Positions 1-64,000 are shown, counted from the first letter of the stretch. The stretch: 64,000 bases of DNA from Rhizaria sp. SCN 62-66 (GCA_001724265.1 MEDY01000660.1:124001-188000), one strand, 5' to 3'. The notes: generated from the sequence alone by a model not told the origin. Numbers and translations are program-made.

Positions 1-369
1 CCGAGAACGCCACCCAGGTCGCCCTCGACGCCATCCAGGTACGCTTCGGAACAATTCGATATATCTCAGCCATATCTTTGTTGCGTGGCATTATCTTTAT
101 CTTGTGTGTTTATTTATTGTTTTCACGTCTGTGTCTTTAATTTTATTGCAATACGCTCACATATATGCTATTTTTTATGTTTTGTGTGTTCTGCGCTTTC
201 CTCTTCCTCTTCCGACTGACAACAGGCGCTCGGTGGCAACGGCTTCATCAACGACTTCCCGGCCGGCCGCCTGGTGCGTGACGCGAAGCTGTACGAGATC
301 GGCGCCGGCACCTCTGAGATCCGCCGCTGGCTCATCGGCCGCGAGATCATGAACGAGTACACCGCGTAA
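1..369 (+). CDS. IVD: Isovaleryl-CoA dehydrogenase, 3' end (partial); exons <1-38 and 226-369
   Basis: The spliced translation [59 protein letters not shown] is the typical IVD/acyl-CoA dehydrogenase C-terminus. GTACGC...AACAG intron at 39-225; TAA stop. Confidence 0.92.
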
Positions 370-819
370 GTTGCTTGACTTGTTCCCTTGTACTGTTAAG
401 TCCTTTAACACAGCAAAGCAAGACTATTTAAGCTCAGCATAACGCAACACAAACAGTATCATGTATATTCTCGTGTGTGGTGTGTGGTATTGAGCTTTAA
501 CGAGGTGTATTAGTGATGATTTCTTGTGTTATACGCTGTCTCCATGGATGACATGAACTAACAGTGTCATGTGTGTTGCTGCGTGTGAACGAGTGAGATA
601 CGCATTATTTTCTTTCTTCTTCTTTCAAACAAAAATAAAAACCAAATATTATTTAATAGATAGTTTCAATCTGTATTGTTGTTCATCTATGTAACAAAAG
701 TTCGTTGTGGCTCAACATGTAAACGCCACTTTCTGGCTCTGCTGTGCTGCGCGATATCATTGAAGTGGCAACATCGGCCTGGTGTTGCAGACTAGGCCCG
801 TACTGCCCAAACTGCACAC

Positions 820-1659
820 TCACTGCCCGTCGCCACAGTCCCCCACGGCGTCGCGGACCTCGTCCACCGCCTCGTTGATGGCCGCGACGACAGTGTGCAG
901 GTGGGTGCGGAGCGCGCGGCTGGCCTCGGTGTAGCCCTCGTCGAAGCCGTCGTCCTTGAGCACGATGTAGCGCGCGTGCAGCATGTGCAGCTGCGCGGTC
1001 TACGGGGGTGCAGAGAGGGGGAACGAAGCATACAGCAAAGAGAGGAAGTGTGGGAGAGCGTTAGAGGAACATAAGAGCGATTGTGGTGAGATACTCTTAG
1101 TGAGACTTGAGGTGTAATAGTAGAGTTAAATCTAGATTAAACAGTAAATGTGGAAAAATCACTACGTTTTCCTTATCATATCAAGATATTACACGAATGC
1201 GTAACGATATAAAGCACGTACAGCGTTGAGTTTTTCCCTCTCATTGTTCTGGAGCGCCCTGATGACCCCGGCCCAGCGCAACTGCCCGCGCAACCGCACA
1301 TCTGCATCGCTCTGCGCGGCACTCTCCCGCCCGTCAGCGCCAGCACCGGCCTCAGCTTTAGCGCCGTCCGCAGCCGGCTTCAGCGGCACCCCGGTCTTGA
1401 AGGCGTCCTCAACAGCGCGGACGCGCGCGCTGAGGGCCTGGAACTCCCCGGTCATCGCGCCGCACAGCGCCTGATACGCGACGACGTCCTTGCTGCGCTG
1501 GAAGATGCGAAAGCCTTCCTCCCAGGTCCGGTATGTGTGCGCGCGCGACGCCTGCAGCGTCAGCAGCTCAGATAGCAGCGCGTGGGTCGAGCTCGGGGGA
1601 AGCAGCGCAGGCGTAGGCGCGGGGGCGGCGCCGCTGGCGGCCACAGTCTCAGTGCTCAT
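820..1659 (-). CDS. REX1-B (required for excision 1-B) domain protein; exons 1659-1222 and 999-820
   Basis: Helical pattern LLTLQASRAHTYRTWEEGF...YQALCGAMTGEFQALSARVRAVE...IRALQNNEREKLNA|TAQLHML...AINEAVDEVR resembles the DNA_repr_REX1B family. GTACGT...CGTAG phase-0 intron; TGA stop. Confidence 0.7.
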
Positions 1660-2155
1660 CGGTGTTAAATAGATATAGTAGATAAAACCTCTAATAAATC
1701 AGGAATTTGCTCAAAAATGTGCGCTTAAAGCCTCGTACAAGCTATATAGCGTGCAAAAGTGGCTCGGGTCATGGCCACCAGTCAAGTCTGAGAGTGGGCG
1801 ACTCGACGCAGGACTTCTGCCACTACTTTCGCATCCAATTCGGCATAACACGGCCGACAAAGTGGCATTTTTGCACATTTAACTGAAGTTTTTCTTAGCT
1901 TTGCGTTTGTTTCCTTATTTATGCACCTCAAATTGATCTATAAGTGTGTCATTTCCGCCTTTTTCTCCTCTCAGCTGCCCTTCAAGAAGTAACGCCTCAT
2001 CCCTTCTCTTCCTCTCTCTCTCGCCACACAGACCGGCTCTTTAGCAACACCGCTTTGCTACTGCTGCTCTCGCAACACCTCTTTATCTCTACTCACTTGG
2101 TGCATACCAGTGTCTGCACACATCCTCCGTCTCGTTTCGGTACTTGCCCCTCAAC

Positions 2156-3949
2156 ATGGAGAGCAGTCGTAACCGGTACGTTCCCTCCTTCCACTTTCCC
2201 CCTCTCTAGCGCTCGAAAATCTTGCTAATTCCTCTCTAAGTGCCTTAATATAGCTTTTCTAACTAGTTTTTAATGCAAATATTGACTCTTTACTCATCTT
2301 CACTCACTCACTCTTTCCCTTTCTCGCCTCTCCTTTGCGCACTCTCTCCTCGCGCCTTGTGACACTGTACTGCTCCTTATTGCATTCCGCTCCGCCCTGC
2401 TCTGCCCCATTCCACTCTGCCCTGTGCAGCGCGAGCGTGTCCCGCCCGGGTGGGACGTCCTTCACACACCAAATCGAGGCCTCGATCACGCGCGCGCATG
2501 CTTCGCGCCGCAACAGCACCTCCAAGTCGCGCGCCGCGCCGTCGACCTCCAAGAAGCCCCAGAAGCTCAAGCTCTCCTCTAAGGGCCTCAAGAAGAAGAT
2601 CGAACACGTACGTTGTTTATCTATCACAAAAGCAACAATTAATTAGGATTTTTATTGATATTTAGCTTAACTTTTTCATCATTCATCTGGAACACAACTC
2701 ACAAACCAAACCAACTCCTGTCTCCTTTTGTTATTTTCGTCCCTGCTTTGTTTCTGTCTGAACCGACTTGCTCGAGCGCAGATGGCGCAGCAGCAGTTCG
2801 AGCTGCACCTGCAGCTGTTGGAGGACCGTCAGCACCGGCGCCAGATGCGCGAGATCCGCCGCGACGACGGCGAGGCCGACGTATCGGAGGACTCGGATGA
2901 CGACGACGTCGACCGCTACCTGGGGCTGTCCGACGAAGAGAAGTGGGCGCGCATGCTCAACGAGGCCAAGGAGGCCATCATGGGTGAGGAGGTGCGCCGC
3001 CTTATGACGAAGGAGAAGAAGCGCCAGAACGTGCTGCAGAACAAGGCCATGCGCCAGGGCCAGTCGGCGCTGTTCGAAGTCGATAAAGTGCGCAACGACA
3101 TCGAGAAGCGGCTCGAGAAGCAGGACGTGTACGGCAAGCGGCTCGTAATTCTGGAGCCGCTGTCGTGCATTACGACCACGCTCGAGATGTGCCTCATCGG
3201 CTACAAAGAGGTCATGCGCCACCTCGCGCGCTCCGACATCTCGCACCAACTCGAGAAGGCCTCGGTCGACCAGTGCAAGGTCTCGATCGAGCTCGTGTTT
3301 GCCGAGCGCCAGTCGCCCGTGCAGGTTAAGGTGGAGATGCTCTGGCGCTTTGCCATCGTCATGAACGCCTTCCTTCACGGCGCGCGCTCGGCGGAGCGCG
3401 AGAAGTTCCTCATCCTGGCCGGCCACGCGTACGCCATGCTGCGCGAACAGGTGCGGCTGGAACGCGAGAGGCGCGCGTACGTGCGCGAGTACGGCACCGA
3501 CGAGCAGGTTGCGTTGCTGGCCGGCGAGGCCGACTGGGAGGTCGGCTATCTGCCGCTGCACTACGAGCTCAGCGCGCTCATCAACAGCGCCGAGATGGAG
3601 GTACGTGTTTTCATAATCAAAACTTTGAATGCATATATCTTGCTTTTATTGCTTATTTTTGGTATAATTGTTTGATATTATGTGTAAAATTCAATAATAT
3701 GTCTCTGTGCTTAATTTTATGTCTGTATGTTTTTACTCGAGCAACATATCTCACAATTTGTTATCTTTCTTCTTTCTTTCTTCTTTTTCTTTCATTTTTG
3801 CGTTGCGTGCTGACTTACAGGCGGACGAGGAGCACTCAATCGCGCTGCACATTCAGATGGAGAAGGCCAACAACGTCAACGCCTTTGTTACGCTCCGCGA
3901 AAAGGTCGAGAAGATCCCTCTGCCCGAGCGCGTCACCGCACCGGAATGA
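2156..3949 (+). CDS. Hypothetical protein, 4 exons (2156-2175, 2430-2607, 2782-3600, 3821-3949)
   Basis: Three GTACGT...AG introns join in consistent phase. Exons are GC-rich and codon-biased; TGA stop. No family recognised. Confidence 0.7.
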
Positions 3950-4560
3950 GCGAGCTGCGTAACTGTCACGATCGCTATCGCTATCACATAGCCTTGTGAG
4001 AGCGTTCCTGGAGTGAGCGCGTCACTGACTGTCACTGTGGGCTGTGTGGTTGAGAGTTGAGATGAAGTGGAGATTACTTGCATGAATAAGCTGAACAGGG
4101 GCCAGAATGAATGACATTCATCAATATGCAATACAACAATGTACCGTTTAACAACCAACCAACCATGTTCTAAACTTGTTTTAAACATTCTATAATGTAT
4201 TTATCTCTCGCAACAACAGCGACACATCATTGCAAGTCGTGCAAAGCGTGTGACTCTGTGTGTAAGTTTGTTTACTTCTCTGTAGCTCAAGAGAATAAAC
4301 AAGTGAAACTCTCTAAGTTGACTATTTTAGAATAGAATCGAGCTCAAAAAATGACACAACTGTTTGAAAGAATGAATTATTGATTTGATTGACTGATTAT
4401 TTGAAAATATTAAACGTATATAACAAGAAGTTCTACAACACTACAATGTACAACACTACACACACTACACAACAACTGCAAGTTCCTTCGACGCTGAAGC
4501 TAGCCCTCGTCAGAGAATGAGTCATCTGATCTGAGAGATTGAGTCATCATCTTCATCCGC

Positions 4561-6138
4561 TTAGTTGGCCTCCTTGATGTCGGCCTGCTGCGCGACCTCG
4601 GTCTGCGCGTAGTCGCTCTCGAGCCCCATCCAGCACTTGTAGTACTCGGTCTGGAGGTTCTCCTCGGCGTTGGCCCACTTGGAGAGCTTGAGCGTGTACG
4701 TAGTCTCAAACATGAACGCCAGGTCGTTCTTGGGCATCAGCACGGGGCCCGACGGCGCCGTCTCGCTGTTGGAGAACTTCTTGTACGTGTCAGCGTCGGG
4801 CCCGTGGCCCATCATGTTCGAGTGCAGCGAAGCGGAGCCTGGCACGAAGCCCTCGGGCTTGGCGTCGTACTGGCCCATGATGTTGCCCATGAACTCGGTC
4901 ATGCAATTGCGGTGGTAGTACGGCGGGCGGAAGGTCCCGTCCTGCACGGCGAAGCGCGGCGGGAAGACCACGAAGTCGAGCGCGGCGACGCCGGGGGACG
5001 CCGTCTGCGCCGTGATCACGGTGAAGATCGAGGGGTCCAGGTGGTCGTAAGAGACCGAGTTGACGGTGTTGTAAGCCGCCAGATCGTACTTAAAGGGCAC
5101 GTAGTTGCCGGTCCAGGCCACGACGTCCCAGGGCGACGACTGCAGCGAGGTACTGAAGAGCTTGCCGACGAACTTCTGCACGAGCGTGAAAGAGCCGGGC
5201 GCGTGCGCGACACTCTCGTAGGCCGCCGTGGGGGCGGCAAAGTGGCGCGGGTGCGCGAGCCCGTTGGCGCCGATGGGGCCCAGGTCCGGGATGATGAAGT
5301 GCGCGTCGTACACCTCGCAGACGTAGCCGCGCGCGCCGACAGAGGCCGGGTAGACGCCCGTCGCGGCGTCCTCCAGGTCGACGGCAAACTTAATGCCGCG
5401 GGGCACAACGGCAAACTCGCCGGGCGCGACGCGGAGCTTGCCCAGCTCGGTGGTGATGATGAGCGGCGAGAGCTGCGGCACGATGAGCAGGTCACCGTCA
5501 GAGTTGCAGAAGGCGCGGCTACGGGGGGTCATCGACGCGTTGCAGGCGTAGATGTGGATCGCCATGCCGGCCTTGGCGGCGGGGCAGCCCGCGCCGGCGA
5601 GCGTAATCATGCCGTCGACGAAGTCAATGATGCCCTCAGCGACGCCGGCCGTCTTGGAGACCGCCAGGGTCTCGGCGTCGGCGGGCACGGCGGGGACCGG
5701 GAAGGGCTTCCAGCGGAGCTGGTTGGGGTTGATCTCGGAGGTCTCGGCGTTGAAGTCGTTGAAAAAGCGCGGGTTGGCCGTGTAGGGGCGCATCGGCGCG
5801 TGGGCGGCCGAGGGGCGCGCCTTGTAGAGCCAGACCTTCTTGTTGTGCACGCGCGGGGTCGTGAACGACGTGCCGCTGACCTGCTCGGCGTACAGTCCGA
5901 ACGGCGCGCGCGTGGGCGTGTTGCCGAGCTTGGGCAGCGCGCCCGCAACGGCCTCGGAAGAGAACTCGTTGTTGAAGCCCATCTGGTAGGTGAAGGGATC
6001 GCGGGCCTTGACGACCTCCCAAGGGGCGAGCGCGCCGCCGTGCAGCGGCAGCGCAGGGTGCGTGTGCGAGGGCGCGGACGCGGGGCTGGGGAGCTTGGGC
6101 GGGTACTGAGCACCGGACACACCAACGTTGGCAGCCAT
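4561..6138 (-). CDS. HGD: Homogentisate 1,2-dioxygenase (intronless CDS, 525 aa)
   Basis: Motifs YQMGFNNEFSSEA, GLYAEQVSGTSFT, PNQLRW, PDLGPIGANGLA, DHLDPSIFTV, TFRPPYYHRNCMTEFMG and SLHSNMMGHGPD (Fe-ligand region). TAA stop. Confidence 0.97.
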   Translation of the reverse strand: MAANVGVSGAQYPPKLPSPASAPSHTHPALPLHGGALAPWEVVKARDPFTYQMGFNNEFSSEAVAGALPKLGNTPTRAPFGLYAEQVSGTSFTTPRVHNKKVWLYKARPSAAHAPMRPYTANPRFFNDFNAETSEINPNQLRWKPFPVPAVPADAETLAVSKTAGVAEGIIDFVDGMITLAGAGCPAAKAGMAIHIYACNASMTPRSRAFCNSDGDLLIVPQLSPLIITTELGKLRVAPGEFAVVPRGIKFAVDLEDAATGVYPASVGARGYVCEVYDAHFIIPDLGPIGANGLAHPRHFAAPTAAYESVAHAPGSFTLVQKFVGKLFSTSLQSSPWDVVAWTGNYVPFKYDLAAYNTVNSVSYDHLDPSIFTVITAQTASPGVAALDFVVFPPRFAVQDGTFRPPYYHRNCMTEFMGNIMGQYDAKPEGFVPGSASLHSNMMGHGPDADTYKKFSNSETAPSGPVLMPKNDLAFMFETTYTLKLSKWANAEENLQTEYYKCWMGLESDYAQTEVAQQADIKEAN

Positions 6139-6615
6139 TGTGTGGAGGGGGGACTACGCGTGGTATGTACAAACGGCGAGAACCGCGATTGGATGAGAGG
6201 GGGGCGGCGTGGTAGGAGATGAGAGGGATGATTAAGGAGATAAAGTGGTTATCTTAAAGTGAAATGTACATTAACCAGAGTGATGTGATGCAAAATATAG
6301 ACTAGTTTGATATATCCAAGAACTAACTCAATTTGAGGAGATATAGCGCGCAAGATTAGCGAAAAGTATGGTTGGTGGAGACGTGATGGTATCTCAGAGT
6401 CTATCGATGACGAAGCCCCGACCTGAAAAATAACGGCGCACATGACCGCAGAAAGGAGAAAAATAAAAAGAGGATATCATAGCGCACCGCGCACACCTCG
6501 TTTTTTGTTTTTTCTCCCACTCAACAGAACATTTCCCCACCAAATCGCGTTTCTGGAACTGTGGTCGTCACATGGTTTCCAAAGCACGCCGCCTTCAATC
6601 ACACCACTCCGCTCC

Positions 6616-6675
6616 GGTCGGTCAGTCGCGAAAAAGAAAAAGATTTTGCGAGCCTCTGCGGTGGTTGGTCGGTCA
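6616..6675. promoter_or_regulatory. Candidate promoter motif GGTCGGTCA x2 between the divergent HGD and OST3/6 genes
   Basis: Exact 9-mers at 6616-6624 and 6667-6675; the reverse complement recurs at 51362-51370. Confidence 0.35.
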
Positions 6676-7128
6676 CCTTCGCTTCGGCCAAGTCAGCCAA
6701 ACGAAGGAGAAAGTGACATAGTGTTCGATGCTCTAGAGGTCGTGAATAGCTCTGCTTTGTACTCATGTTTTAGATCCTGAACGTATGTGCCTATTTTTAT
6801 TTGAAGTGGGCCCATTGCAACTTGTTATGGGCTTTTTAATCACAGCCGCAGCACTCGACTGACAAGGCCAACCTCTCGCTACTCGCATCCTTTCAAAATA
6901 CGCTGCAAGATGCACTCCAACGAATACCAGTGCGTTTTTGTGGCGAATATCTTGAAATTTATTTTGGGAGTTCTGCTAAACTCGCTGTTAATGCATCTTA
7001 GTCGTCAGTCCCATCTCATAATATCTATTTTTTGTACCTTTCTCAACACACGTCGTCGCTCCTTTCGCCCGCTCTGCTCTCGCTTTGCAACAACAATAAC
7101 AGACCAGGAAGCTCTTCTCCTGCGGCAG

Positions 7129-9098
7129 ATGTTGCTCCGTCGCCTTGCGCTTCTGCTGGCGCTGGCCGCGTGTCTCAGCGCCTTCGTGCTCTCGACTTCC
7201 TCTTCCCTCCCCGGCGCCTCCTCCCCCGCTCTTGCTTCCGCCGCGCCCTCGGTCGGCACGGCGTTGGAGACCCCGGATGAGCGCCTCGCGCGCCGCCGCA
7301 GCCTCAAGGAGCGTGCCACCTCGGCCTACGACCGCCGCGTGGACCGCAAGACGAAGCTCGCGAACCAGATTGCTGGCCGCCAGCGCACAACTGCGCAGAC
7401 CGCGAGCGCCGCGTCTGCCCGCAAGGCCGCGCGGCTGCAGCGCCTGCGTAAGCAGCAGCAGATCGAGCGCGACGCCGAGCGCCTCGCGCTGCGCATCGCC
7501 GACGCGAGCAAGCCCGCGACGCTGGCCGCGGGCCGTAAGCGCGCGCGCGAGCTGATCAAAAAGTACCTCGACAACGTCGCGCGTCCCGGCCCCGCCGGCA
7601 AGACCTTGCTGGAGCTGTCCCCGCGCGACACGGACGAGTACGTGCTTAAGGGTACGCGCATGTACTCGCTGCTGCTCATGGTGTCCGGCCGCGACTACTA
7701 CGAGGACTGCCAGCCGTGTCGCCACACGCACGAGATCGTTGTCGCCACCAGCGAGCGTCTCGAGGCCGCCCAGCGTGAGCTCTTCAACTCAATCGCCAAG
7801 GCCCCCGCCAGCGAGTCGCCGCTCGCGCTGCCCATCAACGTGCTTGACGCCGACGCGCGCCCGCTGCCCGTTGTGCCCGTTGCCATTGACGCCACCACGT
7901 ACATGGACTTCCTGCGCGCCAACAAGATCCAGGGCGTGCCCCTCGTCATGGTCGTGCTCCCCACAATGGACGCTGCTTCGTACGTTCTCAAAAGATATTT
8001 ACGCTCTCTCAAAGTGACATTTAATCATGTATCACGTTAAATTGAATATAATATTTGTCCCGTGCTTATTTTATTCCAAAAGAATAACGTCCGTAACACT
8101 ATCTCTCGCAATTTGATGTCCCTAATACTAAACACTCTTGTGTTCTTGCTTTCTTGGCACTCCTCTCTCGCGCGCACAGCACGCCGATGCCCGACTTCAT
8201 GGAGTCTGTCCACTCGACGCACATGTGGCGCTACCCCAACTCTGGCGCCACCAATGACTCGATCTCGCCGTTCCTGACGAACCTCTTCAACGTGCGCGCG
8301 CAGCACACCGACGCCATCCTCGCCGAGAAGTCCGCCGACGGCTCTTCCGCGGCCGCCGCGGACAAGAGCAAGAACCTCGAGCTGACGGACGTGCAGTCCG
8401 CGCAGAACCCGCTGGCGCTGTTCTTCCAGTCGATCCCCCTGTGGACGCTGGTGGCCGCGTCCTGGGGCCTCGTGCTCGCGGCGGCGCTGCTGTTCCGCCA
8501 CGTCTCGCTGCTTCTGACGCTGCTGCACGCGCTCAAGCCGCTCGTGCTGCTCGTCGCCGTCGCGGGCTGGGCCTTCAACATCTCGGGCGGGCTGTTCATC
8601 CGCACGTCGGGCGACAACTTCATTCCGGGCCACCTGCGCTCGGCGGCGTGGAAGACGCTGTGGACGGATCCGCCGCGGTGGGTCGCGCAGGGCTTCCGCG
8701 AGCAGCACGGCGTCGAGGGCGCGATTCTGACCGTACTGCTCGTGGCCTTTACGGCCGCGGCCACCCTGCTCGTGCTCTTGGCCATGCGCAAGGAGACCAA
8801 GAAGATCTCCGCCGCCAACGGCAAGGAGGTCGAGACCAAGCGGTCGATCGTGCGCGTCATCTTCGACGCTGTGTGGTTCGTCGTGTTCGGGATCATCGTG
8901 CCCGCGGCGCTGTTTGCCGTCGCCGTGGTGTTGTTCCTCCACTTCGTCCGCATGTTCCTTCACAAGATGGGCGGCTACGTCGAGGACGTCATGTGGAGCT
9001 ACGCCATCGTCGCCAAGTACATCAACCGCGCGCTGACGGCGCTCAAGATCCCCGCAGCGTACAAGGTGCCCAAGTACCTCGTCCGCAACCTCGGCTGA
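7129..9098 (+). CDS. OST3/OST6 family oligosaccharyltransferase subunit (MAGT1/TUSC3-like); exons 7129-7979 and 8180-9098
   Basis: Signal peptide MLLRRLALLLALAACLSAFV; thioredoxin-like YSLLLMVSG...CQPC; C-terminal multi-TM region with SGGLF and QGFREQHGVEGAI. Phase-2 GTACGT...CACAG intron; TGA stop. Confidence 0.75.
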
Positions 9099-9520
9099 AT
9101 AGCGGGGACTTGAGCTCAAGACGATCGCTCGCTCTCTGAGTCACTATACTCGACGCAGTGTGTGGATGTTAAAAGAGTCTGAGTGACGCAGGGTATCGTG
9201 CCAATGTAAAGAGTCGCTGTTTTGCTGTTGATCTGTTGTCTCTTTCTCCCAAATTGATCTTGTTTTTTGTGAACTGGCTAGAGAGGGAAAAGTGTGCGTT
9301 TAGTGATTGACTGATGGGCCGATGATGGATGGTACAAAAAGCCAATGCTGCAAAATGCGACTGCTGCTTTCACGCAATGTGAGTGGCTGAAGCGTTTGGC
9401 TGTTCAATAGAGTGTTTAAAAACATAGCAATACACCTGAATCGAACATGATTGTCAACAAGCGAAGCAACAAAAAAGAATGCTGGGCGCCACGCGAGTCT
9501 GGCGGGCTCGCGGACGGGAT

Positions 9521-9529
9521 AAAAAAAAA
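9521..9529 (-). terminator. Pol III oligo-T terminator of the 5S copy
   Basis: A T9 run on the minus strand lies 3 nt after the 5S 3' end. Confidence 0.7.
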
Positions 9530-9532
9530 GAT

Positions 9533-9631
9533 ATGCTTGCAACACGACGCATTTCCCGCGTAGTCACCTACCGCAGTACTTAGCGCGCCCAACGGTGTTT
9601 AACTTCAGAGAGCGGACGGGATCTGGTGTTT
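9533..9631 (-). rRNA. 5S rRNA gene copy lacking about the first 20 nt (truncated copy or pseudogene)
   Basis: The minus strand reads AAACACCAGATCCCGTCCGCTCTCTGAAGTTAAACACCGTTGGGCGCGCTAAGTACTGCGGTAGGTGACTACGCGGGAAATGCGTCGTGTTGCAAGCAT, matching the eukaryotic 5S layout (GATCCCGTCCG..TC, GAAGTTAA, AGTACT, GGTGAC..CGGGAA). The upstream flank lacks the helix I/II 5' strand and CCATAC. Confidence 0.85.
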
Positions 9632-10071
9632 GCTAACTGCCGAATAATTTTTAGGGTTATCTACAGTGATAATAATCTAAGGCTGCTCACTACTTTGTTT
9701 TTGCTTGATCAATTTCTTGGTCGCCTAAACAAATTCAATACTTCATGGGACGAGTAGAATTGCTTAGAAAAATAATAAAATTGAGAGAAAAAGTGAGAAA
9801 ATAGACATGAACATTGAAGCACTCCGGGAAAGTCAAAAACAACTCATATGAACACACATTTAGACACTGTGAGCATGACTCAATTCAGCAACTAGTCATC
9901 AAAGCAACACGTTGTATTACTCCATAGCCCTTGGGCCCAACGGCCTTTCTCTCACAAAACACACACTAAGGCAACAACAGCAGCAGATCAAGAGCCGACT
10001 CAAAAGCTTCTCTGTGTCGATCACAGAGCACATCAGCAGTTAGTTCAGGCAAACGCTGTGTGTTTGCGCAT

Positions 10072-11305
10072 TCAGGCGTCGGCGGCCTCGGCCTCGGCCT
10101 CAGCGCTCGCGTCGGCGGCGAGCCCAAAGCGCGCGAGGCGCTGCTGCTTGGCGGCCTCAAAGGCGGCCTTGGCGGCGGCGTCGGCGGCCTCCTTCGCGGC
10201 CTTCTCGGCAGCACGCTCGGCTGAGCGTGTTGCAAAGTCGTTTGCGAATTGCGTGTTTGTGTGTAACAGTGTAATGAGAGAGAATAAGCACAAAATAGCC
10301 AACAAGAGAGTTGGAAAGGAGGCAATAAAAAATATGGGAAGGTGCTTGTGAGTTCAGTGAAGTGACAGATAATGCGCTTGTTTTATGCATTAGCAAGAGA
10401 AAACAACACCTGATCTGTCGAAGTGTTTTGCAACGTACCAGCCTTGCGCTCGCGCTCCTCCTTGCGGACCTGCGCGGCGTCCCAGTCCTTAACCATCTGG
10501 GGCATCTCCTGTGGAATTGTACACAGTAATACGGTCGTATGGTCGCGGCGTAAAAGCGACATAAAAGCACAACACATCAAGGAAAATAAGTATATCATAT
10601 GAGATTGAGAGACAGTCTTAGTATCACGTGGAAAAACATTGATGACAGAACCGACCACAATATTTGGATTCATAGAGTGAAATATAGTCGTTTTAAATGG
10701 GCTTTCAGTGGACGTGTTAATGTGTTGACGTACGTGACCGAAACGCTCGGCGCGCTCGCGCACGCGGGCGACCTCAGCGGCGCGCTCAGCCTCCTGCGCG
10801 GCACGGGCGGCGGCGCGCTCGGCCTCCTTGGCAGCGCGCTCCTCGGGGGTCAGCTTGGGCGTGGGGGCAGGCTTGGGCTTCGCAGCAGCAGCGGGGGTGG
10901 CGGCCTTAGCACCCTTGGCACCCTTGCCCTCCTGCTGCTGCTTCTTGTCGCTGTTGGCCTTACCGTCCTTGCGGGCGGGGAGCTGGACGTCCTCGCCGGC
11001 GGAGGCAGAGGGGCCAAAGCGGGCTTCACGGAGGCGGCGCTTGTCGTCGTCAGTGAGGGTGTACTCGTTGCCGAAACGCTCGGCGCTACAATGGCGAAAT
11101 AGCACGGAAAAGTGAAGATATAGAGAGGCAGTGAGGTGCTGACAGCGCAAGCACAGACAATTCTGGAAGATCACAGAGATTTCAGTGTTGCGGATAAGAG
11201 ATATTGAACGTACCGGCGCTTCTTAGACTCGATGTCGGCCTCAACGGCCTTGACAGCCTCCACACGAGCAGGGTCAATCACCTCAGGAGCAGCAACGTCA
11301 GACAT
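10072..11305 (-). CDS. Tho1/MOS11/SARNP-like mRNA export factor (220 aa); exons 11305-11214, 11085-10734, 10508-10439, 10220-10072
   Basis: Four R-x-x-RFG type motifs (KRRAERFG, LREARFG, ERAERFG, QRLARFG). Three GTACGT introns in consistent phase; TGA stop. Confidence 0.75.
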
Positions 11306-11806
11306 TCTACAACAGCGACAAATCGCAGAGAATCGAAAATGAAAATAGTCAGTTAAGTCTTATAAGTAGAACATATTTCAATGAGTGCCTATTATCTGCT
11401 ATTATGCGCTCAGGGTACTTCGTCAAAGTTTGCGCTTCGCAGCCGCGCCAACTCTCTCGGTCTCGGGCCGACCGCAGAGTGAAGTAACGCAGCGTTACAC
11501 TCCTTCACGCATTGATTTGACAGGCATACAAAGTGACTCAATTGTCGATTCTTAAGTATGTTATGTTTCGAGATACATTACAATCCATTTTGAGTTAGTT
11601 CATTTCCAAACGCGCCCTGTGAAGAAATAAATATGGATATGTATCATTTTCAAGTCCGCCAAGATTGGTTGCATTTCAACCTATTTCACTTGACAGTCAA
11701 GGAAGAAAGAGGTATTTTTAAACATAATCTTGCTGTTAGAAATATCAACACGCTTTTAATAATATACTACATAACTGTTTCAAAATACATTCCTTTAGTT
11801 TTGTGA

Positions 11807-14800
11807 TCATGCCCGTAAGTACAAATAAACAATCGTGCTCGACAGTGCTTGCTCCTGCTCCTTCTGTCCTTGCGCGAGCTTATGTGTCGACTTCCCATTC
11901 ATAGAAGTTTCAGAGGTTACAATAGCACTATCCAGCTGCACATCTTCGCTGGTATCGGCGCTGTCCGTCATCCTCGCCCGCCGAGAGACGTGGTATGCAG
12001 CGTTGCCGTCAGTCGCTCCACTGTTAGTCGCGTCACTTTGGGGCGCGTTAGCATCCGCAGTTGCCATGCCTGTCTCCGTGGTGTTATCGTCGCCGGTGGT
12101 CTCAATGTTAATGACAGAGGCGCTGCGCTTGTTGCTGCGACAAACAGCAGCACTGCTCGTGCGACCCGTCCTCGTGTTGCTGTTGGAGAGGAGCAGTGTG
12201 CGCAGCAGCCGGCACTCAATCCCACACGCACTAGCACTTGCGTTGCTGTCGCTGCTGCCGCATTGACAGAAGCGGGGGATGATTCTCACAGTCATCGGCA
12301 CAAACGCGTCAGTCCTACCAGTCGCCGCAGTCGCGCCATCAATCGCGCTGTGGCTACTTGCAGCCGCTGCCGGGGCTCGGGCTCGCTGCTGTTGTTGCTG
12401 CTGTTGTAGTGAAGGGCCAGGGGCCACAGCGGTGACCGCGTTAGTGGCTCGGTCAGGCCGGGCCAGGAAGGCAGGCAACTTCTGCGTGGCCGCCACCGCC
12501 GCCGCTGATGGTGCTGCTGCTGCTGGTGCTGCAGGTGTTGCAGCTAGCACAGCTGGCGCCGACGCTGCTTGAGTGGGATTAGGAGCCGAACTCGAGCTCG
12601 CGGTCACTGACTGTGACTGCGTCTTTTGAGTCTGGAGTGAATATAAACGAGCGCGCGCTGCCGAAGCAACAGCCGTAGAGTGCCACATCGCGCATACTGC
12701 AGCGGGCACGCGCAGTGTCCCCACCAGACGCAGACTAAGCGCGCCGTTCGACCGTGTCAGCGCCCCCTTCGATGCGGCCGTAGTCGAGGCGGGATCAGGC
12801 ACCCACGTCACAGGAAACGACAAAGACGGCAGCGGCTGCCCCCGAGTTGAAGACTGCGAGTCATGGATTTGTAGTTGTGAGCGCGACTGTGGCTGCGGGA
12901 CTGAGACACGAGCGCAGAGAGTGACCGTGAGCAGCGCTGCCGCAAAGCCAAGCAGCCGGAGCTCGCCATCACCACTATCGCCATCGATGTCGTCATTAAA
13001 GACACCAGAAGAAGCCCCCTCGCCGTAGCCACGCGCGATAAGCGGCGCGACCGCGGCGGCGACTGCAGGGATCTGAGACAGCTTCCGTAGCACGGCCGGC
13101 CTGACTGTCAGCGCGAGCGCAAGGGGCACTGTGAGCGCGGCAGGGGATGAGGCGCGGAGCGAGAAGGCCGGGGACAGAAACGGCAGGCGCGCTGGGGCGC
13201 CGTCCAGAGTGGGGACGGGCGGGGTGTGTGAGCACGAGAGCCAGACCTGCGGTTATGGTCACAATCAGATAAGAGTGAATATGAGCGACTACAAATAAAA
13301 ATGTTTCAGCATAGGTTTACAATTATTAAATAACATAGTATATCGCAGTGAGATGTAAATTTAGTTTGATATTGTCAAAGAGTTAACGATATAATCATTT
13401 GCGTACCTGTGCTGTCGTTGCAACACCAAACGGGTTGTTCACGTTCCCGCTTGAGCTCATGTTGGTGTTGATGTTGGCGCTAATGCGGAACAATCCTGAC
13501 TGGCAAAACGGCTGCTGCGGCCCCAGCCACGGCGCAACCGCGTCAGCCCTCACGTCCACACTCACTCCACGCTGACTGCTGCTGTACGTGTCAGTCTCAG
13601 CTCTTGCCTCACTGTTACTGTGCGGGAACGGCCCCCATAGCGCGGCGTCCGCCCTGCCCGCAACCTGCCGACTAGCGCCCCTGGGCAGCACGCCTGCGGC
13701 CTCCGCCGCCGCGACCGCGCCGGCGACGGTGAGCAGCGAGGCCAGGTACACGGGGTTGCGGCCGTGAGCGCGCGCAGGGACGACGAGCTCGACCAGCGCC
13801 CCGTGGTGGCGGCTCCGCAGCACCACGCCCGCCGCGGCGGCGAGCTCGGCCGCCGTGCTCCCGTGAGCCGCAGCAGTGGCACCAATGGAGCCGGTGTTGG
13901 CGTTGATGCTCGTGCCCGCGTTCGCGGCAGTGGGCGGGCCGCTCATGCTTGCACCTGCGTTTGCGTTCATGTTCATAATATTCATCACAGCAGTCCCACT
14001 TGCGCTCGCACTCGCACTTCCGCCGCGAATGCCGCGAGAGCTGGAGCCAGCGTTTGCGCCACCAGCGCTCGTGATGGTACTGACAGCGCTCGCGTTGATG
14101 CTGATGTCGTTCGTGTTGGAGAGCGAGACAAGCCCGAGCTTGATGTGGTCGAACACGCATGCGCCGTGCCCGCCCGCGGCCGCCGCAGCCTTGGCCCTGA
14201 CTGCGTTCACGCGCGTCGCAAGCGCAAACAGCGCAGCAACGTTCGTTCGTGCCTCGCTTTCCGCGCGCGCACGCGTGGTTCCGAAAAAGTACTCCGCGCC
14301 CAGCGCCGCCACCCAGTGCGGGTTGCGCGCGCCGAGGGCCGAGAGACAGGCGCGCGCGAGGGGCGCGTCGCCGGGCCGGTCGGACAGCGCGCGCGAGAAG
14401 CGGCGGTCGGCGGGGCAGTACGGGAGCGAGACTGCGGGGGCCGCGGGCGACTGGGAGGAGGACAGGGCCGAGTGGAGGGACGGGCGAGGTTGCGAGCGCG
14501 AGTAGGTCGCGGCAAACGTCGCAGACGCCAGAGACAATTCTTCACTGACACTGTGTTGTTGCTGCTGCTGCTGATGGTGTTGTTGCGCAAGCGTGGTATT
14601 CGGCTGAGAGGGCAGGTGCCAGTGCTGCTGCGGATGGGTCAGGGCCAGCCGCTCGGGGCTCAGCGCCCACACGCCCGCCAGCGCGCCCTGCGGTGGCGCG
14701 TAGCACGCGCGGCACAGTGCGCGCACGACGGCGCTGTGCGCGGCCAGGAACGCGCGCGCCGAAAGGAATCGGCTGTGGGCCAGCACGGCAAAGGCGTGCG

Positions 14801-17800
14801 CGCGCGCCGCGGCCGAGGCGGCCTCGAGCCCGGCCGCGACCACGCGCGTGTGCGCGAGGCCGAGCGGGAGCCCGCCGCCGATACGAAGAGGGATGCTGGC
14901 GTTATCGCCGTTGCTGTCGTTGCTGCCGATGTTGCTGTGGCTGACGGCTGACATGGCGCGGGGCGCGGCGGCGCAGAGGGCGCGCGCGGCGGAGCGTGCG
15001 ATGGCGGGGCTGTCGTCGGTGAGGGCGTCGCACAGGTCGCGCAGCAGCAGCTGGGTGGCCACGGTCACAAAGGCACGCACGCGCAGTGTGTCACTGCTTT
15101 GCTGAGATTGAGACTGAGACTGGGACTGAGACTGCTGTTTCAGTTTGAGCATCTCCTGCTGTTGCGAGAATTGCAGCATCGACCGCAGCACCCTGCCTTT
15201 CACCCGCACGCCGGCAGCGCGCACCGCAGCGGCTTCGTCCTCGCCGGCGGTGACCAGGGCGCCGGACGTGGCGACGGAGGCGTCGCGCAGCGCGGCCAAG
15301 GGCAGGTCCGCGCCGCCGGCCCCGTCGTAGGGCGCGGGGGCCGCCAGCGCAGCTCCGGCGGGGTAGGCCGCCGAGGGGGCGAGCGGGAAGCCCAGGCGGG
15401 TGTTGTTCACACTCGCACTGCTAGTCTTGATAAAGTTCGTGTTGGGGGCGACAGGGTGCAAGACGGGGACGGTGGCGTGGGCGGGATGCAAGCGCGACAC
15501 AGCAGCAAAAGTAGCAGGATTAGCAGCAGAGCTTGAAGCAGGGGTGTTCTCGTTGTCATCGTCGTCGTTGTCGTTATTCGCAGCGTGACTGACGTTCGAA
15601 GTGGAGGCGAACAGAGGCGTCACTGGCCACTCTACAACACGAGCCTTGGTACTGTTAACAGCAGAACTGCTTAGAGATAAGCCGCCTTGCTCTTTGTTCG
15701 CGGAAACAGTCCCAAAGCTGAGCCCGCCGTCCGCGATCGCCGCCCTGGCCCCGCCGGCGGCGGCGGCCGCCTCTGCTTCCGCCGCGGCGGCCGCATCGAG
15801 TCGCTTGCGGTACGCCGCGCCGCGCGGCGCCGTGTCGGTGATGAGGTCGTGCTTGCGGCCCTGCCCGGAGCGGTTGTTCATGATGTCGGCCACAGAGGCA
15901 GACTTGCTGTTGCCTGTAGTCAGGCCGAAGCTGCCCGCGCTGTTGCTGCTGCTGCTGCTGCTGGTGTTGATGACCGAGGTGAGTCGGCTCGAAGCCATGT
16001 CGTCAGCCTCAGCCTCCAGCCCGCCTCCAGCTACAGTCTTCTTCTTCTGACCGCTCGCACCAGCGCTGGCACTGGCGCTGGCACTGGCAGCAGAGGCAAC
16101 TGGGGGCGCGAGAAGCCCCGTGTCGCGCCGGTACCCCGCCCTGTTTTGCCTCGCCACGCTCTCGTCGCTGTCGCCGAAAACGAGGACAGCGAGACTCTCG
16201 ACGAGTGCTTTGCCGTTAGATGACAGAGCAGCTTCGTAGCCGTCCTCCTCCTCGGCCTCAGCTTGTGCTTCCGACATTGTCGCCGTTGTGTTCGAGTTAT
16301 TGCTGTCCATGACCACAGTCGCTGACTCCGCCAGCGCCCTCGCGGCGGCCATCGCGGTGCCTACGGTCACGTTGCCGGCCGCGGCGTCGGTCCACGCTTC
16401 GGTCAGCGGGCGCTTCACCAGCGCGCCCGCGAGCGCTGCCGCAGTGACCGTGGGCAGCCCCGCCACGGCGCGAACGGCCGCCGCGCGAGTCAGCGGGTCG
16501 CGGTCGCCGGCGCGCGTGCTCAGGAGCAGGAACACCACCTCGGACAGCGGCACCAGCGCGGACGCAGCGTCAGAGTGGCGACTGCTGACACCGTCCAAGG
16601 GGGCGTTGTGTTCAGCACCGGTGGCAGTGGCGGTGACGTCCATCGAGAGCGCGAGTGCCTCGATGCGCGCGCGCGGCAGCGAGACGACGGCGGCCGCGTT
16701 GTCCCGCGCGAGCGCGGCGCAGAGTGCGATGCCGGCGCGGTGCAGGTGCGGCGCGCCGTCGTGGTGGGCCCACAGCAGGGCGCGGGCCGCAGGTAGCAGG
16801 GACGGGCTCAGGCGGAACAGAGGACAACGCACGCTCGCGCGAGGGTTGTTATAAGCGTTGTAGCAGCGTGTGCGGTAGTGTAGCAGCGCCGTGGCCGCCG
16901 CAAGGGAGACGGCGGGTGCGGGAGAGAGCAGAAACCGCGCTAAGTGAGCCTGCAAGTGCCGCGGCGAGTGCTGGCGCGGCAGCCTCTGAGACAGGTTAAG
17001 TGCGTCCTGAGAGTGAGGCAGAGGAAGCGGCGCAATGGCGGAGGCGAGCGCGACTGCAGCGGCGGCAACTGAGTTGTCAGGCGAGTATGTGAGGGCAGAC
17101 AACCAGGACACACTTAGAACGGGCGCTGAGGGGTCCACCACGGGCAAGTCTAAGGAACGTAATAAGTGATCTAAGTAGTTCGGGCCAGTCGAAGATTGCG
17201 ATTGCGCGTTTGAGAGGATGAACCAGAGAGAGTTTGCAAAGCGCGTCGACGCAGTAAAACCGTTCGGTAATAAGCCAACAGCAACGGCGTTGCACAGCGC
17301 AGCTTCAACAGCAGCGCCAGTCAAAACAGACTTCGATCCAGAGCCAGAGCCAGAGCCCGATCCAGAGCGCGATTGTGAGCGTGACTGAGACTGTGTTGCG
17401 GTAGCGGTGAGCAACGCAAGAGACATCACGACACGCGCCGCACTCTCGCTCTCAAAGTCACCATCACCGCCACTTCCAGTAGTGTCAGAGCCCGCCTCAG
17501 CCTCAGTGACTTTGAGCAACGCACGCAGCGGGGCCAGAGCACTGGAGCCAAACGCGGGCGCAGTCGCGAGTGCGAGCGGTTCCGAAAAAAGAACGCCCTC
17601 AGGAAATACAAGCGCCGCGGCGGCATTGGCGCTGGAATCGTTGCTGCTGCCGATCGTCGACATGACCTCGGTTTTGACTACAACGGCGGCAGTTGAGCTG
17701 TTAAGCGGAACCTCACTCTTGACTGTAGGATGAACATCAGACGCAGACGACTTCACAACTTCGTCCTTGACGGAGGGCTCCAACTTCACACCATCTGCAG

Positions 17801-18923
17801 CAGTATCAGCATGCGTTGCGGCAACCACAGCTGAACTCCCAGCAGCACTGGCTGCCGTCGCCGCTGCTGCAGTGCTCCTGCTCTGATGCTGCCACTGCTG
17901 CTGCTGCTGCTGCTGCGGCGGTGGCGGCGGCGGTGCCCAGCCCCTCGCGGAAGTGATTGTGGCGAACCCCCTGGCGCGGTGACCGTGGGCGCCGGCCAGC
18001 GCCCCCGCGGCCACAGTCGCGGCGACGAGCCGCAGCCGGCGGGCCTCGGACAGCAGGTAGTGAGCGAGCGTGATACGAGGATGAGACTGTGATTCAGACT
18101 GAGCCTGTAACGGTGGGCTAAAGCCAGAGTTTGATAGAGGAGTATTTGCAGCGGTTGCAGTTGCTGCAGATGTTGCTAGCGTCATCGCAAGCGTTGGCAG
18201 TAGCGTTAGTAACTGTGGCAACATCCGCTGTGCCGTTGTGTGACTGCTCGCAGCATTTCCAGTGTTTGCCTTAACATTCGCGCTCGCGCTTGTATTCGTC
18301 GCTGTCAGCAGAGACAACAATGCGTCAATACAGAGTCCGACCACGTCCCACTGCCCGCAGTCGCCGTCGCACGGCTGCTGCTGCTCACAGCCACTGGCCG
18401 CCGCAGCGGCGCTGGAGAGCGCGATGCGCTGTGTCACCGAGAGCGCCGCGGTGGTCGGCGGCGGGTCCTGCCTGGGCAGCGTGGCGGTTATGCAGGCCGC
18501 AAGCCGGTCGGCGTACGCGGCCTGGCCTGCGGGGTCGCGCACCTTGAGTAGGGCCGAGGCCGCGCGGAGCAGCGCGCATGCGCGGGCGCGCGGGAGCAGG
18601 CACGCACAGAGAGGGCGGGAGTTGTCGTGGGAGGAGGTGTCAGCGAAAGAAGAGCTAACAATCTCATTTGCGCTCACTTTAGAGCTAGCACTCGCACTCG
18701 CGCTCGCTGTTGCTGACGAGGCCGCGGAGAGAGAGGAGATGCGCGATGCTAGAAGAGAAGGAAGACGCGAGGAGTCTGTGGGGCAGAGCAGGGTCAGCAC
18801 GCGCGGGCATTGCGACTGCGACAGTGATTGCGCCAACTGTTGAGGGAGCGGCTGCTGTGGCTGCGACGACTGACTGTCCGGTTTCCCAGGAGGTGCCCCG
18901 CTCGGAGGAGGATTAGATGACAT
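11807..18923 (-). CDS. INTS4: Integrator complex subunit 4-like HEAT-repeat protein (about 2318 aa) with low-complexity expansions; exons 18923-13407 and 13246-11807
   Basis: Ordered blocks GDRDPLTRAAAVRAVAGL..LVKRPL, SGALVTAGEDEAAAVR, DLCDALTDDSPAIA, YCPADR, LSALGARNPHWV and NPVYLASLLTV parallel the INTS4 blocks (DGSWVVRVQAA..LDKKL, GAFVHGLEDE..EVR, DMFNDE, KYPTDR, LGSRHP, DPAYIAVLVL). A phase-0 GTACGC...CGCAG intron joins the two long ORFs; TGA stop. Confidence 0.72.
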
Positions 18924-19683
18924 TGTATCGCGCGCGAGCGCCAGGCTGGGCACTGAGATCAAGGGATCGGGCTGTTATACTTGTCGAAGGGAGACAAGTT
19001 GAGCTCAGACGAAGAACTGAATTGAGGAGAGAAACAAAAGTGTGTGTGTAGAAGTACATAAGCAGTGTCTAGAAATGTTATTTAAAAGAGGAAAATAATT
19101 TGTACTATTCATAAGCATATCTTCACAGATTTTCGAGTAACGGAGTATACGCTGTGCACGCGATTGTTCGAGTTAGCCCTTCATGCCCAACATTGACTTT
19201 CAGTCACCTAGACCCAAACCAGCGGTTGCAATAAACGTTACCATGGTTATTACAGCGCGCTGTAACTCGTTCATTCCAAGATAATACCAAGTTTAATATG
19301 TTTCCAATGTTTTTGTATATCATATATCCAGGCATTAAAAGCGGTAGTACCTCGTCGTTCATCATTTATCACTGGATATCGTATTACTAGATCGTAGCAG
19401 TATCAGCGCTTTCTCCGCCTCAGCTTCGACAGCATCGGCATCAATCAAGCTTAGGACTGATCACTCTAATCCATTCTTCCCCCCACACATTTCAACTTGT
19501 CCTGATCGTCAAACGACCACGCAGTCTTAGTCACACAAAGAAAGACACAGACAGAGACACGACGGACGACATGCACATACTCTCATCTCGACAGCTAGTG
19601 TTCACTCCACAGCCCGTTCACAGAGAACCAGGGGGAGGCTCAGCTCGCTGTCGGACGGAGAGGGCTTGTTCGCTTGGGTCGCC

Positions 19684-21670
19684 TTAGAACATCTCGTAGT
19701 CGACGTGGAGGTCGACGATGGCCGCCATCTCGGCGTCGGTCTCCATCAGCGACTCGTCGATCGAGCTCAGCACGGGACTCGCAACCTCGGCGTCGGCCTC
19801 AGTCTCAGCCTCGGCCTCAGCGTCCTGCTCAGACTCGGCATCAGCATCAGCCTCAGCCTCGGCCTCGGCCTCAACCTCGGCATCAGCGTCAACCTCAGCA
19901 TCAGCGTCAACCTCAGCGTCAACCTCGGCATCAGCGTCAACCTCGGCCTCAGCCTCAGCCTCAGCGTCAACCTCGGCATCGGCCTCGGCCTCAAGCTCGA
20001 ACTCGGCCTCGGCGTCGACCTCGACGAAGGCACCGAACTCCTCGTCAGCGAAGAGGTCGGAGTCGGCCTCGGCCTCGATCAGGGAGGCCTTGGCGTCAGC
20101 AGGAGCCTTAGCGTCCTTAGTGGGAGCCTTAGCATCCTTGACGTCCTTCTTGTCATCCTTAGCGTCCTTGGCGTCAGCAGGAGCCTTAGGGTCCTTAGCG
20201 GGAGCCTTAGCATCCTTGACATCCTTCTTGTCATCCTTAGCGTCCTTCTTGGAGTCCTTAACGTCCTTCTTGGCGTCCTTCTTGTCATCCTTCTTGGGGA
20301 GGGCAGGAACCTCAGCCGCCTTTGCGACGGCGGCGGCGGCGGCAGCGGCGGGGGCGGCGGCAGGGGCCACCTTGGCGACCTCCTTGAGGGTCTCGGCGAC
20401 GGTAGCCTTGGCCTCGGCCTTAGCCTCAGTCTTGGCCTCGGTCTTGGCCTCGGCGGTCTCCTTCGCGACCTCCTTCTTGGCGGCGGCCTTGACGGCAGCC
20501 ACCTCAGCCTTCAGATCGGCGGCGGCCTCAGCCTTGGCCTCGGCCTTAGCCTCGGCCTTGGCCTCCGCCTTGGCCTCGGCCTTGATCTCCTCCACGGTCT
20601 TGGCACTGTCGGGGACCACAGCGGGCACCGGGAGGTCCTTGTCGGACGCGGGCGCGTCGGGCGCGGCGTCGGCGGCGTTGGCCGGCGCGGCCGCCGGGGC
20701 GGGGGCCTCGGCGGCCTTAAGCCCGGCCTGGAACGCGGCCCGAGCCTCGTCGGAGCGCAGGCGGTTGGCCGCCTCGCGGGGGTTGAAGGGCTTGACGCCA
20801 TTCTTCATGCCGCCGATGGTGGATGAGTAGTCACGCACGAGCTGCTGGAGCTTGCCTTGGGCAGTCTTGATCTTCTCCTCGTTGCTCTTGATCGTGATGC
20901 GGTTGTTCGAGATCGTGGCGCGCTGGGCGTCGATGGCCTCCTGCGCGCGCTCGATGGCGAGCTGCTGCGCCGCGACCTCCTGCTTGCGCTGGGCGATGGC
21001 CTCATCGAGCTTCTTGATCGCCTTAAGCTCGCCCACGACTTGCTTCGTCACGATGGGCTTGCTGGCGTCGGCGGCCGTGCCGGGGGGAAGACCCTTCTCG
21101 GCAGGGGGCGCCTTGTAGGGGTAGCGGCGGGCGGTAGTAGACTGCTTGGTGGCCGCGGCGGGCTTGCCCTTGCCACCAATCTGGCGAATGGCGGCGGGCT
21201 TGCCCTTACCACCGATCTTGCGAACGGTCGGCTTGCCCTTGCCGCCGATCTTAGCGGGGGTGCCCTCAGTGTCGGCATCGGCATCGGCGTCGGCGTCGAC
21301 CTCGACGAGCGACTCGGCCTCGGCGTCGGCCTCGGCGTCGATGAAGGACGCGGTGGGGTACACGTCGAGGATCTCGGCCGCAGCCTGGGCGACCAGGTCG
21401 GCGCTCGCGGAGGACACGGGCACCTGCACGGCGAGGATTCCGTGCGCGAACGCAAGCTGTACTCGGAGCAAAATAGTACAGAGTGCGTGTGCGCGCGAGA
21501 GAGGCGCATAGACGAAGAAAAGGCGGGCGAAAGGGGTGGAGGAAAGGAGATGGGTGAGGTGTGATTCAAGGGGATATTACGCGTCAGATTGATCGTTGAG
21601 ATGAGGTCTGAGAGAATTAAGAAATAGCTTGGGGACGTACCAATCCAATAAGATAGGCTGCAAACTTCAT
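19684..21670 (-). CDS. Secreted repetitive precursor protein (about 600 aa); exons 21670-21641 and 21456-19684
   Basis: The spliced N-terminus MKFAAYLIGL|LAFAHGILAVQVP is a signal peptide. Acidic (E/D)A tracts, IGGKGKP x3, a coiled coil, and AEAK and KD repeats follow. Very strong codon bias; TAA stop. Confidence 0.85.
20089..20244 (-). repeat. Coding tandem repeat, 2 x 78 bp (DAKDDKKDVKDAKAP.KD.KAPADAK)
   Basis: Near-identical units at 20089-20166 and 20167-20244. Confidence 0.9.
21160..21252 (-). repeat. Coding repeat (K/Q)IGGKGKP x3
   Basis: Three copies of ggcttgccctt(g/a)cc(a/g)cc(a/g)atct on the + strand. Confidence 0.85.
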
Positions 21671-22211
21671 AGTAAGTTGGCTTCCTTTCACACAGGCAAA
21701 AGAATCTGGCACTCAGTCCTCTGCTCTTGACCGGCCGGCTTACTACGATCGAGCTTCAGTCGGTCTCGATCGGTCACTTTTTGACGGCTGCCCCCCACGA
21801 AAAGTTAAGCCGCGAGCACGTTTGTGGTGCAATCAACATTTCGCAAGATTTCTACATTAGAATCAATTCTTATTAAAAATATGTAAGATATCATAAATTA
21901 CAAAGTATGAGCTACTATATATTACTGAGTAATATCGAAAACTTCCGTTGCGCTGCGTCTCAGTGATAAGATATTATATAATGTTGCCTCAACTGAAATG
22001 AAATGCCAAATTGTATATTTGACATGGGTGTTTTAACTAAATAGAAAATAAACACTTGAAGTGACAAGTATTTCACAAAGTCTAAGTATCTCTCGGTCAA
22101 TATAGACAATAATATCGCGACCTTACGTCGTATATTGTAAGTTTGTTGTTTGTTCATTGATGGACGGAGAGGTTGCGAACGAGTAAGAAGATGAACCTTG
22201 GTTTGTTGAGT

Positions 22212-25200
22212 TTAAGCTTTCTTGTTCTTGCTCTTACTCTTGGAAGCACTCTTTTTCTCAACATATTCCTCTTCTTCCTCCTCCTCTTCCTCGTCGTCGT
22301 CGTTGCCATCATCATCACGAGTGTTGCTCTTGCTGTTGTTGCTGCTGTTGCTGCTGCTGTTGTTGTTGTTGACATTGTTGTTCCCAGCGTCATTACCATT
22401 ATCATCGTCGTCGTCATCGTCGCTGGTCCCTGCCCACTCGTCGCTGTCGATGCCGTCGCTCTCACTGGCGCTGCTGCTGGCGAAGCTCGACTCGTCTCCC
22501 ATGCGCTCCACCTGCACCGCATCGACGTCCGCAGCGCCAAACTCGTCATCATCTTCGTCATCAGTAGCGCTACCCGTGTCATCATCATCATCATCGTCGT
22601 CGTCGTCGTCGTCGACGTCTTCATTGTCGTCGCCATCAGCCATCTTCTTCCCCTTGGCCGCTTTCCCTCTCGCGGCGGCGCTTCTCTCCGTCCCGAGCGA
22701 CGACTTCTCTTCTTCCCCAGCAGCTCTCGCCCTGCCTTTCCCGCCCGCGGCAGTTGCGCCGCCGCCGTCGCCGGGAAGCGGGTTCTTGCGCTTGCGGCCG
22801 CGCTTGCCGCCGCCACGCGGCACGGGCTTGCCGGCCGCCCGCAGCGCGCGCGCAACGGCGGCCCGCTCGCGCCGCTCGGGCTTGGTGCGCCGGTGCAGGC
22901 GCGCCGACTGGCGGCGCCGTTCGCGCAGCGCGCGCTCCTGCTCCCCGGGCCGCGCGGGCAGCAGCGGACGCAGCACGGCGTCGAGGCACTTGTCCGCCGC
23001 GGCCGCGGTCACACGCGCGAGCGACCGCAGCTCGGTCTCGGTCTGCGCGATCAGCAGCTCGGCCTGCAGCGCCAGCAGCGGCGCGGTGGCGCTCTCGAGC
23101 TCCAGCAGGCGCAGGGACTCGGCCGAGAGGGCCGGGGCTGGGAAGGAGGCGTTGACTGAAGCAGAGACTGATGATGATGATGATGAAGCAGAGACAGAGG
23201 CACTGTTGTTGGTGGTGGTGGTCGTGGTGCTGCTGTTGCTGTTGCTGTTGTCCGAGTGACGGCTTGCGTTGCGACTCGCGTTCGCAGTCGCGTCGTGGTC
23301 TAGGTGCGGGTCTAAGGGGTCGAACGCGGCCATGTCTAAGGGCTCGTGCGTCGGAGGCGGGGGGGCCACCGGCGGGCCCAGCAGACTGTCCAAGTCTAAC
23401 AGCGACGCAGAAGCTAAGCCGCCACCGCCGCCGCCGCCGCCACCACTATGCACAGGAGCGACGACAGAAGCTAAGCCGCCACGAGCAGAAGTTTGGCCGC
23501 CATCACCATTGGCATTAACGTTAGCACTCGCACGGGCGCGGTAGTTTGAGCCTGCGCTCGTGCTTGCGGTGGAGCTGCTGCTAACTCCACCAGCCGCCGC
23601 CGCAGCCGCTGCGAGAACGGCCGCGGCCGACACTCCACCCGCAGCGGTACCCGCACTGCTGCTGTTGTTGTTGCTGCTGTTGTAGTTCATGTTCGCGCGG
23701 CCGTGGGCGTGCGCGTGGGCGTGGGCGTGGCGAGCCGAGGCCGAGAGCGCCGACAGCCGCAGCAGATTGGCCCTCGCAGCGGAGCCGAAGAGCGCTGACA
23801 CCTCGGCCTCGTACGCGAGCGCGCGCCGCCGCAGCCCCAACAGCCGGCCGCCGGCTGCGAGCAGCGCTGCCGTCCCGGCCGCCGCGGCGTCGCCGTCGTC
23901 GTCCGCGTCGTCCTCGTCCTCGTCCTCGTCGCCGTCGTCGTCATCGTTGCCGCCCCCGCCGGCTCTGCCCTTCTTTGACGGCTGGGGCGGTGCCACTGCG
24001 CCCTGCATCAGCGGGTCGCTAAGCGCTTTGACCACCTCGGCGCTCATGAACACAGTCTCACCAGCATTCGCACCCGCATTCGCACTCGCGCTGCTAGAGG
24101 TGTTCGCATTGTTATTGCCGTTGTTGCTGTTTCTATTGCTATTATTAATTCTGTTGTTGTTGTTGTTGTTGGTGCTGTTAGCGTGCGCCTTGCTGCTAAT
24201 GTTGACCTTCGTGGTCCTCAGCACGGCCGCCAGCTCGCGCGGGCGAGGCCCCAGCATCGCACGGTCCAGCGCGTCGGCCACCACGAATAGCGGGCGCTGC
24301 GACCCCGCCACGGGCGCGGGCGTCGAGCGCAGGTCAAACAGACGCTGCGGCGGGTTCCCGGTAATCCGCACAGCGTTAACACCGCCGCCGCCGCCGATGT
24401 TGCCAGTGTCGCCCGCAAACGCACCAGCAGCAGCACCAGCAGCGTCACCATCATCGCCATTGTTGTTGTTGTTCCTGTCGCCGGCGCGCTAGGGCTGCTG
24501 CGGCCGGCCGGCAAAAACCTGCCTAAAGAGCGCGGAGGCGTCCTCGCGGTCGCCGCGCTGATCGAGATCGAGCCCCGAGTGCGGAAAGTAAGCGCCCTCG
24601 AGGCTGCACACGAAGCACTTGTGCGAAAGCAGGAATGTTAGCACGCGGCGCGGGTCCGTCAGGCGCCGCAGACGGAAGAACTCTTCGCGGCAGCGCTCAA
24701 GCACGGGCCACGCGGCCTGCGGCAGCAGCACGGGTTCGTGCGTGCGGCCCGGCGGCGGCGACTGCGTCACGAAGACGGTGTAGAGCATGTACACGGCCCA
24801 GATGCGCTGCTCGAGCGTCTCCAGCACGAGCATCCGGTCCGTGACGGCGCGGTACAGGTCCAGCACAAAGAGCCGGTAGTCCTCGCAGCCGGGCAGCGGC
24901 GGGTGCGCGTAGGCCAGGTTGCACGGCCGCGCGGGCACCGGCCGCCAGTGCTGCTTGAGCAGGCTCGCGGCGGCGGGCGCGGCGCGGTACGTCGAGCCGC
25001 TGCTGTGCACGCCCACGGGCGCCAGCGCGGTCGAGGTGGCCGCCGCAAAGGCGCCCGCAATGGCGGTCGGCAGAGCGGCCGCGGGGGACGACGAGGATGA
25101 CGTGTAGTAGGATGGGGAGAGCAGGAAACAGCTATGGAGCCGCGCCATACCGTAGTAGCGCCAGAGACGCTTGAAGTTCGCGTACGTGACGTGCTCGATG

Positions 25201-25250
25201 CCGTCCGGGATGGCCGCGAAAAGCACGTCAATAAGGCCAAGCTCCGCCAT
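22212..25250 (-). CDS. SNAPC1: SNAPC1 (SNAP43)-like protein; 1012 aa if the in-frame TAG at 24491-24489 is sense, otherwise 253 aa
   Basis: The N-terminal block FKRLWR..GMARLH...TLEQRIWAVYMLYTVFVTQ...VLLPQAAW...DPRRVLTFLLSHKCF resembles the SNAPc_SNAP43 domain. The frame stays open and GC-rich for 758 codons after the TAG until a TAA at 22214-22212. Confidence 0.72.
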
Positions 25251-25804
25251 CGGGACAGAGTAGCGGCAAGGCGGGGATCCGCAGAGCGCACGCGCGCGGG
25301 AAGAGAGTTGTTCTCGATGTGTCGAAGTTAAGTCAAGATGCGCTCTGTTAAAAGTACGACTGCTGGGAACAGGAAAGGATACACAGAAGGGGTTTGAATA
25401 AAGGAAAGCAACAAAACCAGTAAGTTACCAATACTCAGTCCATCGGCAGCAAGGGTTAGCGTCGTTGTAATGCTACGCAAGTGATTGAGTATGAAGATCT
25501 GGATGGCGCGTGATGGGGCTGGCGAGGACTCGAACGGCTGACGTTGCGCTTATCACTTCGAGATCACTATAACATCACCGTCGTTACTAATTGCGACAAT
25601 GCTACTCAAAATGAAGAAGATTTATGTTTTTGTTCACAAAATTATATTTTATAACTCCCACGTCTTACCCTTCTATACTCCGAATTCGTCATGTCCTCGC
25701 TTCATAGCCGTTGCGCTTGCTCTTGACACCCGCCACTCTCCACATCACATCGCCCCGCCTCGAACCGCTTTCCCTGGCGCTTTTCCGCGCACCCACTGTT
25801 TGCC

Positions 25805-28800
25805 ATGGGTTTCACCGACACCGCCGCACTGCTGGCCTGGCGCTTCCTGCTTCTTCCGCTGCTCTGGGTACTGGTTTGCGCCCCTCTGCGGCCGCGCAAC
25901 GACGCCGTGCTGGGCCTGGGCGCGCTCATTGCCGTCGCGCCCGCGCTGCTCTTCTGGATCCTCGCCTTCTGGCCGCGCGCGTTGCTTGTCGCCGCCTGTG
26001 TATGGGCGCTGCTTGCCTCGCTTTCCGTGCTGATGATGACCGACATCCCCGGCGCCACGGAAGTGCTCGTGTGCTTCCCCGGTAAGCTCGTCGGCGGCCG
26101 CCTGTGCGGTACCAAGCCCACCACAACAGTTTCCGCCGTTGCTGGAGCGGCTGCGGCGGGCACTGGCGTTGTGCAAGCAGGTGCTGTAGTGGGTTCTGTT
26201 GCTGCGGCGGGCACGCCAACAGCAGCGGCAGCAGGGAGCACAGGCGCGAGTCAGAGTGCCAGTGCCAGCGCAGTTGCTGTTGCTGTTGCTGCTCCCGAGT
26301 CTCCCATCACTCTCAACGTGGCTTCTGTTGTTATCGCCCCGTTTGCCGCCGCCTTAGGCACCCCATCCAGCGAACCTTCTTCCGTGGGCTACTCGCTTCT
26401 GCTCACAGTCGCACCCTCTGTCGCTGCTGCGGCCACGGCGGCTGCCGGCACCAACAGTAGTAGCCACATCAACGGTGGGTTTACGGTCCGGTCTGTCGTT
26501 GCAGCTGCTGTCCATTTTATGATGCCTCAGTTCGTGAAGAATCTGCTTCCTGTGTCTGCACAGGGCTCTGCGGTGAGCAACGGCAGCGGCAGCAGCAGCG
26601 CGCCTGTCTTGTCCGAGGTGACTGTCAGTGTGTACTGTGGCGACTCGCGCTCCCCGCTCGCCGCGATCCCTCTCAAGCTCAGCGCCAGCACCAGCAACTC
26701 GAACAGCACTCGCGCTAGCGCAGGCGCAAGTGTGCACGGCGTCCACAGTCTCCGCGTTGTGTTCACGCCCGATCCGGTCGCTCCGACGCTCGTCATCCCC
26801 AAAGTATCCACCATCGCGAACACCGGTGCGAGCAACAACACGACCGTGCTGTCATTGCCCCCGCAGCGCACGCTGTACCTTGTCGCCAACGCCGTTTCCA
26901 GCACCGGCACGGGCCGCTCGCCGTCGCGCGTGTCCGCTGCGCCCCTCTCACTGCGCCTGCCGCCGCTGACGGCGCCCGCGCGCGCGCTGGGTGCGCCGCT
27001 GTACCACGAGCAGCGCACGGTCGCCGCGCGCGCGCTTGAGGCTCTCGCATTTGCGGTCGCGGGCGGCGAGGGCGGCTGGGGCGCCGGAGTCACGAGCAGC
27101 AGCAATAATAGCAATGTGAACTCTAGTAACAACAGCAATAGTAACAGTATGTCGACTGCTGCTGCCGCCGACGGCGTTCGTGCCTCGACGCACATGACGG
27201 GCACCCACGTGACTGTGGCGCTGGACGTGCCGTGGGGCCGTCTTGCGTGCCTGCTCTGCGACGACAAGACGCGCACCGTCGCGTTGGCTTCGTTTGCCGT
27301 GCTGTCCAGCCTCACTGCGCAGCGCCGGGTGACCGTGAGCAGGCGCGGTGTCATGGCCGCTGCGGTGGCCACGGCTGCGGCGGCACTGGTTGCGCGCCGT
27401 TGCGCCCCCGCGCACGTCGGTCAGAGCGCGAACAGCGCGGGCAGTTGCAGCAACAGTAGCAATAGCAATGCTGCCGTTGCGGGTGCCAGCGCAAGTGCGA
27501 ATGACGAGAGCGGCTTAACTTCGAGGTATCCTCAGCTGTTGTCGCTTCTCCCCGTGTTGATTCCCAGCGCTGGCGCCGGCGCTGTTGCTGCTCTACAACA
27601 ACAGCAGCAGCAGAGTGTGCGCACGTCTCGTTTTTCGACTCCGCTTCGGACTGCGACGACTGGTATCACGAGCAATATTGCGAACAACAACAGTAAGAAC
27701 AATGACGCAGGCGTTGGTGCTGCTGTCTCGCGCCACGAGAGCGCGCTGGGCAACGGCTCCGGTCAAAGTCGCGGCGGCAGTGGCAGTGCTTGTCGCTACC
27801 TGAGCACGAGCTCTGGTCTCATCTCGGTTTACGACACGACGAGCAATAATGTTCGGATTGACTCGGATTCCGCCTCAAGTGTGGCCGACACAGAGACTGT
27901 GCACGGTGTCCTGTTCGCGAATGCTGCTTCTGCTCACAGCAGCGCTGCCTTGGTGTCACCGTTCTCAACTGACTTTGCCCCGTTTCTGCTTACACCACTG
28001 CCGCTCGCCAACTCAGCAGCTGTTGGCGCAAACGCGGTTGAGTCAAGCGGTCTGCTCGTCTTTGGCGGTGTAAGTACCCCCTTAGACGCTGCCGGTGTTA
28101 GCGCGCGCGTGCTGTCGTCGGTGGCTGACATGACGCTGTTCCGCTCAGTTGCAACTACAACCCCAGCCGCTAACTCTGACAACCGTGGAGGCAATGCGAG
28201 CGCCAGTGCTGGCGTCACAGGACTGCCACTGACCACGAACGACATTTACCTTCTGCTGTCGATCGCGACTTCTCTCTCGACCCTTGTACCGTCTCACTCG
28301 GCGGCTCAGACCGACAGCGATGACTTGTGGCTCACGGCTACGGACTTCGCAGCCGCCGGCGGGCTGCACGTGCTGCTCCTGGGCGCCACCGCAGAGCCCC
28401 CCGTTGCGGCCGCCGCACGCGCGCTCGCCCGGGTCGCCGCTGCTGCGGCCGCGGCGGGCGCGTTCGTGCCTCCCGGCGCGGCACCGCTGGGGGCCCTGAT
28501 CGAGGCAGTGACGGGAACGCAGCTGCCGCAGCCGCAGCCGCAACCGCAAGCGCAGGCTCAGGCTCGGGCTCAGGAGCAGTTGTCGCCGGTGTCGCAGCTT
28601 CAGCTCCAAAATGGCGCGAGATCTAATGCGAACGTTCCTGAAAATAATGCTGCTACCGCTGCTGCCGCTGCCGCTGCTGCAGCAGCTGCAAGCCCGACAG
28701 TTACTGCCAGCACAAACGCGATTTTGCCGCCTGCCGCCAGCCCCGCTGCTGCTGCTACTGCTGCTGCTGCTGCGAGTCAGAGTGCTGTCAGTCCCGTGCT

Positions 28801-29320
28801 GGCTTCTGCGCCCAGTGCAACAGCGGCGGCTAACGGCGCTAGCACTCCGTCTCTGCTGGCGCGTCCGCTGCCGCTTTCGTTCGGCCCCGCCGGCGCGGCT
28901 ATGTCAGTGCCGATGCCTGCGCCGCCGGTGTTCACGCCCCCGGCGCTGCCGACGTTCGCGTCGCCGCTCTCGTTTCGCCCCAAGGCCACTGCCAGCATCA
29001 CCGCTTCTACAGCCGCTCCAGCCGCTCCTGCTGCTTCTGCGGCGAGCGCTGCGGCCGCTGGGATGAAGGCGAGTGTGGACACGGTTCGTGGGGGTGCCAA
29101 TTCTGCCAAGGACGACGATGACGAAGACGATTTCGAAGATGACGAGGATGCCGATGGCGGCATTGACCAGGGTGCTTAGTAGGAAGTTGTAATGTTGCAG
29201 CGTCGCAGCGCTCGTGGCCGCGCCCCTCGCGGCGCTGCTGAGAGCACTAGCGGCGCAGGCGCTGCGTCGGCAACTGCGACGCGGCGCAGCTCAAGGCGCG
29301 CTCCCCCGAAGGCTGATTGA
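25805..29320 (+). CDS. Hypothetical membrane protein (about 3 N-terminal TM helices, then Ala/Ser-rich low complexity); 1171 aa if TAG TAG at 29177-29182 is sense
   Basis: Hydrophobic N-terminus and a long open frame. After TAG TAG, 45 more GC-rich sense codons run to a TGA at 29318-29320, where the sequence turns AT-rich. Confidence 0.65.
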
Positions 29321-30215
29321 GCGATGTGTGATTTGAAAATTAGAGACGAGTGAACCTTGTAATTATTGATTAAGACGGCCACCAAGAGTGTTTTTTTTTT
29401 CCATACAGAATTTGATTGAAAGATAACTTTTGTATAAAGCCATATTCGGCAGCACTGTCGTGCGTGTTTTGTCTGACGCGATTTGTGTCTTTGGATTGAT
29501 TGTTCCAAATATACTTGTTGATTGTGATGATGCGACCTCACTGCAAATCGTTGTAAAAACGACGTAATTACAATTGGAATTTGTAAAACATAGTCACGAA
29601 GTCGCTCACAACAATCAATAACAGTAGCGCACAGCGCACAGCGTAGAGGCGTAGTGATTCTAGACACTACACAATTCATTTGTTCAAAAAACAGTGATTT
29701 AGATACTGCTCTTAACGCATTCAAGTAAATTGCATCTTTTGTGCAAATTCTTGCAAAAACAAAAAGACAAGTGATCCTTACGTGAAAAACTGTGCAGGGG
29801 CGTGCGGACACGTAAGGACGAAACACATAATAAAAAAACGAATAAGTGATAGCTAGGTTGTACAAGGATAAGATGTCAAAACATACACATAAACACACAC
29901 ACCAAAGAGGAAGATCTAACAAAAAAAACACAGCAGATTTCTTTCCTTTGTGTGACCAAAATGGAGTTGCAGTTGTTGTTGAAGTTGGCTTGTGATTCAA
30001 CCCCCAGGACTGGGAGCGAAATCTGCAAGAGATACAAGTGTTTAAAAACTAAATAAAATGATTATCTTCTGAAAATTACTAAGTAAATATTTTTTCGTTG
30101 CTCCAGTCTTGTTTGAAAGGTCAATCAAAGCAAGACAGGATTGCGCTGCGGCCGAGCTTTATGTCGCCGCAGCAAAACTCGCGATCTATGCTACGCTGTT
30201 TCATTATTGCAAGCT

Positions 30216-33200
30216 TTACAAGTGCCTGGTCCAGCGCAGGGCAGCCGCAGCAACACTACGGGCGTCGTCGTCGTCGTCTTCATCCTGGGCATCACGACTG
30301 TGGTGGTGACCGTGAGCACCAGTGCTGTTGTTGATGATGTTGTTGACGCGGGAGAGGCGGTGGCCGTGAGCAGGCGGAGACGCGCCGACAGCCACGACTT
30401 GTAAGTCGGCGTCAAACTGATCATCTCCATCCTCGTCCTCATCATCGTCGCCGTGATCTTCATTCTCGTCGTCGTCGTCGTCGAACTCGTCTTCGTTGTC
30501 GTTATCGTCGTGATCATGATCGTCGTCGCCCTCGCCGTCGAGAACGTCATCATCGTCATTGTCAATGTCGATGCCATCGTCCTCGTCGTCAGAGACAGCG
30601 ACGGTGCCCATGCCCGTGCCCGTGTTAGAGCTGGCGTCGACGTCGCGGTACAGAGTGGGCGCACCGCGGCCCAGCCCAAGCCCGTCGTCGTCGCCGTCGC
30701 CGTCGTCGTCATCGTCGTCATCATCATCGTCATCGTGGTTCTCTGCAATGCCAGAGTCGTCGTTGTTGCTGTCGCGACCGCGACCGTCGTCGTCGTCCTC
30801 CTCCTCTTCGTCGTCGTCGTAATAGTACCCACGAATGCCCTGAGCTGCCGCGCGCTGCTGGCGCGCGAACTGCTATCTTCCGTGGATGTGCTGCGACTGC
30901 GGCAGGTACCCGCGGGCCGCGGCGGCTTGCCTCGACAGCGTGCGCGTCGTCGTGATCGTGAATTGCTGTGGGCGCGAGGCCACGGAGACGTCGTCCGTCA
31001 CTGCCATGCCGTCGGACGAGTCAGAGTCTTCGTCACTGTCGCCGTCGCCGTGCTGGTGCGGACGGCGAGAGGGCATGTCAAAGCCGTTGACGTCATCGTT
31101 GTTGTCGCTGTTGCTGGAGCCACCGATGTTGAGGCAGCCTAGACGCGCGGCAAAGCGGGACGTGACGCGGTCTTGGTCGTCGCTACTGTCATCATCGCCG
31201 CTATCGCCGTCGGTGTTGTTGTCTTGAACAATCACGCTCGGCTTGACCTTGCTCATGTTCTTGCCACCATTAGCAGCGGCCGTGGCGTCAGCCTTGGCCT
31301 TCGCATCAGCCCGGGCCTTCGCGGCAGCCGCTACCTCAGCAGCGGCAGCGGCCTGAGCGGCGGCGACCTTCGCCGCGATTGCAGCCGCGGTCGACGCCAG
31401 GACGACTTCCTCGTCCTCGTGATCGGGCACCGACATATCGCCCTCGCCGTCGTCGTCATCGTCGTCGTCGTGGCGATGTAGATGGCCCGCCACACCGCCA
31501 GAGCGGCCGCGGCGGCCGCTGCCGTCGTCATCGTCGTCGTCATCAATGTCACTGCCGCCGCCGCCGTGGCCGCGGCCGTGGCGCAGCCCGCCCGCGCCGC
31601 CGCCGAGCCCGGGGCCGACGGTCAGCACGGTCTCCGTCACCGTGCGGCGCGGGAAGCCGAAGCGCACGCCGGGGGCCGCGGCGTTCGCGGCCGCTGCGGG
31701 GTGCGGGGTCGGCGCAGGCGCGGCAGGGGGGTCGCGTGGGGAAGCAAGGACGGCGATCGAGGGGTTAGTGTCGACGGGCGAGGGCAGCGTGGCGTTTCCG
31801 AAGAAGTAAGGATGTGCAGCCGCGGTGTTGCCGCTTAGTCCATGAGAATTCGCAACATTGCTAGAGGTCGCAGTCGCCGCGCTGGGCGAATGCTGATGAC
31901 TGTGTTGAGCCACTGGCTGCTGCTGCTGTAGGTCTGTGGCGTTCGAAGTCTGCTTGTTGAGACTGGGAGGCGTGTCCACACTGAATCCCACTTCCGGCTG
32001 CTGTTGTTGTGACTGCGTCTGCGCAAGCTCGGGCTGCGTGCTCGGCTGCTGAGGCTGTGTGACAAGGAGCTTGTGCGCGATTGTTTGTGACTGTAATGGC
32101 GGCAACGATGTCTCGACGTGTGTCTTTGAGCGCTGGATCTGCATCCGCCCTGCGCCAGTCGCGTACGCACTCGCATTGGCACCAGCAGTAGCGCCGGTGA
32201 GAGTGTTCGCGGGGCTCGCAGGCGTGCCAGGCGCGCCAGACGGCACGATAGGAGTGGCGAGCGGCACATACGGCGACTGTGGCGCCTGCGACTGCTGCGC
32301 TTGTTGTAGCGCAAGAGTCATGTCAGCAGCGGACCGCGGGGTCGCGCTAGCAGCGTTCGCTCTAGAGGCGATGACTGTGTTGCTGTTATTAACATCAAGC
32401 AGTGGCGAGTCGATACTGCCGAGCGCGATGCCCGTGTCGATGCCGCTGCCCTCGCCGTCGTTGTTCACAATGATCGGCGCAGGCCGCGCCATCCGCGTCC
32501 TGTTCGCTCCCGCGCTAGGGTTCGCAGTGGGACTTGCGGCCATAGCGAGCGAGGCAGCAGGGGAAGCAGCGGCGGCAGTGGCGACGGTATAGGGGAATGA
32601 GAGCGTGTCGGTGGCGGCGAACGAAGGCTCGGTCAAGCCACTGGTGTTGCTCTCCAGCACAAGCTTGTCGCCAGTGCCGTGTCCGTGTCCGCGGGCCTCA
32701 CTGTCGGGCCCGCTCGTAGTGTAGCTGAAGCTGTTGGTGTTTGTGTCCGGCACGGTCAGAAGCGCCGGACCGCGGCCGAAAGTAGCGTGGGTTGCAATAG
32801 CAGCGCGCGGCTGCTGGTGGTGTTGCTGCTGGGGGCCGTGGCCGTGGCTGTGGCTAGTCCCGGTGCTGTTCGAGCTGGACGTGTGGGCAAAAGCGAGGCC
32901 TGAGGCAAGCGAGCCGTTGGGAGAGGACGAGATGGTCGTGCTGCTCGTGTTGTGATTGTTGTTAACACTACTGCGGTTGACCTCAGCAGTCGCAGAACTC
33001 ATCGCGGTGGCGTTGACGCTGTTGTTGTTGTTGTCGCTGTCACCGTTGCTCATCACGATCGCGCGGGGACGCAGCCACGCGTCGCTGGTCCGCACCACAG
33101 AAGCTGCAGCGCCGTGGTTGGCGTTGTTAGACTGCGGCGCCAGCGCGAGCGGCCGCGCGGGCCCGGGCACTGGCGAGGCCGGCGAGAGCGAGAGCGAGAG

Positions 33201-36200
33201 CGCAGGGGCGAATCCGTCGGAGACAAGCGTCACAAAGCCAGTCGAAGTGTTGTCCGTAGCGCTGCCGTGCGTTTTGGCACCAGAGTCGTCGTCCTCGAAG
33301 TAGTCATCGTTCTGCGCGGCGACGCCCTTGACGTTGCTCTTGTGTTTGCTGTTCATGTAGTGGCCGTAGTTCGGCGAGCCCGCGACGGCGCGTGCGCCCC
33401 CGTTTGCGTCGCCACCGTGCGCGTTGCTGCCGCTGCCGCTGTTGGTGTTGGGCCCCATCAGCGGTGACGGCAGGCCGGTGCGCTCCCGCGGACCGAGGCC
33501 CAGCGGGCGGTCGAGGCTGGAGCTGCCGGTAAGCACAGCGTTCGCGCTATGCTCGCTGTTGGAATCACCGCGATACGGCTGTTGCTGTTGCTGGTCGCGC
33601 TGGTCAAGGTCCACGTTTTCCAGACTGTGCGAGTGAGACAGCGTAAGCGTGAGGTTCGCAACTGGCAAGCCGGCCAAGTCGGTCGCGTCGCCGGCCTCAG
33701 CACCCGCGCCGGTCCACGTGTCACCGAGACCGGCGGTCGCACTGCTGTCGCCGAAGACGCGCGTGTTGTGGTGCGCGCGATCCTGACCGAGACCCTGACT
33801 GTGAGTGTTCACGGTGCCATTGTTGTTGTTGACGCCAGTGTCGCCGTCGGTCCAGCTGAACACGCCCCAGCCCGAGGCGCCGGCCTCGTCTGCGTCGTGA
33901 CTGTGCGCGGGTTCCTCGAAGTCGTGGTCGCCGGTTCCAGTGCTAGCGAAACCAAAGCCACTGTTTGCAGCGTTGCCGTTGCTCTTCCGCGACTGCTGCT
34001 GCTGCTGCTGCTGGTCCTGGAGCCTGCGGCGCTGCGGCTGTGCGGGCGACGGCTGTGGCGGCTTCAGCACAATGCTGCCGCGCCGGGCGGCGTTGAACCC
34101 CACGCCTGCGCCCTGGACCGCGCCGCCGGAGATCGCGTTCGCCGGCTGCTGCTGCGTCTGCGTGTTCTTGCGGGAGCGGCCCGTCTTAAGCGGGCTCGAC
34201 GGCGGCGTCATAAACACACTGCTGGTGCCGCCGCCGACGTTGAGTCCAAGTCCGAGGCCCACGCCGCCAGTGACGTTGTTGTTGCTAGCGTTGGCGATGC
34301 TGCCGCGGCCCTTCTTGGGACTCACCAGCGCGGCGCCTACGCCCGACGCCGCGCCGCTCCCCGCACCGCCGGCCCCGGCGGCGCCGGGCACCGCGGCCGC
34401 GGAGGCCGCGGCGGGGCCAGAGTCGCGGCCGGACAGCATGAGCGCGAGCGAGACGGCGGAGGCGGCGATGGCGTTGCGCGTCGCCGCGGGCCGCAGCGTG
34501 CCGGCCGCCGTGGCACCACTCGCGGTCATCAGGTGGCTGTGGCCGTCACCGTCCGCAGCGACGGCGCCGCTGTTGCCGGCCGCGTTGCTGTCGGTGTTGA
34601 AGTCAAAGAAGCCGCTGTTGCCGGCGGTGTAGGGCTGCGAGGGTCGGTGGCGCTGCCCCAGCACCGGCAGCGGCATCGCGCCGCTGTTGCCGGCACCAGA
34701 GGCAGCGTCCATCGCAGCGGGGTCGGGGATGGTGGCGTAGAACGCACTGACGCCGAAGGCGTCGTCGCCGTGAAGGTTGGCGTCGCTGTTCATATATACG
34801 CCGTCGTTGTCGTCGTAGTTGAAGTGGCCGAAGCCGCCGACCGCGTGACTGGTCTGCTGCGCCTCCGCCGCCGCCGCGGCCGCCGCAGCGTGGCGCTGCG
34901 CCTGCTGGCCGTGCGCGGAGAGTGCGAGCGGGTTCGAGAGCGACATGGACATGCGCGACGGGGACGCGGAGCCGCCCAGCCGGCCTCTCAGCTTGCTGCC
35001 GGGGCCGTGCATCGCGCCGCCGCCGAGCCGCTTGCCCGCGACCAGGCCGAAGCCAGCGCCGGCGCGGTGACCGGCGGCCTTGCCCGCTTTGCCCCGGCCC
35101 TTGCCGTTGCCGTTGGTGGGCGAGTGCGAGCGCGAGGGTGACCAGCACGGCGAATGCGTCGGCGCGTAGCTCGTCGACACCATCGTGAAGCCAGTCAGGT
35201 CGATGACGCACACGTCGCCGGCGCCGCGGGCGAGCAGCGCGCGCTCGTGCGGCAGCGGGAGCCCGCCGCCGAGCTCGGGGCGGCACGTCACGCCGCGGTA
35301 CAGCTGCACCTGGTGCGGGCGCAGGCGCGTGAGCAGGCCGGAGTATTTGCAGACGAAAGGGAGCTTCAGCGACGCCAGCGACGGCGGGTGCTGCTGAAGA
35401 TGCTCGTGGTCCTGCGTTGCTGAAAAGTTGCGACTCTGCTGCTGCTGCAGGTCGTGCGACGCGCTGGCGTTGTTTGCTGTTGCCGGGAAGAGCGATCTGA
35501 CGACAGAACGGCCGTCCTTGGCACTGGCGGTGCCACCAGCCGCGTCGCTGTTGCCGTTGTAGCCGGCAGCGACGCTGGTGTTGTGATGCACGAGGGACGG
35601 CGCGGCCGCGAGCCCCGACGTCGGCGCAATCGGCATCAGATCCGGCGAGGTCTCGGCGCTCACGGTCAGCGGGAACAGGGCCGGTGCGGCGGCCACGACG
35701 CTGAGGCCCGACGCGGCGGGCAGCGGCAGCGGCAGCGGGGGGAACGGCGGCGAGGACGACGCCGACGCCGTGCCTTCACCGGACATGCCAGTGAGGCCAG
35801 CGCCTGTGTTCACAGTTGCTCTAAGAGGAGGACTTGTCGTGGTCGTCGTGGTTGTAGCAAGAAAGTTTTCGCCACCATGGCGTTGCTCGAGGGCGAGACT
35901 GACGAGGCTCTTGTCCGCATTGTTGTTCAGCGTCCTCGTGGTGGGGCCCACAATGGGGGTGTACTGCGGCGACAGCGCCTTGAGGTTGCCGACCTCGAGG
36001 TCGATGTCCGAGCAGGGGCTGTCGCCGTCGCCCGGGTACCGCCGCACCGACAGCAACGACGGCGAGAAGGGCGTCGCGCCGCCGGCGTTGGCGTCGAGCT
36101 CGCTGTCGCCGGCGACGTCGCGCTCGCGCTCGCTTGTGCTGCGGCTCTGGCTGGGGCCCGTGAGGACGATGCCGGCGACACCGATGGTCTTGCTGTGGCC

Positions 36201-39200
36201 GTTGTTGCTCGTCCGACTGGCGTGGCCAGAGGCACTGCCGCTGTGGCTGGGGTAGGTGGAGAGCGTCGTCGTCACCGCAGCTAAATCGTTCTCGTTGCTG
36301 TTCTTGGAGCGCAGGGGCGCGCGCAAAGAACCCTTCTCACCCCTGTTGATGTTTGCGTTGTAGTTGATGACAACACCGTTCACAAGATCATCAGAAGTAA
36401 CGCCATTGTTGATTTTGCCGTCGATGGCGACTGCGACAGCGGGTTGAGGGAGCAGCGGTAGAGCGTCATTGTAAGCATTGGCATAGCCAATGCCGGCAGC
36501 GCCGTAGTTGTTAAAAGGAAGTAGTCCAGTGAGCATTGCCCAAGCAACGGGGTCGCAGCAGCAGGGGCACGCCACGCACGGGCAGCAGTCACATCCGGCA
36601 GTAGCGCGAACATTCGCATTGGGAACAGTGTCAACGAGGTTTTGGCTGTCGGAGTCGCCGAGCGAGACGCAAGGCACCAGGTTAGTGTGACCAGTGACTG
36701 GGGCAACTTCAGCGCTCGAGTTTCCGCCAGTCATCGGAGCAGCGGTGGCAACGGCAGCGGTGCGGCTGCTGGGACTGCCACTGCCGCTGTTCAAGTGGCT
36801 GTAGTTGTGACTGTTGCCGAGGCGCACCGCAGCCTCGCTGTCCGCAACGCTGGCAGTGACCACAGGCGCCACAGCAACGGCTGCGACATGGGCGGCAGTG
36901 GCCGGGCTCGCGCGAGCCGACGACGACTGTGAAGCGACCGCGTCCCACTTAGACGCCACAAGGTCACCCTTAGACAGCTCAGTACTGGCGACAACGGTGG
37001 CCTCAGCAGCAGCAGCAGCAGCGGTTGCAGCAGCATCAGCAGCGGCAGCGGCGTCCGCGGCGGCCGCGAGCGCTGCCGCCAACACAGGTGCGTCAATACC
37101 GGTGATGCGGCGCCTATGCTTACCCGCGGCCGCAGTCGCGGCCAGTGCAGCCGCGCTGGCGCTGGTGCTCATGGGAGCAAAGGGCACCACAGCGGGGCTG
37201 GCGGCGGCGCTCGCGTTGGTGCTGCCGCCGCCGCTGCCGTTGGTGCTGCGGGCCACGGTGGCAGCGTTTGCGGTCGCGTCGCCCGCGGAGTTGCCCACGG
37301 TGACGGAAGCACCGCCGGCGCTGAGCGACGGGGAGCTGTTGACAGCTGTGCCGGGGTTCGCGCCGTTGCTCAAAGCCGAGCCGGGCGGCGGAGTCGCGCG
37401 CGTGAGCGAGGGCGACGGGCGCTCGTGGTTGTGGCCGTGAGCAGGCGAGTTGCCCTGCGCGGGGGTGGCGACGTGGGGCAGTGCACGAGTGTGTGATTGT
37501 GACTGAGCCTGCGTCTGCCCCTGCGTTTGCGCCAATGACAGACCGACCAGGTGCAGCTGCTGTTGCTGCTGGTGCTGCAACAACTGCTGTTGCTGCTGTG
37601 CCAAGAGCAGCGGCGAGTGCGGGGATGAGCCGGCCGCGACAGCTGTACCGTTGCTGTTGTAGTTTACATTGCTGTGTAGCTGCAGCGGCGACAATCCCTG
37701 AGCCTGCTGCTGCTGTTGCTGCAGCTGCTGTGAATTTTGCGAAAGCTGAATCTGTAGCTGCAACTGCTGCAACTGCGGCGACTGCGCCAGCGCCTGCGTA
37801 AGCGACTGAGTGCGCGCGTGCTGCGGGGGGAACGGCGGCTGCGATTGGGGCTGGAACTGGGACAGGACGACGCCGGAGCCCACGGCCACCGCTGTCGTCG
37901 CGGGGCTCATCCCCAGAGCAGCCGCGCCACTCGCGACAACGTCGCCATTGTTGGCGTTGTTGCTGGTCCAGCGCTGGGTGCGGCGCGAGCGGCGAGACGC
38001 GCGGGAGGTCTGGCTCGCGCCTTCGGTCTCGTCGTCGCCGAGCTCGCCGTCGCCGTCGCGGCCGTACGGGGGCCGCTGCGACTGCTGGTAGTAGTCGTGC
38101 TGCGAGATCGAAGGCATATCCGTGGACACGACATTCTGCCCGGCCAGCGTTGGGCTCGAGACTGCAGCGGCGAAGCCTGCGCTAGTGCTCCCAGCGGCGT
38201 TGCCGCTGGCACTTCGACTGAAGCTGAGAGGGCTGAGGCTGCTGTAGACACTGGGGCCTGCGGTGGGGCCGGCGGGAACCATGTTCAGCGATGGCATGAT
38301 GTCGTACGCCATGGTCTCGGGCAGCCTGCGGGCGGGCACGCGGCCGCTGCTGCTGCTACTGCCGCTGCGGGTGCCACCGCCGGCGCCGCCCATGTTGACG
38401 TTTGCGTCCCCGACGGGTGGGCGCGCGACGAGACGCGGGGCGCGGCCTGACGCAGAGCCAGTGGCAGAGCTGGCATTCGCAGCCGCATTCGCAGCCGCAG
38501 CAGCGGAGGCGGCGGCAGCGGCAGTGGGGCTGGGGCCAGGGCTTCCAGGGGCGGCGCTGGTGTTGGCGCTGGAGAGCGCGCGCGAGGCGCCCAGCGGGGG
38601 CGACACGGGGGGCAGCAGGGCGTCTGAGCTGGTGTTGATGTTGTTGTTGTAGCCGACAAACGCGGTGCTCGTGCGGCGAGAGGGCGCTGCGCTGGCAGTG
38701 CTGTTGGATCCGACGCCAGCTGCACAGAAGTTCGTCGGGCCAGCAGTAGGAGCGGCGGCGCACTGGACCTGGCCTTGCGCTTGCGACTGAGACTGAGTGA
38801 GGCTTCTCGCCGACGACGAGGACGAAGATGAAGACACAGTGACCGCGAGTTGCGGCAGCGCTGAAGCACTGACGCCCGCAGTCGCGCTGCCACCGTGCCT
38901 GTTGGGGCTCTGAGCTTGGCTCTGGCTTTGCGACTGCGTCTCCATCGGGCCGTTGCTGTTGTCGTAGCCATAGCTCTGCGTGTGCAGCAGACTGTGGCTG
39001 TGCACGTGCGTTTGTGTGAGGCTGTGGCTGTGCATAAAGTTGCTGTGAGAGCGCCCGTGGCCGGACCCAGACCCGTGCACGTGCATCGGCAAAGGCGCAG
39101 CGGTAGTCGTGACTGTAGACATCGGAGCACCCGCAATATCTGCGCTGTAAGCGCTCATGTTGTTGCTTGTGATGGTGTGCAGCACTTGCGTGTGCGTCTG

Positions 39201-42200
39201 TGTGATGCTGACCCTGTGGGTAGTCACGGCGTGCGGGTGCTGAGGGCAGTCGCGGCAGTGGGCGGCCACACCGGAGTGGGCGCGACTGCAGCCCACTGCG
39301 TGGCCGTCCGGTAGCAGCAGCACCACACCGTTAGCGCCGACAACACTCGGAGCAAGCGCGGTGCTGTCGCCGTCGCCGCTGTTGACGGTCAGAGCGGTGA
39401 GACGGCCGTGCGCGCGCGCGCAGTGGTGTGAGTGCGGCGGCAATGCGGCCGGCAGCGGCTGCGGCTGCGCGGGCGCGTACTGGTGCAGCAGCAACGGCGA
39501 CACACTGCTTCTCATGTTCAAACCAGCAGCAGAAACAGTGCCGTACGCACGGCTGTTGCGGGCCGACGTGTTCGCAGTGCCAAGCCCGTTCTTGGCCGCT
39601 CCAGCGGCGGTGTAGCTCACGGCATTGAGGCTGCTCTCGTTGTCGAGCTTGGACTGGCTCTGCGCGGCGTGCAGCATCGCGAGGGTGCTGCCACCGGGCG
39701 TGAGCGCGGGCGCAAACCAGAGGCAGTGCACGACGCCCGCGAGCGTGCCCAGCAGCCGCTCCTGCATCACGGGTAGCGCGCCGACAACGCTGCCGCGGCG
39801 CACTGGCACCGGCGACGCGGGCGCGTGTGCGCCCATAACGCCGGCGGCGGTGCGGCCCGCGGTGAGCTGCAGCAGCGTGCACAGCCGCTGCAGCGCGCTG
39901 AGGCTGGCCGAGGCCACGTCAGCGATGCTGCCGGCGTCTGCGGCGCGCAGCGCGATGACGAACGCGCCGCGGCCGCTGCCGGAATGGCTCTGCGCGGCGC
40001 CCGCGCCGGCCGTCTGGCCGCGGGGCCCGTAGAGCGGGTGCGTGAGCAGGTGGCGGCGCAGCACGCTGGCAGGCGACAGGGCGCGCGCGAGGCGGGCGGC
40101 GCGCACGGCAGCGCGGCGGGACGCGGAGGCGGCGGCCGTGGCGGCAGCGGCGGCCGCGGAAGCGAGCGCGATGGTGTGCGAGTGGGCGTTGTGGCTCTCG
40201 TGGTGGCTGGGATGGCAGCAGTGACTGGTCGCGGTGTGTGACTGGCTTTGCACCGTCGCGCCGCGGTGGCGAGGGTGCCTGCGCGGGGGCCGCAGACTGC
40301 CCCGACCGCGCACATTATAGCCGTCGCTACTGTCGTTGTTGTGGCTGTACGCGGAGCTGAGGTTGGCGTTGCCGAGGTTGAGCGCCATGCTCACGGCGCT
40401 GGTGCGCGCAGTGTTGATGCAGTTGCTGTGGGTGTGGTGGTCCGAGTCGTCGCAGTGAGCCGAGGTCGTCGTCTCGCCGCGCACCCGACCCAGCCCCGGG
40501 ATGGCCAAGTACGCGTCGCTTGTGGTCCCTGTAGCAGTGTTGACTTCGGGCAGTGCGTCGATGCTCCCAGCGCCAGTCGCAGGTGCAGGCGTCGCGCTGG
40601 CGTCGCCCCTGCCGCTGGAACCATCGTCAGACAGACAATCGCATTCACAGTAACAGCGCTCGTCGGCATCTTTGGCATCTTGGTCATCGGCACTGTGAGT
40701 GTTCGCTCGAATCTTGCTCGCCCTCGGCTTCTGGATGTGCGCATCACAGTCAGTGTAGGAGCACAGCTGCGACGAGCTCGAGCCCGAGCCCGAGCCACTC
40801 TCACTTCCGCTGTCGACAGTCGAGTTACACTCATAATGACTGCAATCATTATTGCTGCAATCCAAACCAGAGTCCGAGCCCGAGTCGGAGTGGGAGTACC
40901 AGGCGTCGCTGTTGCTGTCTTCGCTGTCGCTCAGCTCCACAACAGCAGGCGACATCACTGCAGCTGCAGCAGCAGCGGCGGCAGAGGAAGCAGCAGCCGC
41001 ACTCGCGGTACCAGTAGAACTGTTACCACGCTTATTGAGGTTCTTCATGTTGTTGCGGCCTCTCCGACCCCAGCCCTTACCACCCACAGCGTTGTTCTTA
41101 TTTTCATTGCCGCTCTTAGGCCTGAGTTCGCGCCGCGCGCCGTCATCCGCGTCGCCGCACTCGCCGCGCACGAGATGCAGCAGCGCCGCCGCGGCCTGGC
41201 ACGCGGCCTCGACCACGGGCGCGCCCGCGGCGGCCGCGAGCGGGCCGACGGAGCTGGAGAAGGCCTCCACGGCTTCCGCGGTAAGGAAGCGCAGCGGCAG
41301 GAGACCGCGCGCGAGGGTGCGCTCGCGGACGCGGCCGCTGCGGGTCGCCGCGGGCAGCAGCGAGCGCGCGAGCAGCGACAGCGCGGGCGCAGAGGAGCAG
41401 GAGCAGAGGTACGCGGCGGCGCGGGCCGCGGGTGGCACTGCAGCGCACAACAGACACCCGCTCACAGCATTGTTATCGCTGTAGCTACCAGCGCGAAGCC
41501 AGGCTGCAGTCGAGGCAGCCGCCGCGGCCGCGGCTGCGGAGGCCGCGGCGGCGGCGGCCGTGGCGGGCAGCAGCAGCGGCAGCGCGGAGTCGTCTTCGTC
41601 CTCGGCGGGCGTCGTTAGCGCCGGCACCAGCAGCGAGGGCAGTGCGTGGCGCGGCGCGGGCGTCAGCAAGAAGGGCAACACGTGGCCGTTGCCATGCGTC
41701 ATGCCAGCGCAGCCGTTGCCAGCAGCGTCGCGGACAACGTCAACACTCGCGTTGCTTTCGTTCAATTCAAAGTTATAATTGTCGTAATTGCTGTTGCTGT
41801 TGACGTCAGAGCGCTTGGCGAGCTCTTGCGCAACTTCCTTGGCATCTGGTGCAGAGAGCAAGTCGGCAGAGGCCGCCGCGGGTAGCAGCCATGCCGCGGG
41901 CAGCGGGGCTGGGCCGGGCAGCGGCGGCGCGGGCGGCACGACGGCCTGCGACTGCGCCTGCCACAGCGCGCTGCCGCCACCGCCTTGCTGCTGTTGCTGC
42001 GGAGTGAGGTTGCTTAGACCGGGCGGGATGTACTGCGGCCACAGGTCCGCCGCGGCGGCCGCAGCGCCGGCGGCTGCGGCGGGCGGCAGCGGCAGCGGGG
42101 CCAGCCGCAGGCGCGTGCGCTTGGGCAGCAGCCACTGGCGCTGCGCCTTGGCCGGGACGGCGACCTGAGTTGCGTCGTCTGCACCGGCGTTGGCGATAGT

Positions 42201-45200
42201 GTGGTGCTGCTTGCGCTGCTGCTTAGAGCGTTTCTTAGTGACGTAATAGGCGTTGTTGTCATCGCTGTCGCTGCAGTCGTGGTCCCGGTCGCTCTCGTAG
42301 CCAATGAGAACGTTGCCGTAGATGTCGCGGGGCGGGTCTTCGTGCTGCTCGCGGTCGCCGCTGTGCTGCGGATCACGGTCACGGTCACGATCGTGCTGAG
42401 TGTAGTCGCCACTATCTTTGCGCTCGAGCTCCAAGCTGTTGCCGCGTTGCAGCCCACGCTTCTCTAGGTCTTGCTCTTGATCCTTGTGCTCTTGCTGCTG
42501 CTGATGCTGCTGCTGCTCCGCTGCGGTTGAGGGGCCGGGAGTGCTGCCGCGCGAGAGCGAGATGTGGCCGAGGTCACGGTTCTGCTGGTACCGGTCGCCA
42601 CTCGCGCTGTCCACGGCTCCGTGGCCGCTGTTCACGTTTGCGCTCGCGCGTGCATTCACGTTGGTTTTCGCGTTATTACTGTTATCATCGGTATCAGGAT
42701 CTGAGTCGCCAGACGCGACAGCGGACTTGGCCACTGTCGTCGGCACGTTGTGCACGTTGCCAGAACTCTGGGTCCGCGCACCAGCGCCGAGCTTCGGACT
42801 CGGCTTGAGCCTGCCGCCGAGGCTCAGGAGCCCCGCCGCAGTGCCCAGCGGGGGGCTGCCACTCTTGCTATTGCCGGCAGCACAGTCTGCGGTCGCAGCG
42901 GCGCCGGATCGGCTGTAACTGCGACTCTGGCTGTTGCTATTGCTGTGGCTGAGCCCAGTGTGGGCAGCGTGGTGGCGCGCTTTGAGGCTCGCACCCTTGA
43001 AGCTAGGAGAACCGCGATACAGCGGGTTTTCAGTTGCATTTGCAGCTACAGCTGCAGGAGAGCTTGTGTTTGCCTTAGCGGGCACGGTGACTGTGGTCGT
43101 CGCCACGGTTGTCGTCGTCAGAGTCGTCGTGGTCAAGGTAGCGCCAGCCCCGTCGGCACCGCTGCTGGACTCGTGGCCACTGGCGCGGGTCTCGCGACCA
43201 CTGGCACGGCTCGAACTGTTGTGGAGACTCCCGCCGAGTGTTTTACTGCCAGCCGTGCTGTGTTGCGCGGTCATAGACGCGCCCGCGGTCATCACCAGCC
43301 CGCTGCCAACGTGGTCAGAACTCTCAGCGCTCTTCGAGACGTCCCCAGTGTAGTGACGGCAGTCATGACGGTGGCGACCTGTGTGACTGTGAGCCGCGCA
43401 GCGACCGTGGCCGTGCTTGTGCTGGTCGTTGTGGCCGTGCTTGCAGTGGTTGCGGTTGTGCTTGCTGCTGTTGCTGCTGCTAGCACCGACAGAAACACCC
43501 TTTGACGGCAGCACACCCTTTAACTCAGCATCAGCGTCGATGATCTCAATCACACACACACCCTTACCAGTCGCACCTCCACTCGCCGACGCACTTGTGC
43601 TCACAAACTCAGCGTCACGCACACCAGCATGAGTGCTGCTAGTCGAAACGATGTGGCCGTTGGAGATCGCCGCGGCATCGGCGGCCCGATCAGCGCTGAC
43701 CTTGGCCGCCGCAGCAGCCTTCGCAGTCGCACTCCTGAACCGCAGCGCAATGCGCACCGCGCCCTCGCACACGACACACGCGTGGTCGCCGCCCCTGCGA
43801 CTGTGTGCAGCTCCAGCAGAGTGACCGTGAGCGCCTGCGTGACTGTGAGCTGCAGCGGTTGCAGAGCTCATGTCCGAGTGGCTGTGCGCGCGAGGCACAC
43901 CGCGCAGCAGCGCCAGCAGCAGCGGGTTGCCGTGCGGCGACGTGCGCTGCGGCAGGTCGATCAGCGCGGCCAGCAGAGTGCCCGCGCTGCCCGCGACGAG
44001 CCGCGGCCACAGGGGCGGCACTGTCACGGCCACCGCCGTCGCAGTTGCGGTGACGGTGATCACGGTCGTGCTGCCGCTCGCGGTGCTCTTGCCGCCAGAG
44101 ATACGACTCGCGGTGTCGGTGTCGGCATTCAGCACGGCCATCTCGATCGAACTGCCGTTGTCCGCTTTGCCGGAACCGTTTGCGTTGCTCAGAGTTACAG
44201 TCTTACCAGCAGTTGCTGAAACTGTGTTTGTGGTGGGAGCCTTGCTTTCGTCCTCGGTCTTCGAGGTCGTCGTCGTCGTCGTCGTCGTCACTGTCGTGGT
44301 GGTGGCTGTGAGCGCCTTGGCCGTGCACCGGGCCTCGAGCACAATCGCCAGCGGCTCCAGCACCAGCGCGTGCACGACGATCGCGCCCACGAACGACACT
44401 GCCCAGCCCCAGTCGCCGAGCGGAGCGCCCAGCACGGCGCCCGAGCCCGCGTCCACCGCGGGCGCGAGGGTCGGCAGCGAGACGAACGCGATGACCGGGA
44501 TCACGAGCCCCGCCAGCCAGCCGAAGACGGTCACCGCTCCAGCAGTGTACAAGCCGGCCGCGCGGCCGCACATGGGCACGGTCACTGCGGTGCTCGCCGC
44601 GTTGGCGCCATCCGCGCCGGCTCTAGAAGCCGCTCCCTGGCTCTGCGCCGCTGCCGCAGTCGTGGACGTGGCTGTGGCGGGGTGGCGCGAGCGGCTCTGT
44701 CCGCGGTCACTGCTCTGGGCATGATCGCGGTCGCGGTCACGACTGCGCCCGCGGCCGCGCCCGCCCTGGCGGCTGCTGGGTCGGCTCGAGGGCCGGCTGC
44801 TGTCGCCAGTCGACTCGTCGTAGTTCCCGTGAGAAGCGCCTCGCTTCGCACTGTAGTTCTTGCTGCCGCTGCTGCGACGACGGGAGTTTTGCTGCGGATC
44901 GTAGTTGTTGTCGGTGCGACTGTGACCGCGACTGTTGCCTCCAGTGTCGACGCCGCTCGTGTCACTCATGTCGCCGCCGCTGCTACTGCCGCCGCCGCTG
45001 CCGCCGCCGCTGTGGCCCCTGCGGCGCGCTGCCCCTGTCCCGCCACCCTCAGTGGCGAGCGCGAGCGCCGGAGCGCCCAGCAGCAGCGCGGCGTCGGTCG
45101 TGCTGCTCTCCCAGTTGGCGCACGACTCGCTGGCGTCGCGCAGCACCAGCGGCGCCTGCCGGCCAGAGGCTGCGGCCGACGCGGCGGAGACCACCTTGGA

Positions 45201-48200
45201 CGCAGCGACGGCCGCGGCCTCAGCGGCAGCTGCGACGCTTGTGTGCGCACCTGCCGCGTTGGAGTGCTGGTCGTTGTTGCCGACGGCAGCGAAAGGACCG
45301 TGGAAGCGGCCGACGCCGCCTGCTGGCGCGCTGCAGTCGCCCATGTTGCCGGCCGCCGCGGCCGCCGCAGCCGCTGTGCGCGCGTTGGTCGCCGCTGTGT
45401 GCCGCGCCCGCGCCAGCGCCACTGCGCGCTCGTGCGCCGTGACGCCCGCGGCGGCGGCGTTCGTGGGCGCCGGCAGTTGCGCGGCGTCGTAGGCGACGGC
45501 GTTGTGCCACCATCCCTGCTGCAGCCACGCCTGGACAGGCCCGCGCATCGCGGCCTGCTCGCTCACGGTCACCGCGGCCGCGCGCATGCGCTCGATCGAC
45601 GCCGCCACAATCGCGCCGTTCGCGCTGCTCCGCGCGTTGCCGGCCGAGGCCGGGAGCGGGGCTCCGGCGAGGGAGAGCTGCGTCTGCGCCTGCGCGTGCT
45701 GCGTGATGGCGGGCGACAGCAGGTCCGGGTTGGCGCATACGATCCAGAAAGCTTCGCACAGCAGCACGAGCACGGGGCCCGGGTGCAGCGGCGGCAGCTG
45801 CAGCGGGTCCAGCAGCAGCGCGGCGCGCGAGAAGCGCGACTCGGCGTCCGCGCCCGCGGCCGAGGCCGAGCCGAGGGAGCACGAATCCGTCACCACCGTC
45901 GAGCAGCTGGTGCGGCCGCCGTGGCCGAGCAGGCTGCTGGCGGCGGCGCAGGCAACGCGCGCGCTCTCGCAGCAGCTCGCGTCCGCATCGCTGGCCGTGG
46001 CGTGCGTCGTTGCCGTGCTAGTCGGGTGCAGCGAGTGGAACACGGCCCGCAGCCGCCGGCGGAGGCGCTCCAGCGTGGCTGCACCTGCGCCGGCGGAGAC
46101 AGCGGCCTGGCTCTGCGACTCGCCCGCGGCGGGCGCGCGCGCAAGAGTGAGCGAGAGGTCGCTGTAGAGCAGCAGGGCCGATAACCGGCGCAGCACGGCA
46201 GCGCGCTCTTTGACAATGCTGCTGTTGCTGCGATGGAGCGGCGGACTTGCGTTTGCGCTGTGGTTCGCTCTAACAGCCGCAGATGCAGCAGCAGCCGGGT
46301 GAGTGGCAGCACCGTCGAACAGAGGACTAGAGCCCGTGCCAGCAAAGTTGCCGTTGCTGTTGTTGAACGAGTTCGCCGGCGAGTTGCTGTGGGCGCAGGT
46401 GTGCGCTATGGGCAGCGCAGAGGGCAGCGGCAGCACGCAGAGCTCGTTGCTAGCAACTACACTGCTCTCAACAACAGCAGCAGCAGCAGCGGTTGCAGCA
46501 CTACCTTGCGCGGGTTTGGCGTTGACAGCAACACTAGCAGCAGCAATGCTGCTGTTTTGGTCATGAGCATTTTCGGACGCTCTGGCCGCATTGCCAACCC
46601 TGGCCTTGCTGACCACATTCGCCTCCTCGCCACCGGCTGCGGCGCTCTGCTGAGGCGCCACAGCAGCAACGGCGACCGCAGGCGCGGGCAGCGCCGGGAG
46701 CCCGATGCCGCCGGTCTGCGACACGGCGCGCGCCCACGACGTGACCTGCGCCTCGTAGGACGACCAGCCCTCGATCACGCGGCTTAGCTTTGAGTTGCGG
46801 CTAAGCTTGGACGCACCCGCAGTGAACATGGCGTCCTGTTGCTGTTGCAGCGACTGAGGCTTGTTGCCGCCACCATTGTTGTTCGCAGCAGCGCTCGCAT
46901 TGTAGTCGGACGAGCTGCCCGCCGTCATATTGTTATTGCTATTGTGAACCGGGAACTCGTCGTTCCTGTTCACAACGCGCGAGACGCTGCTGCGGCGGCG
47001 CCTCGCCCCGCCCGCGCCGCCGCCCGCCCCGCCGGCGCTGCTGGCGGCGCCGCCGGTGCCGGCGTTCCCGAGCCCCGCCCTGGCCTCAACCACGGCCTTG
47101 TAGTAGTTAACCACGAACCGCACAAACCGCGCACCGCCGAGCCGGCCCGAGCCCAGCGCCCGCGCGAGCGCGCGCGCCACGGCCCAGGCCGCGACGGCCG
47201 CGGCGACGGCGGTGATGGCCACGCGCGCGCCGACGGGCAGCACGGCCGGCGCCCAAAGTGACAGCGCGTTGCCCAGTACCGAGGTGACGGCAAAGGCAAC
47301 CGAGAGCGCGGCCGCCGCGGTGAGCGCGCGGTCCAGCGAGCGGTACGCCGCGGCCGGGTAGCGTGACGTGATCGAGAGCCACGGGTGCGCGCGGGCGAGC
47401 GCTGGCCACAGCCACGCCCAGCCGCGCAGCCCCGACAGCGTCGGGGTGACTGTGAGCGAGGGGTCCGTGCCGGAGGCGCCCGCTGCGGGGGCCGCGGAGG
47501 CGGGGTCGGCCGCGGCGGCGGCGCTGCGGCCGTCGCGGGGGACGTTAGCGCTGTCGTCGCCGCCGCCACTGCTGCTGCTGTTGTTGTTGTTCCCAGCAGA
47601 GGTGACCACGGAGGTCGACGAGGTTGTCGCCGAGCCAGATGTGGTGCTCGTCGTTGTTTTCGTCGTCGTCGTCATGGACGTCGTGATGGGCTCCCAGGTG
47701 CGCAGCCCCGTGAGGGAGTACGCGTAGGCGTACCGCCTCCGCTGGAAGTACAGCGGCCCGTGCTTGATTAGCGAGGCCACGTGCGCTTCGACGGCCTGGA
47801 GCGCGCAGAAGTCGAGCCAGGCGTCGCGGGAGACTGCGTAGAGACACAGAAAGAAAGAGATGAGGACGAGAATGGCAGCTGTTATGCCTGTCTCGAGTAC
47901 CGCGTCCAAGGCTAAGGTGGCAGAGCGAAAAGTGTTTGAAGTATCGGGAAGTGAGTGAGGAGCGCAATTAACGGGGATATAAGAGCTATATCTACACGAC
48001 ATACAGAATTAAACACTCGTTTCATTCGTCAAATGTGCAAGATTTACTAGGCCACCTATTGGTTCGCAATAGCAGTGTAGATGTAAAGCAGGAGTCGTGT
48101 CCGAGTGTCAAGCTCAAGGTTTGAAGCAGAGCGTCTGGTGAATAGTGCTTGCACGTACATGACCCTCGAACGGGAGAAATCAGTGCCATGACAACCCCCA

Positions 48201-48237
48201 AGCCAAGCCAAACGGGCCGGACAGGGAGACCGTGCAT
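30216..48237 (-). CDS. Giant polycystin-1 (PKD1)-like multi-pass membrane protein (about 5924 aa); exons 48237-48159 and 47911-30216, in-frame TAG at 30875-30873
   Basis: A signal-like first exon MHGLPVRPVWLGLGVVMALISPVRGS joins in phase 1 via a GTACGT...TTAG intron. HPWLSITSRYPAAAYRSLDRALT and WAVSFVGAIVVHALVLEPL resemble PKD1-family TM2 and TM5 motifs. The rest is low complexity; TAA stop at 30218-30216. Confidence 0.6.
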
Positions 48238-49291
48238 GATCACTGGCCACCTGAGAGCACAGCAGACGCGGAAGCGCGCGGAGGGGTGGCGTGAGCGACA
48301 AGAGAGGGCGAGACCAGCAACGGGACGGGGAAAACAGAAGGGTTAGCGGAGCCGAAGATTGCGTCATAGAGTTAAAAACACGCCAGACAGAAAATAAACA
48401 AGCGGGAAAACACGATATCCGATGGTTGCACGTTGAGAATGCGACGCCTGGCTCCTGAGGGCAGGATAAGAAGGATTGCCAGAGGCGTCAGGTCGAGGTA
48501 AGCACGGCCTCCTTCGAAAGTGACGTTTCGATCTTCTTGCACTTAAAGTTAGAGCAGAGATTTAATAAACGGGGCATTTTCGCATCAAAAATACAAGATA
48601 TAATATCCACTGCCCTATTGGACGTTCACATTTTGAGCTAGACTCCGCACAAAATTTTGCACTCGGCCCCTTTTGGACTCGCCACCACACAGTCTCTTCG
48701 GTTATGACTCAACACACCCGATTTTAGTACTAACACGTGCACACAGAACACAGAAGATATATGAGGTGATATGAAATCAAAAGTGAAGTATCATGTGATT
48801 TGACTAAAGAAATATATGTATCTGTTATAAAAAAAGGTTGTTTTGTCTTGCTTCATGTCGTATTACGAATAGCCACAACACGTTAACACGAACTTCACGT
48901 ACGCCTGCACACTGCCAGTGCACCTATTGGCATACATGATGTGATTTTGCGTTGTTTCCCTTCTTCTTTTGGTGTGTTTTAGTTGTTTTCGCTTGTTTTT
49001 TGTTGCTATTTGTTTGTTGTTGAAGTAATGCGTGCGACTCAGTCATCATCTTATGGACTCACTGATGGAAAGCACAACTTCCGTATTATTGAGATCTAAC
49101 TAGGATTAAAAACGATTACATTTGCGTACGTACATACTACAGACTAATACTATAAATCAGCAGCAATTCTCTCCCGCCAATCTCACACCCCATACTCTCA
49201 CATACGCACAGCTCGCAACTGGTTCTGAGCTCTGAGCACAGTGGACGTGTGGTGTGTTTTGACTGCGACGGCCGAGCGCTCAGCACACTGC

Positions 49292-51001
49292 TTAGTGCGC
49301 CTTGGGCGCATCGTACTCGTCGAGGCGGTTGATGAGCGTGTCAGCGTAGTTGGGCGAGTAGTACTGCACGATATCCGCCGGATACAGCGAGTTGATCGTA
49401 GCGATGTACTCCTGCAGCTTGCCCGTGGGGTCAGAGTCGCGCAGCTCCTGGATCTTCTGCAGGCCGCGAGAGAGCACGAACGAGCGGCGCGCGCCAGCGT
49501 TGTTGGGCAGCACCTTGGCGAACTGCTGGATGATGTACTTGACAATCTTGGGCGGCGCGTCGTGCAGCAGCGGCTCGAGCGCGGGCAGGTGCGTGCACTT
49601 CTCCAGCACGCTCTTGAGCGCGCGCTGGGCCTTGAGCTTGAGGTCCGGGCTGGAGCGCGCGTCGGCAAAGGCGTCGATGAGGCGGCGCAGCACGTCGGCC
49701 TGCGCCAGCGCCTTGGCGTGGTCGGGGCTGTGGCGGCCAATCTGGCCCAGCGACCAGGCCGCCGCGGCGCGGATGTGGTCCTCCTCCTCGGAGACGAGCG
49801 CATCCTTGAGCGGCAGCACGCCCTGAGGAAACAAAAAGAAACAATATGAGGTTTGGCGACGTATATGTGAGGATGGAGAGTTAAAAATAAGTCATACAAT
49901 AAAAAACACAGAAAACACCTTAAAAAGTTAGTTTTCGATTCATGCGTCCAAATATGACAGAGATATGCTTTGTTTCAAATGGCTGTCCAGACGTACCTGG
50001 TGGACGATGATGGCGAAGGCGAGGGTCTCGCTGAAGGCGGCGATGAAGCCGAGCGCCATGATGCCGGGCAGACGGGCCGCGCCCTCGGACTGGGCCGTGT
50101 AGTCGATCAGCGCGGCGTGGCCGCCGGCGTTGACGATGAGCTGCGCGAGCTCGGGCGTCTGTTTGGCGACCTCGCGGATGCACGTGGCGGCGTTGCGGCG
50201 CACGACGAGGTCCTGGTCCTTGAGGCAGAGGAAGACGTTGGGGAAGATCTCAGCCTCAACCACAACCTCGGCGAGGTCCACGGAGTGCTTGGCGACGTGG
50301 GAGAGACACGCGCAGACCTGGCGCTTGAGCTTCGAGTCGGGGTGCTGAACGAGGGCCGAGAGGTAGGGCACGGCGCCCTGGTCGACGACGACCTGCGCCA
50401 GCTCGGGCGTGTGCTTGCAGATCTCGGACAACGTCGAGGCCGCAATGCGCTTGAGCGACAGCTCGGGCTCCTGTACGCAGAGCACGAGGGGCGCCACGGC
50501 GGCGGCGTCGACGACGTACTGAGCGAGCTCGGTGTTGTGACGCGCGATGTAGCCCAGGGCCCACGCGGCGGCCTCCTTGACAGAGGGCTCGAAGTCAGAC
50601 AGACAAGCCACGAGGGCGTCAAGAGCGCCCACGGTCTCCACAACGGTCTTAGCGAGCGGCGCGGAGTGCTTGGCGACGGCCTTGAAGACGAAGGCGGCCG
50701 TCTTCTTGTAGAAACGGTTCTTCTCGCTGATCGAGTGCACGAGCTGGGGCAGCACCTCGGACGCGCACACGGCCTCGGCGACAGCCTCGGAGTAGTTGGC
50801 AAGGCGGCCAAGCGCCAGCGCGGCGGACTGCTGAATGCTGGGCACAGTGTCGATGAGAAGCGGGCGCAGGAGAGCGAGGACACCGTTAGCGAGAAGCATC
50901 TCGATGTTCTGCTCACGGTTTGCGAGGTCCGCGATGGTTTGCACAAAGGTCATCCGCGCAGTCTGGTACTGGCTGAAGACCTGGAGAACCGCTCTGCTCA
51001 T
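49292..51001 (-). CDS. SPAG6: PF16/SPAG6 axonemal central-pair armadillo-repeat protein (511 aa); exons 51001-49997 and 49822-49292
   Basis: MSRAVLQVFSQYQTARMTFVQTIADLA, IQQSAALALGRLANY, NRFYKKTAAFV and YPADIVQYYSPNY are diagnostic. Phase-0 intron; TAA stop. Confidence 0.97.
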
Positions 51002-51517
51002 TGTGCAAGACGAATTCTATAGCGCGGCAAGAAGTACAAATCAGACAGAAACGGTAGGGCGGTGCAGGGCAAGGGGAAAGTGAGTGACGGATGAGGTTGG
51101 TGAGAGACAGTGGTTGACGGCTAAGAGGGCAATAGTTGCGACACTAAACCAGCACAAGATAAGAAACTGAATTATCGACACAAATAAACACGCGTATGTC
51201 CTCCAATAAATGAGCAAAACTCCATTAAATTACGAGTGCTCTCCCCAGAATCCACAATTTTCAAAACCTTGATGGCCGTTACTGGTCACCTTAGCCGTGC
51301 GACCGTGAGACGATGAAGAAGAAGAAGAAGTAGAAGAATGCATAGACGGGGGGCTGTCGATTGACCGACCGAGCGACTCCAAAGATGTATGCCTCCTGCA
51401 TGTTATCATCCGTTAATAGACTTTACGAGAAACGAAATTGGGATTTCTTGCTATATAAGTCAATATTCCAACTTATTTCTCTCCCATCTTATTTCCTTGT
51501 TGACGAACTCAGAGTGC

Positions 51518-54500
51518 ATGCGCAAGTCCTTGCACTGCGCTGTCTCGACGGCTCTCCGGGCTCTCCCGTCCGTACATGCAGTCCCAGCATTGCCTTCCGT
51601 CGTCGGCCCCGCCATCCCGCTTGCACCGAGCTCCATCCTTGCAGCGCGCTCGCTTTTCCCCACAGACGCATCCTGCTCTGGCGTCACGACTGCCAGTCGC
51701 AGGCACTACGACAGCAACCGCAACCGTACCCGTGAGACCTTCGGCAACAACAACGACGAAGACTTGTTTGGCTCAAGCTCTCGCAGTTCTACCACTACTA
51801 ACAAGCACAATAACAGTACTATAAGCAGCAACAGGAACCGTGAAGCGTTTGGCAACAACGATGATGACGACCTGTTTGGCTCAAGTGATCCTGCTACGAC
51901 TACTGCTGCTGCTGCTGAGTACGCTGCGTCTCTCTCGCGCTCCAACAACAACACTTCTGATGACCGTAACAGCCACTACATTGGTGACGATTACGATGAC
52001 GAACTTGACCACGAGTAGCAACAGCAAGAGACCGAGACCGACGAAGGCTATGACTTCCTCTTCGACACAAAGAACGGCCAGGCTCACAACAGCAATCCCA
52101 CCGCCAGCAACAGCAGCAGGCACGTCGCGAACAACGCCGACGGTGCCGATGCCACCGAGAGTGCCGAAGACTACGCCGTGACGGTTACCGCGGCGTTCCT
52201 CTCCGGCGACCGGTCGCAGCTCTCTCCGGACACGCGCTACGCGCTCGCAGGCGCCGGTCTCGCCAAGCCCTCTCTGACCGACGCCGCGCTGCTCGCCACG
52301 GGCGGCCTCGCGGCGCTGCCCCTCACCGGGCTCGGGGCCGTCGTGCAGCAGCGGTCGCCGTGGCTGCCCGCGCGCCGCAAGATTATCCCCATGCCGCCCG
52401 GCGTGCCGGCCGCCGCCGTGGCCGCGGTGGAGCAGTTCGAGCGCGCGCTGCCGTTCGCGCTACACGAGAACACCACGCGCGTGCTCGGTTTGCCCACCGC
52501 GCTCGGCGGCTTCGGCTTTAAGCAGCTGACGGCGGTTCAGCTGCGCACGCTGCCGCCGCTGGCGCAGGGCCGCGACGCCCTGATCCGCGCACCCACGGGC
52601 ACGGGCAAGACGCTGTCGTACCTCATCCCGGTTGTGGAGCAGCTGCTGCGGCGCCGCGTCTCGCCCACACAGCGCAAGTTTAGCGCCGTGATTGTCGCGC
52701 CGACGCGCGAGCTGGCGCTGCAGATCTCGGCGGCGGCGCAACACCTGCTCGCGCTGCACGGACGGCTGGCGCAGAGCCAGTACCGCGTGGCGACGCTCAT
52801 CGGAGGCGGCAGCTCGCTGCACGAGGATCAGCAGCCGCTCATGTCGGACGACCCGGCGATCGTGGTGGGCACTCCCGGACGCCTCGCCGCGCACATCGCG
52901 CAGACGCCTGGGTTCCGCACGCGCTGCCGCCACGCGAGCGTGCTGGTGCTGGACGAGGTCGACTACTTGCTCGCGCTGGGGTTTAAGAACGACCTCACGG
53001 CCATCGTCGGGGCTGTCAAGGCGCAGCGGCAGACGGTGATGCTGTCGGCCACGCTCTCCCCGGCGGTGCGGCTGGTCGCGCATTACGCGCTGCGGCGCGG
53101 GCATGACGTGCTGGACCTCATCGCCGACCCCACGGGCAGGGGCGCGGAGGCGCTCAAGCAACGCTTCGAGCAGCGCGTGCGGGAGGACCAAGAGGAGCAT
53201 TACCGGCAATACGTGCAGCAACAGGAAGAGCAAGAGCAGGGTGTCAGTAAGGGTGATGCTGAAGCTACTGATGCGGTCGAGCAGCAGCCGAACGGGACCG
53301 AAACTGATGCTACTGCCACTGCGACTGGGACTGCGCCCGATGCGAGCAAGTCGCGCGCGCCGCGGTTCGGGCTGGAGCATACGGGCGAGTTCGAGGAGCT
53401 CAACGAGCAGGACGACTGGAGCGCCGACGCCGCGGCCACCGTGCGCGCCGCCATCCGCCAGCAAAACAGCGCCTCTGCTGCCAACGAGGACGGCGACGCT
53501 GTCGATGACGACGCCGAGTTTGGAGAGGACAACGAAGACGGCGACGGGCTCGTCGGTTACGACAGTGAAGAGGCCGCGCTGGCAGCCTACGTCTCCGAGA
53601 CGCCCGTGACCGCGCGCCAGATGATGGTGACGGCGCCGATCTCGGAGCAACTGCCAACGCTGGCGCGTCTGTTCGACGACATCGGGGGCCGGTTCATGTT
53701 CGCACGCCAGTCAGTCTACGACTCGCTGCACGAGCAGTCCGACGCCGAGGGGGCCGATGGGGGCATTGCTCACCGGACTGCTGCCGCAAGGGCCAATGAC
53801 AACGCCAGCGACAATGCGAGTGCTAGTGCGGAGGCCGAGGCTGCAGAGGCGGATGAGGCGGCTGCGTTTGTGGCGTGGCGCGCGGGCCCCGGCCGGTCGG
53901 GCAACGCGCCCGTCGCCAACATCAGCCCGTCACAGTCGCCTTTCCCCGTGAATAACTACAACAACAACAAGAGCGGTCTCACTGGCGATGACGACGCGAT
54001 TCCGATGACACACAGCGACCTCAACGGCGGCATCCGCGGCACTGGCCACAACGGCAAGGTTTCCCGCAAAGACCGCCGCGAAGCCGCCGCCGCTGCCGCT
54101 GCCGCTGCGGCCAAGCTCCAGGGCGCTAATGCACAGGCGCAGCAGTCTCAGTCAGAGGACGTGTCCGAGAGCGAGACCGAATGGGAGTCGGACGTCGAGT
54201 CCGACTACGAGCTCTCCACACCCGGCGCCGCCACGGCCGCGATCTTCGCCGCGGCCCGCACCTGGCGCGATCGCGAGCGGCTGCTGGACGCCACGCTGCC
54301 GCGGCCGCCCAAGATCGTCGTGTTTTTGCCCACAGCGCGGCTGGCGCAGTTCGCGGCGGCCGTCTTCCGCCGCGTCCTCGCCCCGCACCCGGAGCCGGCG
54401 CCCGCGGACCTGCGCAAGCGCGCGCTGGCGGAGCGCGCGCGGCGCGAATCGCTGCGGCACGCGTGGGGCGGCGTGCTAGAGCTGCATTCGCGCCGCTCGC

Positions 54501-55864
54501 AGACGCAGCGCGTGCGCGCCGTGGAGGAGTTCGGCCGGAACGCCTGGCGCGGCGGGGCCGTGCTGTTCGCCAGCGACGTGGCATCGCGCGGGCTCGACTT
54601 CGACGACGTGGACCTGGTCGTGCAGGTGGGGCTACCGCCGTCGCGCAACCAGTACATCCACCGCGTCGGCCGCACCGCGCGCGCGGGCAAGGACGGCTCG
54701 GCGCTGCTCGTGGTCGCGCCCTACGAAGCCGACGCGGCGGGCCGCATGGTCCAGGGCCTCCCGGTCACGGACGTCGAGTTGGACGGCGTCGAGCTGCCCG
54801 CGCTTGACGAGCTGTTGCAGCGCGCCGAGGCCAACATGAGCCAAAACGCTCTCACACACAATGCGAGTGCTATTGTGACCGATTTCTTTACCGACCAACA
54901 AGAGCTCGCTAAGTCCGCTGATTCTGCTGATTCTGCTGATGCTGAGCAGGAGAACGAGAACGAGGACGAGGCTGCGGGCGGCCAGGAGCTGTGGGACGGG
55001 GTCGTCGCCCGCGCCTGCGTCCCTCTGCTCATTCCGCCCTCCGCGTCGGCTACAGAGCGCAGCGCCGTTCTCTCCGAGCTCCGCGGGCAAGTCATGTCCG
55101 CGCGCACGGGCGCGCTGTGGACCGAGGCCGACTCGCTGGAGCGCTCGCTGCGGTTGACCCTCGCGCGCGTGCTGGTCGACGAGACGCTGGGGTTGCATGC
55201 AGACCGCGCGTGGGTGTCCTGGCTGGGGCTACACCGCGTGCGCAAGCTCCGCTCCAAGGGCGGCGACGTGCTCTCGGTGCAGCTTGAGGCTGTCAAGCGG
55301 CCGCAGACTGCGGGCGTGCCCACGGTCGCGGAGCTGGTCCCGTTGGCCCGGGAGCAGGCGGGCGCGCTCGGCCTGCGGGGGCCCTTCGGTGACGGCGACA
55401 TGCCGGTGCTCGCGCCGGCGATCGCCGCGAAGCTCGGGCTCACCGGCGTCGCCACCAAGGCCGCGTCAAGTGCTTCTACAACGGCAGCAGCGGCAAAGGG
55501 CGGCGCGACAGAGAGCGCGGCGGCCAGTGCGGCTGCGGTTGTGTCTGGAGAGGAAGAGGATGAGGACGCAGTGAAGGAGAAGGGCTTTGTGATCGGCGAG
55601 CCCCGCAAGTGGGGCAAGTCGATCAAGGAGCAGGGCGGGAAGAAGGAGCGCCGCGCCCGGTGGGGCAAGCAGCAGCGCGAACTCCGCAACAACTTAAACA
55701 ACAACGCGAACTCTCACGGTGATGATGAGTACGGGAGCAGCCAGCGCGTGATGGGCAAGAAGACGCTGACGGCGCAGCGCAGGGAGGTGATGAAGGGCTC
55801 GGAGCAGATGAGTCGGCCCACGCGCGGTAGGACCGGCGAGGTCCATTACAAGTGGCACGCGTAA
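51518..55864 (+). CDS. DEAD-box RNA helicase, Mss116/plant RH25-26-31-like, with a predicted mitochondrial presequence; 1448 aa through the in-frame TAG at 52016-52018
   Basis: Motifs GFKQLTAVQ (Q), APTGTGKT (I), PTRELALQ (Ia), TPGRL (Ib), DEVD (II), SAT (III), VVFLPT (IV), SDVASRGLDF (V) and YIHRVGRTARAG (VI). The upstream ORF MRKSLHCAVSTALRAL...SRRHYD is in the same frame; TAA stop. Confidence 0.88.
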
Positions 55865-56241
55865 CTTGTCAGTGATCGGTGAAACAACAATAACAACAAG
55901 TGCAGCAGTGAGAACAAACTTTGCAAAGTGTTTTTCGCATGGTGGTGTGGTTGTATTTGTTTCAATTTAAGGTTGTCAACTTTATTAAATATTTATTCTC
56001 AATGATTTAGTCCCAATACACATATTAGCTCGTTTACAGTTTGAGTATGAGTTCATGATACCAAAAGCAGTTACACACCCCATGGCGACAAACAAACGAG
56101 TGAACATGATTCAGCAAGTGATTGTTTGTATTCAACGCAGAATGAAATAAGAAATAGCTAAATAACAAATATGATAGAACAGTTTGAAGCAAGATACTTT
56201 GACAATGTCAGTGTTTCTTTGGTCGGCTAAAGAAACACACT

Positions 56242-58305
56242 TTACTCATCGACACTCTTCTCAGTGGTCTTGGCAGTCTCGGCCTCAGCCTCAGCCTCAG
56301 CCTTAGCCTCAGCCGCAGACTCACTGGCGGTCTCCGCCTCAGTTTCAACAAGCTTAGCGCTCGCTTTTGCGGCCTCCTCTTCCTCTTCCTTGACCTCCTC
56401 GACCTTTGCAGGGCTAGGCACATTCGGAGCAGTCTGAGCCTGAGTCTGCGTTTGTTGCGGCTTGACCTTCTTGCCGCCCCGCTCGCTCTCGACCGCCTCG
56501 TCCGTCTTGACGGCGCCCAGGAGCACCACGGCGCGCGCGCAGCGGACCGTGTTGCTGTGGCCGACGTCGAGCTCGGCGCTGACCACGCGCGCGGCGGTGA
56601 CGGGACCCAGGGAGTAGACGGCGGCGGCGGCGGCCTCGGCCTCGGCGCGCGCGGCGGCGCGCTTAGCGCGCTCCTTGTCCTCCTCACTCGCCGCCGCCGC
56701 CGCAGCAGCAGCGGTGGCGTCGACGGTGCTGCTGACAGCGGTGGGCAGCGATGCGATCACCTCGAACAAGTCGTCACCCTTGCCGCTCTTCGCGCTGCCA
56801 CTGCGAGCGTTGTCATCAGGGTTGACGCGGGGGCCGACGCGCAGCTGCCACTGGGCGGGCGCCTGCGCGGCCTGCTCGACCTCGAACACGAAACGGAACG
56901 GCCGTTTCACACCATCAAGCGCGGCAGCAGCAGACTCAGCGGCGCTGGCGTTGTCGGAGGACACACGCGCCTCGGCGTCCGAGGCCGCAGCAAGCATCGT
57001 GGATGCAAGCTGGAAGGGGTCCATGATGGCGCCGCCGGTCTCCTCGCTGACAAGCCGCGCGGCCCAAGCGGGCCAGTGGCGTGGGTGGACGTTCCCCGTC
57101 AGGTTCGCGAAGGCCTGCGTGTCGGTGGCGTTGAGCGAGAACTCAAACTCGTTCACGCTGCTGCCGCTGCCGCTGCTGCCGCTGCTGCTCGCGCTGACGG
57201 CCGCGGCGGCCGGCACGGCCACGCGTGGCGCGGTAAGGATCGCACCGTTGCGGTCAGCGCCGCTGCGGTCTGTGCGGAGGCGCGGCGCGGCGCCAGGGAA
57301 GCGGTAGGTGTTGACCACGCGCGCCACGGGGGCCATGCGGCGCGCCTTGAGCGGCAGCGGCGCCTTGGCGCTTTCCGCGGAGCCGCCGGCACCGTTGCGG
57401 CGGGGGCCGGTGGGGATCTGGGAGGTGCCTGCGGTGTGCGAGGCGGCGGGAGTAGTGGCGTTGCGATCCGCACTATTGGCGGTGTTATCGTTGCTGCTGC
57501 TGCTGCCGCTGTTGTAGGTGAGGAGAGGCATAGTGTCGAGGTCGAGCGAAATGTCGCTGATAAAGTCGAGCTCGACGTCGCCGTTGCGCTCCACATGATT
57601 CGCGATGCGTGTGGCGAACGACAGCCGCGCGCGGCGGTGCGCGGGGCGCAACACGGTCAGGTCGGTGCGGATAAGCATGGCGTCGAGCACGCGGAGCGGG
57701 AAGGCGGAAAAGACCATGATGGAGAGGTCCATGGAAAAGCAGGGCACGGTGTAGAAGGCTGGGGAGAGAGGGAGCAGCGAGGAGCGCGTCATGGCGATGA
57801 CGGAACGCATCTCGGGCGTGATCGTCACGGCGGGGACCGCAGCGGACGGCGGGGGTGGCGCGGGGGCGCTCTTGTCGCGCACAGACGCAGAGGACGAGCT
57901 CGCGCTGCTGCTGCTGCTGCTGCTATCAGCAGCAGCGGCAGAGGAAGCGCTGTCGGTGGGCAGCACGGGCTCAGGGCGCCAGGAGGCGGCCATGCGGTCG
58001 TGGTCGAATTGCGTCTTGATACTGAAGACAACGTCGGCGGCCTCGGAGGAGATGGGAGGCACGGCGGGGCCCGTGGGCGGGAGGGTCTTGTTGCGGAGCC
58101 AAGAGCCGCAGACGACTTTATAGTAGCACTGGTAGAGCGACGGCAGCGAGCCACGCTCGGCGACGATAGTCTCCGTGAGCTTGGTCCACGCCAGGAACAC
58201 GGTGCCGGCGATGAGCAGCGGTAGCGCGCGGGAAAACATCGCCGGAACGACGATCCAGCCGCCGACGATGACGATTGTGAGCGAGGGCAAGAACGCGGTC
58301 GACAT
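56242..58305 (-). CDS. MaoC-like double hot-dog fold protein with an N-terminal TM anchor and a degenerate hydratase motif
   Basis: PAFYTVPCFSMDLSIMVFSAFPLRVLDAMLIRTDLTVLRP and FANLTGNVHPRHWPAWAARL..GGAI resemble MaoC/(R)-hydratase domains. TAA stop. Confidence 0.62.
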   Translation of the reverse strand: MSTAFLPSLTIVIVGGWIVVPAMFSRALPLLIAGTVFLAWTKLTETIVAERGSLPSLYQCYYKVVCGSWLRNKTLPPTGPAVPPISSEAADVVFSIKTQFDHDRMAASWRPEPVLPTDSASSAAAADSSSSSSSASSSSASVRDKSAPAPPPPSAAVPAVTITPEMRSVIAMTRSSLLPLSPAFYTVPCFSMDLSIMVFSAFPLRVLDAMLIRTDLTVLRPAHRRARLSFATRIANHVERNGDVELDFISDISLDLDTMPLLTYNSGSSSSNDNTANSADRNATTPAASHTAGTSQIPTGPRRNGAGGSAESAKAPLPLKARRMAPVARVVNTYRFPGAAPRLRTDRSGADRNGAILTAPRVAVPAAAAVSASSSGSSGSGSSVNEFEFSLNATDTQAFANLTGNVHPRHWPAWAARLVSEETGGAIMDPFQLASTMLAAASDAEARVSSDNASAAESAAAALDGVKRPFRFVFEVEQAAQAPAQWQLRVGPRVNPDDNARSGSAKSGKGDDLFEVIASLPTAVSSTVDATAAAAAAAASEEDKERAKRAAARAEAEAAAAAVYSLGPVTAARVVSAELDVGHSNTVRCARAVVLLGAVKTDEAVESERGGKKVKPQQTQTQAQTAPNVPSPAKVEEVKEEEEEAAKASAKLVETEAETASESAAEAKAEAEAEAETAKTTEKSVDE

Positions 58306-59243
58306 GCCGCGAGCTGCGGGTGCGGAGGGTGAGGCGCGGTGTGAGCGAAGGGTAGGGAAAAGTCGTGTTAGCGGGGATATCAAGAGCTTAAGCAAGTATT
58401 ATTTCGTGTGTAATAATATGCGACAAATTTATATGCTAAAATCCTATTTTTAACTCCAATAACGGACGATTATGCTCATGCATTGCAATATCCTGAACTG
58501 CTCGGTCAGCTTGTGGTAGTCTTCGGTCTTCAGTCTCGCGGCCAGTTTTGGACTGCTCACGGTCAGCAGTTGGCTGGTTCGGTCAGAAGGCGCGACAAGA
58601 GGCACGAGGTGATCAGCCCCTTAAAATCTCGTCCCGGCCGAATCTCAGAGGTTACCATTAATGATCGTATTTTAATGATCACTCAAATATGACATGATAT
58701 GTCTCATCTTTAAATGTGGACTTGTTTGACGACCGATTTCATCGTGTTTGAATCACATTTTGGTCGCACTCGAGCTACTCTTTGCTCTCCCCTTTGGCCC
58801 TCAGCTTCCTTCTCTATTCTGCCTCTAGAACCCCTCACCGCTTGCATCTATCTGCTTCACAGATATCACCACATACTAAATCACGTGTCATACCTTAAAC
58901 CATTGCTCATGTTATTGCCCCATGTATTCTTTCTCTCCATACATCCCCTTGTCTCGCTCCTTTCTTGCGCCTTTCTCAACCATCTGTCCTCTTCGACCGG
59001 CATCACCACAGAGGGTTTCCGGTTCGTTCCTCCAAGCGACCCGTTTAGAGATCCCCTTGCGTAGGTTCCCCACACCTTTTCCCCGGTTGTCTGTTGTTGC
59101 GCGAGTTTCCTCCAAAGCTCCCCAACAATCCCACGCCGAGAGCCAAGGTCACCGGTATCTACCCCAGCACCCGACACCCCACCTCGGCTGCTCCCCGGTC
59201 ACGAAGCAAAGCTCTTTCAGCCCTCCACTGACGCGCTTTCCTC

Positions 59244-62200
59244 ATGTCCGCCCCTACTGCCCCCGCTGCGACTGCCGCGGCTAAGCCCGCCGCTGTCCCG
59301 GCTGCGGGCGCGAGTGTGGTGCCGCTGCTCAAGAAGTACCTGGGCCGCGTGGTGCCCGCCGTGCTCGACTGCGACGGCGACGCCGTGGCGGCCGCGCTGG
59401 CCAACCCCGAGAACGACGAGGCTCTCACGGCGTTTGCCACCGACTCGCTCGCCTTCTCGCTGCTGGTGCACAAGCACTCGGTCGTGCCCCCCGCCACCGG
59501 GGACGACGTTTTCACCTTCGAGCTCCAGGCCAAGCGCCAGGTACGAGAGATATATACGACCTTGAATCAAAATATATTGGTATATTTAGCTATAAGATCT
59601 TCTATATTTTCGTATTTTTATAGTTTCATTCTCACTCTCATATGTATATATCTCCAAATCTTGTTAATACGCTTCTTTATTTAGACTCCCGCCGCATCCG
59701 CCTCCGGCTCCGGCTCCGCGTCCCCGTCCGCCGAGGCGGCGCCCCGCCAGGTCCAGTCCCTGGCCCTGATCAAGAATACGCCCGCGCTTGACGCCAGCGC
59801 ATCGCTTGCGGGGCAGCTGCAGACGGTGCAGATCAACGACGCGACCCCCTTCGAGACGATTCTGTCCTACGTTCGCTACTGCTTCCTGCCCTACACGCGC
59901 GCCTCGGCCTCCGCCGCCAGCACAGCCGCCTCGGACAGCTCGTCTTCCGCCGCCGCCGCCGACTCCGCCGCGGCCGCTGGCGCGTCCTCCGCGGCGGCGC
60001 CCTCGTCCGCGGCCGCGGAGTCTAAGGCGGACAAGGAGCGGCGCGAGCTCACCCGCAACGTGGCCAAGAAGCTCGTCGAGCTCGAGTCCGAGCTCACGCG
60101 CTTCTCGCACGCCGCTGAGGTGCAGACCTGCGTGCTGGAGCCCCACAAGACGCTGCTGGGCTACCTGGCCTCGCTGCCGGCGGGCGCGCGCCCCGCGGCC
60201 GACGCCGTTCCCGGGCAAGACGATCCAGCCCTGCTCAACGCGCTGCACAACGATGTCAACAGCTGGAAGCGCGCGATCCGCGCCGTCACACAGCAGGACC
60301 GCGACCCCGCGAGCGGAACGGCCGCGCAAGAGGTCCACTTCTGGCTCTCCAAGGAGCGCGCCGTCGATTCGGTCTACGACCAGCTGGCGCAGCCCGGCGT
60401 GCAGCTCGCCTTTGACGTTCTGACAGCAAACAAGCGCTTTATGGCCACGAGCAACTTCCGTGCCGACGCCGGGCTGGCCGACGCCAAGGACCGCGACCGC
60501 GTGCACGTCTTCGCCGACTACCTCCGTGACTTACCCGTCGCCCGCATCACGTCGTCGACTGCGGTGCCGGACCTCACCACCGCCATCGAAGCCTGCTTCC
60601 AGCACCTCCGTCTCATCCGCAGGTACGCCGATATATGCTTTGATTAATGATAATGTCATATAATCTGTTAAATTTGATTAAAAACTTTGTGCTTTTTTTT
60701 AAAGTCAGGTTCTAACATCTTTCTTCACTTGTATATCTATTTGTTTCATCTTCTCAGGGTTGAGTTCCCCCCCGCTCGCGCGCTCGAGGTGGCCCACGCG
60801 CTGTCGCGCGACGCCGCGGCGCGCATCCAGGCGCTGCTGCTCGACGAAAAGGTTGGCGGCCTGCCCCACGACGCCTTTGTTAAGGTCGTTGAGCCCTTTT
60901 TTGCCGTGTTCACTGCCTTCGAGGGCCACGCTGACCTCTTCGCTAAGGAGCTCCAGGTGCGTCAGCGCTAAATCACTAAAACAAAGATATTTCACTTCAA
61001 TTGTAACCTCTACGTCTAAAATTGACAAGTTATACGATTTGTAGCTGATTACAATCATTTGATAAGTACTACAAGAAAACTCACAAATCTTGTGTTTGAT
61101 TTTTTTGTTGTTGATTTGTTTAGGACATTGCGCGCAAGCGTGGTATCGCCTGGGACGAGACCTTGTCCACTCGTGCCCGCACGTACGGCACGATGACGCG
61201 TCTGCACAAGCGTCTGCAGCGCCTGCTGCAGCTGCGCCAGGACCACCACAAGCTGCTCACGGTCATCACCTCCACTCTCGCCTCCGAGCCTCTAGTCCAG
61301 GTACGTTCCGCTAAACTCTCTATGCCACCACTAACACAACATTATGCCAATCACAGCGAAGTTATTCTTGGACAATTTGGTCGAATTTTTGCATTTAAAT
61401 TCGAATGTATACTCTTTTTATGTTTCAACTCAGTTTTATCTTAATTAACTCACATATATATCATATCTTGTTTCCTAACTTTTCTAGGGCGAGATCCTGC
61501 GCAAGATGGACGACGCCGTGGTCGTGCTCCGCGACACCGAGGCGATGCTCAACGTCACCGACGTTACGGGCAACGACGCCTTTGCTGAGGCCCAGCAGGT
61601 GTACGCGACCCGCATCGACCGCGTTGAAGCCGACCTCGAGGCCAAGGTCCACGCCTTCCTTGCGCGCGCACAGGTACGATCCGATCCTTACTACACAGTC
61701 GCAAAGATATCTCAATTCTACATCAATTTTGACATCCAACATGACTGTTTGTATTCTCATGTGATTACATGAAATTTAAGTCCTAAATGGCAACACATAT
61801 TTCTAACATGGTTCTATTCATGTTTCTTTACCTTCAGGACGACTCTGCCGAGCTTTTCCGCGTCTGCGAGCGCTTCAACGCGCTTTTCTCGCGCCCTCGC
61901 ATCGGCGCCGCGATCCGCGGCTACCAGGACCACCTGTTGGCTACCGTCCGCGCGGACCTGGAGGAGCTGCAGTCGCGCTTCCGCTCCCCGAGGCCGCTGG
62001 CCGAGGCGGTCAAGCTGGCGTCACTGCGCGACATCCCGCCCGTGGCTGCGCAGGTGATCTGGCTCAAGCAGCTGGGCCGGCAGCTCGACACGCATTTGGC
62101 GCGCGTGGAGAGCATCCTGGGCCCGCGCTGGGCTCAACACCCCGAGGGCGTCAAGATCACCAAGCAGACGGAGCACCTCCGCGCGCGCGTCGACACGGCC

Positions 62201-63938
62201 GCCGTCTTCGACGACTGGGTTAAGGCCGCGCTCGCGGTCCGCGGCTCCGTGTCCGCCGAGGCTGAGAGCGTGTTCTCGCTCGCCGATCCCGCAACGGCCG
62301 CGCTGACGGGCGCCGTGGCAAACCCGTCCGCCGTGGTGACCATCGACTTCGACATGCGCCTCGTGCCCCTGGTTAAAGAGGCCCGCCTCCTGGGCAAGCT
62401 CGTCGGGCGCGTGCCGTACGACGTCGTCGAGCTGACCCGCGAGGCCAAGGCCAAGCACTCGGCCGCCATGCGCCTCCGCGACGCGCTGGCGATCTACGCG
62501 CGCACCGCCGAGGCCGCGCGCAGCAACAACAAGCTCACGCTGCTCGTCGCTCAGGCGCAGCGCTCGGTGCAGACGTTGCTGGTCGACAACGCGCGCGTGC
62601 GCTGGGACTCGGGCCGCCTCGAGGCCGTCGTGGCGGCTATTGCGCAGCGCGCGCTCGAGTTCGAGGAGCAGACGCGCGACTTGGCGGTCAAGATCGCGCA
62701 GATCGACGCCTTCCTGCTCGCGCTCAAGACGCAGAAGCCGTCGCTGGAGCTGTTCAAAAACACGCTCGCGGGCGCGCAGGCGCTCGTCGACGCCATCGAC
62801 AAGGCCCTGCCTGCGGGATATGTGAACATGGTCATGTGGGTCGACTCGCTCAACGAGGCCTTCGAGGCCGCCTTCGCCGCTCGGTACGTTCCTTTTTAGA
62901 AAGCAAAAACAAGATATCTCAATGACAGTTCGGTTTCATTGTCTTAATGTGTATTATTATATCAAATGTTACACTTATTTTGATCTTTGTGTTATTTAAT
63001 TTTTGATTCTTTTCTCTCTTTCTCACAAACATCTATCTACATTGCCCGCAATCGTTTTTTTATTCGACTCCACAGCATGCGCGGCGTGCTGCGCATCTGG
63101 GCGCGCGCGCTGCCGAAGCAGTGCGTGGACCCGTCCTCCTACGGCCCGGGCGAGGACGACTCTGACTCGGACTCCGACTCCGACGACGCCCCCGACGCCG
63201 CGAGCGCTGCGGCCACGAACGAGAGCGACAGCAGCGCGCTGACTCTGTTCGGTGAGCGCACGGCCGCGGCGCCCAAGGACGCGCTGAAGAAGGCCGACAT
63301 GGCGTTCCTGGCCCCGCTCAAGCACGCTCTCGAGGTGCGGCAGCAGTCGTTCGTGGTGGAGCCGCCGCTGTCGTACGCCGTGCTCAAGATGCGCAGCGAG
63401 CTTGACCGCTGGCTTTCGCTGTTGGCTGATCTCCCGCACCTGCAGTGCTTTGCGCACACCAGCATGCTCGACCCGCGCGCGCTCGCACAGCGGACCTTCT
63501 CCTCGGTGTTCCCTCACCTGGCGCCCGCAGACCTGGCGCTGTGCACCAGTGCAATTAACGCCATCGCGGCTAAGGCCGAGAGCTACACCCAGCAGTGGCT
63601 CGGCTTCCAGGTGCGTTTTATCGCTAAAACACGGTTCATACTTTATAATCTTGTACCCGCAAGTTGACCCTTAGATATCTTATGTTAGTTGCATTAAATT
63701 GCAACATTGTAGCATGGTTTATTTGAATTTCATTGCACTCACATTTTCCTTGCCGATTGCCTCATTTTGTTCCTTGCACACACACACGCAGGCTCTCTGG
63801 GACCTCGACGTCGCGGCTGTTACCAACGACCTCGGCAGCGACATCCCCCGCTGGGAGCGCCTGCTGATGGACCTCCGCAAGTCCGGTGGCAACATCGAGG
63901 GCCCTGCGCAGGTGCAGTTCGGCCCCGTCGTTGTCCAG
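59244..63938 (+). CDS. DYNC1H1: Cytoplasmic dynein 1 heavy chain, N-terminal tail (partial, continues past the window); exons 59244-59540, 59685-60622, 60758-60956, 61124-61300, 61488-61673, 61838-62883, 63076-63610, 63792-63938
   Basis: Motifs LNALHNDVNSW...DRDPASGTAAQEVHFWL, KRFMATSNFRADAGL, ELFRVCERFNALFSRPRIGAAIRGYQ, RDIPPVAAQVIW and WLGFQ|ALWDL. All introns are phase-consistent. Confidence 0.95.
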
Positions 63939-64000
63939 GTACGTTCTATGACGTTTAAAAGCGCATTGCTGTTATGATGCTAAACGAACATGTGATATCA

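Follow-up and report, generated by a model that had tools for sequence, protein, structure and literature searches.

UAG is probably a sense codon in the organism from which the present window, the whole 64-kb stretch of DNA analysed here, derives. The best explanation as a whole, to which we assign a probability of about 0.62, is that UAG is read genome-wide as an amino acid, likely glutamine, with UAA and UGA as stops, in a GC-rich, intron-bearing eukaryote. The source is a GC-rich microbial eukaryote with introns, known only from bioreactor and wastewater metagenomes; the spliceosomal introns of the window (~14 seen) are AT-rich (26-41% GC), ~135-220 nt long, and open with the donor CAG|GTRCG. 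As an initial sequence-only reading had described, five in-frame TAGs lie within long ORFs of four genes, at 24489-24491 (minus strand), 29177-29182 (plus strand, in tandem), 30873-30875 (minus strand) and 52016-52018 (plus strand), and the frames stay open beyond them for 758, 45, 218 and 1281 codons, to TAA 22212, TGA 29320, TAA 30216 and TAA 55864, respectively. As judged from alignment with relatives, two of these genes, designated A and D, need translation past TAG to yield conserved protein sequence.

Gene A is SNAPC1-like (22212-25250, minus strand); it opens at ATG 25250, ends at TAA 22212, and comprises 1012 codons if read through TAG 24489, which falls in a lineage-specific insert of ~50 residues. 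The Pfam SNAPC1 match covers residues 126-218, upstream of the TAG, and a protein search returned 12 matches, among which the orthologues P0004 (538 aa) and P0005 (435 aa) span both sides of the TAG, each carrying the SNAPC1-like N-terminal domain and the post-TAG blocks in one chain collinear with gene A. A conserved block (LFDLRSTPAPVAGS...AVL; 24213-24341, minus strand), 50-92 codons after the TAG, is 88% identical to P0004 (E=3e-20) and 72% identical to P0005 (E=9e-15), and it also contains the first in-frame ATG beyond the TAG, at codon 78. A second conserved, C-terminal block (AELLIA...LDAVLRPL...; 22842-23084, minus strand) is likewise collinear (E=3e-8 with P0004, E=7e-4 with P0005). 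Three strain differences downstream of TAG 24489 are among those listed, two of them synonymous, too few to show a codon-position pattern. A 30-nt mini-intron around this TAG (CAG|GTTTTT...CCCTAG) would preserve the frame, yet is unlike all ~14 introns seen, and was judged unlikely.

Gene D encodes a DEAD-box helicase (51518-55864, plus strand), with TAG 52016 in its N-terminal extension and its end at TAA 55864. The stretch from the TAG to the next in-frame ATG (codon 125, 52391-52393) includes a conserved block (52196-52393, plus strand), which matches residues 195-255 of the relative P0002 (E=1e-7), collinear and just N-terminal to the helicase core; no in-frame ATG occurs between TAG 52016 and this block. 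The ORF upstream of the TAG (51518-52015, plus strand), beginning at ATG 51518, has an in-frame coding score of 0.16 and negative scores in the other frames, and is probably the true N-terminus of the helicase; its DDLF-type motifs are collinear with the N-terminus of P0002, a match that is not significant alone (E=5.3). An intron excising TAG 52016 (GTACG at 51919, with the TAG as acceptor) was considered and rejected, being 100 nt long and not AT-rich, with no CAG before its donor, and breaking the conserved frame. At both 24489 and 52016, sequence conserved in orthologues follows the TAG before any in-frame ATG occurs, and UAG must therefore be translated there, or passed in some other way. 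The proposal that UAG is a sense codon is thus upheld for two of the four genes, in which conserved parts follow the in-frame UAG, and lacks this backing at 29177 and 30873, where no homologues were found for genes B and C.

Gene B (25805-29320, plus strand) carries the tandem TAG TAG (29177-29182) near its end, followed by a 45-codon tail (29183-29320, plus strand) that ends in TGA; a homologue search recovered the window's own product only. The tail scores -0.08 for in-frame coding, whereas the part of gene B before the TAGs scores 0.26 and the sequence beyond true stops -0.35 to -1.14; it looks weakly coding, and a tandem TAG TAG followed by such a tail has the look of a genuine terminator. 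At 29180-29196, around the start of the tail, five T>C differences between strains are clustered, the majority non-synonymous. Both features would suit a context-dependent dual meaning, in which UAG is sense inside genes and a terminator near 3' ends or in tandem. This tandem is, however, the one candidate terminating site, and neither the tail of gene B nor that of gene C has a homologue found, which speaks against a dual meaning. The giant low-complexity gene C (30216-48008, minus strand) has its TAG 218 codons before its TAA, and the Asp/Glu-rich tail in between (30216-30872, minus strand) has the same composition as the protein upstream and scores as coding (0.38, versus 0.40 upstream of TAG 30873), so that we regard a dual meaning as improbable. 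A polyA-RNA contig lies within this tail, at 30236-30528; a homologue search with the gene C C-terminus, covering 990 candidates of 3261-10378 aa, recovered nothing. On the opposite strand, a plus-strand ORF with a positive codon score (30405-31142) was set aside as a mirror artefact of the acidic gene C tail, its translation being poly-Val/Ile.

If the TAGs were instead true stops or defects, then the four ORFs would represent truncated or split genes, pseudogenes, assembly errors, or genes whose TAG codons are spliced or edited out of the mRNA. C-to-T change in the abundant CAG would make TAG the commonest nonsense mutation here, and the T>C cluster at 29180-29196 attests to local multi-base mutation. 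Against this, coding signal continues through open frames of 218-1281 codons, two of which contain conserved blocks beyond the reach of a downstream ATG. Comparison with independent assemblies (X2/X3), a ~99% strain (X4) and polyA-RNA contigs (X5) took in the sites at 24489, 29177 and 30873, with TAG 52016 outside the compared stretch. TAG 24489 is kept in the ~99% strain (X4 record 18 spans 24185-24927, with its 3 differences elsewhere), and the 253-aa product ending there is recorded on 7 contigs. The tandem TAG TAG lies in an X2/X3 contig (28785-29381) with 0 differences, as does TAG 30873 (contig 30744-31498, 0 differences). The three compared sites recur in X2/X3 and X4, and their TAGs are not assembly errors. 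In polyA RNA, support is limited to one site: among the matches listed, a contig spans a TAG at 29177 only, and that contig (29077-29363) runs collinear with the window and retains TAG 29177 unspliced. The second TAG of the tandem is CAG in another strain, X4 and X5 both reading C at 29180. The depth of X5 RNA shows gaps at 25140-25807 and 29482-30149, and transcript ends are not readable from the contigs. The earlier assertion that no GTRCG donor or AT-rich intron surrounds any TAG was too sweeping in its first part, as each TAG has GTRCG pentamers no more than 300 nt away; none of them follows CAG or adjoins an AT-rich tract, and none of the TAGs is surrounded by an AT-rich intron with the local CAG|GTRCG donor. 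With no suitable intron signals, and with TAGs that recur in independent assemblies and a second strain, and at 29177 in RNA, an explanation by true stops or defects is very improbable.

The distribution of terminal stops gives a complementary view. The sequence-only reading had counted 14 gene ends, 8 TAA and 6 TGA, an argument that is overstated, as five of these stops (3675, 8040, 10383, 13395 and 49940) lie just inside introns. Re-modelling gave 12 terminal stops, comprising 7 TAA, 5 TGA and no TAG. At a general TAG share of 20-25% of stops, its absence from this small sample of 12 ends would have a chance of ~3-7%, which is only weakly significant. That UAA and UGA remain stops was confirmed: they terminate all 12 re-modelled genes, the coding score is negative after each of the nine ends scored, and the next in-frame stop follows 3-83 codons after each of the 12 undisputed TAA or TGA ends. 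In-frame coding scores after the TAGs were 0.30 (24489), -0.08 (29177), 0.38 (30873) and 0.36 (52016), higher than those after the nine TAA/TGA ends first tabulated, which served as controls (Mann-Whitney one-sided p=0.0028). In a scan of all 131 stops with 60 open codons on each side, in-frame coding signal on both sides in the sense frame of a gene occurred at TAGs only: 52016 was flagged, 30873 and 24489 were positive on both sides, and no TGA or TAA behaved likewise. The other stops flagged, TAA 30402 and TAG 31479 (both plus strand), are antisense to the acidic giant gene C; the flag at TAA 30402 is an artefact, because the ORF that it bounds reads poly-Val/Ile.

These data also bear on an arrangement in which UAA and UAG are both reassigned and UGA is the sole stop, as in Amoeboaphelidium, with sense TAA unseen as A-ending codons are rare. 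From the CAA:CAG ratio (107:478), approximately one sense TAA is expected beside five TAGs, so the absence of in-frame TAA is uninformative; further, a TGA lies within 4-21 codons after four of the seven TAA ends (the Arm gene left out). However, seven of the 12 genes reach TAA exactly at the point where the coding score drops away (negative at all six that were scored, with Arm's flank unscored), the next in-frame TGA lies 62 and 83 codons beyond TAA 56242 and TAA 22212 in AT-rich sequence, and in no sense frame is a TAA flanked on both sides by coding signal. We consider UGA as sole stop scarcely credible.

The low usage of TAG first proposed also stands, with five TAGs among 590 Gln-type codons (CAG 478, CAA 107), that is, five in ~15,500 codons of one 64-kb window. 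From the TTG:CTG ratio, ~82 TAGs would be expected of a neutral synonym; TAG is ~16 times rarer, and because of this deficit its use as sense may be recent, or selection may still act against it. TAG was absent from the conserved-domain segments tabulated (HGD, OST3-like, Arm and two dynein exons), and the two alignable TAGs (24489 and 52016) both fall in lineage-specific low-complexity inserts; no TAG occupies a conserved alignment column, and no conserved Gln column is therefore usable. The TAG/CAG strain difference at 29180 is the one pointer to glutamine, and would be neutral in a 3' UTR too. Since a single C-to-T change separates each TAG from CAG, the most frequent Gln codon, glutamine would nonetheless be the most likely amino acid inserted, and UAG as Gln is plausible. 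Under the genome-wide sense reading that we favour, decoding would be efficient, and may proceed through a cognate tRNA with anticodon CUA, weakened recognition of UAG by eRF1, or both. A scan of the 64-kb window found no tRNA genes, and no eRF1 gene was recognised among the window ORFs scanned against Pfam. A 5S rRNA was the sole Rfam match in the window. Tentatively, the same data might be seen as an early reassignment, in which UAG is read as Gln inside genes but perhaps continues to terminate in certain settings, the gene B tandem being one. The code would then be at an ambiguous, intermediate stage, in a GC-rich, intron-bearing eukaryotic lineage of wastewater systems that had not been sampled before; we hold this to be possible, if doubtful.

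The scarcity of TAG (five versus ~82 expected), and its presence only in low-complexity stretches, would also fit occasional, tolerated readthrough. In a standard-code alternative of this kind, UAG would remain a terminator across the genome, and at these particular sites near-cognate tRNAs such as tRNA-Gln(CUG) would insert a residue efficiently enough to yield the full-length proteins. Readthrough of the tobacco-mosaic type occurs in the context UAG-CAR-YYA, and in such systems, as here, a standard stop is passed and the protein extended. C occupies the +4 position at three sites out of four, as initially noted, and TAG CAG TTC (30873) and TAG CAA CAG (52016) partly resemble that context; in addition, the gene B tandem (TAG TAG GAA, 29177) may terminate. 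Nevertheless, the full CAR YYA context is found at none of the four sites, and TAG CGC GCC (24489), the best-supported, lies outside it. Readthrough would be required by four of the 12 genes whose ends were modelled in 64 kb, and by two of these for conserved sequence. What follows the TAG in two genes is a conserved core rather than an optional extension; moreover, no gene in the window ends at TAG with a clearly non-coding flank. Readthrough is an unlikely explanation on this balance, albeit one to be taken seriously.

If UAG is indeed a sense codon here, then a case outside the ciliates would represent an additional independent origin of UAG-only reassignment. Making up ~1% of Gln-type codons and found only in low-complexity parts of proteins, UAG could show the first steps of reassignment, which bears on the codon-capture and ambiguous-intermediate models of code change. 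There is also a practical consequence, in that standard gene callers split the source organism's genes at TAG; the database has 253-aa and 1228-aa pieces as separate proteins. Searches for relatives' DNA found none in metagenome contigs (queries: the gene A N-terminus and P0002), in genome contigs (queries: alignment A2 and a dynein exon) or in viral contigs (query: P0001), and a literature search, with most subscription journals outside its reach, found no GC-rich wastewater eukaryote with a sense UAG.

According to the accounts in PMC5304391 and PMC11687900, UAG and UAA almost always change meaning together, and UAG-only reassignment is described in few lineages. In the ambiguous codes of Condylostoma, Blastocrithidia and karyorelicts, one codon both encodes an amino acid within genes and acts as a stop near the 3' end; our window has one possible terminating site (the gene B tail, -0.08), against the coding-like 218-codon tail after TAG 30873. 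Amoeboaphelidium protococcarum is found in engineered water systems, and shares with our window this habitat, a stop-to-Gln reading that is plausible here, and an apparently non-ciliate, microbial eukaryotic source. In that organism TAG and TAA are both given as Gln (as cited in PMC6299283 and PMC5304391), whereas here TAA ends seven of 12 genes with loss of coding signal and UGA is not the sole stop. Among phyllopharyngean ciliates and Protocruzia, as is probable for our window, UAG is described as reassigned alone, to Gln in some lineages (McGowan et al., 2024; PMC11687900); in our judgement, however, the window is not ciliate-like, given its GC-rich exons, introns of 135-220 nt, and a contig of at least 305 kb. 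In the rhizarian exLh, as is probable here, UAG alone has changed meaning and genes end in UAA or UGA (56 and 15 cases, respectively), and its UAG is reported to be frequent and to occupy conserved Leu positions (PMC5304391); the single polymorphism in our data is TAG/CAG, and does not point to Leu. In Iotanema spirale, UAG is Gln, and UAA and UGA are stops (Panek et al., 2017; PMC5304391). Our window resembles that description in a probable sense UAG, termination by UAA and UGA, the lack of an evident UAG terminator in the gene set surveyed (none of 12 modelled ends here), and an apparently non-ciliate eukaryotic source. It differs in usage, with 204 in-frame UAGs in 126 genes reported for Iotanema, many at hyperconserved Gln columns (PMC5304391), compared with five in ~15,500 codons here, all outside conserved columns, and in its GC-rich exons and CAG|GTRCG introns. 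Set beside these systems, the code of the window is probably a further case of the known UAG-only type of reassignment.

The five in-frame TAGs from which the sequence-only reading had proposed that UAG is a sense codon, at 24489, 29177-29182 (a tandem pair), 30873 and 52016, are where they were placed and in frame with long ORFs, which stay open beyond them for 758, 45, 218 and 1281 codons, to TAA, TGA, TAA and TAA, respectively. They fall in a SNAPC1-like gene (gene A; 22212-25250, minus strand), gene B (25805-29320, plus strand), a giant low-complexity gene (gene C; 30216-48008, minus strand) and a DEAD-box helicase gene (gene D; 51518-55864, plus strand), with coding scores past the TAGs of 0.30, -0.08, 0.38 and 0.36 in that order. 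Past all nine terminal stops scored, the in-frame coding score is negative (-0.35 to -1.14), and the frame stays open for longer past the four TAG sites than past the first nine control stops (one-sided Mann-Whitney p=0.0028). Fourteen gene ends had been proposed, none of them TAG; that absence stands, and five of the ends (3675, 8040, 10383, 13395 and 49940) are instead intron stops, 12-75 nt into introns behind a GTRCG donor. Re-modelling gives 12 terminal stops, seven TAA (4561, 19684, 49292, 56242, 22212, 30216 and 55864), five TGA (3949, 9098, 10072, 29320 and 11807, the last being the least certain of the 12) and no TAG, with the next in-frame stop 3-83 codons beyond each. The seven TAA ends do not fit a code in which UAR encodes Gln and UGA is the sole stop, as reported for Amoeboaphelidium (PMC6299283). 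A scan covered all 131 stops flanked on both sides by 60 open codons; none of the TAA or TGA codons that are in a gene's sense frame showed coding signal both before and after it. Two more stops were flagged, TAA 30402 and TAG 31479, both on the plus strand and antisense to acidic gene C; the ORF adjoining the former encodes poly-Val/Ile and is a mirror artefact.

Exons in the window are GC-rich (GC3 about 0.6-0.95), and introns and intergenic DNA are AT-rich. Besides genes A and D, identified genes include a homogentisate dioxygenase gene (4561-6153, minus strand), OST3/6-like and Arm/HEAT-repeat genes, and a dynein heavy-chain gene (plus strand, from 59232 up to where the window stops); protein-coding genes flank a dispersed 5S rRNA gene (9534-9655, minus strand; 56.6 bits). 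The AT-rich introns that cut the dynein gene (135-192 nt, donor CAG|GTRCG, acceptor YAG) demonstrate spliceosomal introns in this genome. Introns of the window are uniformly AT-rich (26-41% GC), about 135-225 nt long and share this donor; they lie in the plus-strand region 59232-64000 and at 3601-3820, 7980-8179, 10221-10438, 10509-10733, 13253-13394 and 49823-49996, being dense in the dynein gene, with none in the four TAG-bearing genes or the 5.6-kb exon 13395-18974.

Queried with gene A translated through its TAG, a full HMMER search returned 12 proteins at E<=0.001, among them the N-terminal piece from the window itself. Two of the others are orthologues: P0004 (538 aa) and P0005 (435 aa) each carry in one chain the SNAPC1-like domain and three blocks that are post-TAG in the window. 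The post-TAG ORF alone matches P0004 (E=3e-20, 38/43 identical; E=3e-8) and P0005 (E=9e-15, 7e-4 and 0.013), collinearly in both cases. As the first in-frame ATG past the TAG is codon 78, within the first conserved block, this block cannot come from separate initiation. TAG 24489 itself lies within a stretch of about 50 inserted residues missing from the relatives. The gene A protein (1012 aa) is about twice as long as these orthologues owing to inserts of low complexity (Asn, Asp, Gly and Ser runs) that are specific to its lineage; two such insert regions are matched collinearly by RNA contigs (23132-23501 and 23775-24028). A 253-aa product terminating at TAG 24489 is recorded on seven contigs.

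The search with gene D returned two proteins, the window's own piece and a relative, P0002 (1336 aa), in which the N-terminal extension runs on into the helicase without a break. The 125 codons from TAG 52016 to the first in-frame ATG match P0002 residues 195-255 (E=1e-7); upstream of the TAG, DDLF-type motifs are collinear, at a score that is not significant. Residues 1-49 of the gene D ORF (51518-51664, plus strand) are basic, rich in Ala, Ser, Leu and Pro, and devoid of acidic residues; this N-terminus is a putative mitochondrial-like (organellar) presequence, and the helicase may be organellar. No local-type intron could excise TAG 24489 or TAG 52016. In genes A and D, chance and assembly error are excluded, as are pseudogenes and separate genes downstream, which leaves passage of UAG by ribosomes.

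No homologues of genes B or C were detected. Gene C is one open frame of 5,711 codons (5,930 including the tail), with Ala, Ser, Asn, Gln and Asp runs; none of four segments scanned yielded a Pfam domain, and the database contained no homologue comparable in length. Its tail past TAG 30873 is Asp/Glu-rich like the upstream protein and scores as coding, the opposite strand being poly-Val/Ile. In gene B, the score of the 45-codon tail is intermediate between those of coding sequence and UTR. Real terminators often take the form of a tandem TAG TAG, and with TAG as a sense codon at 0.03% usage, such a pair would be a very unlikely chance event.

Seven studies of bioreactors, wastewater and activated sludge contributed runs that contain the stretch 22000-31500, one of these runs being a polyA metatranscriptome, and the organism is thus known here from metagenomes only. 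Contigs of three DNA runs (X2, X3 and X4) and a polyA-RNA run (X5) were aligned to 21800-31800, a stretch outside which TAG 52016 lies. X2 and X3, from different studies and years, coincide in their contigs and almost coincide in depth; both probably represent a single data set deposited twice, and we count them as a single confirmation. They show zero differences from the window over 28785-29381 and 30744-31498, with depth present at 24516. X4, from a separate study, represents a strain that diverges from the window's by about 1%. It keeps TAG 24489 (its contig covers 24185-24927, with three differences elsewhere) and TAG 29177, and covers 30873 (contig end 58 nt from 30888) with no change at the TAG among the differences listed. 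In X5, a collinear 287-nt contig (29077-29363) retains TAG 29177. At 29180, where the second TAG begins, X4 and X5 have C, such that the other strain reads TAG CAG. In the window strain, though, the improbable pair involves a recent change at its second TAG, from or to CAG. Directly past TAG 29177, five T>C differences fall within 17 nt (29180-29196), with one in the preceding 450 nt and none in the remaining gene B tail among the differences listed, and this cluster suggests one mutation event affecting several bases, in either direction.

We favour reassignment of UAG, with efficient genome-wide decoding as sense, at a probability of roughly 0.6, on three grounds: without it, a third of the window's genes with modelled ends would need readthrough; two of them would need it for conserved sequence; and no gene ends in a TAG with a plainly non-coding flank. 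We regard site-specific readthrough under a standard code as unlikely, and a dual stop/sense meaning of UAG as considerably less probable still. As the meaning of UAG, Gln is the most economical candidate, since a single transition separates every TAG from CAG, the strains differ by TAG/CAG at one position, and TAG 52016 stands at the head of a CAA CAG CAA run. The proposed low usage was borne out: the 15,467 modelled codons include five TAG, 478 CAG and 107 CAA (TTG:CTG 95:551). Were TAG neutral as a first-position synonym of CAG, some 82 would be expected; it is about 16 times rarer than this, and the TAGs seen lie in low-complexity stretches only.

Our literature coverage, which was incomplete, yielded no organism matching this case. 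UAG is described as sense, with UAA and UGA as stops, in Iotanema spirale (Gln), a rhizarian (Leu), Scotinosphaera (Ser) and some ciliates (PMC5304391, PMC11687900). As described there, UAG is frequent and occupies conserved columns in Iotanema and the rhizarian, whereas in the window organism it is rare and peripheral. The code variant is already known in other lineages, and it is the low UAG usage which is the feature worth pursuit.
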